Origin: Minisyncoccota bacterium
Lineage (GTDB): Bacteria; Patescibacteriota; Minisyncoccia; Phycocordibacterales; UBA9973
Assembly: GCA_041661005.1 (NCBI GenBank)
Contig: JBAZVG010000001.1
Location: 607,515-671,514, forward strand
DNA: 64,000 bases
Direction: 5' to 3'
The notes under the pieces are model-generated. The model searched no databases and was not told the origin of the DNA. It was given only the letters and a program-made list of their open reading frames with translations. This document shows, one piece after another, positions 1-64,000 of this stretch. Both the position numbers and the translations under genes were made by a program. Every line of letters starts with the position of its first letter. Positions within the stretch are counted from its first letter, which is position 1.

Positions 1-126
1 TGCAAGATTACTCAAGCTTAGCCAAAGGCCAAGCTGGTTATTTGTTTTTTCAAGGATAGAAGCATAATTATCCAACACTACCTTGTATTGCTCTGGGACT
101 ACTGAAACTGTAGTTATTGGTGTCAT
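1..126 (-). CDS. hypothetical protein, C-terminal part cut by window edge (reverse strand; start ATG at 126-124, MTPITTVSVVPEQYKVVLDNYASILEKTNNQ...)
   Basis: Open reading frame on the minus strand running off the left window edge; no recognisable motifs. Confidence 0.3.
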   Translation of the reverse strand, partial: MTPITTVSVVPEQYKVVLDNYASILEKTNNQLGLWLSLSNLA

Positions 127-205
127 GCGCGGATTTTAGCATAACAATTTGAAAACTCAAAATAAAGTTTTATTTTAACTATTCATCCTTCGAATTCCTC
201 AGGAT

Positions 206-1753
206 CTAAGCGACTTTCGGTCTGTATTGTATCGCTTCTAAAATATGATTCGCTTTTACATCTTCCGAATTTTCGAGGTCGGCAATAGTCCGAGCGATTT
301 TAATAACTCGATGATAAGCGCGAGCGGAGAGAGCCAAACGTTCCGCGCTGTCGTCCAGCAGATCCCTCACCTCTTCTGTGAGTTTGACCATACTTCCTAA
401 ATCTTTCACATTCATTTCGCTATTTGTGCTGATATCGCGACCAAGTTTTTTAAATCTTTTCTTTTGATTCTCGCGCGCTTTTATTACTCTCGTCTTTATT
501 TTCTCACTTTTTTCTCCCGTTCCTTCTCCACCAAGTTTTTTGTAATCCACATTACCGACAGATACCCATAAATCTATGCGATCCATTATAGGTCCAGATA
601 ATTTTCTTTTGTATCTATCCAAATCAGATGGCTTGCAAATGCAAGATCTTTGTTTGCTACCAGCATTACCACAAGGACAGGGATTCATTGCGGCCACCAA
701 TATAAAATTCGAAGGGAAAATGGCCGAACCTTTGGCGCGAGAAATTGAAACAATGTTATCTTCGAGGGGCTGTCGGAGCGATTCGATTACTCTTTTTTCA
801 AATTCTGGAAATTCATCTAAAAACAAAACTCCTCGATGCGCGAGCGTTACTTCTCCGGGTTTTGGATATGTTCCTCCACCGATCAATGAAACATAAGATG
901 AAGTGTGATGTGGGGCTCGAAATGGCGGGAAGCAAACCAACTCTCCTCTCGTAGCTCCTGCCACGGAATGAATACCAGTTATTTCCAACACTTCTTCGGT
1001 GCTCAAGTCCGGCAACAATCCTGAAAAAACTCTAGCAAGCATCGTCTTGCCTGTGCCGGGAGGGCCATACATGGCGATGTTGTGTCCGCCGGCGGCGGCA
1101 ATTTCGAGTCCACGCTTGGCGCCTTCTTGTCCGCGAATGTCAGAAAAATCCCCTCCTTTTATTTCTCTTTTATAAATTATTTTGGTTTCCGGTTGCACTA
1201 AAATTTTCTTTTTTTTATTTTCCAAATTTTTTTTACCTTCATCAATATGTTCTATAACTTCTTTTAAACTGTTTGCTCCGAAAATTTTTATACCCTCCAC
1301 CAATGCCGCTTCTATCGCATTTTCTTTTGGTAAATATATTTCTTCATACCCCCGTCTTTTAGCTTCTTCTGCAAGTGGCAAAGCCCCACGTATGCTACGA
1401 AGCATCCCATCCAACCCGAGCTCACCAAGAAAAATTTTTTTCTCTGAATTAAATTTAATATCACCAGTAGCCTTGAGATACGCGATAGCAATCGCCAGAT
1501 CAAAAAACGGCCCTTCTTTTTTTAGATCAGCCGGTGAAAGCGAAACTATTATTTTTTGATTTTTTGCTTTTGGAGATTTAAAACCAGAATTTTTTATCGC
1601 TCCGCTTACTCTGTCTTTGGATTCATCCACAGCCTTATCGGGTAAACCAACCACAGAAAAAGTGTGAAGTCCTTTGGACAAATCCACCTCAATCGTCACA
1701 ATAACTCCCCGGAGTAGATTGACTTGCGCCGAGTAAACTTTAGCGAAGCTCAT
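206..1753 (-). CDS. comM: Mg-chelatase-like AAA+ ATPase ComM/YifB family
   Basis: 515 aa; Walker A GPPGTGKT; Lon-like N-terminal domain; C-terminal ChlI-like region; full-length ORF. Confidence 0.9.
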   Translation of the reverse strand: MSFAKVYSAQVNLLRGVIVTIEVDLSKGLHTFSVVGLPDKAVDESKDRVSGAIKNSGFKSPKAKNQKIIVSLSPADLKKEGPFFDLAIAIAYLKATGDIKFNSEKKIFLGELGLDGMLRSIRGALPLAEEAKRRGYEEIYLPKENAIEAALVEGIKIFGANSLKEVIEHIDEGKKNLENKKKKILVQPETKIIYKREIKGGDFSDIRGQEGAKRGLEIAAAGGHNIAMYGPPGTGKTMLARVFSGLLPDLSTEEVLEITGIHSVAGATRGELVCFPPFRAPHHTSSYVSLIGGGTYPKPGEVTLAHRGVLFLDEFPEFEKRVIESLRQPLEDNIVSISRAKGSAIFPSNFILVAAMNPCPCGNAGSKQRSCICKPSDLDRYKRKLSGPIMDRIDLWVSVGNVDYKKLGGEGTGEKSEKIKTRVIKARENQKKRFKKLGRDISTNSEMNVKDLGSMVKLTEEVRDLLDDSAERLALSARAYHRVIKIARTIADLENSEDVKANHILEAIQYRPKVA

Positions 1754-1772
1754 GATGATTTTGCAATCTACA

Positions 1773-2129
1773 CTAATTTTTTAAATGTTCTTTACAAGTT
1801 CGAGCAGCTGGGTTTGCTTCTAAGCGCGTTATTTCTATATTTTTTTTGCATACTTCACACTTGCCGAAAGATTCCCTATTTATCCCCTTGAGCGCTTTTA
1901 AAATATTGTTCAATCTGGGCCCTAGAGTTTTAATCATAGAACTTCTTGCCTCAAAATCTTCGAATCTGTCTGCCATGTCATTTTGATCCGACTCTGGAGA
2001 ATCCAACTCTTCTGGAATCGCCTCCCATTCGAGAGTTTCAGTGTTTAATTTGCCCATACCTCGCAACTCCTCAAGCAAAAGATCTCTTTCAGTTTCCAAT
2101 TCTTCTTTAATTTTTTTCTTGTCTAACAT
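1773..2129 (-). CDS. DksA/TraR-family C4 zinc-finger protein (alternative start at 2228)
   Basis: C-terminal CxxC-x17-CxxC (CEVCKKNIEITRLEANPAARTCKEHLKN) after a coiled-coil. The annotated ORF start at 2423 overlaps the divergent gene, so the internal Met at 2129 (118 aa) or 2228 is preferred. Confidence 0.65.
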   Translation of the reverse strand: MLDKKKIKEELETERDLLLEELRGMGKLNTETLEWEAIPEELDSPESDQNDMADRFEDFEARSSMIKTLGPRLNNILKALKGINRESFGKCEVCKKNIEITRLEANPAARTCKEHLKN

Positions 2130-2259
2130 AAGCAAATAATAGCATTTTAATTTTGCATAGCAAGTATCAGTCTTCTCCCATACCAATGGAAACATCCCAT
2201 CTTCCGCCAAACCGCCACCTATGGTCATTTCGGCAAAAAAAATCTTCCGTGGAAGAAAA

Positions 2260-2288
2260 TTGAGAAAATTAAATAGAACTAGTACAAT
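2260..2288 (+). promoter_or_regulatory. sigma70-like promoter TTGAGA-N17-TACAAT placed 6 nt before the ATG at 2295 (leaderless transcript likely)
   Basis: -35 TTGAGA 2260-2265, 17-nt spacer, -10 TACAAT 2283-2288, start codon 2295. Confidence 0.4.
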
Positions 2289-2294
2289 ATATGT

Positions 2295-3107
2295 ATGGGA
2301 ATTGAACAACCAAAAGCAAACAAATCTGAGAAGGAAAGTTCTCCTAAAAAAAGAAAAGGCATTTTTAATAAAATAGTGAACGTTGTGGCTCTTGGAGCCA
2401 CCCTTGTAGGTGGAAAACTTCATGCAGAAGATTCACAAAATTCTTCAACAACTACTAACCCTACCACCGAAAGTGGAGGAAAATTGGCTGATGCGGAAGC
2501 TGTACAGAAAATAAGAGAAAAACTTGGTGTTCAGGAACCGAAAGTGGAAAGTGATTCAGAGCCTGGTCACATATGGAGTTCTGCTGACGCAAAAATATTT
2601 CAAACTTTGAGAGAAAAAACATTTTTTGATGGAAGTATGGAAAAACACATTAGAGAAGGTATACAGAAAGAGAGAGAATTAAAGGAAAAAGGTTTAGTTG
2701 AGAAAAATAAATTACCGAGCAATCCGGACCAACAAACAACAGGCTCGTCGAGTTGGGCACGCAATGTGGTTAAACATGCAAAAATTTTACAAGAAGGCGT
2801 ACGCGACCAAGAAGACGTAATGAATCTCATATACAAATCGTTTGGGTCTTTTGTCTATCGCTTTCAAAATCCGGATCCTGTGCTGGGAGATTCCATAAAT
2901 GAAATTATGAGAGAAAAGGAAAAACTTATAGAATGGGATAGATCAGGCACAAAAGCGGATTTTAAATCAATATCGGAAGAAGCAAACGAATTAAAAGAAA
3001 TTTTTCAAAAACTTACAAAAGAACATGGTATTCATCCAATCAATATTCGAAACGAGGTTGAAATGTTGAGTGAAATATCTCAGAAATGCGCGGAAAGGGC
3101 AAAATGA
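2295..3107 (+). CDS. hypothetical protein (Lys/Glu-rich, 270 aa)
   Basis: Long ORF with a promoter-like element upstream; no recognisable domain. Confidence 0.5.
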   Translation: MGIEQPKANKSEKESSPKKRKGIFNKIVNVVALGATLVGGKLHAEDSQNSSTTTNPTTESGGKLADAEAVQKIREKLGVQEPKVESDSEPGHIWSSADAKIFQTLREKTFFDGSMEKHIREGIQKERELKEKGLVEKNKLPSNPDQQTTGSSSWARNVVKHAKILQEGVRDQEDVMNLIYKSFGSFVYRFQNPDPVLGDSINEIMREKEKLIEWDRSGTKADFKSISEEANELKEIFQKLTKEHGIHPINIRNEVEMLSEISQKCAERAK

Positions 3108-3130
3108 AAATAAAAGTAAATCTTTCTTTT

Positions 3131-4015
3131 TTATTTTTTTATCTGAGTCGAGGAGAGACGAAACATTATCTCTTTCCCGGCATTTTTGGCATTAGTTATG
3201 ATGATAGAATTATCGTTTGCAAAAATATACATCATCACCATTTTACCACCATCGTCATACAAGATACGCGCATTCTTGTTCTCAACAACTCCGTCTTCAA
3301 AACTTTTTGTAAAGAGGTATTTTATCTCAGATGAAATATCTACCCAAAAAAAATCTTTTAAATCAAGAAACATCTTTTCTTCCCATGCACGCAAAGCGTC
3401 AAAAGTATCGACGACAGAGCGCACTTTGATCAAAATGAAAAAATCTTTACCCGCTGATGGATCAGATTGGATTTCTTCATTGACCACACCCATCAAAAAA
3501 TTATCTCCAACAAAAACATCACCGAGAAGCGGGTCAACTTTAGGCTGAAAATTTCCCTTTATAAGTTCAAAAAACCTTCTCAAGCCTATGATCTTTTTAT
3601 CTTCAGTCAGATAAATCCCTTCAATTCCACCCTTTTTTACTTCTGTTCTTTTGATTTCATTAACGACAGTTTGAATAATTTCTTCTCTTTTCAAACCCTT
3701 CACCTCAATGAAAGCGCTCTTGTCATTAAAAATGAGGGGTGTAAATTGCTTTTCGATGGGGACAGTAGGAACTTCTTCACTGAAAAAGAAAAAAATTAGT
3801 GTAACTAAAGATATCGAAAAAAATAAAAAACTAAAAAACATAAAAAGTTTGTTTTTTTGCGACTCTGGAGACAAATCCATTTTTTCTTTCTCGTGTTTTC
3901 CTTCTTCGTAAATTATTTTTTTTATCAGCCCGCTTTTGTCATCCTCAATCACCTTCGCCATATCTCCAGCATAAGTTTGAACAATTTTATTTTGTATTTT
4001 ATTATCTTTTTCCAT
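3131..4015 (-). CDS. hypothetical single-pass membrane protein
   Basis: 294 aa; one strong TM helix (LFMFFSFLFFSISLVTLIFFFF) after a ~50-aa cytoplasmic N-terminus. Confidence 0.5.
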   Translation of the reverse strand: MEKDNKIQNKIVQTYAGDMAKVIEDDKSGLIKKIIYEEGKHEKEKMDLSPESQKNKLFMFFSFLFFSISLVTLIFFFFSEEVPTVPIEKQFTPLIFNDKSAFIEVKGLKREEIIQTVVNEIKRTEVKKGGIEGIYLTEDKKIIGLRRFFELIKGNFQPKVDPLLGDVFVGDNFLMGVVNEEIQSDPSAGKDFFILIKVRSVVDTFDALRAWEEKMFLDLKDFFWVDISSEIKYLFTKSFEDGVVENKNARILYDDGGKMVMMYIFANDNSIIITNAKNAGKEIMFRLSSTQIKK

Positions 4016-4108
4016 TTTCTATAAAATAAATAGTTTTAATTTTTTAGAATGGTCTGGCTGGGAGAGGGACACGGAAAACCGAGGACCTTATAAAAAATTG
4101 AAAACTAT

Positions 4109-6250
4109 TTATTTTTTAAAGAAATTACTGTCCGCCTCTTTGATAGAAAGACCAATTCTCCCTTTTTCCCTATCAATAGATATAACTTTCACGGGCACTA
4201 TCATACCCTCCTTTATTATATCGCTAACTCGCTCGACACGAAATGGGGCTAATTCAGATATGTGCACCATACCATCTGTAAAAGCATTCAACTTAACAAA
4301 GGCCCCAAAGTCGGCTATTTTTACAACTTCTCCTTTTAATATTTCTCCCACAGCATACTCGTGCGTCATTTCCAAAACTATGGACTTGGCTTTCTCTGCG
4401 GAATCACCTTTCCCTGTGAAATAGACAGTTCCATCATCTTCAATGGTGATCTCTGCTCCAGACTTTTCCTTGATCTCCTTTATAGTTTTTCCGCCACCTC
4501 CTATCACCATGCCTATCATGTCCGGATTTATTTTAATAATCAATATCTTTGGAGCGTTTGGCGATATGTCAGCGCGAGGAATTTTAATTTCTTTTTCAAT
4601 TTTGTCTAAAATAATCGCTCTGGCGGCCTTCGCTTGCAACATTGCTTCACCCAATATTTTTATCGGCACACCTTCTACTTTTACATCGAGCTGTATAGCA
4701 GTGACCCCAACCCTCGTGCCTGCAACTTTGAAATCCATGTCTCCATAGTGATCCTCAGGACCTTGGATGTCAGTCAAGATTTTATATTCATCATCAGACT
4801 TATGCATCAATCCCATCGCGATACCAGCGACAGGCGCCTTGATCGGAACTCCGCCATCCATTAATGCCAAAGTCGAAGCGCAAATCGAAGCTTGAGAAGT
4901 AGAACCATTGGAAGCCATTGATTCAGACACTAGACGAATTGTATATGGGAATTCCAAAGCAGAAGGCAAAACCATCGCGAGCGCTTTTTCAGCCAAAGCG
5001 CCATGACCCACTTCTCGACGATTTGTAAATCCTGCTCGTCCTGTTTCTCCCGAAGAATATGGTGGAAAATTGTAATGATGCATGAATCTTTTTTCAGCTT
5101 TCGTCTGCATCCCATCAATCATGTGTCTATCTTCAGGACCGCCCAATGTCAGCACCGATAAGACATGTGTCCCCCCTCGGTAAAAAATCCCGGAACCGTG
5201 CAAGACAGACGAAACCCCTCCAGCTTGAGCGTAAAGATCTCGAAGCTCATCCATTTTTCTACCATCAGCTCGTTTGTTTTCTTCGATAGCGCTCTGGTGC
5301 AGAATATCGTTTTCTGTATCATCAAACAAATTGTCTTCCGAACTAAAATCTTCTCTCTCAGTATATTTGTCTGCAACCATTTTATTCCAAATGCTATGAA
5401 GCTCGTCGATTTTTGCCTTGCCCACGCCAGAAAATATAGCATCAGACATTTTAGGCAGAATGTTTTCGTTAAATAATTTAACCGATTCAGGATCTATTTC
5501 TTCTTTCGCAATGACTCTTTTTTCTTTACCTATTTCTTTTACAATTTTCTTTTGGAAGTCTTCCAATTTGGCGATCTCTTCACTTGCCCGAGTCAAAGCT
5601 ACCTCCAATTCTTTTTCATCAGTCTGATGAGCTGAAGCTTCAATCATATTTATATTTCCATTTTTACCACAGACAGTAATATCAAATTTATATTTGGCAT
5701 CGTCTACCCTCCAGCTATACGGAGCGTTAACTATCAAACTATCGTCACTTGACTCATGGGAAGCTTGCTTTCCTTCGGGGTCATATTTTCCAATACGCAC
5801 ACAACCAACTGGACCATTCCATGGAATATTAGAAACCGCGAGCGCGAGCGAAGCGGCGTTTACTGCTAAAATTGTCGGATCATTATCGTCAACAGAAATT
5901 ACAGTCACTATCACTTGCACCGCATGGCGAATCGATTGATCAAAAAGCGGACGCAAAGTCCTATCAATAACTCGACTGGCAAGTATCGCATCTTCGCTTG
6001 GCTTGCCTTCTCTTTTTACAAACTTCGAACCTGAAATTTTACCCGAAGCGTAAAATCTTTCCACATAATCCACTGTCAAATTAAAAAATCCCAAGCCATT
6101 TTGCTTGTCTTTAGACATACAAGCAGTGGCTAGAACTATCGTCTCGCCATACTTCAACATCACTGACCCATGGGCTTGCTCTGCCAAATCTGTAAAAATA
6201 GCAGTCAAATTTTTTCCACCAATCTCCACACTATATTCTTTTTTTTGCAT
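4109..6250 (-). CDS. pnp: polyribonucleotide nucleotidyltransferase (PNPase)
   Basis: Two RNase PH domains, KH and C-terminal S1 domain. The start MQKKEY at 6250 is preferred over the upstream in-frame Met at 6313. Confidence 0.92.
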   Translation of the reverse strand: MQKKEYSVEIGGKNLTAIFTDLAEQAHGSVMLKYGETIVLATACMSKDKQNGLGFFNLTVDYVERFYASGKISGSKFVKREGKPSEDAILASRVIDRTLRPLFDQSIRHAVQVIVTVISVDDNDPTILAVNAASLALAVSNIPWNGPVGCVRIGKYDPEGKQASHESSDDSLIVNAPYSWRVDDAKYKFDITVCGKNGNINMIEASAHQTDEKELEVALTRASEEIAKLEDFQKKIVKEIGKEKRVIAKEEIDPESVKLFNENILPKMSDAIFSGVGKAKIDELHSIWNKMVADKYTEREDFSSEDNLFDDTENDILHQSAIEENKRADGRKMDELRDLYAQAGGVSSVLHGSGIFYRGGTHVLSVLTLGGPEDRHMIDGMQTKAEKRFMHHYNFPPYSSGETGRAGFTNRREVGHGALAEKALAMVLPSALEFPYTIRLVSESMASNGSTSQASICASTLALMDGGVPIKAPVAGIAMGLMHKSDDEYKILTDIQGPEDHYGDMDFKVAGTRVGVTAIQLDVKVEGVPIKILGEAMLQAKAARAIILDKIEKEIKIPRADISPNAPKILIIKINPDMIGMVIGGGGKTIKEIKEKSGAEITIEDDGTVYFTGKGDSAEKAKSIVLEMTHEYAVGEILKGEVVKIADFGAFVKLNAFTDGMVHISELAPFRVERVSDIIKEGMIVPVKVISIDREKGRIGLSIKEADSNFFKK

Positions 6251-6413
6251 TTTTTTCTTGCCCCGAGCGAAGTCGAGGGGAGTTCGTATCCAGACTACAG
6301 TGTTGTTCCGCAATTTTGGAACACTACTTTGTGTCTAGACGCGAACCGATTAACTAATAAAATCTAATCAACTTATGATCATTATAGCATTTTTAGACTA
6401 AAAGGCAATGAAA

Positions 6414-6689
6414 TTAAAAAAGTTCTGAGTGAGTACCTATATCGAATAACACCAGAACAAGTTTATTTCCTTCAATCCTGTATATTAGTAAAATATTACC
6501 TTGAATATGGCATTCTCTATATCCATCATATTCACCATGCAAGTTGTGGTCTTGATAAATTGAACCAAGTTTCTCTTCTCTACATAAAGCATCAATGATT
6601 TTATTCAGTTCTGTTTCATTAAATTTACCAGAATGTTTTAATTTCTTAAAAGACTTTTCGTATTGCTTTGTTGGAAAAGGTATAAGCAT
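6414..6689 (-). CDS. yafQ: type II toxin, YafQ/RelE-family mRNA interferase
   Basis: 91 aa; C-terminal ...GYRECHIQGNILLIYRIEGNKLVLVLFDIGTHSELF is typical of the YafQ/RelE fold; lies 3 nt downstream of its antitoxin. Confidence 0.8.
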   Translation of the reverse strand: MLIPFPTKQYEKSFKKLKHSGKFNETELNKIIDALCREEKLGSIYQDHNLHGEYDGYRECHIQGNILLIYRIEGNKLVLVLFDIGTHSELF

Positions 6690-6691
6690 TT

Positions 6692-6958
6692 CTATCTTTT
6701 CATAATATCATCGTGCATTTCTTTTGCCGATGCATATCCTTTGCCATTTTTTATTACCCAATTAAATTCTTTGTCCCATCTTTTCCTATTAGCTCTTGTT
6801 TTCGTAGTGCTAGGTACAAAGGGCATACACTGATCAATTGCTACTTGATTTAAAAACATTTTCATACCAGAAGACATATCAATACCCATACCTTTAAATG
6901 CCTTTTGGGCTCTTATTTTAGTGGGACTATCTATTCTAATTTGTATTGTTGTGTTCAT
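6692..6958 (-). CDS. dinJ: type II antitoxin, DinJ/RelB family
   Basis: MNTTIQIRIDSPTKIRAQKAFKGMGIDMSSGMKMFLNQV resembles the RHH DinJ N-terminus. The internal Met at 6958 avoids overlap with the RT gene. Adjacent to yafQ. Confidence 0.75.
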   Translation of the reverse strand: MNTTIQIRIDSPTKIRAQKAFKGMGIDMSSGMKMFLNQVAIDQCMPFVPSTTKTRANRKRWDKEFNWVIKNGKGYASAKEMHDDIMKR

Positions 6959-7019
6959 ATACATAGCATATACCCCTGTAATGACAATGTCAATACATAA
7001 AAATATGTAAACACTTTTA

Positions 7020-8069
7020 TTACTCATTCAACCAAAACCAAAATTTATTTTGTATTTCCTGGCTTAGTTTATAAGCGTTCGCATGAGATAAAACACCAAG
7101 ATAAGATTGAAGGGAAGAACGAAGAGTCAACTCACTGACTTGCCCATTCCTATAACGATTCACATTTTCTTTCAGCTTCCTAAAAATTCTTTGTTTCGTT
7201 TTTGTTCTCAACTTAATATGTTCAGGCAAAATGACGTAGCCGAGAAAATCAACGCCACGGATATGTTTAGTGATATGAACTTTTTTAGGATGGAGTTCAA
7301 GACATAATTTTGTTTCCAAAAAATCTTGTATCGCCGGAATTAAATTTTTTAGGTATGTCTTATCCGTAGAAATTATTATGAAGTCATCAGTGTAGCGTGC
7401 GTAGTATTTTATTTTCAATTCATGCTTAACGAACTGGTCAAATTCATTCATATAGATATTGGCAAAAATCTGCGATGTCAGGTTGCCGATCGGCACACCC
7501 CGGCGATCAAAGAGATTTCTTTTGTTCGTCTCAAAGCTCTCGATGATTTCTCGCATGAGTTTCATCACTTTTTCATCCCTGATTCTTTTTTCCAGAATGC
7601 CGAGCAAAACATTATGATTCACAGAATCAAAAAACTTTCTGATGTCGCATTTCAGAGCATAACACCGGCGGGTACTATTTTGACTTACGGAGCGAGTCAT
7701 CTCTACAACCTTTTCCATCCCTTTGTGAGTTCCTTTACCGACACGACAAGAAAAAGAATCAGGAATAAAGGTCGGCTCAAATATCGGATTAAGTACATTA
7801 AAAATAGCGTGGTGGAGAACGCGGTCGCGGACAGTCGCTTTATGAATCCGGCGCAGTTTCGGGTCATGAATCCAAAACCCTTTATACGGTCCATGTTTGT
7901 ATATTCCGCTCTTTAAATCCCTATAAAGATCGAAAATGTTTTTTTCGAGATTAAGTTCAAAATCGCTGACGTCTATCCTGTTTCTTTTGTCCGCTTTAAA
8001 CATGTCCCATGCGCGAAATAATGAAGAAGGAGAAATTATTAACCAATATAAATCTTTATAGAATTTCAT
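7020..8069 (-). CDS. diversity-generating retroelement reverse transcriptase
   Basis: 349 aa; RT motifs including YARYTDDFII (YxDD) and the DGR-specific motif-4 PIGNLTSQ (IGxxxSQ); sits next to avd, TR and VR. Confidence 0.9.
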   Translation of the reverse strand: MKFYKDLYWLIISPSSLFRAWDMFKADKRNRIDVSDFELNLEKNIFDLYRDLKSGIYKHGPYKGFWIHDPKLRRIHKATVRDRVLHHAIFNVLNPIFEPTFIPDSFSCRVGKGTHKGMEKVVEMTRSVSQNSTRRCYALKCDIRKFFDSVNHNVLLGILEKRIRDEKVMKLMREIIESFETNKRNLFDRRGVPIGNLTSQIFANIYMNEFDQFVKHELKIKYYARYTDDFIIISTDKTYLKNLIPAIQDFLETKLCLELHPKKVHITKHIRGVDFLGYVILPEHIKLRTKTKQRIFRKLKENVNRYRNGQVSELTLRSSLQSYLGVLSHANAYKLSQEIQNKFWFWLNE

Positions 8070-8072
8070 TTT

Positions 8073-8423
8073 ATGAATGACCTAGATATCCCCATCTTAA
8101 GAAAATCCTACGACCTGTACAAAGAATTTTACAAACTAAGATTAGTAGTACCAAAACAAGATCGCTATGTTCTTTGGCAGAAATGCGAGAATACTTTGAT
8201 CACCGTCTTAGAAGGTGCATTGCTTGCCAGTCAGCAATCTAAAATGGAGAAACTACCAACACTGGAAAGAACCAGCGTTAAGCTAAACTTCCTGAAAGTT
8301 TGTGTTCGCCTTATGAAAGACGTCAAAGCTATTAATTCCAAAACTTATATCGTCATCGAAGCAGATCTCGACGAGATTGGAAAAATGCTTGGAGGGTGGA
8401 TTAAATCCACAAAAGAGCGTTAA
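8073..8423 (+). CDS. avd: DGR accessory variability determinant (Avd, four-helix-bundle family)
   Basis: 116 aa; the C-terminal EADLDEIGKMLGGWIKSTKER resembles BPP-1 Avd (EVGRILGSWIARVNRK); divergent from the RT gene with 3 nt between the two start codons. Confidence 0.8.
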   Translation: MNDLDIPILRKSYDLYKEFYKLRLVVPKQDRYVLWQKCENTLITVLEGALLASQQSKMEKLPTLERTSVKLNFLKVCVRLMKDVKAINSKTYIVIEADLDEIGKMLGGWIKSTKER

Positions 8424-8424
8424 C

Positions 8425-8456
8425 AGAAACTCCCACGATTTAAGGTGGGAGTTTCT
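8425..8456 (+). terminator. hairpin just after the avd stop (agaaactcccac-N8-gtgggagtttct), T-rich 3' flank
   Basis: Perfect 12-bp inverted repeat starting 2 nt after the avd stop; lies between avd and TR. Confidence 0.45.
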
Positions 8457-8478
8457 TATGAGAGAAGATGGAAATGCC

Positions 8479-8586
8479 GGGAGGCGCCAACACCGACGTT
8501 GTCGTTCTGGTTACCATTCCAGTTGTTGACATTGAGACCGTTCTCGTTGAAGTTACCGACGCACGAGACGTTACCAGCGTTGACCT
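8479..8586 (-). repeat. DGR template repeat (TR), sense on the minus strand
   Basis: 108 bp homologous to 9083-9190. On the minus strand it reads QVNAGNVSCVGNFNENGLNVNNWNGNQNDNVGVGAS with 12 AAC/AAT codons. Not inside any plausible ORF. Confidence 0.85.
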
Positions 8587-9000
8587 AACGTATATTGCTT
8601 GTTTTCATCCGTGTCACCAAGAATTGAGTTTTACCGTTTTTGCAAACCTATATACTCTTTCCTTTGTTTTAGATATAAAGTTCCAAACCTTATATCAGAT
8701 TTAATTTGGAAGCATCTGTATAAACAGAACTTCACTAAAAACAAGCAAGAATTTCCATCTCTATTCTTAATCGCACTCTACTGTGATCCGTAGACCATTA
8801 GTATTCCGGCGATATCTCAAGATGAGATATCTCGCGAGCTTGAACCGTAATCCAAACTACATTAGCAAGATGTAAATATATTAACTTAATGTATATAAAA
8901 TAGAAAGACCTCGCGAGAAGCAGAGCTTTCACGAGGTCTGACGAACCTCGTGGTTCGTATTTGTTATAGACAAGATAATATAAGAATCACCCACATCAGA

Positions 9001-9033
9001 GCCTCCGCGCCCCAGAAAAAATGGCGCGGAGGC
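9001..9033. promoter_or_regulatory. GC-rich hairpin (11-bp perfect stem gcctccgcgcc/ggcgcggaggc, 11-nt loop), 27 nt past the target stop and 50 nt from the VR 3' end
   Basis: Inverted repeat seen directly; no U-run on either strand, so not a canonical intrinsic terminator; position matches DGR hairpin/cruciform elements. Confidence 0.5.
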
Positions 9034-9059
9034 TCAAGTAGTCAAGAGGAGCAAATCCT

Positions 9060-9707
9060 CTAGGCTACAAGGGTCACTTTCAGGGAGGCGCCAACACCGA
9101 CGCGGTCGCCCTGGAGACCACCCCAGCCGATGACAGAGAGACCGTGCCCGCCGAAGATACCGACGCACGAGACGTCACCAGCGTTGACCTGCGCGGTCTT
9201 CACGGTACGCTCGGCGCAGGCCGCCCAAACGTTCGGGTTGGACCGCTTTCCGGTGCGACGATAGACGAGGATATCCTTGGTCACTTCGGCGATGGTCGTC
9301 GGCACTTCGTACTCAGGGGGCAACATCGCCACCTGCTCTTCGGGCGTCTTGCTCGTCGAGCCGGGAACAATTTCCCTGAGCATGATGTACAAACGCGGTT
9401 CGAGTACCGCGATGTCCGTGTGTGGCTGACCCACATGCCACGGATTTGTGTTGAAGTAGAACTTCGGCTGTCCGTCCGCCGAATGTAGCTCAAGCCACTT
9501 CGCGACCGTGAGCGGATTGCCGTCGAGCGCCGGCATCCCCATGAAGGCGAAGTGAGTGTCTTTCACCAGTTTGCCCTTGTTGAAGGGGCAGGCGCTCATG
9601 AGGACTTCCTCGACCGCCGGGCCCAACTTTTCAGTTGGGCCGTAGTAACTGACCCAGTCGGCTTGACCGAAGATGCGAACTCGGAGGTCCTGCGTTGTGC
9701 TTGTCAT
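9060..9707 (-). CDS. DGR variable (target) protein, VR at the C-terminus
   Basis: 215 aa; ~60% GC ORF in a ~35% GC context; the last 36 codons are the VR (9083-9190). Confidence 0.8.
   Translation of the reverse strand: MTSTTQDLRVRIFGQADWVSYYGPTEKLGPAVEEVLMSACPFNKGKLVKDTHFAFMGMPALDGNPLTVAKWLELHSADGQPKFYFNTNPWHVGQPHTDIAVLEPRLYIMLREIVPGSTSKTPEEQVAMLPPEYEVPTTIAEVTKDILVYRRTGKRSNPNVWAACAERTVKTAQVNAGDVSCVGIFGGHGLSVIGWGGLQGDRVGVGASLKVTLVA
9083..9190 (-). repeat. DGR variable repeat (VR)
   Basis: 108 bp; 19 differences from TR, all at TR adenine positions (minus-strand sense). AAC in TR becomes GAC/ATC/GGC/CAC/CTC/CGC in VR, and AAT becomes TCT or GGT. Confidence 0.85.
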
Positions 9708-9765
9708 TGCTTTATCCTTTCGGTTGCCAGATTCGCTCTGGCTTTTGTTGCGGCCTGTCTCAGTT

Positions 9766-9850
9766 GAGAGACGAGCCCTCTGTCGCCAAATAAATTATTG
9801 GCTCAAAAAGTTTACCCGTCCCGTCGCTTTAGCGAAGGAGGGCTCGTCTC
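9766..9850 (-). promoter_or_regulatory. 13-bp perfect inverted repeat (gagacgagccctc ... gagggctcgtctc) enclosing two small hairpins, in the 5' leader of the DGR target gene
   Basis: Seen directly; nested stems gccaa-taaattat-ttggc and cgc-ttta-gcg. Confidence 0.35.
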
Positions 9851-9945
9851 ATGTAGGGATTCTTGTAAAAGAGCAGTTCTTTAAACTGTTTTTAGTATAA
9901 CATGAAAGAGGACAACCTGTCAAGAAAATTTAGAAATGTCTTTTT

Positions 9946-10455
9946 CTATTTCACCCCGATCAAATACTTGCGAGGATTCTCGGAAAGATCTACGAAGTCG
10001 TCTACCGCTTCGCGAAGCTTACCGGAAGTTGATTGACTAAACGAGACGACTTCTACTTGCACCCCCATCGTCTGCAAGTATTCCACGAGTGGAACAAAGT
10101 CTCCATCACCAGAAACGATAACCGCAGAGTCGAGGCGAGGCGACATTTTGATAGCGTCTACTGCGAGCCCCACGTCCCAATCCGCCTTCTTGCTTCCCCC
10201 GGCGAATATTTGCAAGTCTTTTGTTTTAGTTTCGATACCGAGCTTGGACAACGCTTCAAAGAAATTCTTTTCATCCCCTGCTTCGGTAGTGATGACATAC
10301 GCCACTGCGCGCACAAGCTTCCTGCCCGCCACTGCATCGCGCAAAACCGCGCCGAAATTTACTCGCGCTTTATATAAATTGCGAGCCGAATGGTATAAAT
10401 TTTGAGTATCAATAAAAACCCCAACCCTCTGTTCTTTATGTTTTATTACTGTCAT
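9946..10455 (-). CDS. NYN-domain (LabA-like, COG1432) protein
   Basis: MTVIKHKEQRVGVFIDTQNLYHSARNLY... then VIVSGDGDFVPLVEYL; the internal Met at 10455 is preferred. Confidence 0.75.
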   Translation of the reverse strand: MTVIKHKEQRVGVFIDTQNLYHSARNLYKARVNFGAVLRDAVAGRKLVRAVAYVITTEAGDEKNFFEALSKLGIETKTKDLQIFAGGSKKADWDVGLAVDAIKMSPRLDSAVIVSGDGDFVPLVEYLQTMGVQVEVVSFSQSTSGKLREAVDDFVDLSENPRKYLIGVK

Positions 10456-10489
10456 GTAATTATTATAGCAGATATTAAAATTTGTCGCA

Positions 10490-10590
10490 GGCGTACTTTT
10501 TAGAAAGCCTTGCGCAGGCTGACGAGCCGAGCAGTTCGCTGGCAAAGCTTTGCCAGATAGATTGCTTTATGAAAAGTATGCCAAGAAAGA
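10490..10590 (-). repeat. intergenic TIR/hairpin repeat family 1, copy A (reverse orientation)
   Basis: Shares ~100 bp with 13517-13609 and 23539-23631; 18-bp terminal inverted repeats; central variable hairpin ctggcaaagctttgccag. Confidence 0.7.
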
Positions 10591-10600
10591 ATTTTAATAT

Positions 10601-10864
10601 CTAAACGAGTTCAACCTTCTTCATCAAAGCGTTGTAGCGAGCCTTGTTTGTTCTTTCCAAATATTTCAAATGAGTGCGTCTGTTGGCCACCATCTTGATC
10701 AAACCCCTTCGAGAATGATTGTCTTTCTTGTGTTTCTTTAAATGTTTTGCCAATTCATCAATCGCCGCAGAAATAATAGCCACCTGCACCTCTGGAGAGC
10801 CTGTGTCCTTATCATGAATCTGATTTTTCTTTATAATTGTCTGCTTTTTCTTTACTGCTAACAT
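10601..10864 (-). CDS. rpsO: 30S ribosomal protein S15
   Basis: TGSPEVQVAIISAAIDELAKHLKKHKKDNHSRRGLIKMVANRRTHLKYL matches the S15 consensus; internal Met at 10864 (88 aa). Confidence 0.9.
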   Translation of the reverse strand: MLAVKKKQTIIKKNQIHDKDTGSPEVQVAIISAAIDELAKHLKKHKKDNHSRRGLIKMVANRRTHLKYLERTNKARYNALMKKVELV

Positions 10865-10962
10865 ACAAAGGATAATAGCATAAACTGGCAAAAATTGCAA
10901 TCCCACCCTCTCCTCAAGATTTTTTGTATAAAATATATTGTGCGACATGGTAGAATATATTC

Positions 10963-11949
10963 ATGGCATCAATTAAAGATCTAAAAAACCAATTTCTTGA
11001 ATATATAGAAATAGAAAAAGGACGAGCGATAAGAACCGTAGAAAATTACGATCATTATTTGACTGTATTTCTGGAGCAGACAAAAATTACAGACCCCAAA
11101 AACATAACCGACGATAAAGTCCGAGACTTTCGTATTTGGCTCAATCGTCAACCCGCATTGCCGGAGCACATGCGAGGCAGGTCCACTGGAAACAATCGCG
11201 TGACAGGCGACACCATAAAAAAGAAAACACAGAATTATTATTTAATAGCTCTCAGAAGTTTCCTAAAATTTTTAACAAAAAGAAATATTAATTCCCTACC
11301 GGCAGACCATATAGAGCTCGCAAAAATCAGTGAAAGACAAATAGACGTAATTTCTCAAGAAGAATTGAAAAGACTTTTAGACGCTCCGAATCAAGAAAAA
11401 AATCCTGAAAGAAAAGCTCGCGACAAGGCAATACTAGAGATGCTTTTTTCCACCGGTTTGCGTGTTTCTGAACTGTGTTCGTTGAAAAATGATTTAGATC
11501 TGCATTTAGACGAATTTTCTATCCGTGGAAAAGGAGGAAAGGTCCGCGTAGTTTTCTTGTCTGACGAAGCCAAGAAGGCGGTGAAAGATTATTTAACTTT
11601 GCGAAAAGACATGTCGGACGCTCTTTTTGCAAAAGTAAATGATGAAACTTTTAAAGGAAAAAATTTGAATCAAAAAAAGAATAACTCAGAAATAGAAGAT
11701 GGCCTAACTCGCCGTTCGATAGAAAGAATTGTAAAAAGATACGCCACGATCGCCGGCATATCCAAAAAAGTAACTCCCCATGTGATTCGTCATGTCTTCG
11801 CGACTGACCTCTTAAGCAACGGCGCAGACATTCGTTCTGTGCAAGCCATGCTCGGCCATGCCAACATAGGTACTACACAAATATATACTCACGTGACGGA
11901 CAAACATTTGCGGGATATACACAAGAAATATCATGGCATCAATAAATAA
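10963..11949 (+). CDS. xerC: tyrosine recombinase XerC/XerD family
   Basis: 328 aa; C-terminal HVIRHVFATDLL...GHANIGTTQIYTHV (R-H-R-Y catalytic residues); extended -10 TGgTAGAAT lies 6 nt before the ATG. Confidence 0.88.
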   Translation: MASIKDLKNQFLEYIEIEKGRAIRTVENYDHYLTVFLEQTKITDPKNITDDKVRDFRIWLNRQPALPEHMRGRSTGNNRVTGDTIKKKTQNYYLIALRSFLKFLTKRNINSLPADHIELAKISERQIDVISQEELKRLLDAPNQEKNPERKARDKAILEMLFSTGLRVSELCSLKNDLDLHLDEFSIRGKGGKVRVVFLSDEAKKAVKDYLTLRKDMSDALFAKVNDETFKGKNLNQKKNNSEIEDGLTRRSIERIVKRYATIAGISKKVTPHVIRHVFATDLLSNGADIRSVQAMLGHANIGTTQIYTHVTDKHLRDIHKKYHGINK

Positions 11950-11969
11950 GGTATAATAAATTCATAAAT

Positions 11970-12623
11970 ATGGATTATTCAAAACACAAAGATTACTACA
12001 AAACGGCATATCAAAATGGCACTGACATTTGGACGCACTTGCCGGTCAAGACAAGGGGCGTAAAGAAATTGATAGAAAAACTGCCTCCCGGTGGATCTAT
12101 TTTAGACATCGGTTCTGGGCGTGGACTTATTGCAAAAAATTTGGCAGAAATGGGTTTTAAAGTTATCGGTATAGATTTCGAAGGAGATGTCGTGAGGAAA
12201 GTAAACGAGGAAATAAAAAACTGGAAGCTGGAAGGCAAGTTGAAATTCATAGAAGCAGATGTCTTTGACATACCCTTCACAGATGCTAGCTTTGACGGAG
12301 TTTGTGATTTTGGATTATTGGAAAATTTATACCAAGGAGACTGGGAGCTTTATGCAAATGAGATAAATCGCATCTTGCGACCGGGTGGATTTTATTTAAA
12401 TGTTTCCTTATCGCGCAAAACGAAAGATTTCTTAGACTTCTCCCCTATCAATTCTAAAAATGGAGAACTTGAAAAAGATGACGTGCACTATCATTTTTTC
12501 GAAAAAGAAGAGATTGTAAATATCTTTAACAAAAAAATGACATTAGTTTCCGATAGCATAGAATTTTCAGAAAAACCAAGAGAGGTGGCGCTACTGCAAA
12601 CACTTTTCCAAAAGAAAAAATAA
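11970..12623 (+). CDS. class I SAM-dependent methyltransferase
   Basis: Motif I ILDIGSGRGLIAKNLAEMGFKVIGIDF. Confidence 0.75.
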   Translation: MDYSKHKDYYKTAYQNGTDIWTHLPVKTRGVKKLIEKLPPGGSILDIGSGRGLIAKNLAEMGFKVIGIDFEGDVVRKVNEEIKNWKLEGKLKFIEADVFDIPFTDASFDGVCDFGLLENLYQGDWELYANEINRILRPGGFYLNVSLSRKTKDFLDFSPINSKNGELEKDDVHYHFFEKEEIVNIFNKKMTLVSDSIEFSEKPREVALLQTLFQKKK

Positions 12624-12650
12624 AATACAAACCTCTCCCCGCCTTTGGCA

Positions 12651-12680
12651 CCCCTCTCCATTCTACGGAATGGAGAGGGG
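12651..12680 (+). terminator. GC-rich hairpin (cccctctccatt-ctacg-gaatggagagggg) after the methyltransferase stop, next to the xth promoter
   Basis: 12-bp perfect stem; an extended -10 gTGTATAAT follows at ~12690. Confidence 0.35.
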
Positions 12681-12707
12681 TTGGGGGTGAGGGTGTATAA
12701 TAGAACA

Positions 12708-13514
12708 ATGCGATTAGTTTCTTGGAACGTAAACGGGATAAGGGCAGTGCATAAAAAAGGACTTCTTATGCCTTTTATAAAAAAACATAAACCAGATATT
12801 TTTTGTATCCAAGAAACCAAAGCACAAAAAGATCAGAGCGAGGTAGATCTGTCAGACTATGAAGAATATTGGAACTCAGCTACACGCAAAGGATACAGTG
12901 GCACCGCAATATTTGTACACAAATCTTTTGAGAAACCACTCGCTGTCACACTCGACTTTCCACAGAACATTGTGAAACAATATAATTTGTCTACCGATAA
13001 TTTTGGAGATGTGAATGCTGAAGGCCGAGTTTTAACTTTAGAATTTAAAGATTTTTATATTGTAAATGTTTACACACCAAATAGTAAACGTGAACTCACA
13101 CGGTTGAAACTCAGACATAAACAATGGGACCCTGCCTTTCTTGAATACATGAAAAACCTAGAAAGGCGGGGCAAGTCCGTCATTTTCTGCGGAGATTTAA
13201 ATGTTGCGCACACACCTGATGATCTTGCGAATCCAGAAACCAATCACACGACGCACGGTTTCACAGACGAGGAACGTGAAGGAATCCAAAATGTAATCGA
13301 TTCCGGTTTCACAGATACTTTTAGAATGTTTACAAATGGAAACGGACACTATACATGGTGGAGTCCTTTTAGAAATGCGCGAGCGAGGAACATAGGGTGG
13401 AGAATAGATTATATTTTCGTAAGCTCTGAATTATTAAAGAAAATAGTGAGCTCAAAAATATTTCCTGAAGTTTTAGGTTCTGATCATTGTCCGATTGTGC
13501 TTGAAATGTCTTAA
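12708..13514 (+). CDS. xth: exodeoxyribonuclease III (AP endonuclease, EEP family)
   Basis: MRLVSWNVNGIRA... with a C-terminal histidine motif; internal Met at 12708 preferred. Confidence 0.88.
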   Translation: MRLVSWNVNGIRAVHKKGLLMPFIKKHKPDIFCIQETKAQKDQSEVDLSDYEEYWNSATRKGYSGTAIFVHKSFEKPLAVTLDFPQNIVKQYNLSTDNFGDVNAEGRVLTLEFKDFYIVNVYTPNSKRELTRLKLRHKQWDPAFLEYMKNLERRGKSVIFCGDLNVAHTPDDLANPETNHTTHGFTDEEREGIQNVIDSGFTDTFRMFTNGNGHYTWWSPFRNARARNIGWRIDYIFVSSELLKKIVSSKIFPEVLGSDHCPIVLEMS

Positions 13515-13516
13515 AA

Positions 13517-13609
13517 ACTCTTTCTTGGCATACTTTTTATAAAGCAATCTATCTGGCGTTGCTACGCCAGCGAACTGCTCGGCTCGTCAGCCTGCGCAAG
13601 GCTTTCTAA
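13517..13609 (+). repeat. intergenic TIR/hairpin repeat family 1, copy B
   Basis: Starts 3 nt after the xth stop; central hairpin ctggcgttgctacgccag (compensatory relative to copies A and C). Confidence 0.7.
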
Positions 13610-13664
13610 AAAATACGCCTGCAACGAGTTTTTAACTAAAGAGTTTTGTGCTATTATTTTAACT

Positions 13665-14327
13665 ATGAATCATAGTAGACTAGATCAGCTTTCAGACGGA
13701 ATATTTGCCATCGTGATGACTATTCTCGTCTTTCAGATTGAGCTACCGACAATCTGGGGGCCGATAGATAACCTAGGACTCTGGAACGAAATTGCAAAAT
13801 TACTTCCAGTATTTTTGAGCTACGCTTTGAGCTTCGCCATTCTTTATACTTATTGGCGAGCGCATCATTTCTTTGTAACTATTTACGCCAAAAATGTTGA
13901 CTCAATGCTCATAAACATCAATGCCCTATTTCTCATGCTGATAAGTTTGATACCCTTTTCATCCAGCATCCTCGGACAATTCAGCAAGAATGAATTGCCG
14001 ATAATAATATTCGGAGTACATACGATTTTGATCGGGCTCACCTTGTATTGGATGCGAAGATACGTCTTGTATTCTGAACATATAAAAAATCCAGAAATAA
14101 CCAAACGCGAAATTCGCGGTAGCACCGTTCGCACTTTGGCACCCGTAGTCTTTGCCATCATTGCCATACCGCTTTCTTTTTTCAGCATAACTCTTTCTCT
14201 TATTTTGTTCACTTTGGCTGTTATTTTCAATCTGTCCTCATATAGCACTCGTCTTTTCGAAAAAATAATGAAAGCAATTCATGGCTTCATGTTCGGAGCT
14301 GACATAAAAGGCCACTTCGCAGACTAA
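13665..14327 (+). CDS. DUF1211/TMEM175-family membrane protein (putative K+ channel)
   Basis: N-terminal RLDQLSDGIFAIVMTILVFQIELP signature and multiple TM helices. Confidence 0.7.
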   Translation: MNHSRLDQLSDGIFAIVMTILVFQIELPTIWGPIDNLGLWNEIAKLLPVFLSYALSFAILYTYWRAHHFFVTIYAKNVDSMLININALFLMLISLIPFSSSILGQFSKNELPIIIFGVHTILIGLTLYWMRRYVLYSEHIKNPEITKREIRGSTVRTLAPVVFAIIAIPLSFFSITLSLILFTLAVIFNLSSYSTRLFEKIMKAIHGFMFGADIKGHFAD

Positions 14328-14355
14328 AAATGCTGGTTTTTAGGTAGAAAAATTT

Positions 14356-16041
14356 ATGCAAAAAATTTGCCAGACATGTAAAAAAAATTTTGAAATAAGG
14401 GATGAAGATTTAACTTTTTATGAACAGGTAAAAACTGTTCCCCCACTTGATTGCCCTGACTGCCGTATGGCAAGACGGTTAGTTTTCCGTAACGAGAGAA
14501 CTTTTTATAAAAGACCTTGTGATCTTTGCAAGAAAGACATGATTTCCTTGTATGACGACAAATCGTCCTTTTTGTCATATTGCCACGATTGTTGGTGGAG
14601 CGATAAATGGGATCCAAAAAGTTTCGCCCAAGATTATGATCCGAACAAAACATTTTTTGAACAATTTAGAGAATTACAAAAAAAGGTGCCGAGAATTGGT
14701 TTGATGGTCTTAAATAATGTAAGAAGTGAATACACAAATGGCGCAGCCGAAAATAAAGATTGTTATCTGATTTTTGCCGCTGATTATAATGAAGATTGTC
14801 TGTATGGAAGACTGCTTCAAAGGAATAAAGGATGTGTAGACTGCGCTTTCCTGCACGAATCCGAGCTTTGTTATGAATGTATAGACACTAGAGGATGTTT
14901 CAAATGCATGTTTTGCGAGCAATGCCAATCTTCAACCGATCTTTTATTCTGCTACAACATGCGCAATTCAAATAATTGCATTTTCTGCACGAACGGAAGA
15001 AATGTTTCCAACGCAATCCTTAACGTAAAGTATACAAAAGAAGAATATGAAGAAAAGAAAAAGGAAATCCTTTCCAGTTATGACAGCATCGAGCAAGCGA
15101 AAAAGGAATTTGCAGAACTAAAGAAAAAAACTATTGTAAAATACGCTTCACAAACCAAATGCCACAATGTGACTGGCAACTATTTACATAACTGCCATCA
15201 AGGAATAATGCTCTATGACACTTACGACTCAAAAAATTGTTCTTACATGACGGACACAGAAAATCCGACAGATAGCATGGATTGCAATAATTTTTACTAT
15301 AAATCAGAATTTTGTTATAACGTTATGGGGTCAATCCAAATGAGTAAAGTTAAAAATTGCGCATTCGGTTTTTACTCAAATGAAACAGAATATTGCGAAA
15401 ATTGTTACAACCTGACAAGTGCATTTGGATGTTCCGCTATTCGTAAAGGTGAATATATGATTTTGAATAAACAATATTCTAAGGAGGAATACTATGAACT
15501 TAGAGCAAAAATTGAAGAGAGTATGAGAAAAGAAAATGTTTACGGACAATTTTTTCCAGCCAGTCTAGCCCCTTTCGGATATAATGAGACACTTGCACAC
15601 GAATATTTCCCTCTAACTAAAGAAGAAGCGCTTAAAAGAGGTTTCAGATGGCAAGAAAGAACTACCGGCACCTACGGTAAAGAAACAATCAAAGAAAATG
15701 ATATGCCGAAGACTATCGGAGAAGTCACTGAAGATATTTTAAACCAAGTTTTGGTGTGTAAAGACTGCAAAAAGAATTTTCGCATCACAAAATCCGAATT
15801 GGACTTTTATAAAAGAATGAACATCCCCCTTCCCCACAAAGATTTCGAATGCCGACATCAAGATAGGATGAAGAAACGCAATCCACGTAAACTTTGGCAC
15901 AGAAAATGCATGAAAGAAGGTTGTCAAAATGAATTCGAAACCTCCTACTCCCCCGACCCGCGCTACGCCGAAGGCTCCGGCGAGGCGAGCCGTCCGGAGA
16001 TAGTGTATTGCGAGACTTGCTATCAGCAGGAAGTGTATTAA
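14356..16041 (+). CDS. cysteine-rich protein with homologous N- and C-terminal zinc-ribbon modules (paralog of 59195-60916)
   Basis: 561 aa; ~50 Cys; modules CxxCKKxFxIxxxDLxFYxxxxxPxPxxCxxCR at both ends; central CxxC repeats; shared C-terminus ...KLWHRKCMxxGCxNEFETSY...RPEIVYCxxCYQQEVY. Confidence 0.6.
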   Translation: MQKICQTCKKNFEIRDEDLTFYEQVKTVPPLDCPDCRMARRLVFRNERTFYKRPCDLCKKDMISLYDDKSSFLSYCHDCWWSDKWDPKSFAQDYDPNKTFFEQFRELQKKVPRIGLMVLNNVRSEYTNGAAENKDCYLIFAADYNEDCLYGRLLQRNKGCVDCAFLHESELCYECIDTRGCFKCMFCEQCQSSTDLLFCYNMRNSNNCIFCTNGRNVSNAILNVKYTKEEYEEKKKEILSSYDSIEQAKKEFAELKKKTIVKYASQTKCHNVTGNYLHNCHQGIMLYDTYDSKNCSYMTDTENPTDSMDCNNFYYKSEFCYNVMGSIQMSKVKNCAFGFYSNETEYCENCYNLTSAFGCSAIRKGEYMILNKQYSKEEYYELRAKIEESMRKENVYGQFFPASLAPFGYNETLAHEYFPLTKEEALKRGFRWQERTTGTYGKETIKENDMPKTIGEVTEDILNQVLVCKDCKKNFRITKSELDFYKRMNIPLPHKDFECRHQDRMKKRNPRKLWHRKCMKEGCQNEFETSYSPDPRYAEGSGEASRPEIVYCETCYQQEVY

Positions 16042-16048
16042 TTTAAAT

Positions 16049-16909
16049 CTATTTAAGTTTCTGAAATTCTTTAATAAATTGAAGTGGATTCACAGAAGCA
16101 TTGCCGACTTTAATAGCAAAATGGAGGTGCGCACCCTCTACATCTGCTCCCTGATCGCCCGAATAGCCAACAATTTCGCCTGCTTTTATTTTTGATCCAG
16201 CTTGCACCAAAACTTTTGAAAGATGTAGATATTTTGAAATAACTCCATCACCATGATCTATCACAACTGTCGGCCCTTCTAAATACAGTGCCTTACTTTC
16301 ACCCCAGAGAATAATACCGTCGGAAATCGCATAGACCGGCGTGTCAATTTTTGCGCGTAAATCCACTCCTTGATGTGTGGTTGAGTAATTGGTATAAATC
16401 CTTTTATATCCAAACGGACTTGTGGTCGTCATAGTATCAAGTGGATCTCTGAAGATTGATTTCCAAAGCTTGGGTTTCGTTTCTGTAACTACCTTAGTAA
16501 GTAAAGCTACAAGTGGAGCTTTGTCTTTTAATACGACCTCCTGCTTTGCTTTAGGAAGCGTCGCAAATTTATATGCTGTTTTTGTCACAGTTTTTTTGTA
16601 AGTTCCTAATTTTACCTGAATAACTCTCCTATCTAATTCTTTTTCACCTTCTTTAATTCGAAGATTATAATTACCGAGTTGCTTGCTCACGTCAACCGCA
16701 ATAAGAGTATACTTTCGATCACCATAATCAAAAACCGGCATTTTTACACCACCAAACAATACCGAAGTTGTCGTCGAAAAATATATCGGATACAAAAGCA
16801 CCTCCCCTTGTTTCACAGTTAAAAGAGCGGCATCCGATTCATGACTAAATCCCAAAATACATGACAAAAAAATTAGAAAGATGAAAAATCTTGCGCTAAA
16901 ATTATTCAT
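16049..16909 (-). CDS. M23-family metallopeptidase (LytM-like), secreted
   Basis: Signal peptide; HxxxD ... HLHF catalytic motifs. Confidence 0.85.
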   Translation of the reverse strand: MNNFSARFFIFLIFLSCILGFSHESDAALLTVKQGEVLLYPIYFSTTTSVLFGGVKMPVFDYGDRKYTLIAVDVSKQLGNYNLRIKEGEKELDRRVIQVKLGTYKKTVTKTAYKFATLPKAKQEVVLKDKAPLVALLTKVVTETKPKLWKSIFRDPLDTMTTTSPFGYKRIYTNYSTTHQGVDLRAKIDTPVYAISDGIILWGESKALYLEGPTVVIDHGDGVISKYLHLSKVLVQAGSKIKAGEIVGYSGDQGADVEGAHLHFAIKVGNASVNPLQFIKEFQKLK

Positions 16910-16921
16910 ACTGCTATCATA

Positions 16922-18631
16922 TCATTTCCGCACTCCATGTTTGGTATGTAACTTTTCCACCTCTTTTTCTTCGAGCTCTTCTTTTTTTTCTTTTCCTTTA
17001 TCCCCAAGCGCTTTGAGCTCTTTGTCACTGAGTTTGTCAAAAGATTTCACTAATTCAGACAATTTTTCTACTGTATTTTTCTCTGGATTATCTAAAACTT
17101 CTTCTAGTAAAGCATGCAAGATCCACCCCATTCTGGGTCCCGGCTTGATTCCAAGCTCTTTTATCATGAATTCCCCATTGATTTTCAGCTGTCCGACAGA
17201 AATAGGGTCTCGAAGCGCCTCTTCAATCATTGCAAAATACTTGCGCAAGCGATATGGCGCTTCTTTTTTCTTCATTCCTACCCTGTCGCACTCACGGACA
17301 TTCATCAAAAGCCAAATATTATCCACGCCGACTTTTGTAATAATCCTACGCACAGCAGAAAGTGTGATTAATTCTGTATCTGAAAAAAACATATGGTTGC
17401 GAACAAGTTTTTCCACAAGATCAATTTCTTTTTTGGGAAATTTCAATCTCTCCATTATTTTTTTTACCATTCGCGCGCCGACAACTTCATGGCCGTAGAA
17501 AGTATATTTTTTCTTTGAAGCCTGCCTCGACAAAAATTCTGGGAGCCGTATCGGTCCCCTGTCCTCTTGACTCCAAGGGCGAAGGCGGGAGAATTTTTCG
17601 GTCGGGGCAGGCGAAAAAATTCGTCTTGTTTTCGGCTTGCCGATATCGTGAAAAAGCGCAGAAAGCCTTATTTCTAAAGGCCAATTCTTGTCTGCGGCAT
17701 GTTGTAGGGCATGAAGCAAATGATCCCAAACATCATAAATATGCTCGCCTAATTGTTCACACCTTATCCCCTCTTCTAATTCCGGAATTATATTTTTTAA
17801 CAATCCAAATTTTTGCAACATTAAAATTCCACTCGCAGGATTTTTAGACATTATTATTTTTACAAACTCATCACGAATTCTTTCCTCAGATATTTTTTTT
17901 ATTAAATCAGAATTTTTTAAAATACTTTCTGTTGTGAGATATGACACAGAAAAATCAAGTTGACAAGCAAAGCGAACAGCGCGCAACATTCGCAGAGCAT
18001 CTTCTTGAAATCTTTCATCCGGCTCCCCTACTGCTCTTAATGTTTTACTCTCAATGTCCTTTATACCACCAAACAGGTCAATAACATGTCCGTTATCTTG
18101 TCCTTGATGCCTGCCCGCCGTAGATTTAGCGGAGGCGGGTCCTTTATCTATCCGAAGAGCTAGAGCATTGACCGTGAAATCACGTCTCTTAAGGTCATCT
18201 TCTAGTCTAGTACTGAATCTAATTTCATCGGGGTGTCGGAAGTCGCTATATTTTGCTTCAATTCTATATGGTGTAACTTCAATAATGCTATATTCTGATG
18301 TTGTTTCACGAATAACGTCACCCGGAGATGTTTCTCGTGAAACATCCGTCTTGTTTGTTTCACGCGGAACGTCCTGAGTATGCCCGAAAGATGAAACGCA
18401 TACACCAACAGTACCAAAGGTATTTTCATAGATAGTCTTTTTAAAAAGACCCATAATCTGATCTGGTTTAGCGTTTGTTGTAACATCCCAATCGTTCGGT
18501 TTTCTAGACATTATAAGATCACGAACACAACCACCAACTAGATATGCTTCAAAACCAGCTTTTTCAAGCACACTAGTTACATGTGAAACTTCTTTAGGTA
18601 TCTTTTCGATGATATTTTTAAGATTAGTCAT
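16922..18631 (-). CDS. cca: CCA tRNA nucleotidyltransferase / poly(A) polymerase family with HD domain
   Basis: GGCVRDLIM...DWDV head domain and a C-terminal HD domain; contains an in-frame repeat insertion (see 18297-18380). Confidence 0.85.
   Translation of the reverse strand: MTNLKNIIEKIPKEVSHVTSVLEKAGFEAYLVGGCVRDLIMSRKPNDWDVTTNAKPDQIMGLFKKTIYENTFGTVGVCVSSFGHTQDVPRETNKTDVSRETSPGDVIRETTSEYSIIEVTPYRIEAKYSDFRHPDEIRFSTRLEDDLKRRDFTVNALALRIDKGPASAKSTAGRHQGQDNGHVIDLFGGIKDIESKTLRAVGEPDERFQEDALRMLRAVRFACQLDFSVSYLTTESILKNSDLIKKISEERIRDEFVKIIMSKNPASGILMLQKFGLLKNIIPELEEGIRCEQLGEHIYDVWDHLLHALQHAADKNWPLEIRLSALFHDIGKPKTRRIFSPAPTEKFSRLRPWSQEDRGPIRLPEFLSRQASKKKYTFYGHEVVGARMVKKIMERLKFPKKEIDLVEKLVRNHMFFSDTELITLSAVRRIITKVGVDNIWLLMNVRECDRVGMKKKEAPYRLRKYFAMIEEALRDPISVGQLKINGEFMIKELGIKPGPRMGWILHALLEEVLDNPEKNTVEKLSELVKSFDKLSDKELKALGDKGKEKKEELEEKEVEKLHTKHGVRK
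18297..18380. repeat. GTTTCACG / CGTGAAAC palindromic repeat family 5, three tandem units in frame in cca (encodes VPRET...VSRET...VIRET)
   Basis: tgtttcacg x2 plus palindrome gatgtttctcgtgaaacatc; the same core recurs at 19163-19190 and 19381-19400. Confidence 0.5.
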
Positions 18632-18641
18632 TCAATTTTTG

Positions 18642-18715
18642 TGCACCCGGGGGGAGTCGAACCCTCAACGACCGCTTCGAAGGCGGGTATGATATCCATT
18701 TCACTACGGGTGCAA
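18642..18715 (-). tRNA. tRNA, probably Arg (anticodon TCG), non-canonical
   Basis: Cloverleaf with acceptor GCACCCG/CGGGTGC, T-loop TTCGACT, anticodon loop CTTCGAA; one mismatch each in the anticodon stem (27:43 C.T) and the T stem; no encoded CCA. Confidence 0.5.
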
Positions 18716-18894
18716 AATTATTTAATAATCAGTTAATTATACACTAATTCGAAAAATCCACAAATAACTCTTATTTTACAAGCCAATTAAGGAATTGCTT
18801 TAGTTCAAAAAAAATATTATAATCAAAGCACATTTTTATTTTAGGAAAAGAATTTAAAATGTTTTTATTGTTCCTTGTTACATAAATAAATTTT

Positions 18895-18965
18895 GCGGTC
18901 ATCGATTAATGGTAGGTCAGGACATTGCCAATGTTCAGGTTGGAGTTCGATTCTCCATGGCCGCA
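18895..18965 (+). tRNA. tRNA-Gly (GCC)
   Basis: Acceptor GCGGTCA/TGGCCGC, anticodon stem GGACA/TGTTC with loop TTGCCAA, T arm TGGAG-TTCGATT-CTCCA. Confidence 0.7.
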
Positions 18966-19162
18966 CAAAGTGATGTCCTTTATAAATTTTCGGTGATATC
19001 TTGAAAAATAAGCTTTTATTCTAAACTGTGGATAACTATGTTGGTAATGTTTATAAAGGACACATTCAGAGTTTGTCTTTAAAGTACTTTTTTGACTAAA
19101 ATACGTTGCAAAATAAGGATACCCGCCTTGCCGTCGAGGCAGGTTTCAATAAAAGACACTAA

Positions 19163-19190
19163 ATTTCAAGTATTTGTTTCACGTGAAACA
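19163..19190. repeat. perfect 28-bp palindrome tatttgtttcacgtgaaacaaata (family 5 core) just upstream of yraN
   Basis: Seen directly. Confidence 0.45.
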
Positions 19191-19203
19191 AATACAATAA
19201 TAA

Positions 19204-19629
19204 ATGCCAAAAGTATTTACCTCAGAAACACAAAAGATAGGAGAAATAGGTGAAAATATAGCCGTAAAGTTTCTCATGAAACGTGGTTTTTCTATACTGG
19301 ATCGTAATTACACGAAGAAATGGGGAGAAATAGACATAATAGCCGAGAAATCAAATAAACTCTATTTCATCGAGGTTAAGAGTGTTTCTCGTGAAACACT
19401 AAATACTTTTATTCCAAAATCTTTTAGTGACTCTGATGAAAGATATGAACATAGACCAGAAGATAACATGCATCCGTGGAAATTAAAAAGAATGGCGCGA
19501 ACAATCCAAACTTATATTTTATCTAAAAATCTAGATGAAAGAGAATGGCAAGTAGATTTGTTGGTTGTTTATTTATGTAAAAAAGAAAAGATGGCAAGAG
19601 TAAAAGTAGTAAGTGATATTATTTTATAA
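19204..19629 (+). CDS. yraN: YraN-family (UPF0102) endonuclease-like protein
   Basis: GEIGENIAVKFLMKRGFSILDRNYTKKWGEIDIIAEKSNKLYFIEVKS matches the YraN core; contains a family-5 palindrome at 19381-19400. Confidence 0.7.
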   Translation: MPKVFTSETQKIGEIGENIAVKFLMKRGFSILDRNYTKKWGEIDIIAEKSNKLYFIEVKSVSRETLNTFIPKSFSDSDERYEHRPEDNMHPWKLKRMARTIQTYILSKNLDEREWQVDLLVVYLCKKEKMARVKVVSDIIL

Positions 19630-19651
19630 AGACATTTTTAGCGATAATTTG

Positions 19652-19725
19652 TGGTGCGGGATAGGAGAATCGAACTCCTGTCCACAGTTTGGAAAACTGT
19701 TATTTTACCATTAAACTAATCCCGC
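19652..19725 (-). tRNA. tRNA-Gly (TCC) with encoded CCA
   Basis: GCGGGAT...anticodon loop TTCCAAA...GGAGTTCGATTCTCC...ATCCCGCACCA. Confidence 0.85.
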
Positions 19726-19729
19726 AATG

Positions 19730-19800
19730 TCGGGCCGCTGGGAATTGAACCCAGTCTAAATGCTCCCAAAGCACTTGTACTACCGGTATACTACGGCCCG
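19730..19800 (-). tRNA. tRNA-Pro (TGG)
   Basis: CGGGCCG acceptor, anticodon loop TTTGGGA (G37), T arm CTGGG-TTCAATT-CCCAG. Confidence 0.8.
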
Positions 19801-19901
19801 TAATTTCTTTAACTGTGCCAGTTTAACACAAAAATTTTTTAAATTCTACCTAATTCAATTCTCCTAAAAACTATTTTTATACAGTCTATTTCTCTTTCGT
19901 C

Positions 19902-21170
19902 CTATTTAGCCCAACTCCAATCAGCTCCAGGATTTTTAGCGCCGAAAATTTCAAAGTGAATGTGGGGGCCAGTTGATTTGCCCGTAGAACCCACAAGACC
20001 GACAACATCTCCTCGGTCAACTTGTGCGCCAGTGTGAGTTATGACTTTGCTCATGTGAGCATACAAGGTTTTTGTGCCGTTTGAATGTTGAATTATCACC
20101 ATATTTCCATAACCTCCACCACAACGTGTCTGACCAACCTTACAGCCTGTCTTGACTGCTGTTACGATTCCTGGAGCAGATGCATAAATATTGGTACCAG
20201 TTGGAGCTCCAATATCTATACCTCTTCTGCCCGGACCATGAAGACCTTGAGTTTTGTGGCCAGTTGGAAGGGGATTAATAAAATATCCTATTATATTTTT
20301 CAATGAGCTAGTAGCATAGTAGTTTTTATCCTTGATTTCATTAGCTTTTAGGTTTGGCGATGGAATATCACCTCCTTCATCGGCCATATTGCCATTTGGA
20401 ATCATCAGTTTGTCTCCGATTGCAAGTTTGGTGGCTTCGTTGATGTCGTTGTAAAAAGTAATATCGTCCACATCCACCTTATACAATTTGGCTATGCTCT
20501 GTATTGTCTGCCCCTTAGTAACCGTATGTTCAATACCAGAAATGGGTAAGATGAAGAGCACATCACCCTCGATAATCTTGTCGCTTTTCTTCATATCGTT
20601 GGCCCAGAGGATGGTATTCACTGAAACTTCGAACATATCGGCTATGGCGGATATGGAATCTCCTTTTCTTACAACATAAACACTGGTTTCCATGGCAGAA
20701 GGATCCACAACATCTTTTCCACTGTAGACTCCCATGGGGCCGGTGGCTGGTAAAAGAGCATTGTTAGAGACAATGTTATCTGCGTTATCTACATCAACAA
20801 TGCCTCCTTTGTCTTTTTGGCTAACATCTTTTAATTTTTTATCTTCATAGACTGAAGCAGAAGAGATATTGGCCTGAAGAAGCGCTATGGTTCCAGAAGT
20901 TTGACTAAACTGAGTCGGATCAACAGTTGCCGTCTTCGCGCTGGCATTGTCACCCAAGATTGAAGACAAAAACCCGGCTTGAGCTCTTGTAGGCATAGAG
21001 GGCAACAAAACAACCCCAAACAATAGGGTAAGAGCGAAAATAGAGCTGTATATTTTAAATGAGTGTTTTATAAAACAAACGAATATCGTAAGAGTTCCTT
21101 CCCAGCCCTCGATTAAACATTGTAAAATAAGGGTGGAATTACAGGACGACCAGAATAGTACTGCAAACAA
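19902..21170 (-). CDS. LysM-domain M23 peptidase (secreted cell-wall hydrolase)
   Basis: Two LysM repeats and a C-terminal M23 domain (HxxxD, HIHFE); TTG start at 21170; hydrophobic signal-like segment. Confidence 0.85.
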   Translation of the reverse strand: MFAVLFWSSCNSTLILQCLIEGWEGTLTIFVCFIKHSFKIYSSIFALTLLFGVVLLPSMPTRAQAGFLSSILGDNASAKTATVDPTQFSQTSGTIALLQANISSASVYEDKKLKDVSQKDKGGIVDVDNADNIVSNNALLPATGPMGVYSGKDVVDPSAMETSVYVVRKGDSISAIADMFEVSVNTILWANDMKKSDKIIEGDVLFILPISGIEHTVTKGQTIQSIAKLYKVDVDDITFYNDINEATKLAIGDKLMIPNGNMADEGGDIPSPNLKANEIKDKNYYATSSLKNIIGYFINPLPTGHKTQGLHGPGRRGIDIGAPTGTNIYASAPGIVTAVKTGCKVGQTRCGGGYGNMVIIQHSNGTKTLYAHMSKVITHTGAQVDRGDVVGLVGSTGKSTGPHIHFEIFGAKNPGADWSWAK

Positions 21171-21307
21171 AAGGTTCTCACGATGGTTACTATCACTTCT
21201 AGCTTTCGGTCAATTTATGCCATGCCTCTCTTCAGAACTATACCTTCAAAGTACCTCAAAAAAATACTAAAGTCAACGATGGTGTGGATAACTTTAGAAA
21301 CTAAAGT

Positions 21308-23527
21308 TTGTGTTATATTTCAAGTGTGACCACAGACACACAACATTTTTTTGGACTAAACAATAAACAAAAAGAAGCGGCGATGCACATAAGCGGTCCG
21401 CTTCTTATTATTGCAGGGGCGGGTGCGGGAAAAACTAAAACAATAACGCATAGAATTGTGAATTTGATAAAAAACGGAGTCGCCCCAGAGAGAATTTTAG
21501 CGGTTACGTTCACAAATAAAGCAGCAAAGGAAATGCGGGAACGGATTATCGCTGAAATTAAGAAAAATTCCCACGAAGCAGGGGGCCAAGAAAAAACCCC
21601 ATTCGTCAGCACGTTTCATTCATTGGGGGTCTATATCATAAAAGAAAATGCCAGATTGCTGGGATTAACCAAGCACTTTACGATTCTAGATGAAGGAGAC
21701 GCGACATCACTCATAAAAGAAATACTAAAGGAGTTAGGAATAGATCCGAAACAATATGATCCAAAAAAAATAAAAAATATAATATCTCGCGAAAAAGGAA
21801 AATTCACACATTTGTCAGACTATGCAGAGAGGGAAAGGGGAACATATGGTTTGATGGTAACGCAAGTTTGGGGTTTATATGAAAAACAAAAAATGAAAGA
21901 AAATTCGCTAGACTTCGATGATCTGCTTTTAAAGGCGACGAAATTGTTAAAGGACAATCTGGAAATAAGGAAAATTTATCAGGAGAAATGGGAATATATT
22001 CATATCGATGAATATCAAGACACAAATGAGGTGCAGTATTTGATGTCTAAAATGTTAGCGGAAAATAATGAAAATATCTGCGTAGTTGGAGACGCAGACC
22101 AAAACATCTACTCCTGGCGCGGAGCAAATTTGAAAAACATTTTAAGTTTCGAGAAAGATTATCCGAGTACAAAGATAGTTTTATTAGAAGAGAATTACAG
22201 ATCAACTCAAAACATCTTGGAGGCGGCCAATGTGGTAATTAAAAAAAACAAATACAGGCCAGACAAGAATTTATTCACAAAAAACAAAACTGGCGAAAAA
22301 ATAGGCCTATATGAAGCACTCGATGAAAGCGATGAGTCTGATTTTGTCGCGACAAAAATTCTAGAGATTTTAGATGGCTCGCCTGCGAGAGAAATATCCT
22401 CGGACTCACCACGAAAATTTTCTGCTGAAAATTTTCTCTGTCCGTCGTCGCCACTCCTACCAAGGGTTCCCTCGAGGACATTTCTCTCTTCGGCTGATAA
22501 CGCAGTAAGTTTCCTTGAGCGGGGTGTCTCGCAGGCTGACGAGCCGAGAGGCAGCGCTCCGCGAGCGCGCGGAGACAGCGACCCCGCTGAGACAGCACCT
22601 GCTCCCTTGTCCGAAATCGCTATATTATATCGCGCTAATTTTCAGTCGCGGGCGCTAGAAGAAGCAATGCTGAAATACAATATCCCATATCAAGTTTTGG
22701 GCGTTAAATTTTTCGAAAGACGTGAAATAAAAGACACCTTGGCATATCTTCGCGCAGCGCTAAACCCCGACAGTTTGTCGGACATAAAACGAATAATTAA
22801 TTTCCCTGCGCGAGGTATCGGCAAGGTTACTTTGGCTAAAATTTTTGCCGGACAAAAAGAAAACTTGCCAATTAAGGTAAAAATTAAAATAAATAATTTT
22901 TATAAAATATTAGAAGAAATAAAAGAAAAAATAGAAAGCGAAAAAGCAAGCAAAGCGATAAAATTTGTAGTAAAAAGGTCAGGCATCGAGACAGAACTCT
23001 CATCTGGCACCGAAGAAGATATGGAGAGGTTTGAAAACATAAAAGAACTCGCCACACTAGCGCTAAAATATGATAATCTGGAGAATGGTCTTGGTGTAGA
23101 AAAGCTTTTAGAAGACGCCTCACTCGCGTCAGATCAAGATTCACTGATTATCAGCGAACCCGCCTCCACCAAAGGCTTCGGCGAGGCAAAGGAAAAAAAG
23201 AAAGGAGAAAACTCTGTGAAATTAATGACCGTGCATGCTTCAAAAGGATTGGAGTTTAAGTATGTCTTTGTTGCCGGATTAGAGGATGGACTTTTCCCCA
23301 ACCAAAGACGCAACGAAGAAGTGGATAAGGATAGTGAAGAAGAGCGTAGACTTTTTTATGTGGCGATCACTCGCGCTAAAGAAAAATTATTCTTATCGTT
23401 CGCGAATTTCCGCACCATCTTCGGAGCGCGCAACATCAACGCTCCATCAGAATTTATATCGGACATACCAGCAGATTTATTGGAAAAAGAGGGAGAAAAA
23501 GATAGAATAAAGACAATTTATATATGA
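21308..23527 (+). CDS. uvrD: ATP-dependent DNA helicase UvrD/PcrA family
   Basis: LNNKQKEAAMHISGPLLIIAGAGAGKT (motifs Q/I); motifs through VI present; carries a ~220-bp in-frame repeat insertion; TTG start. Confidence 0.88.
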   Translation: MCYISSVTTDTQHFFGLNNKQKEAAMHISGPLLIIAGAGAGKTKTITHRIVNLIKNGVAPERILAVTFTNKAAKEMRERIIAEIKKNSHEAGGQEKTPFVSTFHSLGVYIIKENARLLGLTKHFTILDEGDATSLIKEILKELGIDPKQYDPKKIKNIISREKGKFTHLSDYAERERGTYGLMVTQVWGLYEKQKMKENSLDFDDLLLKATKLLKDNLEIRKIYQEKWEYIHIDEYQDTNEVQYLMSKMLAENNENICVVGDADQNIYSWRGANLKNILSFEKDYPSTKIVLLEENYRSTQNILEAANVVIKKNKYRPDKNLFTKNKTGEKIGLYEALDESDESDFVATKILEILDGSPAREISSDSPRKFSAENFLCPSSPLLPRVPSRTFLSSADNAVSFLERGVSQADEPRGSAPRARGDSDPAETAPAPLSEIAILYRANFQSRALEEAMLKYNIPYQVLGVKFFERREIKDTLAYLRAALNPDSLSDIKRIINFPARGIGKVTLAKIFAGQKENLPIKVKIKINNFYKILEEIKEKIESEKASKAIKFVVKRSGIETELSSGTEEDMERFENIKELATLALKYDNLENGLGVEKLLEDASLASDQDSLIISEPASTKGFGEAKEKKKGENSVKLMTVHASKGLEFKYVFVAGLEDGLFPNQRRNEEVDKDSEEERRLFYVAITRAKEKLFLSFANFRTIFGARNINAPSEFISDIPADLLEKEGEKDRIKTIYI
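22389..22486. repeat. TIR-bounded repeat family 2 (reverse orientation) inserted in frame in uvrD
   Basis: Termini gagaaatatcctcggac ... gtcctcgaggacatttctc; core gacggacagagaaaattttcagcagaaaattttcgtggtgagtccgag shared with 24020-24133 and 56167-56256. Confidence 0.7.
22521..22585. repeat. palindromic repeat family 3 (GGGGTGTCTCGCAGGCTGACGAGCCGAG...GGAGACAGCGACCCC) in frame in uvrD
   Basis: Shared with 62263-62327 and 62690-62754 (reverse); inner stem ctccgcg/cgcggag. Confidence 0.7.
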
Positions 23528-23538
23528 AACTCTTTCTT

Positions 23539-23631
23539 GGCATACTTTTTATAAAGCAATCTATCTCCGCAAGCTTGCGGAGCGAACTGCTCGGCTCGTC
23601 AGCCTGCGCAAGGCTTTCTAAAAAGTACGCC
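23539..23631 (+). repeat. intergenic TIR/hairpin repeat family 1, copy C
   Basis: Starts 12 nt after the uvrD stop; central hairpin ctccgcaagcttgcggag. Confidence 0.7.
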
Positions 23632-23656
23632 TGCAACGAATTTCATAATTAAAAAT

Positions 23657-24727
23657 ATGATATATAAAGCTAAAAAATCGTTAGGACTAAAAAACGAACA
23701 CGTTTTCGTCCGAGCCAAAAAGGCTTTAGGACAAAATTTCCTGAAATCGGAAATGGCCTTGCGAAAAATTATTGAAGCGGGAGAAATAAAAAAAGATGAC
23801 ATAATCCTTGAAATAGGTCCGGGCAGGGGAGCGCTAACAAAAAAGCTTTTGGAAAAAGTTTACCCCGCCACGGCGGGGCAAGGATTTGTGATAGCAGTAG
23901 AAAAAGATTATGAACTTTTTGAATTTTTAAAAAATAAATTTGAAAGTGAAATAAAATTAGGTTCTCTCGTGCTGGTGCAAGATGACATACTGGATTTTGA
24001 TATAACAAAAGTTGGGCAAAATATTCTCGAGCGAACCCTTGGTAGCAGAAAATGTGCTGGGGGCACATTTCTGAGAGACGACGGACAGAGAAAATTTTCA
24101 GCAGAAAATTTTCGTGGTGAGTCCGAGAATATTTTGCCCAATTTAAAACGCTACAAAATAATCGCCAACATCCCTTACAACATCACCGGCGCGATTTTGA
24201 AAAAATTTTTGACAGACAAACATCAGCCCGAAAGCATGGTGCTGATGGTGCAACATGAAGTTGCGACAAGAATACTCGGAAGGGGAAGCAACCCTTCGAC
24301 TCCGCTCAGGGTAAAAGAAAGCATACTTTCCATTTCGGTCAAAGCATACGGAGCTCCAAAAATGATTGCGAAGGTTGATAAAAGATATTTTTCACCAATG
24401 CCAAAGGTAAATTCAGCGATTATTTCCATAAAAAATATTTCACGCAAGAATTTTAATTCTCCTCTTGAGGAGTACTCCGACTTGGAGTCGGAGGGAGGTG
24501 GACCGAATTTATCCACCCCGTCTCGCCAGCGAGCCACCCCTCAAGAGGGGAATTTTGAAGAAAAATTTTGGGAAATAGTTAAGGCAGGCTTTGCGCACAA
24601 GCGAAAAAAGCTTTCTAGCAACCTGAAAAACATTTGTCAAAGGGCATCTTTGACAAGTTTGGGGAATAAAAGAGCGGAAGATTTGTCGCTAAAGGATTGG
24701 ATTGAACTTGCGAAATCACAAAACTAG
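23657..24727 (+). CDS. rsmA: 16S rRNA (adenine1518/1519-N6)-dimethyltransferase RsmA/KsgA
   Basis: LGQNFL, EIGPGRGALT, NIPYNI motifs; lengthened to 356 aa by two in-frame repeat insertions. Confidence 0.85.
   Translation: MIYKAKKSLGLKNEHVFVRAKKALGQNFLKSEMALRKIIEAGEIKKDDIILEIGPGRGALTKKLLEKVYPATAGQGFVIAVEKDYELFEFLKNKFESEIKLGSLVLVQDDILDFDITKVGQNILERTLGSRKCAGGTFLRDDGQRKFSAENFRGESENILPNLKRYKIIANIPYNITGAILKKFLTDKHQPESMVLMVQHEVATRILGRGSNPSTPLRVKESILSISVKAYGAPKMIAKVDKRYFSPMPKVNSAIISIKNISRKNFNSPLEEYSDLESEGGGPNLSTPSRQRATPQEGNFEEKFWEIVKAGFAHKRKKLSSNLKNICQRASLTSLGNKRAEDLSLKDWIELAKSQN
24020..24133. repeat. repeat family 2 copy in frame in rsmA (with an extra internal hairpin agaaatgtgc/gcacatttct)
   Basis: TIRs aatattctcgagc ... 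gtccgagaatatt. Confidence 0.7.
24461..24550. repeat. palindromic repeat family 4 (CCTCTTGAGG...CCTCAAGAGG) in frame in rsmA
   Basis: Shared with 31728-31802, 40784-40866 and 48989-49063; inner hairpin variant ctccgacttggagtcggag. Confidence 0.7.
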
Positions 24728-24755
24728 ACCTTCCAATTTTGTCGATTAATTACAA

Positions 24756-25757
24756 TTAGGTCGGAAGAAGAGGAGAAGAACCAACCATTGGGAGAATGGT
24801 GCCTTCGGTCTTTATGTTAACAATGCTATATGAACAAACACCGACTGGTTCATAGAATCCAAGTAGAGATTTGGAAGTAGGAGAAGCAATATTGTAACTT
24901 GCAAACCCTTGAGTTCCTTGATAATAACTGAGAAGTTTTACTCCCTTGGGAGGTAGGGGTAGCATAACTATCATAAAACTACCCATACAGGGAATAGCTA
25001 ATGCGTACGAACTACCAAATGCAAAAAACTCTGTTTGAGCTTGAGCGATAGAAGGAGTAATGCCCAACAAAGAAAGAGTTTTAGAAACAAATTTATCAAA
25101 AATAGCCAGAGGTGATTTAGGTTTAAAGTTGGTGCTTAATTTTGCTTCCTGCATGAGTAAATTTTCAAATTCTTGATTTAAGTCAACATCACTATTGGTA
25201 ACAACGTCCCTCACAGTGTCAGCCATGAGCTGGAGTTCCGTTTCCGAGGAACCATTTTTTCTATTTACTTCAACAATTGTTTCAATAGCTTGATCTAAAT
25301 TTGCAAGATTGGGGTTTACATTTTCTGTATTATTACTGTTAGTTGCTGAAACACTGTTTACAAGGGGAGCTGGCGCTAGAGGATTTGAATAACTATCGCA
25401 TTTAATACCAGTTATTGGACTGTATCCTGTTATTCCCTTACAACCTGTCGGATAATTACCTTTATCAACTAAAACACCATTGAGCGCCGAAAGAGTAAGA
25501 TGACCGACTATTCCATCAGCCACCAACCCATTATTTAACTGAAAAGCCTTGACTGCCACATTAGTTAAGGGTCCAAAACTGCCATCCGCAACCGCCCCTA
25601 CTTTTTTCTGAAGACATTTCACTTCAGCGCCCCTCGAACCCATCCTCAATGTGGTAACAATAATACAATCAACTGAAATCGGAGCTATCTCAACAGCAAG
25701 AATTGCTTGCGCAGAGGAGAAAAGAATAAAAAGAATAAATAAATAAAATAATCTCAT
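24756..25757 (-). CDS. secreted protein with peptidoglycan-binding (PG_binding_1) domain
   Basis: Signal peptide; LRMGSRGAEVKCLQKKVG...ADGSFGPLT...ADGIVGHLT. Confidence 0.6.
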   Translation of the reverse strand: MRLFYLFILFILFSSAQAILAVEIAPISVDCIIVTTLRMGSRGAEVKCLQKKVGAVADGSFGPLTNVAVKAFQLNNGLVADGIVGHLTLSALNGVLVDKGNYPTGCKGITGYSPITGIKCDSYSNPLAPAPLVNSVSATNSNNTENVNPNLANLDQAIETIVEVNRKNGSSETELQLMADTVRDVVTNSDVDLNQEFENLLMQEAKLSTNFKPKSPLAIFDKFVSKTLSLLGITPSIAQAQTEFFAFGSSYALAIPCMGSFMIVMLPLPPKGVKLLSYYQGTQGFASYNIASPTSKSLLGFYEPVGVCSYSIVNIKTEGTILPMVGSSPLLPT

Positions 25758-25972
25758 TAGAAATAATCATAACACAATCACAAAACTGAGCATAGGTCGC
25801 ATTGCACCAAAGTAAAACTAGTTTCTTTTTTGAAAAGTGTTACAATTAACTCATAATCAAAAAGTTTATTTTAAAAAATAAAAGAATATTTCTAATCGCC
25901 CTTGCGATACTTTTTCTGGTCGCGCTTTTTATCTTTAAAACAACTTCAATATTTGACAATACGGAAAGATAC

Positions 25973-26788
25973 TTGGGCGTCAATCAAGAAAATGGCTTAA
26001 GTTATAGTGGCAGTATTACGGTGGAGGACTCGGTGAACAAAGATACCGATGGTGACGGAATACTGGATTGGGAGGAAGGCCTGTGGGGAACCGATCCAAC
26101 TAAAAAAGAAACCACCCCGGGGACGAGAGATGCTGTCGCAATAGAAAATTTAAAAAAACAAACAGGCAAAGGTGTTGATCCAGAGATTTTGTCGGGAAAT
26201 GAAGAAAAATTGACGGAAACCGATAAATTCTCCAGAGAACTTTTTGCGACCATGGCCACCATCAACCAAAATGGAGTTGTCGATCAAACCACGATAGACA
26301 CTTTGAGCACTTCTTTGGCTGAAAAGATAAAAAATCCCGTAGTCAGAAAAGTTTTTTCGATTTCCGATATAAAAACAATAAACGACGACAGTTTTCAAGC
26401 TTTCACAAATTATAACAATGCTTTAAACAGCACCTTCGCAAAATACAAAGTTGGATACACCGTTGCAGATGTGTTACAGCAATTTGTAACCGATGAAAAC
26501 ACCGTTGACGCGAGCGCGCTCTTAAAACTCGGCCCGATTATAGGACAAATAAACACAATAATAGGGGGGATGACGGGAATGAATACGCCACAATCTATTT
26601 CAACTCTACATTTGAACATGATAAATTCGCTTCAACGATTGATAGAAAATTTAAGTGATATGAGGCTATATGATACGGATCCAATTGTGGCTATGGGCGC
26701 CATCAGCCAATACGACAAAAATAGCACCCTGTTAAAAACTGCCACCAAAAATCTTTTGAGCGCAATTGAACAAAAATTGAACAATTAA
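25973..26788 (+). CDS. hypothetical protein (first gene of T4SS-like cluster); probably starts further upstream with a TM helix
   Basis: TTG start in the ORF track; an in-frame hydrophobic segment 25850-25970 lacks a canonical start. Confidence 0.45.
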   Translation: MGVNQENGLSYSGSITVEDSVNKDTDGDGILDWEEGLWGTDPTKKETTPGTRDAVAIENLKKQTGKGVDPEILSGNEEKLTETDKFSRELFATMATINQNGVVDQTTIDTLSTSLAEKIKNPVVRKVFSISDIKTINDDSFQAFTNYNNALNSTFAKYKVGYTVADVLQQFVTDENTVDASALLKLGPIIGQINTIIGGMTGMNTPQSISTLHLNMINSLQRLIENLSDMRLYDTDPIVAMGAISQYDKNSTLLKTATKNLLSAIEQKLNN

Positions 26789-26796
26789 AATGGAAA

Positions 26797-28776
26797 TTGT
26801 ATAATAATATAAACAAAAAAATGATAGCCAAAGATAAAACAACGAAACTCATATCCGCTTCCTTGATTGTTTCGATGTTACTGCCTGCAGTTTTACTTCT
26901 AAACCCAAAACAAGCAGAAGCTGCGCTTCCGATCGGTGTGCCGGTGAACGATGTTGTAGCTCAAGCAACTCTCCTCGACATTGCAGGAAACACAACGATC
27001 AGTTCTGCAACCGATACCAAAAGCTGGGCACAAAAGCTTCTTGAACTGCTACTCATGGTGGCCGCTAAAAGGTTTCTGGCTCAAATGACCCAAGCGACTG
27101 TAAACTGGATAAATTCCGGTTTCCACGGAGCGCCACTTTTCATTGAAAACCCCGGATCTTTCTTTAAAGATATATCCAAATCTGAACTTAGAAGTTTGAT
27201 TGATATGATCGGCTACGACACTCTCCGGTTTCCTTTCGGCAAGGATATTGCGCTCCAAGTCATAGCGAGCTATAAAAGCCAGCTCGAAACCAACGCGCAA
27301 TACACCCTAAGCAAGGTTATTTACGATCCAGACCTCTTGGTCCGTTACAGAAACGATTTCAACATAGGCGGGTGGAACGGATTTTTGATAAATACGCAAT
27401 ATCCACAAAATAATTACCTGGGATTCAATATGATAATACAGCAAAACCTAGCAAGCAGACTGGAAGGGACATTGATGGCGCCAGCGCAACAAGTAAAAGA
27501 CATTTTGCAACAAGGAATGGGATTTTTGTCTCCGCAGACTTGTCCAAGTAATCCAAAATATAATAATGGCACAAACGAATTTCTAAAACCAAGCTTCAAG
27601 TCCACAGTAGAATATGTTCCACCATCTCCTGAACCTGCAGATACATACTTGGAACGAGATCGCGCAGCCAGAGCCGCATATCAGAACAACAAGAATGTTG
27701 AAAAGGCAAAATACATGGAAGAAAACACATGTCCAGGTGGTTTAGTTTCCACCACCCCCGGCTCAGTGGCGGCAAATCAAATATTTAACGCGCTTGATAC
27801 TCCCAGAGAATCAACCACCCTCGCTGGAGCATTGGGTAATAGTGTGGTGGACAGCGTCGCCGCTATTTTTGACGCACTGATAGGAAAACTTTTTAGCACC
27901 GGCTTGAATGCATTATCCAGCACAATAAATCCCGAGCCTTCTGTAGACAACTGGAGCTACAATGGCCAGACCCTCGACGGTGGTTACAATTACAACACAA
28001 CTACTGCTGGAACTCTGAATATCCCACAAAATGTTTCAGTCAGAGTCGGAGAATCGACCAGCACCGCCATATCCGGAGGCACAGCCCCTTATGTCATAAT
28101 CAACAAAACTCAGCCTTATTTGTTAGAACCAAAATTGGATGCAACAGTAACGAATGCTCAAATTACTGGCGCTACCCTCCGAGTAACTGGTGTCGGATCG
28201 GGACAGACTGTAGCCATGATCAGAGATTCATCTTTCCCGAACAAAATTGTTCGCGTAAAAATCACAGTAAATGCCGTCGGAGCGCTAGCGGCCTTCCCAG
28301 CGAGTATCTCGACTGGCATCAACGAACCGACTACCGCAATCATAAATGGTGGCGAAGGACCTTATTTTGTCAGAATAGAGCCTGACAATTCGATAGCCGT
28401 GGCAAATTTTGCTGATGGAAATTTGATCATAACCGGTCTCAAAAAAGGCGACACCTTTATTGAAATCGAAGATTCATCTTCGGGAACCAAGAAAACCGTC
28501 CGCATCCCTATTGTGATCAACGGCCCCGAAGATCTAGTCATTCAACAAAACGTCCTAGCCAATGTCGGCGAAGAGGTAAGCATACCGATATCGGGAGGTA
28601 TGGCTCCTTATGCCGTTACGAACCAGCAGGATGTGAGAGTGGCAAACGCGCAAATATTGCCTGCTACTCCGAACACCCTCACAATCAATGGCATCTTGAA
28701 AGGTCAAACAGAAATCCGAGTGGAAGATTCTTCAACGCCAAAGAAGGCTGTGATCGTCAGCGTTACAGTAAATTGA
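26797..28776 (+). CDS. large secreted/membrane-anchored protein with three C-terminal Ig-like (Big_2-type) repeats
   Basis: N-terminal TM/signal; ~65-aa repeats containing SGGTAPY / NGGEGPY / SGGMAPY. Confidence 0.55.
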   Translation: MYNNINKKMIAKDKTTKLISASLIVSMLLPAVLLLNPKQAEAALPIGVPVNDVVAQATLLDIAGNTTISSATDTKSWAQKLLELLLMVAAKRFLAQMTQATVNWINSGFHGAPLFIENPGSFFKDISKSELRSLIDMIGYDTLRFPFGKDIALQVIASYKSQLETNAQYTLSKVIYDPDLLVRYRNDFNIGGWNGFLINTQYPQNNYLGFNMIIQQNLASRLEGTLMAPAQQVKDILQQGMGFLSPQTCPSNPKYNNGTNEFLKPSFKSTVEYVPPSPEPADTYLERDRAARAAYQNNKNVEKAKYMEENTCPGGLVSTTPGSVAANQIFNALDTPRESTTLAGALGNSVVDSVAAIFDALIGKLFSTGLNALSSTINPEPSVDNWSYNGQTLDGGYNYNTTTAGTLNIPQNVSVRVGESTSTAISGGTAPYVIINKTQPYLLEPKLDATVTNAQITGATLRVTGVGSGQTVAMIRDSSFPNKIVRVKITVNAVGALAAFPASISTGINEPTTAIINGGEGPYFVRIEPDNSIAVANFADGNLIITGLKKGDTFIEIEDSSSGTKKTVRIPIVINGPEDLVIQQNVLANVGEEVSIPISGGMAPYAVTNQQDVRVANAQILPATPNTLTINGILKGQTEIRVEDSSTPKKAVIVSVTVN

Positions 28777-28792
28777 GAAGTTAGAAAGTAAA

Positions 28793-31267
28793 ATGAGCAA
28801 AAAAATTAAAAAAATAATTCCATATTGCCTGATACTGGTCATCTTGGCCGGACTTTTTGGACCACTAGCGCAGATTCGAGCGCAAGGTCCATCCAACGCA
28901 CAGTCGGCAGGGGCATTGGTGACAGGAATACAACAGATAAATGCAGCAACGCCAGACAAAAGTAAATCAGCATTTGAAAATGCCCTTGATGAACATTGCA
29001 GTACCATAGCGAGTGGAAGTATTGGTGGCTGTCTGGCTCAATTATTTTATTTTCTATTTTACACAATACCAACATTTTTGCTTGGATTAACGGGAAAATT
29101 ATTAAATGTTGTTATCGTCCTTTCCTTGGACAGCGCCACATACAAAACTGGCTTCATAGATCAGGCATGGACAGTTGTCCGAGACTTTTCGAATATTTTC
29201 TTCATACTTATATTGCTGTATGTAGCTATTCAAACAATCTTGGGAATGGGTCACGAGACCAAGAAAATAATAGTCCAAGTCATCATCATGGCGTTACTCA
29301 TAAATTTTTCTATGTTTTTTACAAGAGTAGTAATTGATTCATCAAATATCTTAGCGCTTGTTTTTTACAATAAATTGACTACGTCGCAGGGAGACACTCC
29401 GTCAAATATAGTATCTTTGAAAAACAAAAGTACCGTAGAAAAAGGTATAACAGAAAAATTAGTTCAAGGGTTTGATATTACAAGGTTAATTAACGCAGAA
29501 TTTTTTAAACAGGCAAAAACCAGATCGGGGTTTGCTCCAGTATCCTTATCAAGCGCCGGATATACTGGAGCCGGAGCGGTGATTGGGACTTATATATTGC
29601 CAGGAGTGGGTACTGTAATTGGTGGAATCGCAGGGTTTACGTTGGCTTGGATCAACTCTGACAAGGTGCCTCCTTCTCTGCTGATAAGCATACTGATACC
29701 AGCAGGAATCATTATGTACTACGCAATGTACGTCTTTTTCACAGCGGGAATAGCTCTCTTGTCTAGAATAATCGAACTATGGGTGCTTACAATTTTTTCA
29801 CCATTTGCCTTTATGTCTTCAAGTTTGCCTTCACTGGCAAAGTTCCCGGGTGTTGGCTGGAGTGAATGGTTAAAAAGACTTTTTGAGGTAGCTCTCTCGG
29901 CGCCGATTTTTATGTTTTTCCTATTGCTGATTTTTAAAATAGTAGATGCGGATATAACCAAAGATCTACTCTCGCCAACAAGATTAGCGAAAGATCAGTG
30001 GCTCTTAGAAACAATCGTCCTTGTATCAATCGCTGCCTTTATAATTCTAGCACTCCTACAAAAAGCTACAAAATATGCCAAGAAAGCATCGGGAGAATTG
30101 GGAGAATTAATAACGAAGGGCGTAGGTCTAGTCAGTGGACTTGCCATAGGTGGAGGAATAGGTGTTGCAGCGGCAGGTTTGCAGGGGAGCTTGGGACATT
30201 TAGGTCAGAAGGCCTACGAGTCTAAAGGGTTGGCGGAATTGGAAACAAGTAAAAAAACTGGCATAAGAGGATGGGGTGAAAGAAGTATCGGTCGTGGATT
30301 AAGGACCATCGCAGGCGGAGATGACGGCAAAGGTGGATTTGCTGGTTCAAGTTTCGACTTGAGAAAAGGCACAGCTGGTGGAATTTTGAAACTGGCATCC
30401 TCCGCCACTGGGTTTAATTTAGGAGCGCAATCTAAATTCCTCATGAAAGAAGAGGGTGGATATATGGCAGACCTAAAGAGACGAGATGCAAAAAGAAAAG
30501 AGAGAGCCGAGGGATTGCAAGAATCATCAAGCGCAAAAGCCAAAGAAGAATTGCGCGACGCAGAAGACCAGCACCAAACCCTAATGACGGTAAGCTCACA
30601 GCCAATCAAAGAAATTGAAGAAAAAATCAAGAAAGCTCGAGAAGCTAAAAAGGATGCTAAAGCGGGAGATAAAGACGCAATATCAGACAAAATTAAAAAA
30701 CTCGAAGAACAGAAAAAGGCAATCAAGAATGCTAAAGCAAAGTCAATTGAAGAAGCTGAAAAAGATGTTAAAGAAGCAACTGAAGCGGCTGAACAAGCAA
30801 AACAAGCCTTAAAAGACAACCCTGATGACAAAGCCCTTCAAGATGTGGCTTGGGATGCCAACCAAAAATTAGCTGCTACTAAAGCTGGTAGAGCTTCTGC
30901 CATATCTGCTAAGGCTCTTGGTCTCAAGCCTGAAGATATGAGATCTATTAATGATTATGAGGATAATCTGATTAAAGATGCTAAACACAAGGTGCATCAC
31001 ACGGAGGAAAGAGTCGCACGAGCCTTCTCTGAGAATATAGAAAAGCAATTAGCTTGGCCATGGAATAAGGCTGCGCGCAAAAGATCGGCACAAGACATAA
31101 GAATGGGTATCAAGCCGGAAAAAAGTCATGATGAGGGGCACGGCGCACAACACTTTTGGGGTGATTTAGCAGCAGGAGCAATAACAAATGCACTTTCTGA
31201 TCATGGACACGAAGAAAAGAGTGATAATGCTAAACCTAGTGGAGACTCACATGCACCTGGACACTAA
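28793..31267 (+). CDS. VirB6/TrbL-like polytopic membrane protein with long C-terminal coiled-coil/low-complexity tail
   Basis: Signal peptide, then ~6 TM helices, then a Lys/Glu/Ala-rich 350-aa tail; TrbL-like architecture. Confidence 0.5.
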   Translation: MSKKIKKIIPYCLILVILAGLFGPLAQIRAQGPSNAQSAGALVTGIQQINAATPDKSKSAFENALDEHCSTIASGSIGGCLAQLFYFLFYTIPTFLLGLTGKLLNVVIVLSLDSATYKTGFIDQAWTVVRDFSNIFFILILLYVAIQTILGMGHETKKIIVQVIIMALLINFSMFFTRVVIDSSNILALVFYNKLTTSQGDTPSNIVSLKNKSTVEKGITEKLVQGFDITRLINAEFFKQAKTRSGFAPVSLSSAGYTGAGAVIGTYILPGVGTVIGGIAGFTLAWINSDKVPPSLLISILIPAGIIMYYAMYVFFTAGIALLSRIIELWVLTIFSPFAFMSSSLPSLAKFPGVGWSEWLKRLFEVALSAPIFMFFLLLIFKIVDADITKDLLSPTRLAKDQWLLETIVLVSIAAFIILALLQKATKYAKKASGELGELITKGVGLVSGLAIGGGIGVAAAGLQGSLGHLGQKAYESKGLAELETSKKTGIRGWGERSIGRGLRTIAGGDDGKGGFAGSSFDLRKGTAGGILKLASSATGFNLGAQSKFLMKEEGGYMADLKRRDAKRKERAEGLQESSSAKAKEELRDAEDQHQTLMTVSSQPIKEIEEKIKKAREAKKDAKAGDKDAISDKIKKLEEQKKAIKNAKAKSIEEAEKDVKEATEAAEQAKQALKDNPDDKALQDVAWDANQKLAATKAGRASAISAKALGLKPEDMRSINDYEDNLIKDAKHKVHHTEERVARAFSENIEKQLAWPWNKAARKRSAQDIRMGIKPEKSHDEGHGAQHFWGDLAAGAITNALSDHGHEEKSDNAKPSGDSHAPGH

Positions 31268-31307
31268 AAATTTACTTGTCCCGTACTAAATTATAAAAAC
31301 AAAACAC

Positions 31308-31847
31308 ATGACTGAAAAATTAAAACAAGCAATTGAAGAAGAAATCGCAAAATTGCCCAAAGAAGGGCAAGACGCCATTGGTGCTGTTAATTGGATTAAA
31401 ATAACCGAAGAAATAGGGAAAAAGTTTTTACTGGAAAATGATGAAATAGAAGATTTTCAATTGGAAACATTATTAGTCTTGATCGGATCCGTGGACTCTG
31501 AATTCTATTCAGTTAACATCGAAAACCAAGTGGGCACGACGAAGGAAGAAGCAAAAAATATGGCCGATGAAGCTTTCCAGAAAATATTCGTTCCCATAAG
31601 AAATATTCTGGAAGAAAATATAAAGAAAGATATGAAAAATAAAAATCCGGATTGGAAACAATCTCTTGATTTTATTCTCTCGGGTGGAGACTATCTTTCT
31701 TTTATAACGCCAACACAGACAAATTCTCCTCTTGAGGAGTACCCTTTAGGGGGAGGTGGAATATCCACCCCGTCTGGTAAACCAGCCACCCCTCAAGAGG
31801 GGAACGATCAAGAAACAGTTATCCCAGTGTTTTCGATAAAAAAATAA
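31308..31847 (+). CDS. hypothetical protein (carries a family-4 repeat in frame)
   Basis: 179 aa; N-terminal region resembles the next ORF. Confidence 0.45.
   Translation: MTEKLKQAIEEEIAKLPKEGQDAIGAVNWIKITEEIGKKFLLENDEIEDFQLETLLVLIGSVDSEFYSVNIENQVGTTKEEAKNMADEAFQKIFVPIRNILEENIKKDMKNKNPDWKQSLDFILSGGDYLSFITPTQTNSPLEEYPLGGGGISTPSGKPATPQEGNDQETVIPVFSIKK
31728..31802. repeat. palindromic repeat family 4 copy (in frame, encodes SPLEEYPLGGGGISTPSGKPATPQEGN)
   Basis: cctcttgagg ... cctcaagagg termini. Confidence 0.7.
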
Positions 31848-31880
31848 ACCAACAATTAAAATCTAAGCTATAATAACACC

Positions 31881-32549
31881 ATGACAGATACAATAGACTT
31901 GTTGCAAATAAAAATAGAGAAAGCGAAAAGGGAACTTCCGTCGGAAACTTTGAACGCCATTAACGCTGTCGACTGGAAGGCGTCCATCTTGGAACTGCGA
32001 GCAAAAAAGGGATACACCTTTGAACAGTTGAGTGATCTCGAGCTTGAAACAGAATTATTGCTTTGTGGACTTGCTCGTGCAGAAGATTACCCAAAAGAAC
32101 TGGAAAAAAGAATGGGGATTTCAAAATCGGCTACTAATGATCTGGTAAATGAAATGAACAACTTGGTTTTTAGAAAAATAAGAGAAGAATTAATCAAAAA
32201 TACTGAGAGAAAAAAAATATACGCGCAAAATGAACAAAAAAACACCAGCGACTCTCAAATCCTAAAATCAGTCGGTATTGAAATCGTCGAAAAAGAAACC
32301 TTGCCAGTGGCAGAGAAACTAGAACTCACGACAGCGCCCGTGGCTGGAGAAAAGTTTAAAGAAATCAGGAAGGAAGTGTTAGAAAAGATAGAAAATCCAG
32401 AGCCCGCTCATCCGATATTGGCTCAGAAATTGTCCGCCTCAGTCCAAGCTCCAATAGTCAAAACAGATCATTCGCTAGGCAACCTGTCTAAGACAAATAC
32501 ACCAAACACCACGCCCAAAATAGATCCTTACCGCGAAATACCGGAGTAG
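31881..32549 (+). CDS. hypothetical protein (distant paralog of 31308-31847)
   Basis: 222 aa; similar N-terminal helical region. Confidence 0.45.
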   Translation: MTDTIDLLQIKIEKAKRELPSETLNAINAVDWKASILELRAKKGYTFEQLSDLELETELLLCGLARAEDYPKELEKRMGISKSATNDLVNEMNNLVFRKIREELIKNTERKKIYAQNEQKNTSDSQILKSVGIEIVEKETLPVAEKLELTTAPVAGEKFKEIRKEVLEKIENPEPAHPILAQKLSASVQAPIVKTDHSLGNLSKTNTPNTTPKIDPYREIPE

Positions 32550-32598
32550 ACACTGTGGGAGAGTAATCAGATTCATGTTAAACTTAGGTTAGTTCTCA

Positions 32599-33015
32599 AT
32601 GCAATTCAAAGTACCACAATTTTTAGATATAGAAGACAAGATCTTTGGTCCATTCACTTTCAAAGAGTTTGTTTACTTGGCAGGTGGAGCAGGTCTTTGT
32701 TTTGTGCTTTATAAATTGCTGGGGCTCGTCTGGGGCGCTATACCGATCTTGGCAGTCGGAGGATTTTCAATAGCTCTCGCTCGATATAGACCCAACAACA
32801 AACCTTTCATCAATATGATCGAGGCGGGATTTAGCTATTTAATGCAGAGCAAGCTCTACATTTGGAAAAGACGCACAAATAAAGCGAACACTAAAGAACA
32901 GAAAGAGATAGCAAATGAAAATATTGTCATGAATAGGAACACGGTAAGGTTAGGAGGGAACAAGTTGCGGGATTTGGCTTGGAGCCTGGACGTGCTTGAT
33001 TTAAAAAAGCAGTAA
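32599..33015 (+). CDS. PrgI/VirB3-like small membrane protein
   Basis: FKVPQFLDIEDKIFGPFTFKEFVYLAGGAGLCFVLYKLL matches the PrgI-family pattern; two TM helices; immediately upstream of VirB4. Confidence 0.5.
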   Translation: MQFKVPQFLDIEDKIFGPFTFKEFVYLAGGAGLCFVLYKLLGLVWGAIPILAVGGFSIALARYRPNNKPFINMIEAGFSYLMQSKLYIWKRRTNKANTKEQKEIANENIVMNRNTVRLGGNKLRDLAWSLDVLDLKKQ

Positions 33016-33024
33016 ATTAATAAT

Positions 33025-33666
33025 ATGTCTTTAAACGCAAAAGCAACTCAAGAGTTTGTGCCAATCAAGGAAGTCCGCGATGGAGTAATCGTGCTAAAAG
33101 ACGGCGGATTGCGAGCAATCATACTCGCTAATTCGGTCAATTTATCGCTAAAGTCAGGTGAAGAACAAAAGGCCACCATTTTTCAATTCCAAAGTTTTTT
33201 GAATACTTTAGATTTCGCCGTTCAGATATCGGTGCAAAGCAGAAGGCTGGATATCCGACCGTATCTATTGCTTTTAGAAGACCGAGCAAAAGTGCAAAAC
33301 GAGCCCTTGCTCAAATTGCAAACAAAGGAATACATAGAGTTCATAAGAAATTTTACCGAATCAGTAAGCATAATGACTAAAAGTTTTTTTGTGGTAGTTC
33401 CATATACGCACACTGTTTTAAGATCAGACTCCGGGATATTAAAAAGATTGTTCCAAAAAAGAAACAAAGAAGAAGCAAACACTGCAAAACAAGAAGATTT
33501 CGAGGAAAAGAGATCGCAACTGGAAGAAAGAGTAAGCGTGATCGAACAAGGGCTCAGTCGCTGTGGCATAAAATCAGCCCAGCTGGGCACGGAAGAAGTC
33601 GTGGAAGTATTTTATAAAGTATTTAATCCGGGGGAAGTGGAGGGGAAGATTAAAATTGAACAATAA
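33025..33666 (+). CDS. VirB4/TraC-family ATPase, N-terminal domain (separate ORF)
   Basis: CagE/TrbE/VirB N-domain-like; stop at 33666, next ORF starts at 33672 in another frame. Confidence 0.55.
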   Translation: MSLNAKATQEFVPIKEVRDGVIVLKDGGLRAIILANSVNLSLKSGEEQKATIFQFQSFLNTLDFAVQISVQSRRLDIRPYLLLLEDRAKVQNEPLLKLQTKEYIEFIRNFTESVSIMTKSFFVVVPYTHTVLRSDSGILKRLFQKRNKEEANTAKQEDFEEKRSQLEERVSVIEQGLSRCGIKSAQLGTEEVVEVFYKVFNPGEVEGKIKIEQ

Positions 33667-33671
33667 AGATT

Positions 33672-35519
33672 ATGGGCATATTTGATAAATTATTTAAAAA
33701 AAAAGGAAGTAACTCTTACGGAGGCGAAGCCAATGCGTCTATTCTAGCGGTATTACCGGAACAAATCTATGAATCGGCGAGTCTAGAGCTCCAAGATGTG
33801 ATCGCGCCATCAGCGCTCAAAATCGAATCAAAGTCCATAAATTTGGGCGACAAAATCGCTCGAACATTTTTTATAATATCTTACCCGAGATTTTTGACTG
33901 ACAATTGGTTTTCTCCGATAATCAATTTGGACAAAGTTTTTGATATTTCAATTTTCATCCATCCGATAGACACCTCTTTGATGCTACGACAATTTCAGAA
34001 AAAAGTTGCAGAAGTGCAAAGCCAGATAAATGTGCGTGAAACAAAAGGCATGGTACGCGATCCGATGCTTGACACTTCCTACCAAGACCTCGAAGGGTTG
34101 CGCGACAGCTTGATCCAAGCGCAGGAAAAAATGTTTGATGTCGGAATTTACATAACTATTTATGCCGATAATGAACTTGAGCTTTTCAAAACTGAAAATG
34201 AAATAAAATCCATGTTGGAATCTAAATTGATATACATCAAACCAGCGCTTTTTCAACAAGAAGACGGTTTCAAGAGCGTCATACCGATAAATACCGACTT
34301 GCTAAATATTCACCAAAAATTAAATTCGGAGCCCCTCTCGAGCGTTTTCCCGTTTATCTCTTTCGATCTGACTTCTGACAAAGGCATCCTTTACGGCATC
34401 AATAGACACAACTCAAGCTTAGTGATCTTCGATAGGTTCAGCTTAGAAAACTATAATTCAGTAACTTTTGCCAAATCAGGTTCAGGAAAATCATACGCGA
34501 CAAAATTGGAAATCCTCAGGTCTTTGATGTTTGATGTTGACGTGATAGTGATAGACCCAGAAAGGGAATACGAGTTTTTGTCTGAAGCCGTGGGTGGGAG
34601 ATATTTCAACATCTCCCTTTCTTCAGACCATCATATGAATCCGTTTGATCTGCCAATGCCACGTGAAGACGAAACGGCTGAAGATGTGTTGCGTTCAAAC
34701 ACCATTAATCTGGTCGGGCTCTTTCGATTGATGCTGGGAGGACTCACGCCCGAAGAAGATTCGATGGTTGATCGAGCCATTTCAGAAACTTATGCCATCA
34801 AGGATATAACTCCAGAATCGGATTTTTCAAATATCGAGCCTCCACTCCTTTCAGACTTTGAGATGGTGCTAGGAGGAATGGATGGAAGCGATTCGATCGT
34901 GCAACGTTTGGCAAAATACACCAAAGGCTCTTGGGCAACTTTTTTAAATAGACCAAGTAACGTGGACATCAATAAAAAGTTCATCGTCTTCTCTGTCCGC
35001 GATATGGAGGACGAATTGAAACCGGTCGCAATGTATATAATCATGCATTACATCTGGAATTCGATACGCAAAAATCTGAAAAAACGTTTACTGGTCGTCG
35101 ATGAAGCTTGGTGGATGATGAAATCCGAAGACACTGCTTCGTTCCTATATTCTATCGCCAAAAGAGGCAGAAAATATTATTTGGGACTTTCTACGATCAC
35201 CCAAGACGCGGCTGACTTCATGAAATCTCCATATGGCGTACCGATAATCACCAACTCCTCTATCCAGCTATTGTTAAAACAATCTCCGACAACTATTGAT
35301 ATACTGCAAAAAACATTCAATTTAACTGACGAAGAAAAATACCTCCTGCTCGAATCGAGCGTGGGCGAAGGCATCTTCTTTGCAGGGTTAAAGCACGTTG
35401 CCATAAAAATAATTTCTTCCTACATAGAAGATCAGATAATTACCAGTGACCCTTCGCAGATATTGTTAAATAGAAAAGCAAAAGAAGAACAAGAGGCGGG
35501 GACGCTAGTTGCAAAGTAA
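33672..35519 (+). CDS. VirB4/TraC-family conjugal-transfer ATPase, C-terminal ATPase domain
   Basis: Walker A AKSGSGKS, Walker B LLVVDEAW, conserved GLSTITQ region. Confidence 0.8.
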   Translation: MGIFDKLFKKKGSNSYGGEANASILAVLPEQIYESASLELQDVIAPSALKIESKSINLGDKIARTFFIISYPRFLTDNWFSPIINLDKVFDISIFIHPIDTSLMLRQFQKKVAEVQSQINVRETKGMVRDPMLDTSYQDLEGLRDSLIQAQEKMFDVGIYITIYADNELELFKTENEIKSMLESKLIYIKPALFQQEDGFKSVIPINTDLLNIHQKLNSEPLSSVFPFISFDLTSDKGILYGINRHNSSLVIFDRFSLENYNSVTFAKSGSGKSYATKLEILRSLMFDVDVIVIDPEREYEFLSEAVGGRYFNISLSSDHHMNPFDLPMPREDETAEDVLRSNTINLVGLFRLMLGGLTPEEDSMVDRAISETYAIKDITPESDFSNIEPPLLSDFEMVLGGMDGSDSIVQRLAKYTKGSWATFLNRPSNVDINKKFIVFSVRDMEDELKPVAMYIIMHYIWNSIRKNLKKRLLVVDEAWWMMKSEDTASFLYSIAKRGRKYYLGLSTITQDAADFMKSPYGVPIITNSSIQLLLKQSPTTIDILQKTFNLTDEEKYLLLESSVGEGIFFAGLKHVAIKIISSYIEDQIITSDPSQILLNRKAKEEQEAGTLVAK

Positions 35520-35537
35520 TACAACCCCTCCCAACCT

Positions 35538-35584
35538 CCCCTTGTCAGGGGAGGAAAAATTCGGAGTGTCTCCCTGACAAGGGG
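35538..35584 (+). terminator. GC-rich hairpin (ccccttgtcaggg / ccctgacaagggg, 13-bp stem) after the virB4 stop, before an extended -10 promoter (TGGTATAAT)
   Basis: Seen directly. Confidence 0.35.
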
Positions 35585-35620
35585 GATATAGGGGGTTGAA
35601 TTATGGTATAATTAAATTGC

Positions 35621-36610
35621 ATGAAATTTGGAAAATTTTTGTCATTATGTTTAATCGCCACGTTTGCAGTATTTGTAATTATTCCAACATACAAGGCAAA
35701 CGCTCAATCGTCTGGTGGCATCTCGATCAACATGTCGCCCTCCAATCCGGCGCCGTATGAAAACACGACTATCACCCTAAAAAGTTATGAGAGCAATCTA
35801 GACAGCGTCTTGATATCTTGGTCTATCGATGGAAAAGTTTCCTCCTCGGGTATTGGCAAAAAATCATTCTCTGTCACCGCTCCAGCCACAGGAGGGGAGA
35901 TGCGTGTTGTGGCCACAATATCTTTACCAAGTGGCCCAAAAAATATAAGTTTAACGATAAAGCCCTCTGTAATGGTTCTACTTTGGCAGGCAAACGACTC
36001 GCATGTTCCTCCTTTTTATAAAGGCAAGGCTCTACCAACCCCTGACAGCGAAGTGAAGGTTGTAGCGATGCCTGAAATAAGAAATAGTTCTGGTAATATT
36101 CCTCCACAGAACATGATCTACTCTTGGAAAAAAGACTACACCAACAACGTAGACGGTTCAGGCTATGGTAAAAGTTTTTTTCTCTACATAAACGATTATT
36201 TAGAAGACTCAAATAATATTTCAGTCGTAGTTTCGACCATAGATCAACAACTTTCATCGAATGCAAGCATAGACATAGGAACAGTCCAACCAAAAATATT
36301 ATTTTACAAAAATGACGCCAATCTTGGCACGATTTTAGAGCATTCACTGCTTAATCCTCACAAAATACAAGGAGGGGAGATATTAGAAGCAATACCTTAT
36401 TTTATTTCACCGAAAGAAATACAAAATCCGACCTTGGTCTGGAATTGGTATATCAATGACAATTTGGTAAACTTAATAAGTCCTAAAAAAAATTTAATGC
36501 CGTTGCAGGTGGAAGCAGGGACACACGGAACATCCAAACTAAGGCTCAATATTGAAAATCAAGACAAAATTTTTCAAACAGCAAATAAGGAAATAAATAT
36601 AGAATTCTAA
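35621..36610 (+). CDS. secreted hypothetical protein
   Basis: Signal peptide MKFGKFLSLCLIATFAVFVIIPTYKANA; Ser/Asn-rich. Confidence 0.5.
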   Translation: MKFGKFLSLCLIATFAVFVIIPTYKANAQSSGGISINMSPSNPAPYENTTITLKSYESNLDSVLISWSIDGKVSSSGIGKKSFSVTAPATGGEMRVVATISLPSGPKNISLTIKPSVMVLLWQANDSHVPPFYKGKALPTPDSEVKVVAMPEIRNSSGNIPPQNMIYSWKKDYTNNVDGSGYGKSFFLYINDYLEDSNNISVVVSTIDQQLSSNASIDIGTVQPKILFYKNDANLGTILEHSLLNPHKIQGGEILEAIPYFISPKEIQNPTLVWNWYINDNLVNLISPKKNLMPLQVEAGTHGTSKLRLNIENQDKIFQTANKEINIEF

Positions 36611-36616
36611 AATAGA

Positions 36617-37255
36617 ATGAAACATGTAAAATACATTTTAATACTTATAATACTAGTTGGTATATTTGGCACAATAACGCAGGTGAGTGCGCAAGGTTAC
36701 CGAATTGGAGACACAAGCACACAATCAGGCACAACAGCTGCAGATGCGATAAATGTGCAAAATGCGCGACAAATATTGAATAATCCTAATTCTACTCCAG
36801 CGCAAAGAGCTACGGCCACTGCGCAAATTAATGCAATAAATGCACAAGCGGCGGCGGCAAATCCGCCACCAACTCAAACACCATCCACTCCAGCAAACAC
36901 AAAATATCAGCTTTTGGCTCCATTGCCCGATCCATATAACAACAATCAACTGAAAAAAGAAATCAACACGACAAGCGGATTTGGCGCATATCTAAATCTG
37001 ATGATAAAAATATTTATAGGTCTTGCCGCAGTTTTGTCTGTGGTAATGATTGTAGTGGGTGGGTTAGAAGTTATGACAAGTGAGCTTTCTCACACTAAAA
37101 CAGCAGGTAAGGAAAAAATAGCGCACGCCATCTTGGGACTTGTTATAGCCCTGGGAGCTTACGCGCTTCTTTATACGATAAATCCAGACTTATTAAAGAG
37201 CGATCTGTGTATTCATCCACAAGTTTTTCAAAATGGAAAATGTGTTAATCCATAA
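36617..37255 (+). CDS. pilin-like protein (VirB2/TrbC-like candidate): signal peptide plus two hydrophobic helices
   Basis: Signal peptide, Ala/Gln/Pro-rich linker, two TM segments. Confidence 0.4.
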   Translation: MKHVKYILILIILVGIFGTITQVSAQGYRIGDTSTQSGTTAADAINVQNARQILNNPNSTPAQRATATAQINAINAQAAAANPPPTQTPSTPANTKYQLLAPLPDPYNNNQLKKEINTTSGFGAYLNLMIKIFIGLAAVLSVVMIVVGGLEVMTSELSHTKTAGKEKIAHAILGLVIALGAYALLYTINPDLLKSDLCIHPQVFQNGKCVNP

Positions 37256-37257
37256 TT

Positions 37258-38844
37258 ATGCCAAAAAGAAATTTCGTACTTTTAATAATAGTTCTGGTAA
37301 TCGCGGTAATTGCGATTTTTGGATTTTATTATTTTCAGCCGGAAACAACCGAGCCGGGAAGTGAGAATGAAAACACTGGTACAAATTTTATCTCACAATT
37401 CAATCCATTTGGAAGCAAAAAGGAACCCACAGAAACTGTCACACCTTCGGTTGAGGTCTCAGGCTATCAACCTCCTGTTGAAGACATACAAAAAAAACTA
37501 AATAAAGTTTCAACTATGCCCGTAGCAGGATTCACGGTTTTTTCCAAAGAAAGGTTAAAAGAAATACCGATAATAGTGCCAACAACAGCCCCAAGCATTC
37601 CCTACAACTTCGGTTCTGTTACTCTCAAAAATGGAAGCACTGGTGAAGCAGTTATGGAAATTCAAAGATTTTTAAACAATACGCTTGATCTTAGTTTAGA
37701 GCTTGACGGTATATTAGATGCGGAAATAATTACCACAATTAAAGAGTGGCAAAGTAATAATGATTTAGTTGCCGATGGTATCGTCGGCGCAAAAACAAAA
37801 GCGATGATGTACTCATCGGTAAATCAAGAAATAATAACAACGAAACCAAAAAAGCCATTGACTGAATTCGCGTCCGCCTTGAGATATGTTGACAGAGCGA
37901 CTGGAAATATTTACCAAACCTTCGCTGATAAAATCGAAGAAAAAAAATTCTCTGCGACCATAATACCAAAAGTGCATGAGGCATTCTTTGATAGCAAAGG
38001 AGAGTCTGTAATTATGCGTTATCTAAAAGAAGATGAGAGAACTATAGAAACTTTTGTCGGAACACTTCCGAAAGAATTGTTGGGAGGGGAGGCAAAAGAC
38101 AGTAATGAAATCAAGGGAACTTTTCTTCCAAATAATATCAAAGACATAAGCATGTCGCCCGATGGTTCGAAGATATTCTATTTATTCAATGTTGGAGACA
38201 GTGTAGCGGGCGCCACTTTTAGTTTTTTAAATAACAAAAAAGCTCAAATATTTGATTCTCCTTTTACAGAATGGCTGTCATTTTGGCCAGCTAAAAATGT
38301 TATTACCCTCACGACCAAACCTTCCGCCAATGTCCCCGGATACATGTATAGCATTGATGGGGCTGGTAAAAATTTGACCAAAGTGCTGGGTGGCATAAAC
38401 GGGTTGACTACACTAGGAAGCCCGGACGGAAAATTAATTCTTTACAGCGACAATAATTTATCACTTAATATTTATCATACAGATACAAGGAGTTCGGATC
38501 TATTAGGAATAAAAACTCTGCCAGAAAAATGTATCTGGAATAAAGGGGGGAAAGCAAACGATGTCATCTACTGCGCAGTGCCAAAATCTATTAACCTAAA
38601 CCAATATCCAGATGTTTGGTATCAAGGAGAAATATCTTTTAACGATCAGATTTGGAAAATAGATGTCAAAACAGGAAATGGAACAATGATTGTAGACCCA
38701 ATCACTGTCGATAGGGGACCTGCCTCATCGAGTCAAGGCATAGGAGAAATCGATGGCATCAAGCTTGCCTTGGATGAAAGTGAAAATTATTTATTTTTCG
38801 TGAACAAAAAAGATTCTTTTCTCTGGAAATTGGATTTGGAATAA
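37258..38844 (+). CDS. membrane-anchored protein with PG-binding domain and TolB-like beta-propeller repeats
   Basis: N-terminal TM; GEAVMEIQRFL...DGIVGAKT; SPDGSKIFY / SPDGKLILY repeats. Confidence 0.55.
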   Translation: MPKRNFVLLIIVLVIAVIAIFGFYYFQPETTEPGSENENTGTNFISQFNPFGSKKEPTETVTPSVEVSGYQPPVEDIQKKLNKVSTMPVAGFTVFSKERLKEIPIIVPTTAPSIPYNFGSVTLKNGSTGEAVMEIQRFLNNTLDLSLELDGILDAEIITTIKEWQSNNDLVADGIVGAKTKAMMYSSVNQEIITTKPKKPLTEFASALRYVDRATGNIYQTFADKIEEKKFSATIIPKVHEAFFDSKGESVIMRYLKEDERTIETFVGTLPKELLGGEAKDSNEIKGTFLPNNIKDISMSPDGSKIFYLFNVGDSVAGATFSFLNNKKAQIFDSPFTEWLSFWPAKNVITLTTKPSANVPGYMYSIDGAGKNLTKVLGGINGLTTLGSPDGKLILYSDNNLSLNIYHTDTRSSDLLGIKTLPEKCIWNKGGKANDVIYCAVPKSINLNQYPDVWYQGEISFNDQIWKIDVKTGNGTMIVDPITVDRGPASSSQGIGEIDGIKLALDESENYLFFVNKKDSFLWKLDLE

Positions 38845-38975
38845 AATTCCAAAACTTGTTGCAGGTGTAGTTTTAGATAGACATTGCGCAGGCTGTCGAG
38901 CCGAGCATAGCAAATTTTCAGCAGAAAATTATGTCGTGTCTAGATAAAACTATACCAAGAAAGAGTTTTGGAATT

Positions 38976-39485
38976 TTATATTCCCCCAACATACTTGATC
39001 ACCACTCGACGAGTATGCCCCATGCCTGTTGATTCAGTTTTTAAATCTATTGCGTCGGACAAAAATTCATGAACAATCCTACGTTCAAAAGCCGACATTG
39101 GATCGACTTCAATACTTGATTTGAAATATCTAGCCCGTTCTCCCATCATATGAGCTATCGCGCGGATATTTTCTACATGCTTTTTTTGATAGCCATTTAT
39201 ATCGATAATAATTCCCAAGCCGGACTGTAATTCCTTCCCAATCGTCTGACCTTTACTTAAAGAAGCGCGGGAAGCGGGATCTCTGGCTTCAATAATCCTG
39301 TGAACTAAATGATTTAAAGCATGCAACCCCTCGCCATCCCCTGAAATGAAAAAATGCGGTTCACTGACTTCCGCCGAAATCCACATATTTTTCGGTCCGT
39401 CTTCGGTAATTGAAATTTCTTTCAGTTTTATTGAAGTTTTTTCAATTAGTTCCTTTATTAAGCTTTGAATTTCATCTTTTTTCAT
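38976..39485 (-). CDS. jag: Jag/KhpB-type RNA-binding protein (KH + R3H)
   Basis: Conserved position downstream of yidC; R3H motif region. Confidence 0.75.
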   Translation of the reverse strand: MKKDEIQSLIKELIEKTSIKLKEISITEDGPKNMWISAEVSEPHFFISGDGEGLHALNHLVHRIIEARDPASRASLSKGQTIGKELQSGLGIIIDINGYQKKHVENIRAIAHMMGERARYFKSSIEVDPMSAFERRIVHEFLSDAIDLKTESTGMGHTRRVVIKYVGGI

Positions 39486-39487
39486 TT

Positions 39488-40222
39488 TTATTTTATAACT
39501 ATTTTGAAATTCTTCTCTTTTTTAACATAAATCTGCTGGGCCACCATAAACAAATTGCTTGTAATCCAGTACAACGCCACCGCTCCGGAAATGCTATAAG
39601 CTATAAATGCCACAACAAATGGAAAAACGTATTTCATCTGCATTTGCATGCTCTTGGCAAAACTTTCCGAGAAAGAAATAGCAGATCCACTGGCGCTTGG
39701 TGTGGAAGCAGGTTTTGGCATAAAGTGCGCCTGTAAATACTGAGATACTCCGGCCAAAATTGCTAAAACCAGGCTTTTTTTACTTATATCTAGAATCCCT
39801 AAGAAAATCATGTTGGCGTGCTCTGGCGCGTGGACAAAAGAATAAAGCAATCCACTTTGGAAATTTATCCCTTTATAAAAAACATAATACAGAGCAAAAA
39901 TTATGGGAATTTGAACCAAAACCAGAAGACAGCCAGAAAAAGGATTTGTGTTGTGTTTTTTGTAAAGTTCAAAAGTAAGGCGCGCTTGTTCTTCCTTGCT
40001 TGCCCCGCTTGCTTTGATTCTGTTAAGCTCAGGCGCGAGAATGTTCATCTCGGCTTGGCTTTCAATGGACTTCTGAGACAGCGGAAAAAGTATGACTTTA
40101 ACGAGAATAGTAAGAATTATAACGGCTAACCCGACATCTCCGCCGGGAATAATCGAAACCAAAAAAGCCAATGCGTTTAATAAAGGCTGATATAAAATAG
40201 CGTTCCAGATATTTGAAAGCAT
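39488..40222 (-). CDS. yidC: membrane protein insertase YidC (short form)
   Basis: TM core and motifs; genomic context rnpA-yidD-yidC-jag. Confidence 0.85.
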   Translation of the reverse strand: MLSNIWNAILYQPLLNALAFLVSIIPGGDVGLAVIILTILVKVILFPLSQKSIESQAEMNILAPELNRIKASGASKEEQARLTFELYKKHNTNPFSGCLLVLVQIPIIFALYYVFYKGINFQSGLLYSFVHAPEHANMIFLGILDISKKSLVLAILAGVSQYLQAHFMPKPASTPSASGSAISFSESFAKSMQMQMKYVFPFVVAFIAYSISGAVALYWITSNLFMVAQQIYVKKEKNFKIVIK

Positions 40223-40262
40223 CTTTTCATTCTATATGAAAAGATGAAAAAACGCCAGAAAG

Positions 40263-40484
40263 TTAAATTACCGGGTCAATATGATTTTTTTGCCACGGAT
40301 GACAGCGTAAAATTCTCCAAAATCCCAAATAAAGACCTTTCAAGACACCATATTTCGCTATAGCTTGTTTAGTGTATTCTGAACAAGTAGGATAAAACAC
40401 ACAGCTACGTTTAAAGAAAATAGAAATGTATTTTTGGTAAAAACTAATTAATTTTTGCAAGTATAGTCTTAATTTCATTTTCAA
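40263..40484 (-). CDS. yidD: membrane protein insertion efficiency factor YidD
   Basis: LISFYQKYISIFFKRSCVFYPTCSEYT motif. Confidence 0.85.
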   Translation of the reverse strand: MKMKLRLYLQKLISFYQKYISIFFKRSCVFYPTCSEYTKQAIAKYGVLKGLYLGFWRILRCHPWQKNHIDPVI

Positions 40485-40770
40485 GTATTAAAATATCTTC
40501 TTGATATTTTTTAAAAACAAAAACACCGGTAATCCCAAGAGGGAACTGGTTTATATATTTTTCCAAAACACGATATCCTAACCTTCTTAGAGAATTCCTT
40601 TTGACAGCCAATTTGACAACACTTTTTGGAGCGATAAAAGAAATTTTTACTTCTTGATTCCCTTGATCTTTAAAATACTTAAACGTCAAACTTGGAGAAA
40701 CTATAAATTTTCCTTCTTTAAAAATTTTCTCTATTGCCTTTTTATCGGCTCTATGTTTCTTTTGGAGCAT
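40444..40770 (-). CDS. rnpA: ribonuclease P protein component
   Basis: 108 aa, basic; RNase P protein motif RLGxxVxKK...; position downstream of rpmH. Confidence 0.85.
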   Translation of the reverse strand: MLQKKHRADKKAIEKIFKEGKFIVSPSLTFKYFKDQGNQEVKISFIAPKSVVKLAVKRNSLRRLGYRVLEKYINQFPLGITGVFVFKKYQEDILILENEIKTILAKIN

Positions 40771-40783
40771 GTATCTTTTATTC

Positions 40784-40866
40784 TCCTCTTTGAGGAGTAC
40801 CCTTTAGGGGGAGGTGGATGAATTTTCCACCCCGTCTCGCAAAAGCGAGCCACCCCTCAAGAGGGG
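40784..40866. repeat. palindromic repeat family 4 copy in the rpmH-rnpA spacer
   Basis: cctctttgagg ... cctcaagagg; inner hairpin ctcgc-aaaa-gcgag. Confidence 0.7.
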
Positions 40867-40869
40867 AAT

Positions 40870-41004
40870 CTAAACAGATAACTTTTTTCTGCCTTTTTGA
40901 CGTCTCCTCTTCAACACTTTCTTGCCAGTCTTGATTCTAGATCGAACTAAAAATCCATGGCTTCGAGCTCTCTTTCTTTTTTTAGGTTTGTATGTAAATG
41001 ACAT
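40870..41004 (-). CDS. rpmH: 50S ribosomal protein L34
   Basis: 44 aa [44 protein letters not shown] matches the L34 consensus; absent from the ORF track because it is shorter than 60 aa. Confidence 0.85.
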
Positions 41005-41155
41005 ATATCCAATACTATAATAAAATTAAACATTAGGCAACTAGGTGAATGACTTCATTAAAAAATTTGGAAGTTGCGTTATACACAGATTATCAACAAG
41101 TTTAATAACTTTCAATAAGTATCCAACATTTTACAAATAGTATAATATGTAACCA

Positions 41156-42505
41156 ATGAATACAAAACAACTTTGGAAAAATTGCCTGACAGAAATCGAA
41201 GCGGGGGTGTCAAAGGCAAACTTTAGCACATGGTTTAAGAACACATGCATTATAAAAGAGGAGACGGGTATCGTTTATATCGGCGTGCCAAATGAGTTTG
41301 TCCGCGATTGGCTTATAAACAAATATCACAAACTCATCACCAAAACCATAGCTGATGCCTATGAAAACATGCGCGCAGTGGAATATACCATCACTAAAAT
41401 AGAAGTAGACAAGCAGGAATCAGCTCCAGTAGGGGAGAATGCAAGTTATGTGAACAAAGAATTGCCCCTAAAAGACCTCTACATCAACCCTGAAGACAAT
41501 TTAAACCCTCGTTATCATTTCAATTCTTTCATTGTCGGATCTTTCAATGAACTCGCGTATGCGGCCAGTCTCGCCATAATAGACAGCCCCGGTACTAAAT
41601 ACAATCCATTCTTTATCTATGGAGGCACCGGCCTCGGCAAAACTCACTTGATTCAAGCAGTGGGAAATTCAATAAAAGAAAAATATCCAAACAAAAAAGT
41701 GCATTATATGACTTTGGAGAAATTTGCTACCGACTTTATAAATTCATTACAGAGCAACAAAGCAAACTCTTTTAAAGAAAAGTATCGCAAATATGATCTT
41801 TTAATCATCGATGACATTCAATTTATCGGAAAAATGGAAAAAATTCAGGAAGAACTTTTCCACACATTCAACACCTTCCACGAAAACAGCAAACAAATTA
41901 TTTTTTCTTCTGATAAGCACCCGAACTACATCCCTGAGCTCGCAGAACGCTTAAAATCCCGCTTTGCCGCTGGTATGATAGTGGACATATCTCCCCCAGA
42001 CTATGAGTCTCGCCTTGCGATTTTAAAAGTGAAATTGCAGGAACTTAACATTGATTTAGATCAGGAGGTATTGGAATATGTAGCTGTTTCAGTTGACGGC
42101 AACATTCGAGAACTTGAAGGGAGTTTGAATATAATAGTCTGTCAGTATCGCTTAAAAAACAGAACTTTGACGCTCACTGAAGTGAAAAATCTACTAAAAA
42201 ATAACATGAAGCCGAAAAAAAATATCGCAATAAAAGATGTTGTAAAGATAGTAAGCGAGTATTACAAGTTGGATGAAGCTTCAATTTACGAAAAAACAAG
42301 AAAAAAAGAGATAGTGAAGGCAAGGCAAGTGGTTATGTATTTACTTCGAGAAAATTTTAATGTCTCATATCCCCTAATTGGACAAAAACTTGGTGGAAAA
42401 GATCACACGACTGTGATTCACTCCTGTTTAAAAATTAAAAACGATCTAAAAACTGACCCACAACTTTTACAGGAATTAGAGCAAATACGAATAATGTTCA
42501 AATAA
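41156..42505 (+). CDS. dnaA: chromosomal replication initiator DnaA
   Basis: Walker A GGTGLGKTHL, AAA+ domain, C-terminal DNA-binding domain. Confidence 0.93.
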   Translation: MNTKQLWKNCLTEIEAGVSKANFSTWFKNTCIIKEETGIVYIGVPNEFVRDWLINKYHKLITKTIADAYENMRAVEYTITKIEVDKQESAPVGENASYVNKELPLKDLYINPEDNLNPRYHFNSFIVGSFNELAYAASLAIIDSPGTKYNPFFIYGGTGLGKTHLIQAVGNSIKEKYPNKKVHYMTLEKFATDFINSLQSNKANSFKEKYRKYDLLIIDDIQFIGKMEKIQEELFHTFNTFHENSKQIIFSSDKHPNYIPELAERLKSRFAAGMIVDISPPDYESRLAILKVKLQELNIDLDQEVLEYVAVSVDGNIRELEGSLNIIVCQYRLKNRTLTLTEVKNLLKNNMKPKKNIAIKDVVKIVSEYYKLDEASIYEKTRKKEIVKARQVVMYLLRENFNVSYPLIGQKLGGKDHTTVIHSCLKIKNDLKTDPQLLQELEQIRIMFK

Positions 42506-42636
42506 TTAAAAGTTATTAGACTTAAATTAAAAACAAAAAACTATATACAACCTTATGAAATATAAGCGAAAAAAGTTATCCACTTATCAAGGTATCTAAT
42601 AGTATTAATAGATTATATATATAAAATTATAAACAT
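42506..42636. other. candidate oriC segment (DnaA box TTATCCACT at ~42577 plus an AT-rich unwinding region)
   Basis: dnaA-dnaN spacer; a second cluster of imperfect boxes lies upstream of dnaA (41060-41110). Confidence 0.45.
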
Positions 42637-43734
42637 ATGAAACTAGAATGCAAAACTGAAGAAATAAAAAATAAAATTTCACAAGTAGAAAGAATTACTG
42701 GAAAGAATTTAACTTTACCTGTTTTAAATTCAATTCTTTTGATTGCGTCTGGTAAATCATTAAAACTCAGATCTACAAATCTAAGTTTAGGTATTGAAGT
42801 TGAAATCCCTGCCAAGGTGGAAAAGGAAGGTATTGTTGCTATTTCTGGGTCAGTATTAAATGGTATTTTTTCTAATGTTTTTCAAAATGAGAATGTTTAC
42901 TTTGAAAGCGTGGATGGTAATCTGTTAATTCAAACAAAGAAGAGTAAAATAAAACTTAAAGGCCAACCACACGATGATTTTCCAACAATACCAATGGTTT
43001 CTGGAACAAGTTTTGAGATAGATTCTAAAAAATTAGTAGATGGGATAAAATCCGTTTACTATAGTTCATCTTCATCAGATATAAAGCCTGAAATATCAAG
43101 CGTTTTCATGCACACCCAGGAAGATAATTTAATATTTGTTTCCACTGATTCATTTAGGTTGGCAGAGAAGAAAATAAAAATAAAAGGACTTCCTGAAATA
43201 GGAGGTATATTGATTCCATATAAAAACATCTCTGAAATTCTAAGAGTTTTTGGGGAATTATCTTTGACCGTAAAGGTATGTTTCAATAAAAACCAAATTT
43301 CCTTTTCATCCGATGGTGTGTATCTGACTTCACGAGTGATCGATGGAGTTTTTCCAGATTATCGTCAAATTATCCCCAAGACTTCAGGAACCAGCGCTGT
43401 TGTGCTCAAACAGGACATGTTGAATGCGCTCAAGATTTCAAATATCTTTTCAGATAAATTTAATCAAGTTAATTTAAGAGTTTCACCGCAGGAGAAAGTC
43501 TTTGAGCTTTCATCTATCAACAATGACATCGGAGAAAATAAAACGTATCTAGATGCCGCCTTAACCGGAGAGGACGTCGAACTTGGTTTTAATTACAAAT
43601 ACTTTCTAGATTGTTTCCAGTCTATCGCCACCGACAGCATGTCCATAAAATTCTCTGGAGTTAGCAGTCCTTTGATGGTGTCTCCGGTCTCCGATTCGTC
43701 ATTTACGTATCTTATTATGCCGATGAATAGGTGA
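42637..43734 (+). CDS. dnaN: DNA polymerase III beta sliding clamp
   Basis: 365 aa; three-domain clamp; conserved synteny with dnaA. Confidence 0.9.
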   Translation: MKLECKTEEIKNKISQVERITGKNLTLPVLNSILLIASGKSLKLRSTNLSLGIEVEIPAKVEKEGIVAISGSVLNGIFSNVFQNENVYFESVDGNLLIQTKKSKIKLKGQPHDDFPTIPMVSGTSFEIDSKKLVDGIKSVYYSSSSSDIKPEISSVFMHTQEDNLIFVSTDSFRLAEKKIKIKGLPEIGGILIPYKNISEILRVFGELSLTVKVCFNKNQISFSSDGVYLTSRVIDGVFPDYRQIIPKTSGTSAVVLKQDMLNALKISNIFSDKFNQVNLRVSPQEKVFELSSINNDIGENKTYLDAALTGEDVELGFNYKYFLDCFQSIATDSMSIKFSGVSSPLMVSPVSDSSFTYLIMPMNR

Positions 43735-43735
43735 T

Positions 43736-46273
43736 CTATTGCTCCACTTTAAATACCGAAACAGCTTCACTTTTGTTGTAGACGCTGTCTTGAGCAACTA
43801 TTCGCAATTCGTTTTCTGCCTGCAAGTCTTCTAACTCTTTGGGAATAAAAGAAAAACCGGAGATGGAATTGGAGGTTCCCAAGAATATATTGTTTACAAA
43901 AATATCTATTTTAGTGAGCGGATAACGACTGAAATTTGAAATTTTTATATTTATTCTTTGGTTGGGTTGATAAGTCGTAATATTGTTTGGCTCAATGATA
44001 GAGATGACTGGTTTTGATGAATCAGTATGCACGTCATCCAACATAGTTGGTTTTTCACTAGCGGTAATTGTTCTATATTTTCCTTTATTTTGCGCCCACC
44101 AATCTTGGATGGGTATTTCCCAATGATTAAATTGAGAATTGCTAGTTGGGTTTGAAGGCACCGGTCCTAAAATATCGCTTCTATCTATCCAATAGAGAAT
44201 CGAATGCATGTTGGTTATAACTTTTTCCTGCAAAGTTTCCTTTGGGGTGTTTTCGGTTGCCAATTTTCCCGAGATTTTGTCGATGAAGAAGTTTTCATTT
44301 CCCTGCCAGTTTCCTCGGATCGCTGGTTTTACTGTGGTTGGGTCAGCATCTAGATTTGGTTTGTCAAATTTTTCATTTGGCAAAGTTTTTAGCGCCTCGT
44401 TTATAAATTTATTCCAGATCGGACCTGCCACAGCCACGCCTCCTTTTTTCATCGGCGTGTTGTCGTTGTTTCCTGCCCAGACGCCCACAGCGATGGAAGG
44501 AGTATAGCCGATAGTCCAAGCGTCTTTATTGTTGTTTGTTGTTCCGGTTTTTACAGCCACATCATGTCCGGGGATGAGAAGAGCTGAATGCTGTCCGAAG
44601 GTTGGGATGCGCGCTTTTTCATCCGACAGGATGTTTGAAATAGTTAGCGCGGTATTTTCAGGCAGAACTTCTCGTGTATTTGTCTTAAATTCTTCTAAAA
44701 TTTCTCCACTGCTGTCTTCGATTTTTAAAATTCCAGTGTAGGGATTGCGAATACCGTTATTTGCAAAAACACTATAAGCTGATGTCATATCGAGGAGGGA
44801 AACTTCTCCACCTCCGATGACAAGTGTGAGTCCATATCGGCCGATATCGCCCAAAGTGCTGATGCCCATGTCTTCTGCTGTTTTCAGTGAATCTGAAAGA
44901 CCTGCCAAATAGAAGAGTTTTACCGCTATGAGGTTGATCGATTGCGCTAAAGCATCTCGGAGGGTCATCGGCCCGCGGAATTTTCCATCGTAATTGTCTG
45001 GCATGTAGCAATCTTTCTGATTGTGTCCGGGAAGAGCCTTGCCGTAAGCGTTGCAAGTGGTCTGAAATTCTGTAGGCAGGTCAAACAGCGTTGTGTCTGG
45101 GGTAAAGCCCTTGTTGAAGGCTGTGGCGTATATAAAAGGCTTGAAGGACGAACCTGGCTGTCTAGAAGCAGTAGCTACATTGAAGTTTCCATCTATTTCT
45201 TTATCAAAATAATTTCGAGAGCCGATCATTGTCAAAATCTGTCCAGTTTTCGGATCTATCGCTACCAAGCTGGCATTTTTTCCGTTCCAATTTTCTTGAT
45301 TTATCAATGCGCCTTCATTTACGATTTGTTCCCCTTTTTGTTGCAGATCATAATCCAAGGTTGTCGTGACTTTAAGCCCGCCCTTTTCTACCATTTCGTT
45401 GCCATATTTTTGTTCGAGGTAATCTTTAATAAAGAAAACAAAATGTGGAGCCTTGATTCCGTTTGATGCTTGGGGAACAAACACCACGACTTCGTTTTTT
45501 GCCTTGTCGTGTTCTTCTTTAGAAATGAAATTTAGTTCCAACATTCTAGCCAGCACTAGATTTTTCCTAGCTTCCAACCTTTCTTTGTTCCTTCCATAAG
45601 GAGACAAAATAGTAGGGGATTGCGGGATCGAAGCCAAATATGCAGCTTCAGCGAGGGTTAAATAGAGCGGTTCTTTATTGAAATAAGTCTTACTCGCTTC
45701 TTCTATTCCGTAAATGTTTCCACCATAAGGAGCCTCGTTCAAATAATATTCCAAGATTTTTTCTTTTGGCATCGATCCGTCTATTTTGACCGCTAAAAAC
45801 CACTCCTTCATTTTTCTGACATAGCTGACTTTTTGCGTCAGAAGGGTGTTTTTCACCAATTGCTGGGTTATCGTCGAACCTCCTCCACCTATTCCAATGT
45901 GAAATATATTAGAAAGAACCGCTCGGATGGTGGAAGTTATCCGCACTCCTTTGTGGTTATAAAATTCGGAATCTTCAATAGCCACCGTGGCGTTTTTGAT
46001 GTTTATTCCCATTGCATCTCCCGAGATGTCTGTTCTTTTTGTGTCTCGATGCATGTCGTAAAGCAAGATTTCTCCTGTCTTGTCATATATTTTGATGGAA
46101 TTCTGTATTTTTCTGTCGTTGAAAGAATTAAAATCTGGAATCTTCATAGAAGAAATCAAAAGCATTAGCATTCCAAGCGTTAAAATGAAAATACTGACCA
46201 AAAGCACTATCAAATTCTTCCAGAATTTCTTGTTTTTTGCGATTTCTTTGAAAGCTCGAAATATTTTTCTCAT
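43736..46273 (-). CDS. class A penicillin-binding protein (transglycosylase + transpeptidase; PBP1A-type)
   Basis: N-terminal TM, GT51 motifs (GGSTITQQ), transpeptidase SxxK/KTG motifs, C-terminal extension. Confidence 0.9.
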   Translation of the reverse strand: MRKIFRAFKEIAKNKKFWKNLIVLLVSIFILTLGMLMLLISSMKIPDFNSFNDRKIQNSIKIYDKTGEILLYDMHRDTKRTDISGDAMGINIKNATVAIEDSEFYNHKGVRITSTIRAVLSNIFHIGIGGGGSTITQQLVKNTLLTQKVSYVRKMKEWFLAVKIDGSMPKEKILEYYLNEAPYGGNIYGIEEASKTYFNKEPLYLTLAEAAYLASIPQSPTILSPYGRNKERLEARKNLVLARMLELNFISKEEHDKAKNEVVVFVPQASNGIKAPHFVFFIKDYLEQKYGNEMVEKGGLKVTTTLDYDLQQKGEQIVNEGALINQENWNGKNASLVAIDPKTGQILTMIGSRNYFDKEIDGNFNVATASRQPGSSFKPFIYATAFNKGFTPDTTLFDLPTEFQTTCNAYGKALPGHNQKDCYMPDNYDGKFRGPMTLRDALAQSINLIAVKLFYLAGLSDSLKTAEDMGISTLGDIGRYGLTLVIGGGEVSLLDMTSAYSVFANNGIRNPYTGILKIEDSSGEILEEFKTNTREVLPENTALTISNILSDEKARIPTFGQHSALLIPGHDVAVKTGTTNNNKDAWTIGYTPSIAVGVWAGNNDNTPMKKGGVAVAGPIWNKFINEALKTLPNEKFDKPNLDADPTTVKPAIRGNWQGNENFFIDKISGKLATENTPKETLQEKVITNMHSILYWIDRSDILGPVPSNPTSNSQFNHWEIPIQDWWAQNKGKYRTITASEKPTMLDDVHTDSSKPVISIIEPNNITTYQPNQRINIKISNFSRYPLTKIDIFVNNIFLGTSNSISGFSFIPKELEDLQAENELRIVAQDSVYNKSEAVSVFKVEQ

Positions 46274-46293
46274 TGGTAGAATTATAGCAGAAA

Positions 46294-47490
46294 ATGTGGT
46301 ATAGTCCGAATATTGTGAAAATAATAACAGATGAAAAAAAAATAGATGAAATTTTAAATCGCGGAGTTGAAGATATTTTCATAAAAGAAAGCTTAAAGAA
46401 AAAAATGCTCTCCGGAAAAGTTCTCCGCGTTAAGTTTGGCATTGATCCGACTGGCCCCAAGATACATTTAGGCAGAGCTGTTCCGCTTAGAAAATTACGT
46501 CAATTTCAAAACTTGGGACATAAGGTTGTTATACTTGTGGGCGATTTTACCGCCACTATTGGAGATCCGTCGGACAAGCTTGAAAAGCGACCGATGCTGA
46601 CGACAGCAGAAATAAAAAAGAATATGAAAGATTACAAAAGTCAGCTTGGTAAGATAATTGATCTAAAAAAAGCTGAGTTTGTTTATAACAGCAAGTGGCT
46701 CAGTAGGCTTGGTTTTGCTGAAATTTCCGAATTAGCTGAAAGTTTTTCCGTTCAGCAGATGTCCAGTCGCAGAAATTTCAAAGACAGAATTGAAAAAGGT
46801 GAAGAAGTTTCTTTGCGTGAGTTTTTGTATCCCATTATGCAGGGATATGACAGCGTGGTGGTGAAAGCGGATGTGGAAATCGGAGGTTTTGATCAGTTAT
46901 TCAATTTAAAAGCAGGTAGAGTTATTCAGAGACATTACAAAATGCCCGAACAGGATGTTTTAACGGTGCAAATGCTCGAAGGCACGGATGGTAGAAAGAT
47001 GTCCAGCTCTTGGGGAAACGTGATTTCGATTGTGGATGAACCGAACGATATGTTTGGAAAGATTATGGCTGTGCGCGATGAACTTATTTCAAAGTATTTT
47101 AAACTTTGCACGGATATTTCTGACTCTGAGATTCCAAAAAGCGAAAATCCCCGCGATTTAAAGATGCGTCTTGCTTATGAAATAGTAAAAATCTATCATG
47201 GAGAAAAAAAAGCGCAGGGGGCTCAAGAAAATTTCATCAATACTTTCCAAAAAAGAGAGATTCCAGAAGAAATGGAAGAAATAAAAGCTAACGCGGGAGA
47301 ATTGTTGAGTGAAGTCCTGGTTAAAAATAAAATTTTAGCATCAAAAGGCGAATGGCGCAGGCTTGTTCTAGGGAACGCAGTGCATGATTTAGAAAAGAAT
47401 AGTGTTATAACAGATCAAAATATGAAAATTGCAGAAAATCTGAAACTAAAAATTGGCAAGAAAAGATTTCTAAAAGTTTTAGTGAGTTAA
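46294..47490 (+). CDS. tyrS: tyrosine--tRNA ligase
   Basis: HIGH-like ...HLGRAVPL and KMSSS motif; S4-like C-terminus. Confidence 0.9.
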   Translation: MWYSPNIVKIITDEKKIDEILNRGVEDIFIKESLKKKMLSGKVLRVKFGIDPTGPKIHLGRAVPLRKLRQFQNLGHKVVILVGDFTATIGDPSDKLEKRPMLTTAEIKKNMKDYKSQLGKIIDLKKAEFVYNSKWLSRLGFAEISELAESFSVQQMSSRRNFKDRIEKGEEVSLREFLYPIMQGYDSVVVKADVEIGGFDQLFNLKAGRVIQRHYKMPEQDVLTVQMLEGTDGRKMSSSWGNVISIVDEPNDMFGKIMAVRDELISKYFKLCTDISDSEIPKSENPRDLKMRLAYEIVKIYHGEKKAQGAQENFINTFQKREIPEEMEEIKANAGELLSEVLVKNKILASKGEWRRLVLGNAVHDLEKNSVITDQNMKIAENLKLKIGKKRFLKVLVS

Positions 47491-47504
47491 ATATTTTTTA
47501 GTTG

Positions 47505-47645
47505 CTATTTATCTTTATCTGGGTCCTCTTCGTCCAATCCAAAGTCAGGTATTTCTTCTGGCATATCCAACGGCTCGCCTAATTCATCTTCATCAGCGCC
47601 AACTTTAAAACCATCTTCTACTTCTTCATTTTCATCGTAACTCAT
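47505..47645 (-). CDS. small highly acidic protein (46 aa)
   Basis: MSYDENEEVEDGFKVGADEDELGEPLDMPEEIPDFGLDEEDPDKDK; below the ORF-track size cutoff. Confidence 0.25.
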   Translation of the reverse strand: MSYDENEEVEDGFKVGADEDELGEPLDMPEEIPDFGLDEEDPDKDK

Positions 47646-47840
47646 AGTGTTTATTATTTTTAATTAATTATTATTAATAATTTTACTATTTTTCATCTGA
47701 AGTATTCATTTTGTCTTCAGTGAAAACAAACTCCATGTTGGAATTTCTTCTTTTGTAACAAAATCTAAAACGGTTGGCAATAGCAAAAAGACCTAAGATG
47801 TGGATAACCCCGAACCAGAGCAAGCTCGGTACGGGGCAGG

Positions 47841-48344
47841 CTAAACTTTTTGATGCGCGAACGCAGTGAGCGCGATGGCGATAGCGTCTAATTCGTCATC
47901 AGATTTTTTATTTTCTTCTATATCCACTAAAATTTTAACCATTTTTATCACTTGTTCTTTATCCGCTTTTCCATAGCCGGTTGTTGCCATTTTTATTTGG
48001 GGTGGGGAAGCCTCAAAGATGCGCAGTCCGGCGAGGGCTCCTTCATAAACCACAACTCCGCGCGCTTCGGCGACTCGCATGACCGTCTTTTGATTTGTAT
48101 TTAAAAACAAAGTTTCTATTGCTAAAATTTCTGGTTTATATTCTTTTATTATTCTGCGCACTTCTTCGCCGATCAGGCGCAATCTCTCGGGAAATTCCAA
48201 CTTTGCAGAAGTTTTAAAACATTCAGAAAAAATGACACGTTCCCTGCCAAAAGCGGAGTCGAAGGGTTTGTTGCCCTGTTTGGTCTTTTCTAATATTGCC
48301 ACTCCCAGCCTTTCAAATCCGGGGTCTATTCCTAAAATTCTCAT
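47841..48344 (-). CDS. ruvC: crossover junction endodeoxyribonuclease RuvC
   Basis: MRILGIDPG... with catalytic acidic residues. Confidence 0.9.
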   Translation of the reverse strand: MRILGIDPGFERLGVAILEKTKQGNKPFDSAFGRERVIFSECFKTSAKLEFPERLRLIGEEVRRIIKEYKPEILAIETLFLNTNQKTVMRVAEARGVVVYEGALAGLRIFEASPPQIKMATTGYGKADKEQVIKMVKILVDIEENKKSDDELDAIAIALTAFAHQKV

Positions 48345-48548
48345 ATTTTGAAGTTTAACATAACTTATCTAATAATAGTGATATTATATATAAGGCATTG
48401 TTCTTTATCAGTAGAGCTAGGGCACATTATAAGTGCATAAGGGTGTTTAATGGGACGTTCTTCTGATCCCAGAACATGCAGGGAGTTGGCCCTTGGAGTC
48501 TCTGTTGAGTGAACCAACTTTCACTCAACATCAAGTCGTTCGGACCGA

Positions 48549-48570
48549 GAAAGCCTGACGGCTTTTTTAT
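48549..48570 (+). terminator. intrinsic terminator (aagcc-tgac-ggctt + T6) ending a ~170-nt plus-strand transcript that has no ORF
   Basis: Stem-loop plus U-run seen directly. Confidence 0.5.
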
Positions 48571-48706
48571 TTGCCCAGCTTCGTTGAGTTTTCCACAGTC
48601 AGAATTTGACATATATATATATCGGTTCATTATTTAAGTGAACAGCTCTTTGACGCGATTCGGAACATTAAGTCGGATCTAAAGTGAGGGGCTGTCTAAG
48701 AAACAT

Positions 48707-48865
48707 ATGCCGAACAAACTGCTCGTTGGCTTCGCCAACATCAATGGTCAGATTCAGGCTTCGCGTGGCGCGCTCGACTGCACCCAGGCGGCTCATCCGG
48801 CGGCCACCATCGTGGCCATGAGCGACAACAACAATCCGGTGCGGCGCTTTGGTAGCACCGCGTGA
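48707..48865 (+). CDS. small ORF (52 aa) in a ~60% GC island; coding status uncertain
   Basis: MPNKLLVGFANINGQIQ...; preceded by a TTGACA-N17 promoter-like sequence at 48608; overlaps an 86-aa ORF on the opposite strand. Confidence 0.25.
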   Translation: MPNKLLVGFANINGQIQASRGALDCTQAAHPAATIVAMSDNNNPVRRFGSTA

Positions 48866-48988
48866 TCGAAGATCTGCCCGAGCTCCGGGAGGGGTCTGAC
48901 AAGACCCCTCCCATCCATCAAAGTCCACTAGTTGGACTCTTTCACTGAAGGAGCACTAGTGGCTTTTTCTTTTACCTTTTTTATTATT

Positions 48989-49063
48989 CCCCTCTTGAGG
49001 GGTGGCTCGCTTGTGAGACGGGGTGGATATCCCACCTCCCCCTAAAGGGTACTCCTCAAGAGG
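48989..49063. repeat. palindromic repeat family 4 copy overlapping the ruvB 3' end (supplies the last codons and stop)
   Basis: cctcttgagg ... cctcaagagg. Confidence 0.7.
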
Positions 49064-50090
49064 AGAATGGAAACCCTAAATGCTCATACGATGCCTTGGT
49101 GGCGACACGTCCGCGCGCAGTGCGCTCCAATAATCCGAGTTGAATTAAATACGGTTCGATTACTTCTTCGACGGTGGCTTCTTCTTCGGACATAGCAGCT
49201 GCCATAGTTTTTAACCCCACCGGTCCGCCCTTGAATTTTTCAATTAATATTTCCAAGAATTTTCTATCGGAAGAATTAAGCCCTATGTCATCGATCGCGA
49301 GCATATTCAATGCCTCTTTTACTATTTTCTGATCTAAACTTTTTTTATTGTCCTTTTTACTTACTTGAGCAAAGTCACGACAACGCTTCAAGAAATAATT
49401 TGCGGTGCGAGGAGTAAATCTGCTTCTCTTGGCGATCTCTGCTAAAGCCTCTTTTTCTAAAATAATATCTAAAAGTTTACTTGACCGCTCGATTATTTTT
49501 GCAATTTCTTCATTGGAATAAAATTCCAATCGGAAAACTCCGCCGGAGAATCGTGAACGAAGTGGAGAGGAGATCAAAGCCACTCGAGTAGTCGCTGCTA
49601 TCAAAGTAAAAGGCGGGAGGTCTAATTGAATAGTGCGAGCAGATGGACCTTTGCCGATGATGATGTCTAAAACACCAGACTCCATGGCTGGGTAAAGTAT
49701 TTCTTCAACCATTTTATTTAGTCTGTGAATCTCATCGATAAAAAGAATGTCGCCCGGAGCAAGGTTCGTGAGGATAGATGCCAAATCTCCCACTTTTTCG
49801 ATTGCCGGTCCGGAAGTTATTTTCATTTGCCGACCGGTTTCTTTTGCTATGAGATGCGCCAGAGTAGTCTTGCCCAAACCTGGAGGTCCGTAAAAAAGGA
49901 TGTGTTCTGGAATGTGTCCACGCTCCTCTGCCGCTCGCAAAAGGATTTTTACGTTGTCTTTTATGTGTTTTTGACCGATGTATTCATCGAAGCGGGTAGG
50001 GCGCAAGGTTTGATCCAGTACCACGTCTTCAGTTTTGCTTGCCCCGCCTTGGCGTGGGTCTTTTTCTTTGGAGGTTGACATTAGTTTCAC
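49056..50090 (-). CDS. ruvB: Holliday junction branch migration ATPase RuvB
   Basis: Walker A GPPGLGKTTLA, sensor motifs, winged-helix C-terminus. Confidence 0.92.
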   Translation of the reverse strand: MKLMSTSKEKDPRQGGASKTEDVVLDQTLRPTRFDEYIGQKHIKDNVKILLRAAEERGHIPEHILFYGPPGLGKTTLAHLIAKETGRQMKITSGPAIEKVGDLASILTNLAPGDILFIDEIHRLNKMVEEILYPAMESGVLDIIIGKGPSARTIQLDLPPFTLIAATTRVALISSPLRSRFSGGVFRLEFYSNEEIAKIIERSSKLLDIILEKEALAEIAKRSRFTPRTANYFLKRCRDFAQVSKKDNKKSLDQKIVKEALNMLAIDDIGLNSSDRKFLEILIEKFKGGPVGLKTMAAAMSEEEATVEEVIEPYLIQLGLLERTARGRVATKASYEHLGFPFSS

Positions 50091-50399
50091 AATATGCTAT
50101 ACTGATCAAGTAGTACATTTATCAACACAGTATCAACATAGCTATACACATTATAGCATTTGTGGTACTTTCAATATAGTATAATTGTTTTTAAGGAGTC
50201 ATGCGCAAGAAGGCATTAATCTCTAAGCAATCAGCCATCGGTTATACGAATTTGCATAGGACGTTTTGGTCCGCCTCTGGCGCGACTGGTGCTATCCTCT
50301 AATAATTTGTTACTCTTGGAGCCTAGCTTCAAAAGGATTGTTTAGAGATTAATGCTTTTTTCTTTAGCGAGAAAACTGCACCAAGAAAGATTTTTTTCG

Positions 50400-51056
50400 C
50401 TAAACAATTTCTTTTCGGTGTAGTTCAGAAAACAAAGCGACGGTTTTGCCAAAATCTTTTTCCGCAACTATGAAAATTAATTCTGTGGGTGTGGACACGA
50501 GTTCTTCAATGTTAATCCGGGCGCGAGCCGTTACTGAAAGGAGTGAGAAAAAAACATTCGGCGTGCCGAAAACTTCTGGTCCATAAGAGATTCCGATGGC
50601 GGCAAAATTGTGATTAACCCACTTTGGTTTTATTTTAAAATGTTGCAATATTTTACTTTCTAAATTTGATGAACAGATGATGTCTATTTCTGCTGTACCC
50701 ATGGTTGTCGTAAAAAAGTCTTCTTGAGTCACAGATATATTCTTGTGAAGAGATTCAAATTTTTCCATGAGTTTATTTGAGTTTTCATAAGCTATTTCTG
50801 AAAGAGGAAGTTTGGTCGTTATATTTTTTATTGCCACTTCATGAACGAGGGGTTTTTCTTTTTTAAATTCCTTACGCAGGCGCGATAGGGAAACCACCAA
50901 ACTTGTGATGGTTACTTGTTTTTTTGCGCGTTCCTCGACGGCTGGTTTTATGCGGTGCGCGTAACTGCTCATATTCATGTAGCCGTTAGTCAAAGCAAAG
51001 CAGGCTTCTACTTCTTTGAGCACTATTTCTCGCACAATTGGTTGTATCTTGATCAC
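50400..51056 (-). CDS. hypothetical protein (possible ACT-like regulatory domain)
   Basis: 218 aa; weak resemblance only. Confidence 0.4.
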   Translation of the reverse strand: MIKIQPIVREIVLKEVEACFALTNGYMNMSSYAHRIKPAVEERAKKQVTITSLVVSLSRLRKEFKKEKPLVHEVAIKNITTKLPLSEIAYENSNKLMEKFESLHKNISVTQEDFFTTTMGTAEIDIICSSNLESKILQHFKIKPKWVNHNFAAIGISYGPEVFGTPNVFFSLLSVTARARINIEELVSTPTELIFIVAEKDFGKTVALFSELHRKEIV

Positions 51057-51173
51057 TTGTGTATTCTAACAGATTTTACAAAAAGTCCAAATCTTTAAGT
51101 GGATGTAAAAAAAATTTACTATATTCGATAAAGCGAACATACTTCTTGTGTAAAAAAATATTATAAATTATTT

Positions 51174-52088
51174 ATGAAAAAATTGTCACAAAGTTTGCTT
51201 GATGTCATAGGAAATACGCCTTTGGTCAAAGTTCCATTTAAAAGCGAAGCAAAAATTTTTGCCAAATTAGAATATTTAAATCCAGGAGGAAGTATCAAAG
51301 ACCGTTCGGCGCTCTTCATGATCGAAGAAGCGGAGAAAAAAGGTTTGCTGAAGCCCGGCGGAACGATAGTCGAATCTTCTTCTGGGAATCAAGGTGTGGC
51401 TTGCGCTATGATCGGAGCAACTAAAGGATACAAAGTCATTATCACTGCTTCTCCGGCCATGAGTGAAGAAAAAGTAAAAACCATCAAGGCTTATGGAGCG
51501 AAAGTCATAATGTGTCCCGCTGTTTCTATCCTTGACCCCGCAAGTCGTCATAGTCAGGCATCTATAATTGCAAAAAATACCCCAAACTCTTTTATGCCAG
51601 ATCAATATTTCAATCTTTCCAATCCAAAGGCTCATTACACGAGTCTGGGCCCAGAGATTTGGCGACAAACCAATGGAAAGATTACCCATTTTTTTGCAGC
51701 GGCTGGAACTGGTGGAACAATAAGTGGCGCAGGGAAATTCTTAAAAGAAAAAAATCCTAAAATTAAAATCATGGCTGTCGATGTCGATACATCTTTTCAT
51801 TCCACCAAAGGACATCCATCACCATACAGGATGGAGGGCATCGGGATTGATTTTGAAACTCATTGTCTCAATGAATCTGTGATTGATGAATTTTTCCCAG
51901 TTTCAGATGAAAATGGACTTGATATGCTCAAAGTTATGGCTTCAAATTATGGTTTGCTTGTTGGCACGGGCAGTGGGGCGGTAGCTTATGCTGTTCAAGA
52001 ATATTTAAACAAACTAACCAAAGATGATGTGGTGGTGATGCTGTTTGGCGACTCCGGCCGGGCGTATCTGTCAAAAAACTATTTTTAA
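51174..52088 (+). CDS. cysK: PLP-dependent cysteine synthase/cystathionine beta-synthase family enzyme
   Basis: NPGGSIKDR lysine motif, GTGGT nucleotide-binding loop. Confidence 0.85.
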   Translation: MKKLSQSLLDVIGNTPLVKVPFKSEAKIFAKLEYLNPGGSIKDRSALFMIEEAEKKGLLKPGGTIVESSSGNQGVACAMIGATKGYKVIITASPAMSEEKVKTIKAYGAKVIMCPAVSILDPASRHSQASIIAKNTPNSFMPDQYFNLSNPKAHYTSLGPEIWRQTNGKITHFFAAAGTGGTISGAGKFLKEKNPKIKIMAVDVDTSFHSTKGHPSPYRMEGIGIDFETHCLNESVIDEFFPVSDENGLDMLKVMASNYGLLVGTGSGAVAYAVQEYLNKLTKDDVVVMLFGDSGRAYLSKNYF

Positions 52089-52176
52089 CAGATTTAACAA
52101 AAAGATTGAGTTTCATGGTGGATGTTAAAAAAATTAACTTAAAATGACGAAACTGATATTTTGTATGAAACCTTAA

Positions 52177-52368
52177 TTGAACAAATTTATGTGTGATAAA
52201 AATAGAAGTCTCGTTACAAGCGAGATCACGAGGCAAGTTAACCTTCGAGAAGAACTCCGTTTGTCGGCTTTGACTCTTAGATTGCAAGGGGTTACAAGGT
52301 CCAACATATGGAAATTAGTCAAGGAGGAACGCGCTCGACGAAAATCGAGATATAGGCCAAAATACTAG
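52177..52368 (+). CDS. small basic protein (63 aa) followed by its own terminator hairpin (agccggc ... gccggct)
   Basis: Possible HTH-like region; low information. Confidence 0.3.
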   Translation: MNKFMCDKNRSLVTSEITRQVNLREELRLSALTLRLQGVTRSNIWKLVKEERARRKSRYRPKY

Positions 52369-52477
52369 CCTGAACAATCATCAACTGAGAGCCGGCGATG
52401 CAAAGCCGGCTTTACTCTTCGTTCAAATCCACCACACTCCGCACTTCTTCAGTGAGTTCAACGATTTTATCATTTAG

Positions 52478-52514
52478 CATTAGTAAGCGGTCGCACACTA
52501 TTGCTAAATTAGCG
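52478..52514. repeat. 37-bp direct repeat, copy 1 (agcatta-gt-aagcggtcgcacactattgctaaatt), with 9-bp inverted arms
   Basis: Identical except 2 nt to 53088-53124; the two copies flank the PaaX-like gene. Confidence 0.65.
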
Positions 52515-53072
52515 CAAATTAAATTTTTTCATTAGGTGTAGTTGATTATCTATCTTTTCAGCTAAAATGAAACGCACGTATCTTCTTGCATTATAAAATT
52601 CCAAAATAAATTCAATTTCTTTATTGCAAGGATAAGGGTATACCAATACGGACTTTTGAAGCTCAATAAGGCCAACTTCCCGAAAATGCAACCGAAGTGA
52701 ATCACGTAATCTTTTTAATTTTTCAGGGATATCAAACATAACTACTCGCCATTTACCGTCCCACTTTGCTGGTTTTTTTATTTCTATTTTATCAATATTG
52801 AATCGTAACGCTTTTTGTTTGCCATTTTCATTTAAAATAAAAGTTGTTGTTCCATCTTTATTTTCCTTTTCTTCTATTAAATGAGAAGTATACAGTGAAT
52901 TGATTGCTCTTTCTAAAGCTTGGCGGTTTATATTTTTCCATTCTTTCGGTATTTGCTTTAAAATCCAGAAATGTTTTTTGGGTGATTTTGTTAAACCAAG
53001 TGCAATGCCAGCGGAAAGCAACAAGAGAGCTTTCTTTTTAATATTTCCTATTCTTGGTTCATTGTGTCCCAT
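52509..53072 (-). CDS. PaaX-like transcriptional regulator (wHTH + PaaX_C-like WDGKWRVVMFDIPE)
   Basis: WDGKWRVVMFDIPEKLKRLRDSLRLHFREVGLIELQKSVLVYP matches the PaaX C-domain signature. Confidence 0.55.
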   Translation of the reverse strand: MGHNEPRIGNIKKKALLLLSAGIALGLTKSPKKHFWILKQIPKEWKNINRQALERAINSLYTSHLIEEKENKDGTTTFILNENGKQKALRFNIDKIEIKKPAKWDGKWRVVMFDIPEKLKRLRDSLRLHFREVGLIELQKSVLVYPYPCNKEIEFILEFYNARRYVRFILAEKIDNQLHLMKKFNLR

Positions 53073-53087
53073 CTCTTTATTATAGCA

Positions 53088-53124
53088 TTAACAAGCGGTC
53101 GCACACTATTGCTAAATTGATTCT
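53088..53124. repeat. 37-bp direct repeat, copy 2
   Basis: See 52478-52514. Confidence 0.65.
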
Positions 53125-53141
53125 AAAAAACAATTTTTATA

Positions 53142-53411
53142 TCAGACCTTTTTAAAAAATTTGTACAAAAATCTTAATATTTTTTCACATATTGCTGCCA
53201 AAATAAATATCCAGATAAATTCTATTATCCAAAAAATGACTGAAAAAAGAACATTAATCTCATTGAATATATTCGTGAAAAAAATCGGAGCTAATAATAT
53301 ACTCATATAAATATCAATAATTCTGGAATGTAAATAAAACAAACCCACCACTGGACTTATGGAGAGTACAACAAAAATAATTACCCTTAAAAAATTTACT
53401 TTTTTACTCAT
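53142..53411 (-). CDS. small membrane protein (2-3 TM helices)
   Basis: 89 aa hydrophobic ORF between the repeat and pilB. Confidence 0.35.
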   Translation of the reverse strand: MSKKVNFLRVIIFVVLSISPVVGLFYLHSRIIDIYMSILLAPIFFTNIFNEINVLFSVIFWIIEFIWIFILAAICEKILRFLYKFFKKV

Positions 53412-53414
53412 ACT

Positions 53415-55112
53415 TTATTCCTCACTCAAATCCACCACACTCTGTACTTCTGCGAGCGAGGTGATGCCATTTAAGATTTTAACTATACCATCCTGACGCA
53501 TAGAGAGAATGCCCTGAGAACGCGCCACTTTTTTGATTTCATGTTCGTTGGGGCTTTCTGGAATTATTTTTTCTATCGCTTCGTCGGTTTTGATCGCTTC
53601 GAAAATGCCTATTCGTCCCTTGTAGCCTATGTTGTTGCATTTTTCGCAACCGACAGGGGAGAAAATTTTGAAAGATTCATCTGGTTTTATATTATATTTT
53701 GAAAGATCCTTGCCTTCATCTTTTATACTGTCCAAGACTAATTTTATAGTCTTGCTTTCTTCTTCGGTTGGATTATTTTCTTTTTTACAAAATTGGCAGA
53801 GTTTGCGGACCAAGCGTTGAGCGATGGAGAGAGATAGGGCTGAAACTAAGATCTTTGGATTAACTCCTAGGTCAATGAGACGGGGGATGACGCCAGCGGC
53901 GTTGTTGGTGTGTAGGGTGGAGAAGACTATGTGACCGGTGAGGGCAGACTGCACGGCAGTGTCGGCTGTTTCTTTGTCGCGGATTTCTCCGACCATCACT
54001 ACGTCTGGATCTTGACGCAACGCGCTACGTAACCCTTCTGCGAAAGTGTAGCCTCTCTCTTCATTTGTCTGAGTTTGGGTGATGCCAGTCAGGTGATATT
54101 CTATCGGATCTTCGATGGTGATTATTTTAATCTCTGGTGAATATATTTTTCGAAGAAATGCGTATAAAGTGGTAGTCTTTCCACTTCCAGTAGGGCCGGT
54201 AATCAAGATCAAGCCGTTCGGTTTTACTATTTCTTGTTGTATTACAGAAAATAGATAAGGTTCTATTCCCATATCCTCCAGTTCTATCTGGATAGATTTC
54301 GGATCAAGAATTCGCATGACTATCGATTCACCATATGCGCCGGGAATGAGAGACGCGCGGATGCTCAATTCTTCTTTTTCTTCCATGATGCTGAAACGAC
54401 CATCTTGAGCTATTTTTGAAGTGAGTTTCATGCCCGAGAGAAGTTTGATACGCGAATTTAACAAGCGATATATATCAAGTCCGAAAAAATTTATATCTTG
54501 AAGCACTCCATCCAGACGCAACCGCAACCTCCCTCTATCCTTTTCTGGTTCTATATGTATATCCGAAGCCTTGATGGCTATCGCGCCAGCCAAGATGATT
54601 TCAAGCAAGCGGGAAATTTTATGAATTTTATTTCCCTCCAGAGCTTCCATTACCAACTTTTCTATATCTTGCATGCGTTCGATGCTTTTTGCAGTATCTC
54701 TCAGAACTTCGGGGGAGATATCCAACCCTCCTATTTTTGAATCCTCAGCCATTGAAATTTCTTTATACCTATTCCAGACTTTATTCAAACTTGCGTTTGA
54801 AGCCATGTAAAAAGTGGGCGTTAAATTTTTTCCTTCCGCCACTTCTTTTAGTGTTTTCAAAAGATCAGGTGTTGGTGTGCGTACGGCTATGAAAATATTT
54901 TTTCCAAAAAGTTTAAAAGGCGCGACTTTCATTTGAGTAGCGTCTTTTTCGGGTATTGCTCTAAGCGCTTCATTGTCTATGCCTAGGCGATACAGGTCGA
55001 CATAGGGGAGATGGTATTTAGATTCTGCTAGTGTCGCCACTAATTCCTCTTCTTCTTGCTTACGCAAGTCATCTAGTTGTTTATTTTGTTTTTCTTCATC
55101 AAAATCGGACAT
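53415..55112 (-). CDS. pilB: type IV pilus / type II secretion assembly ATPase (PilB/GspE family)
   Basis: Walker A GPTGSGKTTT, Asp box, His box, tetracysteine motif CEKCNNIGYKGR. Confidence 0.9.
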   Translation of the reverse strand: MSDFDEEKQNKQLDDLRKQEEEELVATLAESKYHLPYVDLYRLGIDNEALRAIPEKDATQMKVAPFKLFGKNIFIAVRTPTPDLLKTLKEVAEGKNLTPTFYMASNASLNKVWNRYKEISMAEDSKIGGLDISPEVLRDTAKSIERMQDIEKLVMEALEGNKIHKISRLLEIILAGAIAIKASDIHIEPEKDRGRLRLRLDGVLQDINFFGLDIYRLLNSRIKLLSGMKLTSKIAQDGRFSIMEEKEELSIRASLIPGAYGESIVMRILDPKSIQIELEDMGIEPYLFSVIQQEIVKPNGLILITGPTGSGKTTTLYAFLRKIYSPEIKIITIEDPIEYHLTGITQTQTNEERGYTFAEGLRSALRQDPDVVMVGEIRDKETADTAVQSALTGHIVFSTLHTNNAAGVIPRLIDLGVNPKILVSALSLSIAQRLVRKLCQFCKKENNPTEEESKTIKLVLDSIKDEGKDLSKYNIKPDESFKIFSPVGCEKCNNIGYKGRIGIFEAIKTDEAIEKIIPESPNEHEIKKVARSQGILSMRQDGIVKILNGITSLAEVQSVVDLSEE

Positions 55113-55221
55113 TACATGAATTATAGCAACAAATGAGGAGCATAAACAAATTTATTTGTTTAATGTCCGAGTGCTGTTGCTATATGGTAATCCATATATC
55201 TTAAATGGTATTATTTACATA

Positions 55222-57723
55222 ATGCCTAAAGAAGACAATCAGGATTCTAAAACATTAGTTTTGTTGGATTCTCACGCCATAATTCATCGTGCGTATCACG
55301 CCTTACCAGAATTTTTGTCGTCAAAAGGAGAACCCACTGGGGCCTTGTATGGCCTTGCAAGCATGTTGATGAAGATAGTTACTGATTTAAAACCAGACTA
55401 TATCGTGGCTTGTTATGATTTGCCGGAAAAGACTTTTCGTCATTTAGCTTATGATGATTACAAGGCTGGACGAGCGAAAACAGATGACGCTCTGATCTTG
55501 CAGTTGAAAAATTCTCGCCAGATTTTCGAGGCATTTAATATTCCTATTTATGACTGTTCGGGTTTTGAGGCGGATGATGTATTGGGAACGATATGCGAGC
55601 AGATGAAGAAAAATAATGGGACTAAGGTAATCATTGCTTCGGGTGATATGGACACAATGCAGTTAGTAGACGACAAGAGAGTCCAGGTTTATACCCTCAA
55701 AAAGGGAATTAATGAAACAATTTTATATGATGAAGATGCAGTTGTGGCCCGTTTTGGATTTAAGCCTCAACTTTTGCCGGATTACAAAGGATTACGTGGT
55801 GATCCATCAGATAACATTAAAGGTATCAAAGGGATTGGAGAAAAAACAGCAACTACACTGATTACGACTTTTGGCAGTATCGAAGAAATTTACAACAAAA
55901 TAAAAAAAGACGAAGAATCTTTCATTAAAGCTGGCATCACTCCTAGAATGATCGAGTTAATAAAAAATAATGAAGAAGAAGCGCTCTTTTCAAAAACTTT
56001 AGCCAAGATTCGAACTGATGTTCCGATAAATTTTCTTTTGCCCCAGAAAACTTTTTGGGAAAATGTAAATCCAGAAAAAATAGAGAAAACTTTTGCCTTG
56101 TTTGAATTTAGAAGCTTATTTGGACGTTTGAAAAACTTCTTTAGCGGACAGAAGACACACGAGGAGAATGTTCTCGAGCGAACCCTTGGTAGGAGTGACG
56201 ACGACGGACAGAGAAAATTTTCAGCAGGAAATTTTCGTGGTGAGTCCGAGAATATTCTCTCGAGTGAGGATTCTAAAGGTATAGATTCTCTGAAACTTCA
56301 AGAAGCTAGCATTGCTCTTTGGCTTGTAAATTCAGATATCTCAAATCCACAACTCGAAGATGTTTTAATGTTTGCCCGCCTAGACTCGGCGAGGCTGGCC
56401 AGCACAGATTCTTTTGATGTTGCGTATGAGCAAATTTTTAAGACTCTGAAAGAAAAAAAGCTTGATAGAGTTTATGAAGAAATAGAACGTCCAATAATGC
56501 ACATAGTCAAAGAGATGGAAGATTATGGAATTTTGATAGATAAAAAATATTTTGAAAATTTATCAACGGAGTATCATCGAGAATTAGATAAATTAACTGC
56601 CAAAATATACAAGATGGCTGGCACAGAATTCAATATCAATTCACCCAAACAGATGGGGGAAGTTCTTTTTGAGAAAATGGGCATGAAGTCCGGAACAAAA
56701 TTAGCCAAGAAAAATGCGAGTGGCAACTTTTCTACCAAAGTTTCAGTATTAGAAGAACTTGAAGAAGCAAACCCAATAATCAAAGAAATACTTGCTTACC
56801 GAGAATTGCAAAAATTGCTTTCCACTTATATTGATGTAATTCCTAAAATGGTTGGCGCTGATGACAGACTACATGCAATATTTTTGCAAAATGGCAGTAC
56901 CACTGGAAGATTCTCCTCGCAGGATCCAAATTTGCAGAACTTGCCGATAAAAACAGAATTAGGGAAAAAGATTCGAGGTGGTTTTATCGCCCAAAAGGGT
57001 TACAAACTCTGCGCTTTTGATTATAGTCAGATTGAACTGCGTGTAGCTGCCATACTTTCGGGTGATAAAAAAATGACGCAAATATTCAAGGAAGGTAAGG
57101 ATATTCATTCAGGAGTTGCGTCTTTTGTTTTTGGTGTGCCGATAGATAAAGTTGACAGTGAAATGCGACGCAAGGCGAAGGTAATAAATTTCGGAATAAT
57201 TTATGGCATGGGAGTTTCTAGTTTACGCAAGAATCTTGGGGGTACACGAGAAGAGGCGCAAAAATTTTATGATAATTACTTTAATCAATTTTCCGGAGTG
57301 CGAGATTATTTGGAGGAAACGAAGAAGTTTGCGCTAAAAAATTCTTTTACCGAGACTTTGTTTGGCCGACGTAGATATTTTCCGAATATAAATTCCAGAA
57401 TTCCATTTTTAAAAAATATGGCCGAACGGACAGCCACGAACGCGCCAATCCAAGGCACAGCCACGGCGGATATTATCAAGCTTGCTATCAGATATGCAGA
57501 AGAGGATTTAAAAAATGCAGGACTTTTGGCACAAGTTCATCTTGTTCTCCAAATTCATGACGAGCTGGTGTATGAAATAGAGGAAGGTGTTTTAGAAAAA
57601 GCTGATGAAATAATAAAAAATGCCATGAAAAGTGTCTTGGAAAGATCATATTTGCATTATAAAACCGATATTCCACTTGAAGTGCATTCTGGCTCTGGAG
57701 ACAATTTCGGGGAGGTAAAATAG
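55222..57723 (+). CDS. polA: DNA polymerase I
   Basis: 5'-3' exonuclease domain (LLDSHAIIHRAYHA), polymerase motifs A/B/C (DYSQIELR, KxxNFGxxYG, QIHDEL); the annotated ORF starts at 55156 but the internal Met at 55222 is preferred; carries an in-frame family-2 repeat. Confidence 0.9.
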   Translation: MPKEDNQDSKTLVLLDSHAIIHRAYHALPEFLSSKGEPTGALYGLASMLMKIVTDLKPDYIVACYDLPEKTFRHLAYDDYKAGRAKTDDALILQLKNSRQIFEAFNIPIYDCSGFEADDVLGTICEQMKKNNGTKVIIASGDMDTMQLVDDKRVQVYTLKKGINETILYDEDAVVARFGFKPQLLPDYKGLRGDPSDNIKGIKGIGEKTATTLITTFGSIEEIYNKIKKDEESFIKAGITPRMIELIKNNEEEALFSKTLAKIRTDVPINFLLPQKTFWENVNPEKIEKTFALFEFRSLFGRLKNFFSGQKTHEENVLERTLGRSDDDGQRKFSAGNFRGESENILSSEDSKGIDSLKLQEASIALWLVNSDISNPQLEDVLMFARLDSARLASTDSFDVAYEQIFKTLKEKKLDRVYEEIERPIMHIVKEMEDYGILIDKKYFENLSTEYHRELDKLTAKIYKMAGTEFNINSPKQMGEVLFEKMGMKSGTKLAKKNASGNFSTKVSVLEELEEANPIIKEILAYRELQKLLSTYIDVIPKMVGADDRLHAIFLQNGSTTGRFSSQDPNLQNLPIKTELGKKIRGGFIAQKGYKLCAFDYSQIELRVAAILSGDKKMTQIFKEGKDIHSGVASFVFGVPIDKVDSEMRRKAKVINFGIIYGMGVSSLRKNLGGTREEAQKFYDNYFNQFSGVRDYLEETKKFALKNSFTETLFGRRRYFPNINSRIPFLKNMAERTATNAPIQGTATADIIKLAIRYAEEDLKNAGLLAQVHLVLQIHDELVYEIEEGVLEKADEIIKNAMKSVLERSYLHYKTDIPLEVHSGSGDNFGEVK
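56167..56256. repeat. repeat family 2 copy in frame in polA
   Basis: aatgttctcgagcg ... gtccgagaatatt TIRs; encodes ...RSDDDGQRKFSAGNFRGESENIL. Confidence 0.7.
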
Positions 57724-57724
57724 G

Positions 57725-58219
57725 GTGTTTTGTGGTAGAATAAAAAACATGGAAAATATTAATCAACCTAATGCTAGGCAATACCGTGTTCATAAAATTT
57801 TGGCGCATTCGTATACCCTTTATTTAATTTTATTTTTGATTGGTGTTTGCCTTGATATTCTTTTTAAGTTTAGAATTTTTTTAAATCCCTTTTTCATGTC
57901 GACAGGTGTTGTTTTGTTGATACTTGGCAGCTTTTTGATTATTTGGGCACAGAAAACTTCTCGAGATCTGAACATAGAGAATCTAAGCAAAGAGACTTTT
58001 CACAAAGGACCCTATCGTTACACTCGGAGCCCGACGCATTGGGGGCTTTTTATGCTGGTGCTTGGTTTTGGAATTGTGGCGAACGCTCTTTTTGTGATTT
58101 TATCCACTCTTGTTTCTTTTTCTATTTCGAGATCTATATTTTTAAAGAAGCAAGAAGATGTTCTTGCTTTGAAATACGGCGCTCCTTATTTGGAATATAA
58201 AAAATCAGTCAAACTTTAA
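57725..58219 (+). CDS. isoprenylcysteine carboxyl methyltransferase (ICMT)-family membrane methyltransferase
   Basis: GPYRYTRSPTHWG motif, multiple TM helices. Confidence 0.7.
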   Translation: MFCGRIKNMENINQPNARQYRVHKILAHSYTLYLILFLIGVCLDILFKFRIFLNPFFMSTGVVLLILGSFLIIWAQKTSRDLNIENLSKETFHKGPYRYTRSPTHWGLFMLVLGFGIVANALFVILSTLVSFSISRSIFLKKQEDVLALKYGAPYLEYKKSVKL

Positions 58220-58223
58220 TCCC

Positions 58224-58871
58224 ATGATTTATCTTTTTTCAGGAGATGACGCCAAAAGTAAATTTTCCAGTTATGAAAAATTTATAAAATCCATACCGGA
58301 GGGGCAAGACGTTTTGCATATAAGCAGAAATAATTTTGATCAAATGCAAATTGAAAGTTTGTATTCTGGTTCCAGTCTTTTTTTTGCAAAATCTACCGTA
58401 ATATTTTCTAATATTTTTGAAAATGAAGAGACCCGGGATTTTATTTTAGAGAAATTGGCTCTGATGGGCGGGCCTTCGAACTCTTTTGTCTTTTTGGAAG
58501 GAAAGTTGAACAAGCCAATACTGGACGCTTTTAGAAAAGTCCGGGGCGAAATAAACATTTTTGAATTACCGAAAGAAAAAAAAGAGAGATTTGATAATTT
58601 TTTAGTTGCCAACGCTTTTGAAAAAAAAGATAAGCTGAATGTGTGGATTTATTTTCGTATGGCGATGGATAAAGGGGTAGGAATGGAGGAGCTTATCGGC
58701 GTTCTTTTTTGGAAGATTAAAAATATGCTCTTAAAAAGAAATTTTGGCAAATTTTCTGAAACTGAACTTAAAGATTTTATCTCCCGTCTTTCTTATCTTT
58801 TGCCCCAAGCCCGTAAAGATGGGCGTGATGCCGAATCCGTTTTCGAGCAATTTTTGCTGGAAGCTTTTTAG
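58224..58871 (+). CDS. DNA polymerase III delta-subunit-like protein (HolA-like, short)
   Basis: N-terminal IYLFSGDD and overall helical composition; weak. Confidence 0.4.
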   Translation: MIYLFSGDDAKSKFSSYEKFIKSIPEGQDVLHISRNNFDQMQIESLYSGSSLFFAKSTVIFSNIFENEETRDFILEKLALMGGPSNSFVFLEGKLNKPILDAFRKVRGEINIFELPKEKKERFDNFLVANAFEKKDKLNVWIYFRMAMDKGVGMEELIGVLFWKIKNMLLKRNFGKFSETELKDFISRLSYLLPQARKDGRDAESVFEQFLLEAF

Positions 58872-58922
58872 TTATATTTTGTCTTGATTTTTGACCTTAT
58901 TTACTATATATTTTGTATTCAA

Positions 58923-58995
58923 GCGCCCGTAGCTCAGTCGGTAGAGCAGATCCCTTTTAAGGATAAGGTCGTTGGTTCGATCCCAACCGGGCGCA
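58923..58995 (+). tRNA. tRNA-Lys (TTT)
   Basis: GCGCCCG acceptor, D arm GCTC-AGTCGGTA-GAGC, anticodon loop CTTTTAA, T arm GTTGG-TTCGATC-CCAAC; 27:43 G.A mismatch. Confidence 0.8.
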
Positions 58996-59194
58996 CAAGA
59001 TTAGAAAACATTCAAACTGCTTTGAATTTTTCTAACTTGTGCGAGACGGAGACATGTTTTACTAGCAAGTAAAACTGTTGAGTCAGGGTCGTGAAAATTT
59101 TGTTTTGTCGAAAACAAAATTATTCCTGACCACAGGGAAGTTCTCGGTTTTGTTTTATAAGTATGTTTTGTCCTTAACCCCGACAGGAATCGAA

Positions 59195-60916
59195 TTAATA
59201 CACCTCCTGTTGATAACATTTTACACAGTAAACTATTTCTGGTCGCTCGGGTGCATAGGAAGTTTCAAATTCATTGGTACAGCCCTTATTCATACATTTT
59301 CTGTGCCAAAGTTTCCAGGGTAGGGTTTTCTCTAGTCTAACGAAATAGCGACAATTGGGGCAAAGACTTGGAATCGGTAAATTCATACGTTTATAAAATT
59401 TTAACTCATCGGGCATAATACGAAACGCTTTTGTGCATTGATGGGTGCATGAACCCTCATGCTCGCATTGAATAGTTTCTTTTAAAATATCTTCAGTTAC
59501 TTTAGAAATATCGTCTGCAATATCAGTATTTTTAATTGTAAATTTATAATCACGACCGACATCATCAAACCATTGATACCCCTTTTTTAATGTTTTTTCT
59601 TTTGATAATGGAAATTGTTCGTATGCCATTGTTTCATTATATGTAAAAGACGAAAGTTCTATTGGAAAAAATTCTCCAAATTTATATTTACAGCCATTTT
59701 TATCTATGTATGGCATATCTTTCATTTGTTTTTTTATTTTTTCTAATAAGAATTCGTATTCTGCTTTAGTATATTGTTTATTAAAAATGCAATTATCTAT
59801 TGAATCCAAACCAATGCAACCCAAATTATTTTTCACATTATTACAAGAATGACAATAATATGACTGCATGGTGTTCCAAGAACAAGAGACAAAACCAATT
59901 TCATAGTTACCTCTCCCGCTACAGATTGATTCGTACATTCGTTCTCCTCTCCCTGAATCAAGCATATCGTATGAATCGTTTGAAGAATTTACAGAATAAG
60001 TAACATAACGGATATTTTCTGAATTCCAAACATAAAATGATGAAAGACAATTTTTAGAATTTTCTATAAAATTTCCAGTGCAATCTTGTGCATTTATAAG
60101 TGTGGCGAAAGGAACAATAGTATTTGCTATTAATTTGTCGTATTCATTGGTAAGTTTTAATAAAGATGAACGAGATGAAATTTTTTCTTTTTTTATTGCT
60201 TCTTTGTATGCTTCTTTTGAAAGTTGCTCATTTCTAAATACGTAATTACGATTACGCTGGTTTGAAGACATAAAACAGTTTTGGCAATTCACACAATTAA
60301 AAAGAAATTTTGAATCAATACACTGATGGCATTTTGTTAAGTAAGAGCATTCATAATTATCATTTGAATCAACAGCTTCATAGCATAATTCATTGCCTTT
60401 AAAAATAAGCGAATCAAAACAGTTTTTATTATTTTTGTTTACAAAAGTTGAATAGTAAACGTGTTCTGAGGTAGTAACATTGTAAGATAAATATATATCT
60501 GAGCTTGAATATGTATAGTTAGCGTATTCACATTTCTCACCGTTACTGTTTGCCTGCTCAATGCAAAGTTGGGGAACTTTTCTTTTTAATTTTTCAAATT
60601 GGGTAAAAAAATCAACCGAAAAATCATAATCTAACCAGTAATCAAGAGGATTAAAATTATCAGAAAAATAACATTCAAGACACCAAACAGTGTAGGGTGC
60701 ATCTGCTCTATAAATTGAAACAATTTTATTCTTGCAATTATCACATTTTCTATTATATAAACTACGCACGTTAAAAGTTGCCATGCGACGTTGCAATCTA
60801 CACTCCGGACAGAAAGTTGGCGGAGGCATTTTTATCCTTTCATAAAAAGAAAAATCCTCTGGTTCTATGGTGAAATCTTTTTTGCAGTTTTGGCATATTT
60901 TAGTTTCAGATTGCAT
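59195..60916 (-). CDS. cysteine-rich zinc-ribbon protein, paralog of 14356-16041
   Basis: 573 aa; same N- and C-terminal modules and identical C-terminal end RPEIVYCxxCYQQEVY. Confidence 0.6.
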   Translation of the reverse strand: MQSETKICQNCKKDFTIEPEDFSFYERIKMPPPTFCPECRLQRRMATFNVRSLYNRKCDNCKNKIVSIYRADAPYTVWCLECYFSDNFNPLDYWLDYDFSVDFFTQFEKLKRKVPQLCIEQANSNGEKCEYANYTYSSSDIYLSYNVTTSEHVYYSTFVNKNNKNCFDSLIFKGNELCYEAVDSNDNYECSYLTKCHQCIDSKFLFNCVNCQNCFMSSNQRNRNYVFRNEQLSKEAYKEAIKKEKISSRSSLLKLTNEYDKLIANTIVPFATLINAQDCTGNFIENSKNCLSSFYVWNSENIRYVTYSVNSSNDSYDMLDSGRGERMYESICSGRGNYEIGFVSCSWNTMQSYYCHSCNNVKNNLGCIGLDSIDNCIFNKQYTKAEYEFLLEKIKKQMKDMPYIDKNGCKYKFGEFFPIELSSFTYNETMAYEQFPLSKEKTLKKGYQWFDDVGRDYKFTIKNTDIADDISKVTEDILKETIQCEHEGSCTHQCTKAFRIMPDELKFYKRMNLPIPSLCPNCRYFVRLEKTLPWKLWHRKCMNKGCTNEFETSYAPERPEIVYCVKCYQQEVY

Positions 60917-61232
60917 TAATTAATTATACCAATTCTAAGTTTATTAGGCATTTACTTCCTCTTTCTGCATAGCTTTGATAAAAAGCAGTTTATTGTATAA
61001 ACTATCCATATAGGACTTATCGGAGAATATGGTTATAATACTCTCCTGTTCTGGGCACACAAAGTCAAAAAGTGTTAATATATATAATATGCATAGAATA
61101 AATAAAACGTTGGTATATTTTTTAATATTTACGATAATAAGTTCTACGTTGGCTTATCGCATAGTGGTGAAAGCTTATAGTAACACTTTTGATGCTTATT
61201 TAACTGAATAAGCTATTTTGTGGTAAAGTGTT

Positions 61233-63662
61233 TTGATGTCCAATATACGCAAGAGTATTTTTAGATTACAGAAGCCATGGGAGCCAAGTGGTGACCAACC
61301 AGAGGCTATTTCAAAGCTTGTGGAGGGACTTGAGAAGGGGATGAAAAAGCAGACATTACTCGGGGCGACAGGCACGGGCAAGACTTTTACGATGGCAAAT
61401 GTGATAGCGCGATATAATAAACCAACTCTAGTAATAGCGCACAACAAAACTCTAGCAGCGCAACTCGCGCAGGAGTTTAAATTATTTTTTCCAGATTCCG
61501 CGGTGCATTATTTTGTTTCTTATTATGATTATTATCAGCCAGAGGCTTATATGCCTGCCTCAGATACTTACATTGAAAAAGATGCATCTATCAACAAAGA
61601 AATAGACATGCTTCGTCACGCTTCTACTCAAGCGCTACTCACTCGTCCGGATGTCATTATTGTGGCTTCTGTGTCTTGCATTTATGGATTGGGGTCGCCC
61701 GAGGAATATGAAAAGGTAAATCTGAAATTAGAAGTTGGGCAGAAGGCAGACCGAATGTCTCTGATGAAATCTCTCATTGCTATACATTTTGAACGCACAA
61801 ACGCTGATCTTACCCCTGGAACTTTTCGCTCTATTGGTTCACGAGTAGAGTTAATGCCGGTTTCTGAATCGGTAATGTATCAGATTGAAATGTCGGGTGG
61901 AATAATTTCTAAAATAACAAAAGTTGATCCAGTTTCTTCACATATTCTCAAAGAAGAAAAAAATATTTTTGTTTTTCCGGCTAAACATTTTATTACTGAA
62001 GATATAAAAAAGAAAAAAGCGTTAGTAGAAATTAAAAAAGAATTAGCGAGTCAGCTGAAAAAATTTACAAAAGAGGGAAAACTTCTAGAAGCAGAGCGAA
62101 TAAAACGTCGTACAAATTATGATCTCGCAATGATCAAAGAAGTCGGTTATTGTAGTGGAATTGAAAATTATTCTAGACATTTGTCCGGCAAAAGCGAAGG
62201 AGAACCCCCAGAAACTTTGCTTTCTTATTTTCCGCACACAGGAGCCAGTAATTTTCTTTTCCGGGGTGTCTCGCAGGCTGACGAGCCGAGAGGCAGCGCT
62301 CCGGAAGCATCCGGAGACAGCGACCCCGAAAAAGAAGAATTACTGGCTCCTGTTCCGGATTTTTTAACCATCATCGACGAATCGCATGTAACCTTACCTC
62401 AACTTCAAGGTATGTATGCAGGGGATGCTTCACGCAAGAAAACTCTCGTAGATTATGGTTTTCGTCTACCTTCTGCTAAAGACAATAGACCCCTAAAATA
62501 CGAGGAATTTCAGGAACGCATCGGACAGGTGATTTACACGAGCGCGACCCCAAGTGAACAAGAAAGAAGCCAAAGTGAACAAATCGTAGAACAAATAATT
62601 CGTCCGACTGGGCTTGTGGATCCGGAAACGGTAGTGCGTCCAGTATCTGAAGGAAAAATTTTGGGTAATGGCGAGAAATCTTCTTTTTTGGGGTCGCTGT
62701 CTCCGCGCACTCGCGGAGCGCTGCCTCTCGGCTCGTCAGCCTGCGAGACACCCCAAAAAAGAAATTTCTTTCCATACCCAGGACAGATTTCAGACTTTAT
62801 AAGTGAAGCAGAAAAAACTATCAAGAAAGGTTTTCGTGTTTTAGCTACGACGCTGACTAAAAAAATGGCGGAAGATCTAACCACTTATTTAAAAGAACGT
62901 GGATTCAAAGCTGAATACTTACATTCTGATATCAAAACAATGGAACGCATTAAAATACTTACTAGGTTTAGACGTGGAGGAAAAGGGGAACTTGCCCCGT
63001 CCCAAGCCGGAGGCTTTGGTGCGGGGTTTGATGTTTTAGTTGGAGTGAATCTTTTGCGTGAGGGGCTTGATTTGCCGGAAGTTGCGCTGATTGGCATTCT
63101 CGATGCTGACAAAGAAGGATTTCTACGTTCCGATACAGCGCTCATTCAAACTATCGGCCGAGCTGCTCGCAATAGTGAAGGCAAAGTAATTCTTTATGCA
63201 GATGTTTTGACGGGTTCAATGGAGCGGGCTCTGGGGGAGACCGTTCGCCGTCGTAATATTCAGCTTGCCTACAACAAAAAGCATGGCATTACCCCGAAGA
63301 CTATTATGAAAAAGATCAAAGATATTACTGAAGAAATGGAAAGCGAACATGGAAAAACTGTCAATGCAGAATTGGCGCTTGATTTAGAAGTCTTTAAAAA
63401 AGCTTATTCTAAAGAACTTAGTAAAGACCTGCCTCGACTAGGCAAGGCGGGCGAAAACCTTGCCCGCAAAAAAGTAAACTCTGAATTTTGGAATGAAATT
63501 CTATCAGATGAAGAAAGGGGAAATCTCATTTATGAAAAAATAATAAAGATAAAAGAACGCGAGATGAATAAAGCAGTTAAAGAATTGGATTTTGAAACAG
63601 CTGCGATTTTGCGTGATGAAATTGGAGTGCTCAAAGTGCGTTTGGAAAAGAAAGATCAATAA
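61233..63662 (+). CDS. uvrB: excinuclease ABC subunit B
   Basis: Helicase motifs (GATGTGKT), beta-hairpin, C-terminal UvrB/UvrC interaction domain; two in-frame family-3 repeat insertions. Confidence 0.92.
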   Translation: MMSNIRKSIFRLQKPWEPSGDQPEAISKLVEGLEKGMKKQTLLGATGTGKTFTMANVIARYNKPTLVIAHNKTLAAQLAQEFKLFFPDSAVHYFVSYYDYYQPEAYMPASDTYIEKDASINKEIDMLRHASTQALLTRPDVIIVASVSCIYGLGSPEEYEKVNLKLEVGQKADRMSLMKSLIAIHFERTNADLTPGTFRSIGSRVELMPVSESVMYQIEMSGGIISKITKVDPVSSHILKEEKNIFVFPAKHFITEDIKKKKALVEIKKELASQLKKFTKEGKLLEAERIKRRTNYDLAMIKEVGYCSGIENYSRHLSGKSEGEPPETLLSYFPHTGASNFLFRGVSQADEPRGSAPEASGDSDPEKEELLAPVPDFLTIIDESHVTLPQLQGMYAGDASRKKTLVDYGFRLPSAKDNRPLKYEEFQERIGQVIYTSATPSEQERSQSEQIVEQIIRPTGLVDPETVVRPVSEGKILGNGEKSSFLGSLSPRTRGALPLGSSACETPQKRNFFPYPGQISDFISEAEKTIKKGFRVLATTLTKKMAEDLTTYLKERGFKAEYLHSDIKTMERIKILTRFRRGGKGELAPSQAGGFGAGFDVLVGVNLLREGLDLPEVALIGILDADKEGFLRSDTALIQTIGRAARNSEGKVILYADVLTGSMERALGETVRRRNIQLAYNKKHGITPKTIMKKIKDITEEMESEHGKTVNAELALDLEVFKKAYSKELSKDLPRLGKAGENLARKKVNSEFWNEILSDEERGNLIYEKIIKIKEREMNKAVKELDFETAAILRDEIGVLKVRLEKKDQ
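62263..62327. repeat. palindromic repeat family 3 copy in frame in uvrB (encodes GVSQADEPRGSAPEASGDSDP)
   Basis: Inner stem ctccgga/tccggag, compensatory relative to the uvrD copy. Confidence 0.7.
62690..62754. repeat. palindromic repeat family 3 copy, reverse orientation, in frame in uvrB (encodes GSLSPRTRGALPLGSSACETP)
   Basis: Inner stem ctccgcg-cact-cgcggag. Confidence 0.7.
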
Positions 63663-63801
63663 GAAGACTTTTAGAATTATTGTGATATAGTGAATCCAGT
63701 TCAATATTATAAGGAAAGTCATTGACACCCCCTATGAGCATGGCGGGGTGTGGTTGTGTTATATCCCAGTAGTAGAGCAAAGCTCACTACGGGACAAGTG
63801 T

Positions 63802-64000
63802 ATGAGCAAAATAGATAAAAACATAGACAAAATAAGAGTTGTGGGTGCAAGAACACACAACCTTAAAAATATCACAGTTGAAATGCCACGAAACAAGATG
63901 GTGGTTATTACTGGTGTCTCGGGCTCAGGCAAGTCATCGCTCGCTTTTGACACCATTTTTGCTGAAGGCCAGAGACGATATGTGGAATCGCTTTCTTCAT
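63802..64000 (+). CDS. uvrA: excinuclease ABC subunit A, N-terminal 66 aa (cut by window edge)
   Basis: [60 protein letters not shown] (first Walker A). Confidence 0.85.

Follow-up and report, generated by a model that had tools for sequence, protein, structure and literature searches.

Palindromic repeats with a predicted three-way junction fold in Parcubacteria-type Patescibacteria, possibly read by a trans-acting enzyme

Family 1 of the repeats in the 64,000-nt stretch of DNA analysed here (the window) appears to be one arm-subfamily of a large superfamily of palindromic DNA elements, approximately 125-145 bp in length, that occurs throughout the ultra-small Patescibacteria and whose GC-rich members are inserted in frame in essential DNA-repair genes. 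Our preferred explanation, held with middling confidence, is that it is a non-autonomous insertion element acting at the DNA level, neither an RNA gene nor a terminator, whose invariant core is read by an enzyme acting in trans. The DNA-level assignment is suggested by the occurrence of relatives within genes in both orientations, the scarcity of G-U pairs, mismatches that show no strand bias, and the lack of any Rfam or terminator match. No published description of this repeat family was found, and it is apparently undescribed so far.

Four family-1 copies of 125-139 nt are present in the window (Table 1). Three of them had been reported in an initial annotation: they lie where it placed them, share ~90% identity over 117-119 nt, and have exactly the central hairpins that it quoted (ctggcaaagctttgccag, ctggcgttgctacgccag, and ctccgcaagcttgcggag). 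The fourth had been missed. The 19-mer CTCGGCTCGTCAGCCTGCG is common to all copies in the window (7 matches vs. 0.01 expected), with one mismatch in copy 4, and the shared core GCAGGCTGACGAGCCGAG likewise occurs seven times, compared to 0.01 expected from shuffles. Scanning the window with a covariance model of the 66-nt core returned exactly seven strong copies (four intergenic, one in uvrD, and two in uvrB), the same seven as the sequence-repeat matches. The proposal that family 1 and the in-gene relatives (family 3) form one superfamily, found both between and inside genes, is borne out by this shared core and by the covariance model, which finds both.

Table 1. Family-1 copies, family-3 relatives, and the hairpins of copy 2 in the window.
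Feature	Coordinates	Strand	Covariance-model match	Score (bits)	Remarks
Family-1 copy 1	10470..10602	-	10502-10566(-)	73.3	full palindrome, 133 nt
Family-1 copy 2	13511..13635	+	13543-13607(+)	77.7	125 nt
Hairpin A of copy 2	13553..13570	+			CTGGCGT-TGCT-ACGCCAG
Hairpin B of copy 2	13576..13598	+			TG-C-t-CGGCT-CGTC-AGCC-t-G-c-G-CA
Family-1 copy 3	23523..23647	+	23555-23619(+)	75.1	125 nt
Family-1 copy 4	38841..38979	-	38876-38940(-)	66.3	
Family-3 relative in uvrD	22509..22593	-		71.2	GC-rich, stop-free
Family-3 relative in uvrB, copy 1	62231..62360	-		72.7	
Family-3 relative in uvrB, copy 2	62659..62783	+		70.2	

As had been noticed for the first three copies, family-1 elements sit at stop codons, either overlapping the upstream stop or lying within a few nt of it. 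Copy 1 is flanked by the stop of rpsO (10601-10603, minus strand) and by an NYN-domain gene starting at ~10455. The distal arm of copy 2, TTAAAAACTC, includes the xth stop codon (13512-13514) and is followed by a TMEM175-like gene starting at 13665; that of copy 3, TATGAAACTC, includes the uvrD stop codon (23525-23527), with ksgA starting at 23657. Given these stop positions, the distances first reported (3 nt after xth and 12 nt after uvrD) are correct for the element boundaries then in use. Copy 4 combines family-1-type arms with an inner module of the F2 type (AATTTTC-TGCT-GAAAATT) and, according to ORF analysis, exactly fills the gap separating a pair of convergent stops (38842-38844 and 38976-38978). 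Family-1 elements are intergenic and contain stop codons, and the GC-rich family-3 variant is open in five of six frames. In uvrD, the relative is translated in frame as ...RGVSQADEPRGSAPRARGDSDP... and is part of an insertion of ~78 aa with respect to PcrA. The first uvrB relative has an outer stem of ~33 bp and the in-frame reading HTG[ASNFLFRGVSQADEPRGSAPEASGDSDPEKEELLAPVPD]; the second, in the opposite orientation, is read as ...FLGSLSPRTRGALPLGSSACETPQK....

The fold of each copy is a three-way junction comprising a long outer stem and two hairpins, A and B. Either single strand of the element is predicted to form this structure, and it is seen in all minimum free energy (MFE) folds from ~120 loci (z -4.7/-6.7 for the DNA fold of copy 1 and -8.3/-10.4 for copy 4). 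The terminal inverted repeats of the initial annotation are present, but they are not limited to 18 bp: pairing runs outward, is interrupted by a conserved 6x6 internal loop (TTTCTT/TGCGAC), and resumes in a distal stem (AAACTC/GAGTTT), with the arms pairing over ~45 nt; a further 4-11 bases beyond this stem are also paired and vary with subfamily or locus. Similarly, the central hairpin that had been described as single is in fact two hairpins within the junction, although its compensatory pairing stands. Hairpin A is 7 bp in length, with a hypervariable yet always complementary inner 5 bp and a conserved TGCT/AGCT loop. Hairpin B is near-invariant and contains the 19-mer (positions 13578-13596 in copy 2).

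Support for compensatory change in the central hairpin is overwhelming across genomes. Among 116 distinct copies, standard pairs occupy 99.0% of 812 hairpin-A cells; CG, GC, AU, and UA all occur at every position, and G-U pairs account for 3 of the 812. Over 1740 cells, pairing reaches 99.4%; double-sided changes number 538, and none of 500 shuffles scored as high. Loss of pairing in additional copies had been named beforehand as the outcome that would count against a conserved structure; besides the 116 copies, hairpin-A pairing is kept at 95% in 13 copies gathered independently of the repeat, and 96.7% of all cells are paired in the unbiased set. The two basal pairs of hairpin B (observed as TG/CA, CT/AG, TT/AA, and CC/GG) and its apical pair (UA, GC, or CG in copies collected without bias) covary between subfamilies, and the full-length arms also covary. 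Only helix positions vary, and every change is compensated; between paralogues, all inner pairs of hairpin A differ, as against only ~2% of positions elsewhere. Arms and inner modules reassort. The sense strand has A.C mismatches where the antisense strand would have G.U, and the antisense strand always folds more stably (approximately -30 vs. -24 kcal/mol). Since family-1 orientation is also biased 11:2 with respect to flanking transcription, this family may have a strand-specific role.

The same architecture is found in more than 118 Patescibacteria (Parcubacteria-type) genomes. The 19-mer occurs at 120 or more loci, nearly all of them in Parcubacteria-type metagenome-assembled genomes (MAGs), and has the same sequence across more than 118 species-level genomes; it was not found in viral contigs or plasmids. 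Copy density beyond the window is apparently low, with ~12 extra copies in 725 kb. Family-3 copies are inserted in ORFs in both orientations (16 opposite vs. 17 same in one count and 14 opposite vs. 21 same in a second). Among the in-gene family-3 relatives, 17 are forward and 19 reverse, and each orientation uses a single frame, the pattern that selective filtering for a harmless peptide should produce.

Comparison of orthologous sites indicates that the elements are insertions, as empty sites exist. The uvrD/ksgA junction measures 0-13 nt in most relatives, which represents the empty state, and holds a 125-nt element here that among relatives is shared only by L144. The site of the first uvrB copy is empty in L047, and an orthologue of the second is present there. 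The UvrD loop is empty in L145, L146, L149, and L140 and is occupied in other relatives by different families and orientations. Presence or absence at orthologous sites concerns whole units of 114-125 nt. This combination of a multi-copy palindrome with insertion polymorphism agrees with the MITE- or REP-like character first suggested for the repeat. No target-site duplication was detected: in 22 copies with family-1 arms, the flanks form inverted rather than direct repeats, and no consistent duplication lies beyond the end of the palindrome. A fixed target motif for insertion was not seen, and no recent transposition event with identical copies was caught. In copy 1 of the window, the left flank AGATATT is exactly complementary to the right flank AATATCT; its orthologue in L081 has the same right flank and an unrelated left flank. 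We read these flanks as a templated extension of the palindrome.

Genes that might mobilize the element were sought nearby. Pfam analysis of the 64-kb window and inspection of ORFs within 250 nt of ~120 copies revealed no transposase, HUH, or RAYT gene, and no TnpA or TnpB was seen in the window or beside copies. In this respect, the window encodes only an XerC/D-type integrase, identified by a generic Phage_integrase/XerCD-type match, and a DGR reverse transcriptase. An integron attC site was considered and rejected: the ends are AAACTC...GAGTTT rather than R''/L''...L'/R' boxes (RYYYAAC...GTTRRRY), the copies are dispersed (some within ORFs) and do not form arrays, and the neighbouring integrase is generic.

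Resident copies change slowly. Copy 1 differs from its L081 orthologue at 9.0% of positions and copy 3 from its L144 orthologue at 8.0%, whereas four-fold sites in the genes on either side differ by 41-60%; the element sequence is therefore constrained, with orthologous copies evolving 5-7 times slower than synonymous sites. In the uvrB core, changes between orthologues are found only in hairpin A and at one outer-stem position. Such slow evolution is not expected of a purely selfish element and points to a host function, an addictive or drive mechanism, or gene conversion.

One alternative that would account for this constraint is a host-functional DNA site that is not primarily mobile, either one at which a lineage-specific protein of DNA metabolism, the nucleoid, or competence binds or is loaded, or a sequence resembling an uptake signal. 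Each locus would retain it through selection on the host or through molecular drive powered by transformation. The identity of the 19-mer across species-level genomes, its occurrence in both orientations with neither a target-site duplication nor a transposase found, and the failure to find it in viral contigs are all consistent with such a site, as is the fact that several host or neighbour genes of the copies act on DNA (uvrD, uvrB, xth, and dprA); a similar bias has been reported for neisserial uptake sequences. Known uptake or loading sites, however, are duplexes of 10-30 bp that do not need a three-way junction, and the presence or absence of whole units, the different families and orientations in one UvrD loop, and the reassortment of arms and inner modules all count against such a site. 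Copy orientation also shows no bias with respect to replication direction around dnaA (~41 kb). We regard a host site of this kind as rather unlikely. An ordinary decaying selfish repeat of the MITE or RPE type, retaining neither activity nor function and conserved in appearance through recency, is less probable still. Variation in such a repeat should not be so uneven, limited to helix positions and always compensated, with paralogues differing throughout inner hairpin A and hardly elsewhere; nor should orthologous copies have changed so little while synonymous sites approached saturation. What it does explain is the multi-copy palindrome with insertion polymorphism and tolerated in-frame insertions, as in the Rickettsia RPEs (PMC10969869), and the lack of an enzyme in the window and the ~120 copy neighbourhoods.

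The initial annotation had also suggested a terminator or a selected RNA structure. A structured RNA within mRNA (stabilising the 3' end, serving as an RNase processing site, uncoupling operons, or acting as an unusual terminator after stops) would fit the copies at stop codons within operons, the 11:2 agreement with transcription, the strong predicted folds, and the pairing of conserved loops with covarying helices that is the classic signature of functional RNA. The near-absence of G-U pairs in the covarying hairpin and the placement of A.C mismatches on the sense strand, with G.U on the antisense strand instead, conflict with this explanation, as do relatives with identical cores in both orientations within ORFs. 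The ratio of G.T to A.C mismatches in the arms is 33:20 for forward genes and 26:18 for reverse ones, so there is no transcribed-strand signature. A scan of the window at Rfam 15 gathering thresholds returned only tRNAs, and one family-1 and one family-3 copy searched at E<=10 gave nothing credible, leaving no Rfam match at any threshold. The basal stem of the family-1 element is AT-rich, no copy has a GC stem followed by a T run (U tract in RNA), and an intrinsic terminator scan found no terminator-like site within any family-1 copy. We therefore set aside the terminator and RNA suggestions; a structured RNA of any of these kinds appears improbable.

Under the preferred reading of a DNA-level insertion element, a putative trans-acting DNA enzyme probably recognises the invariant core. 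Its recognition module would be made up of those nucleotides that are invariant and either unpaired or in loops (hairpin B plus the TGCT loop). The enzyme, perhaps of the HUH/RAYT type, a recombinase, or a nuclease, would be encoded elsewhere in these genomes; after binding to the element as a folded single strand or a cruciform, it would copy or maintain it. Stem complementarity may be kept by hairpin-templated correction or template switching together with selection, and the same process may lengthen the palindrome into its flanks. Intergenic entry has occurred at tight gene junctions, at or a few nt from the upstream stop codon, and the GC-rich variant has entered ORFs in frame, at surface-loop hot spots of housekeeping proteins; survival would be limited to copies that fall after a stop and before the next start, or that are in frame within loops able to tolerate them. 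It is possible, and we suggest it tentatively, that the superfamily represents a new class of structured DNA across Parcubacteria-type Patescibacteria, maintained by purifying selection and by a dedicated putative enzyme that reads the three-way junction via hairpin B and the TGCT loop. If so, it would be a genome symbiont comparable to REPIN/RAYT, or a new system of single-strand transposition or maintenance, and would explain how essential proteins in minimal genomes gained in-frame loops of 35-40 residues.

Several known systems share features with this element. Classical MITEs end in the inverted repeats of a DDE transposon and are flanked by direct duplications of their target (e.g., TA). 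The present element resembles them in its terminal inverted repeats (arms of ~45 nt) and presence/absence polymorphism, but membership of this class, proposed initially, is not supported because no target-site duplication was found, nor any cognate (parental) IS in the 64-kb window or beside ~120 copies, and the flanks continue the palindrome. Elements derived from IS200/IS605 lack target-site duplications, have subterminal hairpins, insert 3' of a fixed tetra- or pentanucleotide, and have TnpA/TnpB in the genome; the missing duplication is consistent with this group, whereas a fixed target motif and TnpA/TnpB were not seen among the copies or in the window. Correia/NEMIS, ERIC, and BOX/RUP elements are likewise small, non-coding palindromes, mostly at gene ends, polymorphic, and sometimes intragenic. 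In shape, the fold may be compared to the T-shaped hairpin of the parvovirus/AAV ITR (long stem, two small internal hairpins, three-way junction), one arm tip and the stem of which are read by an HUH nuclease. This is a structural analogy only: the present element is a chromosomal interspersed repeat rather than a replicon terminus, with no Rep gene and no sequence similarity.

REPs are extragenic palindromes of 20-40 nt with conserved stems and variable loops, and REPINs are recognised by their structure and mobilised in trans by a single-copy RAYT (Y1 HUH) enzyme, the logic proposed for the present element. Common to both are hairpin-forming DNA repeats, the lack of a target duplication, long vertical persistence, and within-family sequence clouds. 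In contrast to REPs, it is the loops and junction that are conserved here and the stems that vary. The suggested assignment to REP/RAYT elements is contradicted by the copies in genes, and no RAYT (Y1) transposase was found in the 64-kb window. The RPEs of Rickettsia are palindromic multi-copy repeats of ~100-150 bp in a reduced-genome lineage, with no linked transposase known, that occur between genes and in frame in unrelated housekeeping ORFs, to which they add a conserved peptide (PMC10969869). The present element shares these features (palindromic, multi-copy, in a lineage with reduced genomes, both intergenic and in frame within ORFs, no linked transposase found), and RPE-type peptide insertion is exhibited by the family-3 relatives. 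It differs in its host phylum (Patescibacteria, Parcubacteria-type MAGs), in its architecture (a defined three-way junction in which a 19-mer is invariant and one hairpin is hypervariable but compensated), in its use of one frame per orientation, and in that resident copies are strongly constrained rather than decaying. By analogy, the element may be likened to the Rickettsia RPEs in its phenomenology and to REPIN/RAYT systems in its logic.

Three intergenic copies of a palindromic repeat (family 1; copies 1 to 3 in the table) had been described in the initial annotation, and all three lie where it had placed them: their central hairpin sequences read exactly as quoted, and their distances from the stop codons of the flanking genes, which are confirmed by Pfam, are correct. 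These copies are approximately 90% identical in pairwise comparison across 117-119 nt. Allowing a single mismatch, the window has seven occurrences of the 18-mer GCAGGCTGACGAGCCGAG, against 0.01 expected from dinucleotide shuffles. The inverted repeat, given as 18 bp, is in fact much longer: beyond the 18 bp the arms include a conserved 6x6 internal loop (TTTCTT opposite TGCGAC), the stretch AAACTC/GAGTTT and, after it, 4-11 more paired bases. The centre, described as a single hairpin, consists of two. Copy 4, with family-1 arms and another inner module, is an addition to the three copies of the initial annotation. In predicted folds, a three-way junction is common to both strands of every copy with either RNA or DNA energy parameters, with DNA-parameter z-scores of -3.9 to -10.4. 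The junction is formed by a long outer stem, hairpin A (7 bp stem, loop TGCT or AGCT) and hairpin B (xx-C-t-CGGCT[CGTC]AGCC-t-G-c-G-xx). The proposed kinship with family 3, GC-rich relatives inside uvrD (one copy) and uvrB (two copies), stands: these share both the hairpin A loop and hairpin B with family 1 and differ from it in the junction bases. A covariance model of the core, built from 41 cores, identifies exactly seven strong copies in the window (66-78 bits); two weak 15-bit matches belong to another repeat family sharing only the TGCT-loop hairpin.

Repeat copies, flanking genes and other features of the window
Feature	Position	Strand	Remarks
Copy 1	10470-10602	minus	upstream stop codon inside or within a few nt
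Copy 2	13511-13635	plus	upstream stop codon inside or within a few nt
Copy 3	23523-23647	plus	upstream stop codon inside or within a few nt
Copy 4	38841-38979	minus	family-1 arms, other inner module; exactly between two convergent stop codons
Ribosomal protein S15	10601-10948	minus	Pfam
Exo_endo_phos (xth-type) nuclease	ends 13514		Pfam
UvrD helicase	ends 23527		Pfam
Second in-gene repeat family	22393-22482, 24077-24134, 56167-56256		~90 nt; inside uvrD, ksgA, polA
Third repeat family	24510-24568, 31762-31820, 40826-40884, 48977-49068		GC-rich, palindromic
Extra ksgA N-terminal stretch	23657-23720		
Long inverted repeats	4015-4123, 50207-50361		arms 40 nt and 26 nt
YafQ/RelB toxin-antitoxin pair	6414-7024		
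Region resembling a diversity-generating retroelement (DGR)	7020-9704		
DGR reverse transcriptase	7020-8066	minus	RVT_1
bAvd accessory gene	8073-8420		
108-nt repeat pair	8479-8586, 9083-9190		82% identical
ORF with repeat 9083-9190 at its 3' end	9060-9704	minus	
Large ORF	14356-16038	plus	no Pfam match
Large ORF	59195-60913	minus	no Pfam match; Cys-rich
Type-IV-secretion-like set	32599-37252		weak PrgI match, VirB4/TraG-type ATPase, T4SS pilin
Chromosomal origin neighbourhood	38976-43731		jag/R3H, yidC, rnpA on minus strand
dnaA	41156-42502	plus	
dnaN	42637-43731	plus	

The central hairpin had been held to keep its pairing despite differing sequence, with unpaired variants in further copies named beforehand as the refutation; when tested, further copies keep the pairing. 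When 116 distinct copies are aligned to the model, 99.4% of the 1740 cells of hairpins A and B are standard pairs; there are 538 double-sided changes, a number that none of 500 shuffles comes close to, and slid registers of the same alignment give pairing of only 34-51%. Thirteen copies from loci gathered via UvrD, not via the repeat, are 96.7% paired, and the apical pair of hairpin B alternates among UA, GC and CG in them. Entropy profiles confine within-family variation to the five inner hairpin A pairs and the distal arms, while loops and junction bases are invariant within a family. Among 20 copies of family-1 type, the full-length arms likewise covary at their distal five pairs.

The finding is real, and it is wider than could be seen in the initial annotation. 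The 19-mer CTCGGCTCGTCAGCCTGCG occurs in at least 120 blocks of a species-representative genome collection, and among the matches listed all but two or three are metagenome-assembled genomes (MAGs) with Patescibacteria-type labels (Nomurabacteria, Zambryskibacteria, Kaiserbacteria, Paceibacterota, Minisyncoccia, Parcubacteria, Patescibacteria and, among TPA entries, 'Saccharibacteria'). The outside matches (Acidipila, a deltaproteobacterium) do not have the three-way-junction fold. The 19-mer was not found in 2.9 million viral contigs, nor was the whole element matched in a plasmid collection. The closest relatives of the window are groundwater Patescibacteria contigs, with 77-84% nucleotide identity. 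We found no description of the element in Rfam 15 or in the literature searched on Patescibacteria, Parcubacteria and CPR repeats.

Empty orthologous sites identify the elements as insertions. In 22 UvrD relatives, 0-13 nt separate the uvrD stop from the ksgA start, or the two overlap (ATGA); the 125-nt element occupies this junction solely in the window and in L144, a related locus from another genome. Similarly, the first uvrB copy is missing in the related locus L047, which reads YFP-KTG-FLTIIDESH against YFP-HTG-[38 residues]-FLTIIDESH in the window. In UvrD, the loop between ILEILDG and EIAILYRAN behaves as an insertion hot spot: it is empty in L145, L146, L149 and L140, and is occupied by a reverse family-3 copy in six sequences, by a forward one in two and by members of another repeat family in three. 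Relative to PcrA, the UvrD of the window has approximately 78 extra residues at this loop, corresponding to two adjacent repeats. On groundwater contig L134, two identical cores of the F2 type (another inner-module type of the element; 4218-4282 and 7034-7098) lie 2.8 kb apart in direct orientation, one in the UvrD hot spot and both translated as ...SIAQADEPSIANFQQKIMCGFQN; this pair is a candidate recent duplication.

In-gene and intergenic types differ in coding capacity. The family-3 core, as read from its sequence, is GC-rich and stop-free in five of six frames, and 33 of 44 family-3 copies lie in long ORFs, whereas the family-1 and F2 types contain stops and, in 75 of 85 cases, lie between genes; their outer arm typically starts no more than a few bases from the upstream stop. 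In-gene copies use one reading frame per orientation: all 17 forward copies are in the phase that gives GSLSxxxxxALPLGSSACETP, and 19 of 20 reverse copies give G[VL]SQADEPRGSAxxxxxDSDP. Housekeeping proteins are the hosts: cluster inspection points to UvrD, Tgt, TsaD, RF1, Fmt and others, and UvrB is confirmed as a host by Pfam; Pfam has no family for the encoded peptide. An exhaustive HMMER search with this peptide gave eight matches at E<=1e-3, its 21-residue core being too short for significance in 1.8 billion sequences; the search thus had too little power for the low count to bear on absence.

The elements have changed far less than their surroundings. At four-fold degenerate sites of flanking genes, the window differs from the related loci L081, L144 and L047 by 41-60%, while copy 3 differs from its L144 counterpart at 10 of 125 nt (8.0%; binomial P 2e-34) and copy 1 from that of L081 at 12 of 133 nt (9.0%; binomial P 2e-16). 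Unpaired and loop nucleotides are therefore under strong constraint, as is most of the arm in family 1. Free helix positions drift at a roughly neutral rate and stay complementary. Outside hairpin A, copies 2 and 3 of the window have 97-100% identity, yet all five inner pairs of that hairpin differ. In the core of the uvrB copy common to the window and L047, the only changes are in hairpin A, where four of the five inner pairs differ on both sides, and at one outer-stem position; the arms, of constant length, are down to approximately 60% identity. A selfish repeat in decay does not show such a pattern; to account for it, host-level selection, gene conversion or selection for the continued mobilisation of long-lived element lineages is needed. 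Chimeric copies, with family-1 arms and F2-type inner modules, exist; recombination between elements thus occurs.

Copy 1 suggests how the stems might turn over. Its left flank, AGATATT, is the exact complement of its right flank, AATATCT; the L081 ortholog has the same right flank and an unrelated left flank, despite an overall divergence of only 9%. The simplest account would be that one arm served as template for the other, possibly by fold-back template switching or hairpin-templated repair, both known from quasi-palindrome mutagenesis. Such a process would account for the almost exclusively Watson-Crick pairs, for the fast compensated turnover of unconstrained stems and for growth of the palindrome into locus-specific flanks.

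The conserved pairing had been taken to argue for a selected RNA or DNA structure, possibly terminator-like. Four results point to a DNA-level element and speak against the RNA reading. Selected RNA helices normally have a sizeable G-U fraction; in hairpin A, G-U pairs fill 3 of 812 cells and all remaining pairs are Watson-Crick. Copies with identical cores lie in long ORFs in both orientations (16 opposite and 17 same in one count, 14 and 21 in another). Transition-type arm mismatches are independent of the transcribed strand, with G.T to A.C ratios of 33:20 where the gene reads the core strand and 26:18 where it reads the other. No Rfam family was matched at any threshold, either in a gathering scan of the whole window or in permissive scans of two copies, which returned only tRNAs and one noise match to mir-702 (E=2); a terminator scan found no terminator, and no GC stem followed by a T run, in any copy. 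Two points may indicate a strand-specific role. Where the neighbouring genes are co-directional, family-1-type copies follow the direction of transcription by 11:2, in cases that are not phylogenetically independent, and the strand antisense to flanking genes always folds better (approximately -30 vs -24 kcal/mol), because two conserved A.C positions become G.T there. A promoter scan gave one weak match (GCGACA-18-AATAAT), overlapping the end of copy 1 only. A hammerhead ribozyme was also considered, as the reverse strand contains CUGACGAG; the idea was rejected, because these nucleotides make up hairpin B's loop and stem rather than a strand of the junction, and none of the ribozyme models in Rfam matched.

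Several other features of the window were observed. The second in-gene repeat family contains the hairpin GAAAATTTTC-TGCT-GAAAATTTTC, with the same loop as hairpin A; it gives the weak 15-bit core-model matches and fills the UvrD hot spot in L123, L141 and L144. At least one copy of the third family (…CCACCCCTCAAGAGGGG…) lies inside the ksgA ORF, whose 356 aa match Pfam RrnaAD only at residues 20-263. The KsgA N-terminus of the window and L144 has extra residues after KKSLG (LKNEHVFVRAKKA...) that other relatives do not have; this stretch may be another short insertion, because it coincides with a small hairpin (GGAC...GTCC). Two more long inverted repeats, unmatched by the core model, may represent other element families. 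The 108-nt repeat pair of the DGR-like region is as expected for template and variable repeats. The two large ORFs, with diverged 3' ends in common (inverted repeats, 75% complementary), are probably paralogues. In the origin neighbourhood, copy 4 directly adjoins the jag-like gene at its end.

The search for a cognate transposase, proposed in the initial annotation, found none in the window or adjoining approximately 120 copies. The 194 ORFs beside or containing these copies were clustered, and cluster inspection revealed housekeeping genes only (UvrD, Tgt, TsaD, YqeY-like, RF1, DprA, SerRS, Fmt, LepA). No IS was found in the window; among approximately 50 window ORFs searched with Pfam, the only mobile-type matches were a XerCD-type integrase and the DGR reverse transcriptase. 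Also present in the window are Avd (with the DGR), RuvB/C, PolA and the dnaA-dnaN origin region. To either side of dnaA/dnaN (41-44 kb), copies occur in both orientations, showing no replication-strand bias. No direct target-site duplication (TSD) was detected: in 22 copies with family-1 arms the flanks continue the palindrome, in a sequence that varies by subfamily or locus. The best-supported classification is a palindromic, non-autonomous DNA insertion element whose three-way-junction fold is conserved. Its invariant hairpin B and TGCT loop would be read by a putative trans-acting enzyme.

Patescibacteria have streamlined genomes of approximately 1 Mb that are thought to be poor in mobile DNA. 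A lineage-wide folded DNA family, constrained at the nucleotide level and occurring both where operons meet and within uvrD, uvrB, tgt, tsaD, prfA and fmt, would add a new component to their genome biology and would naturally explain the many insertions in CPR proteins that lack an explanation. It also offers a handle for finding a putative structure-specific DNA enzyme by co-occurrence across thousands of MAGs. In practice, such elements can cause breaks in assemblies, make proteins appear too long and lead gene calling and alignment astray. The near-absence of G-U amid hundreds of compensatory changes is a clean example of DNA-level covariation, and a caution for RNA-motif discovery pipelines.

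Of the initial suggestion that the repeats are terminator-, REP/BOX- or MITE-like, the palindromic insertion character holds and the terminator reading does not. The defining TSD and parental IS of MITEs failed or were not demonstrable, as did the conserved stems and extragenic-only location of REPs and the defining features of attC sites, terminators and Rfam families. A MITE review makes no mention of Patescibacteria, Parcubacteria or CPR (PMC10969869). Rickettsia palindromic elements are closest in phenomenology: like the present element, they insert in frame, add a conserved peptide and have no known linked transposase (PMC10969869). Closest in logic is the REPIN/RAYT system: a DNA element read by structure, with no TSD and long vertical persistence.

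What the first reader, a model, noticed from the sequence alone, without database searches (positions are those of the whole stretch)
14356..16041. Large cysteine-rich protein with matching N- and C-terminal zinc-ribbon modules (copy 1 of a paralogous pair)
The 561-aa protein carries about 50 cysteines. The N-terminal module CQTCKKNFEIRDEDLTFYEQVKTVPPLDCPDCRMARR is repeated near the C-terminus as CKDCKKNFRITKSELDFYKRMNIPLPHKDFECRHQDRM. The middle is a run of CxxC/NCxFC repeats spaced ~15 aa apart. The C-terminal 40 aa are nearly identical to those of ORF 59195-60916. I cannot assign it to a named family. Its size, duplication and metal-binding potential mark it as a lineage-specific family worth characterising.
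Basis: seen in the sequence. Interest (0 to 1): 0.6.

Follow-up and report, generated by a model that had tools for sequence, protein, structure and literature searches.

The report
Zinc-capped cysteine-ladder solenoid protein family
The two genes are old paralogues of a very large, uncharacterised protein family found only in the tiny-celled Patescibacteria: two zinc-finger pairs cap a narrow repeat coil whose core is lined with cysteines, and what the protein does is still unknown.

Summary
The ORF at 14356-16041 (561 aa) has 37 cysteines, not about 50. That is 6.6%, against 0.57% in the rest of the window. It is 37% identical over its full length to ORF 59195-60916.

The N-terminal cysteine module recurs at the C-terminus as a whole ~80-95 aa unit. 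Each unit holds two treble-clef zinc fingers, one zf_Tbcl-like and one CxxC-x17-CxxC. Only these 16 terminal ligand positions are conserved, which gives four predicted zinc sites.

The middle cysteines are not obligate metal ligands. They sit at fixed positions of a 12-residue repeat and swap with Ser/Val/Ile/Leu in paralogues, so they line a narrow duplicated beta-solenoid core.

The family has about 5,400 clusters at 50% identity. In the loci examined it is confined to Patescibacteria, always about 550-600 aa, unnamed, and without a solved structural counterpart. Genomes carry several old paralogues (about 40% identity), often in head-to-tail arrays of up to 7.

Within orthologue groups the solenoid is the most conserved part. 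Between paralogues it is the most divergent.

Best reading: a cytoplasmic adaptor with a common zinc-finger handle, possibly nucleic-acid-binding, and a paralogue-specific recognition surface. The function is inferred, not shown.

The parts
14356..16041 (+). p1: 561-aa member of the family (conserved single-copy orthologue type)
   Evidence: ORF. Orthologues at 68-91% identity. Synteny with L001-L003. AF2 pLDDT 86.7, pTM 0.87.
14362..14481 (+). N-terminal finger 1 (residues 3-42), zf_Tbcl-like treble clef; ligands C5, C8, C33, C36; Arg-rich helix follows
   Evidence: The four Cys are invariant. Hairpin plus helix in the model. PF13451 matches 41/81 members at E<=0.1.
14506..14601 (+). N-terminal finger 2 (residues 51-82), CxxC-x17-CxxC; ligands C55, C58, C76, C79
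   Evidence: Spacing read directly from the sequence. Cys conserved 99-100%. PF23477/TIGR04272-type.
14710..15033 (+). Solenoid half 1 (residues 119-226): nine 12-residue coils with small residues (Cys/Ser/Val) at registers 1, 4, 7, 10
   Evidence: Homologous to half 2 (hhalign 99.7%, E 1.4e-25). In the p2 model, 4-residue strands every 6 residues at pLDDT 93-95.
15034..15129 (+). Helical hairpin between the two solenoid halves (residues 227-258)
   Evidence: DSSP helices 228-238 and 242-256.
15130..15471 (+). Solenoid half 2 (residues 259-372), coils of 10-15 residues, ending in the ILNKQYxKEEY cap
   Evidence: pLDDT 89-98, strands 270-369. Repeat layout.
15472..15750 (+). Cap helix and family-wide conserved linker motif (residues 373-465; G397 F399 P401 S405 Y409 N410 W432 conserved in at least 90% of members)
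   Evidence: pLDDT 94-98.
15751..15870 (+). C-terminal finger 1 (residues 466-505); ligands C468, C471, D496 (Cys in other subfamilies), C499
   Evidence: Pfam zf_Tbcl E 0.015 at 465-504.
15895..16029 (+). C-terminal finger 2 (residues 514-558); ligands C518, C523, C552, C555
   Evidence: Invariant Cys. Weak LIM/CRP-like alignment.
15958..15990 (+). 33-bp GC-rich in-frame insertion (PRYAEGSGEAS) in the loop of the last finger, unique to this copy
   Evidence: Absent from all aligned homologues, including the 91%-identical P0001. pLDDT <50 at 536-544. A related 16-mer lies at 23172-23187.
59195..60916 (-). p2: 573-aa paralogue with the same architecture and all 16 terminal Cys ligands
   Evidence: AF2 pLDDT 88.2, pTM 0.89. 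Orthologues at 64-86% identity.
60662..60901 (-). p2 N-terminal double-finger module (residues 6-85)
   Evidence: Alignment with p1. Model.
59777..60547 (-). p2 duplicated solenoid core (residues about 124-380)
59207..59473 (-). p2 C-terminal double-finger module (residues 482-570)

Best explanation
p1 and p2 are two ancient paralogues of a Patescibacteria-specific family of soluble cytoplasmic proteins with one fixed architecture. The order is: double treble-clef zinc-finger module, duplicated narrow beta-solenoid, conserved linker motif, second double treble-clef module.

Shown:
- Four Cys4-type sites are conserved at the two ends. One is Cys3Asp in the p1 lineage.
- The many other cysteines are small core-filling residues of a 12-residue coil. 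They are interchangeable with Ser/Val/Ile/Leu.
- Genomes keep several old paralogues, often in tandem arrays.
- Within an orthologue group the solenoid is the best-conserved part. Between paralogues it is the most divergent.

Inferred mechanism:
- The protein is a rigid adaptor.
- The two mildly basic, Arg-bearing zinc-finger pairs and the 395-435 motif form a handle common to all paralogues. The handle docks on one shared partner, most likely a nucleic acid or a nucleic-acid-handling machine. In one clade this could be the adjacent TraD/VirD4-like ATPase that carries the same finger.
- The solenoid surface of each paralogue recognises its own evolutionarily stable client.
For: Architecture and duplications:
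- AF2 models with pTM 0.87 and 0.89.
- hhalign E 1.4e-25 for the two solenoid halves and 5e-23 for the two zinc modules.

Zinc sites:
- The 16 terminal ligand positions are invariant or nearly so.
- The fingers match PF13451 and PF23477/TIGR04272 in many members.
- Small proteins with the CxxC-x17-CxxC domain were shown to bind zinc by ICP-MS (PMC12704099).

Core cysteines:
- Cys swaps with Ile/Val/Leu/Ser between subfamilies.
- Small residues sit at registers 1, 4, 7, 10.
- There is no excess of all-Cys coils.

Cytoplasmic location:
- The first finger starts at residue 5.
- The maximum Kyte-Doolittle value over 19 residues is below 1.0.

Family size and range:
- 5,373 clusters at 50% identity; the 150 best listed are about 430-610 aa, mostly 545-600.
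- 559 or more loci in species-representative genomes; of the 80 fetched, nearly all are titled as Patescibacteria lineages.

Arrays of old paralogues:
- 49 of 80 loci hold 2-7 copies.
- Median identity within a locus is 41%.

Handle-plus-specificity pattern:
- Solenoid 1 majority fraction is 0.87 and 0.89 within the p1 and p2 orthologue groups, against 0.64 and 0.62 across paralogue types. The fingers score 0.80-0.83 within those orthologue groups.
- Domain lengths are nearly constant.

Nucleic-acid hint:
- Finger modules have pI about 8.5.
- R37, R500, R504 and R516 are conserved in at least 90% of members.
- The long TraD/VirD4-like ATPase carrying zf_Tbcl_2 lies 2-86 bp from a family member in 9 of 12 cases (10 of 12 counting one with a 205-bp gap).
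- The ATPase gives sub-threshold NCBIfam matches to DNA-translocating CedD and TraD.
Against: - No experiment or recognisable homology assigns any activity.
- Net charge of the finger modules is only +3 to +4, and the whole protein has pI about 6.7.
- Treble-clef and LIM-like fingers often bind proteins rather than nucleic acids.
- The ATPase link is clade-restricted. Among 80 metagenome loci centred on that ATPase, only about 11 have a family member nearby. The window has no such ATPase and no TrmB-like regulator.
- The orthologue versus paralogue conservation contrast used mixed paralogue sets as the comparison group.
- No coordinates were available, so I could not check which repeat positions are surface-exposed.
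Confidence: 0.4

Rival explanations
1. A purely protein-binding scaffold or self-assembling structural element. The homologous N- and C-terminal double fingers act like LIM domains. They mediate head-to-tail or partner contacts, so that different paralogues co-assemble into rods or filaments.
For: - Weak LIM resemblance: Pfam LIM E 0.008 in P0083, PDB CRP1 E 0.12.
- Rigid solenoid with nearly constant domain lengths.
- Homologous modules at both ends.
- MreB lies within a few genes of the arrays in several loci.
Against: - All LIM matches are below threshold, and the spacing differs from LIM.
- MreB proximity occurs only in one syntenic clade.
- There is no evidence of oligomerisation.
Confidence: 0.25
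2. Substrates or effectors handed to a TraD/VirD4-type coupling ATPase for export. They would be recognised through the invariant C-terminal tail (...CYQQEVY-COOH).
For: - Tight, same-strand adjacency to the coupling-protein-like ATPase in one clade (gaps of 2-86 bp).
- Very conserved extreme C-terminus.
- Multi-copy arrays.
Against: - The reciprocal test shows most such ATPases have no family member nearby.
- Paralogues are old and orthologues evolve at housekeeping rates (70-76% against 65-88% for neighbouring genes). The solenoid surface is conserved within orthologue groups. This is the opposite of what arms-race effectors show.
- No other secretion-channel genes were seen next to the arrays.
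- Four structural zinc sites make unfolding for export costly.
Confidence: 0.08
3. An enzyme whose active site lies on the solenoid, by analogy with left-handed beta-helix acyltransferases or gamma-carbonic anhydrases.
For: - Top Foldseek PDB hits are GlmU, LpxA, LpxD and gamma-carbonic anhydrases (E 4e-4 to 1e-2).
- Conserved acidic positions D162 and D309 at equivalent places in the two halves, plus the near-invariant E174 in half 1.
Against: - TM-scores are 0.12 or lower with rmsd 9-16 A. The p2 model gives no hit below E 0.03.
- The period is 12, not 18, and there is no hexapeptide Pfam hit.
- No invariant His.
- Keeping 5-10 divergent paralogues of one enzyme in a genome of about 1 Mb is unlikely.
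Confidence: 0.07
4. A metal, Fe-S or thiol-redox protein that uses the middle cysteines. An example motif is C181-x2-C184-x2-C187-x2-C190 in p1.
For: - 21 non-finger cysteines in p1.
- CxxCxxCxxC strings arise on the ladder. Positions 202/205/208/211 are Cys in 76-91% of members.
- The family could hold a sizeable share of all encoded cysteine in a proteome with 0.57% Cys.
Against: - The ladder cysteines exchange freely with Ser/Val/Ile/Leu/Met.
- C187 is Cys in only 43% of close p1 orthologues.
- 38% of members lack any all-Cys coil, and the observed frequency equals the position-wise null.
- No ferredoxin or radical-SAM Pfam match.
Confidence: 0.07

Closest known systems
Stand-alone zf_Tbcl + zf_Tbcl_2 proteins of Firmicutes and gut phages (e.g. 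WP_187028406.1, 92 aa, Pusillibacter faecalis; 'putative zinc-ribbon domain protein' of Siphoviridae)
   Same: - The same two-finger unit in the same order covers 95% of the 86-aa module.
- Foldseek probability is 0.99 over 95 columns to a phage protein of this kind.
   Different: - These are 77-164 aa proteins without any solenoid.
- Their function is also unknown.
- In two records the gene follows a sigma-70-family factor gene.
CxxC-x17-CxxC domain (TIGR04272 / PF23477 zf_Tbcl_2), e.g. Methanosarcina mazei small proteins A00184 and A01980
   Same: - p1 has exactly C55-x2-C58-x17-C76-x2-C79.
- Zinc binding was shown by ICP-MS for members of the domain family (PMC12704099).
   Different: - p1 and p2 themselves do not reach the model thresholds.
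- The archaeal proteins are single-domain small proteins.
LIM-domain proteins (e.g. CRP1/CRP2)
   Same: - Two consecutive zinc sites with eight ligands form one module.
- There is a weak alignment of WH-x-C...C...YCxxCY.
   Different: - The module is 75-95 aa with 18 residues between the sites, whereas LIM is about 55 aa.
- Scores are below Pfam's threshold (16.8 against 22.9 bits).
- LIM is eukaryotic.
Left-handed beta-helix (hexapeptide-repeat) proteins: GlmU, LpxA/D, gamma-carbonic anhydrase
   Same: Parallel beta-solenoid with small residues in the core. These are the best PDB Foldseek hits.
   Different: - 18-residue triangular coils, against 12-residue coils here.
- TM 0.12 or lower.
- No hexapeptide signature and no trimer-interface catalytic His.
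Insect antifreeze protein of Tenebrio type (PF02420)
   Same: 12-residue coils rich in Cys, Ser and Thr. Four of 81 members give weak Pfam AFP hits (best E 0.063).
   Different: - The insect protein is secreted and disulfide-bonded (from my own knowledge, not tested here), about 80-140 aa, and binds ice.
- The family here is cytoplasmic, and its cysteines are replaceable by Val/Ile/Leu.
Expanded 'common handle + variable recognition domain' families (F-box proteins, PPR/PUF proteins): functional analogy only
   Same: Many old paralogues per genome, a shared conserved module, and a repeat domain that is conserved within orthologues and divergent between paralogues.
   Different: No sequence or fold relationship. 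Different kingdoms. The analogy rests on inference.

Membership tests
zf_Tbcl (Pfam PF13451, 'probable treble clef domain') | Score at or above Pfam's gathering threshold (24 bits) | tested here: not met
   p1 scores 15.7 bits (E 0.015) at 465-504. p2 has no hit. Relatives do pass (P0083, 26.0 bits). 41/81 members match at E<=0.1.
zf_Tbcl (Pfam PF13451) | CxxC knuckle in a beta-hairpin, a short helix (FY), and a second CxxC at the start of a helix (treble-clef topology) | tested here: met
   AF2/DSSP gives E2-4, E11-13, H16-24, H34-42, with C5/C8 and C33/C36 at the expected places. The p2 model shows the same.
CxxC-x17-CxxC domain (TIGR04272 / PF23477 zf_Tbcl_2) | CxxC-x17-CxxC spacing | tested here: met
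   C55-x2-C58-x17-C76-x2-C79 in p1 and C58-x2-C61-x17-C79-x2-C82 in p2. The C-terminal copy is C-x4-C ... CxxC.
CxxC-x17-CxxC domain (TIGR04272 / PF23477 zf_Tbcl_2) | Score at or above the curated threshold (27 bits Pfam, 36 bits NCBIfam) | tested here: not met
   No hit for p1 or p2. The best family member, P0140, scores 26.2 bits against a cut-off of 27. 27/81 members match at E<=0.1.
CxxC-x17-CxxC domain (TIGR04272 / PF23477 zf_Tbcl_2) | Zinc binding | not testable with these tools
   Shown only for M. mazei small proteins (PMC12704099).
LIM domain (PF00412) | About 55-aa double finger C-x2-C-x16-23-H-x2-C-x2-C-x2-C-x16-21-C-x2-C/H/D above the Pfam threshold | tested here: not met
   Best score 16.8 bits against a cut-off of 22.9. 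PDB CRP1 E 0.12. The two sites are 18 residues apart and the module is 75-95 aa.
Left-handed beta-helix / hexapeptide-repeat transferases | Hexapeptide repeats forming 18-residue coils, with superimposable fold | tested here: not met
   Period is 12. No Hexapep Pfam hit. Foldseek TM <=0.12 with rmsd 9-16 A. No hit with E<0.03 for p2.
Insect antifreeze protein repeat (PF02420) | 12-residue TCTxSxxCxxAx repeats in a secreted, disulfide-bonded protein | tested here: not met
   Only 4/81 members match, best E 0.063. No signal peptide: the first finger starts at residue 5. The cysteines are replaceable by Val/Ile/Leu.
Ferredoxin-type 4Fe-4S proteins | Conserved CxxCxxCxxxC(P) ligand set | tested here: not met
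   The p1 string is CxxCxxCxxC without Pro. C187 is Cys in only 43% of close orthologues. No Fer4 Pfam match. All-Cys coils occur at the chance frequency.
Known anti-phage defence proteins (PADLOC) | Match to any PADLOC model | tested here: not met
   No family at E<=1.

The most novel reading that the evidence does not exclude
The family is a previously undescribed class of client-recognition proteins, and the narrow 12-residue, cysteine-lined beta-solenoid may itself be a fold type not yet represented in the PDB. Each reduced genome would keep a set of 5-10 rigid readers. Every reader would be dedicated to a different conserved nucleic acid or protein client. All would dock through the same double treble-clef handle, possibly onto DNA- or RNA-handling machines such as the TraD/CedD-like ATPases that carry the same finger.
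Probability: 0.15. Interest if true: 0.8.

Novelty: new variant of a known kind. Interest (0 to 1): 0.6.

Why it matters
Patescibacteria have tiny genomes of about 1 Mb and few paralogous expansions. Yet many of them keep 5-10 copies of this 1.7-kb gene, which by rough estimate is 1-2% of coding capacity and perhaps a tenth or more of all encoded cysteine. About 5,400 sequence clusters are known, and none has a function or a family model.

A family this large and this uniformly built, and under the purifying selection seen here, is likely to serve a core process of this uncultured radiation. Its fixed architecture gives clear experimental handles:
- zinc stoichiometry;
- partner pull-downs;
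- solenoid swaps between paralogues.

The work also explains the cysteine richness without invoking extra metal sites.

Tried and rejected
- **Whole-protein family searches.** Pfam, NCBIfam and PADLOC gave only sub-threshold finger hits or nothing. PHROGs gave one weak hit to a family of unknown function (phrog_15341, E 5e-4, residues 143-367), which was not pursued.
- **PDB by sequence.** Nothing significant, either with the single protein or with the profile.
- **Phage origin.** No relative in GenBank phages or IMG/VR contigs.
- **Fifth metal site in the solenoid.** Rejected by the substitution pattern and a shuffling test.
- **General functional link to the TraD/VirD4-like ATPase.** It looked strong in loci chosen for the family. 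The reciprocal scan showed it is confined to one clade.
- **TrmB-like regulator.** It sits divergently upstream in 9 adjacencies but is absent from the window.
- **Source lookup.** Exact look-up of p1 found no record.
- **Literature.** Searches for the Pfam names, for cysteine-rich or zinc-finger families in Patescibacteria, and for beta-helix proteins found no description. [quoted passage not shown]
- **One stray annotation.** One IMG name, 'ERCC4-type nuclease', is attached to P0033. No ERCC4 family appeared in any Pfam scan of the family, and P0033 was among the 81 members scanned.
Full report
**1. Observation**

- The window holds ORF 14356-16041 (+, 561 aa; 'p1') and ORF 59195-60916 (-, 573 aa; 'p2').
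- They align end to end: 37% identity, E 5e-125.
- tblastn finds no third copy in the window.
- p1 has 37 cysteines and p2 has 36, not about 50.
- This is still extreme: 6.6% and 6.3%, against 0.57% in the other 44 ORFs of at least 150 aa (binomial P about 5e-27).
- The C-terminal tails are about 80% identical. In p1 the tail is interrupted by an 11-residue, GC-rich insertion (residues 535-545) that none of 80 aligned homologues has. Even P0001, at 91% identity, lacks it.

**2. Anatomy**

*Terminal modules*
- The N-terminal module is repeated at the C-terminus as a whole unit. Residues 4-83 align with 467-558 (hhalign probability 99.5%, E 5e-23).
- Each unit has two zinc sites.
- Site one is CxxC-x24-CxxC with an intervening 'FY' helix. 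The second CxxC opens an Arg-rich helix, which is treble-clef topology in both AF2 models.
- Site one resembles Pfam zf_Tbcl. p1 is below threshold (15.7 bits), but 41 of 81 members match at E<=0.1 and some pass the threshold.
- Site two is exactly CxxC-x17-CxxC, the zf_Tbcl_2/TIGR04272 type.
- Small archaeal proteins made of that domain bind zinc, as shown by ICP-MS (PMC12704099).
- The same two-finger unit exists as stand-alone proteins of 92-93 aa in Oscillospiraceae. Foldseek also finds matching 'zinc-ribbon domain' proteins of 77-164 aa in gut phages.
- The 16 ligand positions are the only cysteines conserved across the family, apart from C208, C350 and C359.
- In the p1 orthologue group one ligand is invariably Asp (D496).

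*Middle region*
- The middle is an internal duplication. Residues 128-240 align with 275-388 (hhalign 99.7%, E 1.4e-25).
- Residues 124-226 form nine exact 12-residue repeats.
- Across 149 diverse members, registers 1, 4, 7 and 10 hold small residues, mainly Cys, Ser and Val.
- In the p2 model this half is predicted at pLDDT 93-95 as 4-residue strands every 6 residues.
- In the p1 model the second half is the confident one, at pLDDT 89-98.
- Each half ends in an '(I/L)xNxxYxKEEY' cap followed by a helix.
- A linker motif at 395-435 is as conserved as the fingers.

*General properties*
- Domain lengths hardly vary across the family.
- There is no signal peptide and no hydrophobic segment.

**3. 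Why so many cysteines**

- Between the p1-type and p2-type subfamilies the middle cysteines swap with Ile, Val, Leu, Met or Ser.
- Cys occupancy at ladder positions ranges from 4% to 91%.
- A coil with all four inward positions Cys occurs in 62% of members. Shuffling residues within columns predicts 59 +/- 3%.
- The cysteines therefore behave as small core residues of a very narrow solenoid, not as a conserved extra metal site.
Individual members could still bind something there.

**4. Family**

- Each paralogue finds more than 5,700 relatives among the scored candidates. All are 'hypothetical' or 'zinc-binding domain-containing'.
- An exhaustive profile search finds 5,373 clusters at 50% identity, of which 2,216 have E<=1e-30. 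The 150 best listed are about 430-610 aa, mostly 545-600.
- In species-representative genomes there are at least 559 loci.
- The 80 loci fetched come from Nomura-, Paceibacter-, Staskawicz-, Lipton-, Peregrini-, Peri-, Gracili- and Abawacabacteria. A further group is labelled Saccharibacteria. Three contigs carry proteobacterial labels, and at least L050 shows typical family context, so they are probably mis-binned.
- No relatives occur in phage collections.
- No solved structure resembles either model beyond a generic solenoid likeness (TM <=0.12).
- No paper in the searchable library describes the family.

**5. Genomic organisation**

- In the 80 loci (+/-6 kb), 49 contain 2-7 copies, almost always head to tail.
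- Copies within a locus are 29-63% identical, median 41%, so the arrays are old.
- Several assemblies contribute 6-7 or more copies from two or three loci.
- p1 belongs to a single-copy orthologue type with conserved synteny: exonuclease III ... p1 ... CCA-adding enzyme. It evolves at the same rate as its neighbours, 70-76% against 65-88% identity.
- Two neighbours recur.
- The first is a divergent TrmB-like regulator: 12 loci, 9 adjacencies.
- The second is a soluble TraD/VirD4/HerA-like ATPase: 18 loci, 13 adjacencies.
- The long form of that ATPase (about 700-860 aa) carries a zf_Tbcl_2 finger where it could be detected. It lies 2-86 bp from a family member in 9 of 12 cases, and within 205 bp in a tenth.
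- The reciprocal scan of 80 metagenome loci centred on that ATPase found a family member nearby in only about 11, all close relatives of the query.
- The link is therefore clade-restricted.
- Neither neighbour is present in the window.

**6. Functional inference**

- Within the p1 orthologue group the best-conserved domain is solenoid 1 (mean majority fraction 0.87, against 0.80-0.82 for the fingers).
- The p2 group gives the same result: 0.89 for solenoid 1 and 0.85 for solenoid 2, against 0.81-0.83 for the fingers.
- Across paralogue types the solenoids and the hairpin are the least conserved parts (0.47-0.64). Registers 5, 6 and 8 show the largest contrast.
- This fits a common handle (the fingers plus the 395-435 motif) joined to a paralogue-specific but evolutionarily stable recognition surface.
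- It argues against arms-race roles such as effectors or immunity sensors. PADLOC also finds nothing.
- Several hints suggest the handle touches nucleic acid or a nucleic-acid machine:
  - the fingers are mildly basic, pI about 8.5;
  - several arginines are conserved in at least 90% of members;
  - the same finger sits on DNA-translocase-like ATPases;
  - the stand-alone module lies next to a sigma-factor gene.
- These hints are suggestive only.
- I put about 0.4 on the adaptor model as a whole. Roughly equal shares within it go to a nucleic-acid partner and a protein partner.

**7. Comparison and novelty**

- The finger domains are members, or near-members, of known families of unknown function.
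- The solenoid fails the tests for hexapeptide LbetaH, insect antifreeze repeats and ferredoxin motifs.
- The whole architecture has no family model.
- I rate it a new variant built from known kinds of parts, with unknown function.
- Interest is moderate to high because of its size, uniformity and copy number in minimal genomes.

**8. Side observation**

- The p1-specific insertion (nt 15958-15990) is one of many short GC-rich islands in this 39% GC window.
- An 18-nt core, GCAGGCTGACGAGCCGAG, occurs 7 times where 0.01 is expected. Three copies lie inside ORFs, including two in inverted orientation within uvrB.
- A relative of the p1 insert lies at 23172-23187.
- This resembles the selfish palindromic elements reported to insert in-frame in Rickettsia genes. 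That comparison is from my own knowledge and was not tested here.

Noticed in passing
window 15958-15990 (inside p1); related 16-mer at 23172-23187: p1 carries a 33-bp in-frame insertion (PRYAEGSGEAS; about 78% GC measured on 15955-15990, in a 37% GC gene). It lies in the loop of its last zinc finger and is absent from all 80 aligned homologues. A 1-mismatch copy of its core, AAGGCTCCGGCGAGGC, lies inside ORF 21308-23527.
   Followed up: partly
window 10514-10531, 13578-13595, 22531-22548, 23590-23607, 38888-38905, 62273-62290, 62727-62744: The GC-rich 18-mer GCAGGCTGACGAGCCGAG occurs 7 times on both strands, where 0.01 is expected. Some copies are intergenic. Others lie inside ORFs: two inverted copies about 450 bp apart in uvrB (61233-63662), and one in ORF 21308-23527. 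They look like small selfish palindromic elements inserted in frame. The window has about 48 such GC-rich islands.
   Followed up: partly
window 16922-18631 (-) and 61233-63662 (+): The CCA-adding enzyme and UvrB translations contain odd Gly/Pro/Arg/Ser-rich stretches (e.g. 'GVSQADEPRGSAPEASGDSDPE'). In UvrB these coincide with GC-rich islands, which suggests tolerated in-frame insertions in housekeeping genes.
   Followed up: no
L102-L160 (metagenome loci): In many Patescibacteria contigs a pair of TraD/VirD4/HerA-like soluble ATPase genes sits in tandem: one of about 450 aa, followed by one of about 560 aa with a C-terminal CxxC-x17-CxxC finger. No member of the cysteine-rich family is nearby. 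This looks like a conserved two-ATPase module of unknown role.
   Followed up: partly
L161 4995-5273 (NZ_AP023421.1) and L162 6507-6788 (MT837064.1): A 92-93 aa stand-alone protein made of the same two fingers lies directly downstream of a sigma-70-family factor gene in two Oscillospiraceae-type records. The position suggests a sigma-associated partner.
   Followed up: partly
L162 (MT837064.1, 'UNVERIFIED: Bacteriophage sp.'): This 7.8-kb 'phage' record encodes a phosphoglucomutase-like protein, a sigma factor and the zinc-finger protein. No phage genes were seen in the part read, so it looks bacterial rather than viral.
   Followed up: no
L007, L050, L075: Contigs labelled Azospirillum, Burkholderiales and Gammaproteobacteria MAGs carry this family. 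L050 also has the typical Paceibacteria gene context (TraD-like ATPase, DnaJ). The contigs are probably mis-binned.
   Followed up: no
L072 987-1538 and neighbours: ORF6N-domain (KilA-N-like) genes are interspersed on the opposite strand between copies of the family within one array. This hints at mobile-element activity inside an array.
   Followed up: no
window 18641-19800 and 58923-58996: tRNA genes (Arg-TCG, Gly-GCC, Gly-TCC, Pro-TGG) cluster next to the CCA-adding enzyme gene, two genes from p1. tRNA-Lys-TTT lies 200 bp from the 3' end of p2.
   Followed up: no

Follow-up and report, generated by a model that had tools for sequence, protein, structure and literature searches.

In-frame, hairpin-forming repeats with a conserved core in housekeeping genes of Nomurabacteria

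Described hairpin elements and the repeat of this locus

Passages of two articles (PMC10969869, PMC1779305) describe the Rickettsia palindromic elements RPE-1 to RPE-10 (Ogata et al. 2000, 2002) as palindromic repeats of 100–150 bp that occur between genes as well as in them; within genes they are in frame and are translated as extra segments of unrelated housekeeping proteins, and, as far as these passages go, no transposase is known for them. The repeat family analysed here works in the same manner: it is a hairpin repeat of ∼100–150 bp, genic and intergenic, read in frame, with several families per genome and a reduced host genome. A preliminary description of this DNA had pointed to the likeness, which is supported by the in-frame hairpins found at ∼16 sites in 13 host genes. 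Still, the element is not classed as an RPE: its size, its hairpin and the in-frame read-through agree with that class, while its host belongs to Patescibacteria/CPR and not to Rickettsiales, and the likeness drawn here is one of behaviour. It also differs from the RPEs in its conserved internal core of 64 nt, closed by a stem whose variation is compensatory, in the repeated use of the same protein loops by different families and in either orientation, and in the conservation of synonymous sites of the core across genomes only ∼73% identical. A literature search for such elements in CPR/Patescibacteria gave nothing relevant.

With MITEs the element has in common the small size, the lack of an encoded transposase, inverted arms, multiple copies, presence/absence polymorphism and occasional in-frame fusions with ORFs. 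Complementary arms are present in every copy, though the arm sequence is not conserved. MITEs, however, have conserved terminal inverted repeats (TIRs) matching those of a parent IS as well as a target-site duplication, whereas the termini of the CPR element are its least conserved part. Variable termini around a near-invariant interior are the reverse of a typical MITE; this counts against reading the element as a selfish transposon and leaves room for a role as structured RNA or single-stranded DNA. The share of genic copies (88%) roughly equals the coding fraction that a genome this compact should have; almost all of these copies, however, are in frame.

Three other systems offer partial parallels. 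REPINs, reportedly described by Bertels and Rainey in 2011, are said to be extragenic, to be mobilised by RAYT transposases and to have conserved REP arms and a variable spacer. Like them, the CPR element is a hairpin of ∼100 nt made of two inverted arms, its copies evolve as a population and single-stranded DNA is probably the substrate; unlike them, it is mostly genic, with variable arms and a conserved core, and no HUH or RAYT gene was found in the window, as we call the whole 64-kb stretch of DNA that was analysed. In integron attC sites the outer core sites are conserved and the centre varies; they are found between cassettes and depend on the integron integrase. Neither outer core sites, nor a cassette setting, nor the integrase was seen for the CPR element, and the resemblance lies in recognition that would depend on a folded single strand rather than on sequence, in imperfect inverted repeats and in strand-specific mismatches. 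The 'byp' elements of Magnusiomyces mitochondria, reportedly described by Lang et al. in 2014, and the coding gap of T4 gene 60 are bypassed by the ribosome and do not require an open frame. They too are short mobile hairpin inserts in protein-coding genes of a reduced genome, but the copies in CPR genes are open in frame and have lengths that are multiples of three.

Copies in the window and anatomy of the unit

A motif search of the window allowing ≤3 mismatches found exactly three copies of the family, against an expectation of 0.00 from shuffled sequences (Table 1). They are the three copies that the preliminary description had placed in uvrD, rsmA and polA, and all are confirmed there. 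The claim that they are inserted in frame holds as well: all three (3/3) are stop-free in translation and, with arms of 19 nt, the units measure 102, 126 and 102 nt, each a multiple of three.

Table 1. Features of the window (positions in the 64-kb stretch)
Feature	Position	Strand	Details
uvrD host gene, UvrD/PcrA-type helicase	21308..23527	+	Pfam UvrD-helicase/UvrD_C
uvrD copy, standard unit	22387..22488	− (reverse vs gene)	102 nt; core 22406–22469
rsmA host gene, RsmA/KsgA 16S rRNA dimethyltransferase	23657..24727	+	Pfam RrnaAD; PDB alignment; homologues
rsmA copy, long-form unit	24014..24139	+	126 nt = 42 codons; core 24033–24120 (88 nt)
Intergenic hairpin element, different family	38841..38979	+	centre 38910–38933 = GCAAATTTTCAGCAGAAAATTATG
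polA host gene, DNA polymerase I	55156..57723	+	Pfam 5′-3′ exonuclease + DNA_pol_A
polA copy, standard unit	56161..56262	+	102 nt = 34 codons; core 56180–56243

The idea of a fixed terminal inverted repeat of ∼13 bp proved wrong. The arms form a variable, covarying closing stem of 13–27 bp (13–21 bp in the window), and the conserved part of the unit is its internal core, a near-invariant 64 nt with the consensus GAACCCTTGGnAGGAGyGrCGrCGACGGACAGAGAAAATTTTCAGCAGAAAATTTTCGTGGTGA, extended to 88 nt in the long form by an additional hairpin. Both lengths of the unit, 102 nt or 34 codons in the standard form and 126 nt or 42 codons in the long one, leave the reading frame intact on insertion. One forward and one reverse frame of the unit are stop-free, and the genic copies that persist encode a hydrophilic peptide of 34–42 residues, GQNVLERTLGRSDGDGQRKFSAENFRGESENILS.

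Copies differ in the sequence of the stem yet keep its complementarity. Double changes occur at all 24 of the 24 pairs of the outer stem, 82.8% of stem cells are paired, and the covariation score is 0.54 vs 0.18 for shuffled columns and ≤0.18 for slid partners; judged by these two controls, the base pairs are backed by compensatory change beyond what relatedness of the copies would give. The whole units fold with z-scores from −3.3 to −7.2.

In the polA copy the arms (56161–56179 with 56244–56262) form 13 bp plus one inner C:G pair, and the fold has a free energy of −36.6 kcal/mol (z −3.3). The insert lies between the 5′-nuclease and the polymerase domains of a protein whose real start is likely to be the ATG at 55219; it is translated as ENVLERTLGRSDDDGQRKFSAGNFRGESENIL, in the PolA context ERTLGRSDDDGQRKFSAGNFRGESENIL, and the same site is occupied in three other loci (L043, L052 and L108). 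The rsmA copy has a stem of 21 bp that reaches outward to 24012–24141, folds at −54.6 kcal/mol (z −7.2) and contributes the peptide ERTLGSRKCAGGTFLRDDGQRKFSAENFRGESENIL to RsmA. Its extra internal hairpin, already pointed out in the preliminary description, is real (24046–24073) and recurs with compensatory changes in loci L002 and L005. The uvrD copy has a stem of 16 bp and folds at −34.1 kcal/mol on the mRNA strand and −42.1 on the element strand; read in reverse, it encodes SSDSPRKFSAENFLCPSSPLLPRVPSRT, a peptide unrelated to that of the forward frame. Elsewhere this UvrD loop is filled by forward copies in at least 11 other loci; in L002, L007 and L016/L027 the copy is reverse.

A fragment of the family had also been noted between genes at 38899–38935. 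The sequence exists, but it is not a stray piece of the family studied here: it is the centre of another hairpin family, with which our core has the module AAATTTTCAGCAGAAAATT in common. The arrangement of this intergenic element is conserved in two other loci (L021 2300–2460, L012 4590–4760). A hammerhead-like CUGAnGA motif in a neighbouring GC-rich family was considered as a ribozyme candidate and rejected, with no hammerhead match in Rfam and no GAAA after stem II.

Host genes, occupied sites and empty sites

The census comprised 26 genome-scan stretches (23 species-level genomes) and 83 metagenome stretches and gave 105 distinct copies from public genomes and metagenomes. All loci belong to Nomurabacteria, Paceibacterota or Patescibacteria genomes assembled from metagenomes; a scan of viral contigs for the element gave 0 matches. 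For searches with the insert peptide, a query of 38 residues has too little power and the insert is often missing from representatives at 50% identity, so that the word-indexed search scored 10 candidates and an exhaustive phmmer search of cluster representatives produced five short matches.

Long ORFs contain 92 of the 105 copies (88%), 83 of them forward in one frame (84 with the copy of L008 taken as forward) and seven reverse, also in one frame. Despite the fast change of the arms, 90 of the 92 keep the host frame and are stop-free in the one specific frame of their orientation. The only subfamily with a stop at the junction of arm and core (TTTTTGAACCC) is confined to intergenic copies, which we count as support for a filter on translatability. 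These figures bear on the idea that the protein is made without the segments, these being taken out beforehand, as a small intron or by excision of the bulge-helix-bulge type, or skipped by translational bypass. The long stem does juxtapose the flanks, as in excised or bypassed elements, but removal would make the open frame, the rule of multiples of three and the avoidance of stops needless; we therefore reject a bulge-helix-bulge intron or bypass, and removal in any form appears highly improbable.

The occupied sites, ∼16 in 13 host-gene clusters and including both orientations, lie in low-expression housekeeping enzymes: UvrD, UvrB, UvrC, RecG, PolA, RsmA, Fmt, TsaD, Tgt, the CCA-adding enzyme and MetK. 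Many of these hosts act in DNA repair, and a role as LexA/Cheo box or DNA-uptake sequence was therefore considered; it was dropped, as no matching motif was found and the copy number is far too low.

So few sites for ∼100 copies could mean that the insertions are ancient and few, from one to a few at each site, and that they descend vertically and have been spread or refreshed solely by homologous recombination and gene conversion, with no present transposition. Several observations speak for this: arm flavours are site-specific (GAAGAAT.. in polA, subfamily B in fmt, subfamily C in tsaD), the arms in fmt follow host divergence, core haplotypes are mixed among sites in the way expected of gene conversion, and one locus (L075) is a chimera of uvrD and rsmA joined at the element, so that recombination between copies is possible. 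On the other side, one site can hold both orientations (uvrD-B, rsmA, tsaD) or different arm subfamilies (rsmA, uvrD-A), copies in non-homologous genes and between genes need some insertion, the arms at uvrD-B and rsmA do not follow host divergence, and recombination leaves the constancy of the core across species unexplained. On this evidence a history without present transposition is improbable.

Empty as well as filled orthologous sites were seen in rsmA, a cca-like gene and uvrD; 12 rsmA sites are empty among the fetched loci. Among the best 120 RsmA homologues 24 have a canonical copy, at least five a diverged one and ∼45 an empty site, and among the best 120 Fmt homologues 35–42 copies are canonical, ∼13 are diverged and many sites are empty. 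An exact look-up of the RsmA sequence of the window gave no record. Solved structures agree with these alignments. Nothing in those of KsgA matches RsmA residues 120–165, where ∼10 residues of Bacillus subtilis KsgA align; PcrA (1pjr) has five residues in place of the 77 in the loop of the window's UvrD before the motif ..AILYRANFQSR; and the alignment with Taq polymerase spans residues 13–275 and 412–830, leaving the insert region uncovered. In the AlphaFold model of RsmA the pLDDT of the insert is ∼51–68 vs 82–95 for the fold, and the comparisons support the view of the insert as a loop of low predicted confidence with no equivalent in the solved RsmA, PolA and UvrD structures.

The proposal that these are lineage-specific insertions is thus borne out by the KsgA and PcrA structures and by the many Nomurabacteria orthologues without the segment; the peptide was not found as a shared feature of unrelated lineages, and orthologous sites are polymorphic for a segment that recurs in unrelated places. 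The opposite view, which takes the segments for ancestral protein sequence or for a domain at the protein level and not for a DNA repeat, could appeal to the good conservation of the peptide. It is practically dismissed by the empty orthologous sites, by the absence of the segment from solved orthologues and many close relatives, by its occurrence in unrelated proteins and in intergenic DNA, by the unrelated peptide encoded in reverse and by conservation at the nucleotide level.

Copies also decay. Diverged copies exist (for example, L014 6678–6774), and solo hairpins retain just the 5′ end of the core; the core can thus be lost by internal deletion, which leaves a solo hairpin. The same protein loops hold other hairpin families in other species.

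The conserved core and the mode of spread

At third codon positions the core is 0.91–0.96 identical, a value inflated by the collection of loci with exact core patterns, vs 0.46–0.54 for the flanking host codons, in genomes only 70–77% identical overall. If the element were purely selfish, such identity would call either for transfer from one species to another or for constant new insertions at these few sites. Core haplotypes (CAG, TGA, TAA and TTA at positions 17, 19 and 22) are shuffled among sites, and two copies in one locus usually have different ones. Concerted evolution within genomes was consequently dropped as the source of core conservation: copies within one genome are not homogenised, and gene conversion alone is insufficient.

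Variation of the core falls mostly in predicted loops and is otherwise compensated. At positions 17 and 22, 62 copies have C:G, 33 have U:A and 0 are intermediate; pairing in the central hairpin reaches 99%, and its variants GAAAATCTTC/GAAGATTTTC and TTGA/TCAA are compensated; the pair A3:U62 covaries in L011. The core is the same in intergenic copies as in genic ones. In the stems of forward genic copies G:T pairs exceed A:C pairs by 70:7 on the forward strand of the element, though 52 of the 70 G:T pairs are concentrated at just two positions of the stem and may be due to inheritance and not to independent selection.

The fmt site is peculiar. Here arm divergence follows host divergence (Mantel r 0.34, p 0.0125), which suggests that the element has been passed down vertically and that its core has stayed constant in place. 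Native Fmt codons can be aligned with both arms, and a filled allele exceeds an empty one by only ∼66 nt net, a poor fit to the insertion of a fixed 102-nt unit. For the standard copies the possibility that the arms are inverted target duplications was examined and dropped, since neither arm is present in empty rsmA alleles and unrelated sites can carry the same arm subfamily; fmt is exempt from this argument.

Tentatively, then, the true unit could be the 64-nt core, a strand-specific structured nucleic acid selected for itself, whose closing helix would be created or recruited from the flanks, host codons included, as in fmt, with the frame merely tolerated. If so, this would be a 'core-and-stem' element, unlike TIR-defined transposons, that spreads or functions via a folded single strand (mRNA or single-stranded DNA). 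A related explanation, somewhat unlikely in our judgement, is that the core has a function and is kept in place by selection, as an mRNA domain (a protein-binding or RNase III processing site), a small-RNA precursor or a single-stranded DNA hairpin bound by a host protein, with translatability as a side condition. The conserved synonymous sites, the compensated variation, the excess of G:T pairs and of forward genic copies, the unchanged core between genes, the lack of homogenisation and, at fmt, arms that co-diverge with the host over native codons while the core does not all speak for it. Against a function stand the seven reverse copies, which place the complement in the host mRNA, the diverged and internally deleted copies and the many empty sites, which indicate that hosts manage without the element, and the several unrelated hairpin families in the same loops, which look like opportunistic colonisation; likewise, the Rfam 15 covariance models give only tRNAs at the gathering score for the window, with nothing relevant near the polA copy at E ≤10.

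Mobility of the element would follow from its distribution. Of 56 standard units, 31 have direct GRA triplets on their flanks, spread over ≥7 sites, and in other copies the stem simply continues; the triplets may be a 3-bp target duplication or may instead reflect codon bias. Neither a transposase nor another obvious mobilising gene was found among the ORFs of the window, which counts against a selfish repeat. The reverse transcriptase at 7020–8069, the only one in the window, was rejected as mobiliser, being part of a canonical diversity-generating retroelement (DGR), and the tyrosine recombinase resembles Xer.

Taken together, we consider it probable that the copies belong to a small, non-autonomous, hairpin-forming selfish repeat family like the Rickettsia palindromic elements, confined to Nomurabacteria/Paceibacterota and filtered for translatability. 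Copies have come into, and gone from, a few permissive surface loops of low-expression housekeeping enzymes; they would be moved by an enzyme that acts in trans and presumably recognises the core together with the paired stem. The host protein would tolerate the insert because it sits in a disordered surface loop, and the surviving genic copies are those translatable in frame; pairing of the stem is maintained by compensatory change, with the core sometimes deleted to leave a solo hairpin.

In-frame 'protein-coding palindromes' have so far been described mainly in Rickettsia and treated as its peculiarity. The same phenomenon, with several families, occurs in CPR bacteria that live freely or as episymbionts and have genomes of ∼0.6 Mb, and its hosts include essential DNA-repair and RNA-modification enzymes. 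For annotation, such repeats make proteins longer and variable in length, interrupt metagenome assemblies and can yield chimeras joined at a repeat; for protein evolution, they are a ready supply of new surface loops. The combination of variable termini, a core invariant also at synonymous sites and no apparent transposase points to a mode of recognition that works on a folded single strand.

Structure of the family-2 hairpin repeat

The three window copies of family 2, a hairpin-forming repeat, lie exactly where the preliminary description had placed them, in uvrD, rsmA and polA, and all three translations read straight through the copy, as had been claimed. Mean column identity of the copies including flanks is 77%; in the alignment the element itself is near-identical, the exception being a 24-nt block in the rsmA copy only. 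Three sub-motif searches of the window (up to 3 mismatches) returned the same three copies and one partial match at 38910-38933, with 0.00 matches expected from shuffled sequence. The fragment described earlier at 38899-38935 exists and covers this partial match; it is the centre of the 38.9-kb element, a variant of a ~119-nt intergenic hairpin family.

Every copy has a 64-nt core between complementary arms; a long form with an 88-nt core is found in three copies, those of window rsmA, L002 and L005 (L-numbers denote DNA stretches from genome and metagenome scans). With 19-nt arms assumed, insertion length is a multiple of three: 102 nt (34 codons) for the standard unit and 126 nt (42 codons) for the long form. 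The extra internal hairpin noted earlier in the rsmA copy is real and recurs in L002 and L005 with covariation (GTGCTGGGGGCAC, GTACCCGGAGGTAC and GTGCTGGGAGCAC). Inverted arms are likewise present, but not at the fixed size of ~13 bp first proposed: the closing stem has 11-30 bp (median 19), and its sequence varies by copy with complementarity kept.

In a 95-sequence alignment 82.8% of stem cells are paired, and double-sided changes occur at 24 of the 24 outer-stem pairs. The stem covariation score is 0.54 versus 0.18 in shuffled alignments (the observed value was reached in 0 of 500 shuffles), and sliding the partners by 1-3 columns gives at most 0.18. Within the core, pairing in the central 10-bp hairpin reaches 99%, a few variants there being compensated; a mini-hairpin of two pairs is C:G in 62 copies, U:A in 33 and broken in none, and the pair A3:U62 becomes G:C in L011; the remaining variation is limited to positions 11, 17, 19, 22, 43, 45 and 48, mostly loops or compensated pairs. 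Stem mismatches on the element's forward strand are G:T more often than A:C (a ratio of 70:7 among forward copies in genes), and two positions account for 52 of the 70 G:T pairs. The central sequence, GAAAATTTTC-AGCA-GAAAATTTTC, is close to its own reverse complement, and RKFSAENF is therefore encoded in both orientations.

One core is common to four arm subfamilies. Most copies belong to A (CTCGAGC/GTCCGAG). B (TTTTGA/GCAAAA) is found in fmt, in L035 and in part of the rsmA copies, and C (TTATG/CAGAA) in tsaD and in part of the copies at uvrD-A, one of two UvrD sites. D (TTTTT/AAAAA), which puts a TGA into the used frame where arm meets core, occurs only between genes.

Features of the window
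Feature	Position	Strand	Remark
Family-2 copy, uvrD	22387-22488	-	
Family-2 copy, rsmA	24014-24139	+	
Family-2 copy, polA	56161-56262	+	
UvrD/PcrA helicase	21308-23527		family-2 host (Pfam)
RsmA/KsgA	23657-24727		family-2 host (Pfam)
DNA polymerase I	55156-57723		family-2 host (Pfam)
CCA-adding/poly(A) polymerase-like gene	16922-18631	-	hosts different hairpin element
Hairpin element at cca-like site	17518-17618		~84 nt net
GC-rich family (..GVSQADEPRGSAPRARGDSDP..)	22510-22586		in frame; adjoins family-2 copy in uvrD
GC-rich family	62252-62328, 62690-62754		in frame; two inverted copies in uvrB
GC-rich element, uvrB site	62654-62775		site holds family 2 in L017
TATCCACCCCGTCTCGCnAGCGAGCCACCCCTCAAGAGGGGAAT family	24510-24568, 31762-31820, 40826-40884, 48977-49068		
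~119-nt intergenic hairpin family	10477-10595, 13514-13632, 23527-23643, 38841-38979		
Diversity-generating retroelement (DGR)	6692-9707		complete
DGR reverse transcriptase ORF	7020-8069	-	
DGR template repeat	8479-8586		
DGR variable repeat	9083-9190		3' end of ORF 9060-9707 (-)
Secretion-like cluster, dnaA and dnaN	28793-38844, 41156-43734		ORFs without Pfam match in cluster
TraG/VirB4-like P-loop ATPase	33672-35519		in secretion-like cluster
Type IV secretion pilin-like protein	36617-37255		same cluster
dnaA	41156-42505		
dnaN	42637-43734		

Host genes and empty sites

An exact 38-nt core pattern matches 26 DNA stretches in 23 species-representative genomes, all of them Candidatus Nomurabacteria, Paceibacterota or Patescibacteria metagenome assemblies, some bearing an automatic 'Saccharibacteria' label. 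A pattern from the other core half matches 83 metagenome stretches (groundwater, lake and sediment); viral contigs gave zero matches to the core pattern. By profile search, all DNA stretches collected hold 105 distinct copies, 92 inside ORFs 400 nt or longer and 13 intergenic or on short contigs. Of the genic copies, 83 are forward in a single frame (..ERTLGRSDGDGQRKFSAENFRGE..; 84 with L008, if a variant anchor is allowed), seven are reverse, also in a single frame (..SPRKFSAENFLCPSPSLLPRVP..), and one overlaps an ORF end in a different frame. Excision or bypass of the segment is effectively excluded, the reading frame being conserved.

The host genes form 13 clusters with ~16 sites (identified by conserved motifs, and by Pfam for window genes): UvrD and UvrC (two sites each), UvrB, RecG and PolA in DNA repair and replication, and RsmA, Fmt, TsaD, Tgt, an HD/CCA-adding enzyme, MetK and two unknown proteins. 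DNA-repair/replication genes make up 5 of the 13 hosts (uvrD, uvrB, uvrC, recG and polA), as do tRNA/rRNA-modification or maturation enzymes; ribosomal protein, RNA polymerase and elongation-factor genes are absent from the 13 hosts across loci. This choice of hosts may reflect expression level, loop tolerance or targeting.

The B. subtilis KsgA structure aligns with window RsmA over residues 20-119 and again over 166-258; the intervening 46 residues have ~10 counterparts in KsgA. The PcrA structure aligns through ..ILEILDG and again from SEIAILYR, with 77 window residues versus 5 in PcrA; Taq polymerase gave no alignment across the polA insert. Among close relatives the rsmA site is empty in 12 loci (e.g. 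DILKFNISKLRNYKIIANIPY), as is the cca-like site in L003, L013 and L027, and the loop of uvrD-B, the other UvrD site, is nearly empty in L047 and holds one to three serial elements in other species. Within the best 120 RsmA homologues (54-72% identity), 24 have the canonical peptide, at least five a diverged one and ~45 none, the remainder carrying, in the same loop, segments derived from other repeats; Fmt homologues show a similar mix of canonical, diverged and absent inserts. By these comparisons the family-2 segments are lineage-specific insertions, and an ancestral protein sequence is effectively excluded by the empty orthologous sites. An AlphaFold model of window RsmA (64-sequence alignment), with pLDDT 82-95 in the methyltransferase fold and ~51-68 in the insert, fits a flexible loop on the protein surface.

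Gain, loss and shared modules

Copies are found in forward or reverse orientation at one and the same site (uvrD-B, rsmA and tsaD), with different arm subfamilies (A and B at rsmA, A and C at uvrD-A) and in short or long form; unrelated hairpin families can also fill family-2 sites, and the cca-like site, filled by another element in the window, holds family 2 in L109, L047 and L049. Such mixtures, together with decayed copies (e.g. the diverged L014 6678-6774), are evidence that copies have probably been gained repeatedly and also lost. In fmt, L110-L115 carry in-frame solo hairpins with 17-24-bp inverted arms and an 8-12-nt loop retaining GAACCC(TTGG) alone of the core; these are internal-deletion remnants of family 2, clearest in L113 (loop AGAACCCTTGGG) and L112 (TAAAACCC), with L115 (TTTTAGAACCC) and L111 (TTGAGAAAC) similar. 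The plain empty alleles L116 and L117 have no hairpin.

In L075 (520-643) the 5' part of uvrD is joined to the 3' part of rsmA precisely at a family-2 copy, either by a recombination deletion between direct copies like the two in L101 (3644-5052) or through an error of metagenome assembly at this repeat. The partial RsmA protein P0012 (99% identical) begins immediately after the element, which suggests that assemblies also break at these repeats.

The source genome is low in GC (~39%) and has many other repeat families. The families are mosaics of common modules: GCAGGCTGACGAGCCGAG is common to the ~119-nt intergenic and GC-rich families, and the 38.9-kb variant has AAATTTTCAGCAGAAAATT in common with family 2. 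In other species the intergenic mosaic also occurs in frame (..SIAQADEPSIANFQQKIMCGF..), in the loops of RsmA, Fmt and UvrD. A further in-frame family, encoding ..SDFSSLRPSR(I/S)TEWDPRE(A)QNRK.. (L016, L001, L013, L024 and L089), recurs in UvrD-B and RsmA loops, often adjoining family 2. The TATCCACCCCGTCTCGCnAGCGAGCCACCCCTCAAGAGGGGAAT copy in rsmA is a second insert (residues ~259-300), missing from KsgA structures and with pLDDT <50.

The window also contains dnaA, dnaN, five tRNAs, a type IV secretion-like cluster and a DGR, with no transposase among its genes. The DGR region shows a local GC rise to 0.47, and its repeats differ at adenines of the template (A>G 12 times, A>C 7 times and A>T 4 times). 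Given the position of dnaA and dnaN, replication probably starts from an origin around 40.8-41.1 kb.

Core conservation and the nature of family 2

Family 2 differs from MITEs (short for miniature inverted-repeat transposable elements) and REPINs in its reversed conservation, the termini being least and the core most conserved. The mismatch bias of the stem and the observations below likewise sit badly with a simple MITE. Among copies at one orthologous site, third-codon identity is 0.91-0.96 in the core versus 0.46-0.54 in flanking host codons, the core value being overstated because loci were found by exact half-core patterns, although each scan left the opposite half unconstrained; the window shares only 70-77% identity with any locus over alignable DNA. 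In protein-level samples, not ascertained on the element, canonical copies are still the majority, with a diverged tail. The core might be a structured RNA or a single-stranded DNA element that has a function and is kept constant by selection in place; this is the main rival, and we regard it as unlikely.

Two copies in one locus usually have different core haplotypes, and the C:G and U:A haplotypes each occur at at least 11 sites; cores and arms have therefore been reshuffled rather than homogenised. Arm divergence follows host divergence in fmt (Mantel r 0.34, p 0.0125), where copies seem to have descended vertically; the same comparison shows no such tracking at uvrD-B and rsmA. Both fmt arms can be aligned to native codons, and compared with the L117-type empty allele the filled one is a net ~66 nt longer, not 102. 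Direct GRA triplets border 31 of 56 standard units, at at least seven sites, and may reflect a 3-bp target duplication or codon bias. A few ancient insertions with a history of recombination only would be a still less probable account, and we doubt it strongly.

Rickettsia palindromic elements (RPEs) are described as palindromic repeats 100-150 bp long that abound in genes as well as between them, with in-frame insertions and about ten families (PMC10969869, PMC1779305). Family 2 resembles them in architecture and behaviour, as the preliminary description had proposed; its host belongs to an unrelated phylum, and it is not classed as an RPE. Our literature search found no comparable element for CPR bacteria. 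The best-supported reading, which we consider reasonably probable, is that family 2 is a selfish family of non-autonomous hairpin repeats working like RPEs. Since its unit lengths are multiples of three and each orientation has one open, hydrophilic frame, insertions would persist where enzymes of low expression have permissive loops; stem pairing would be kept by compensatory change or template switching, and copies would decay or lose their cores.
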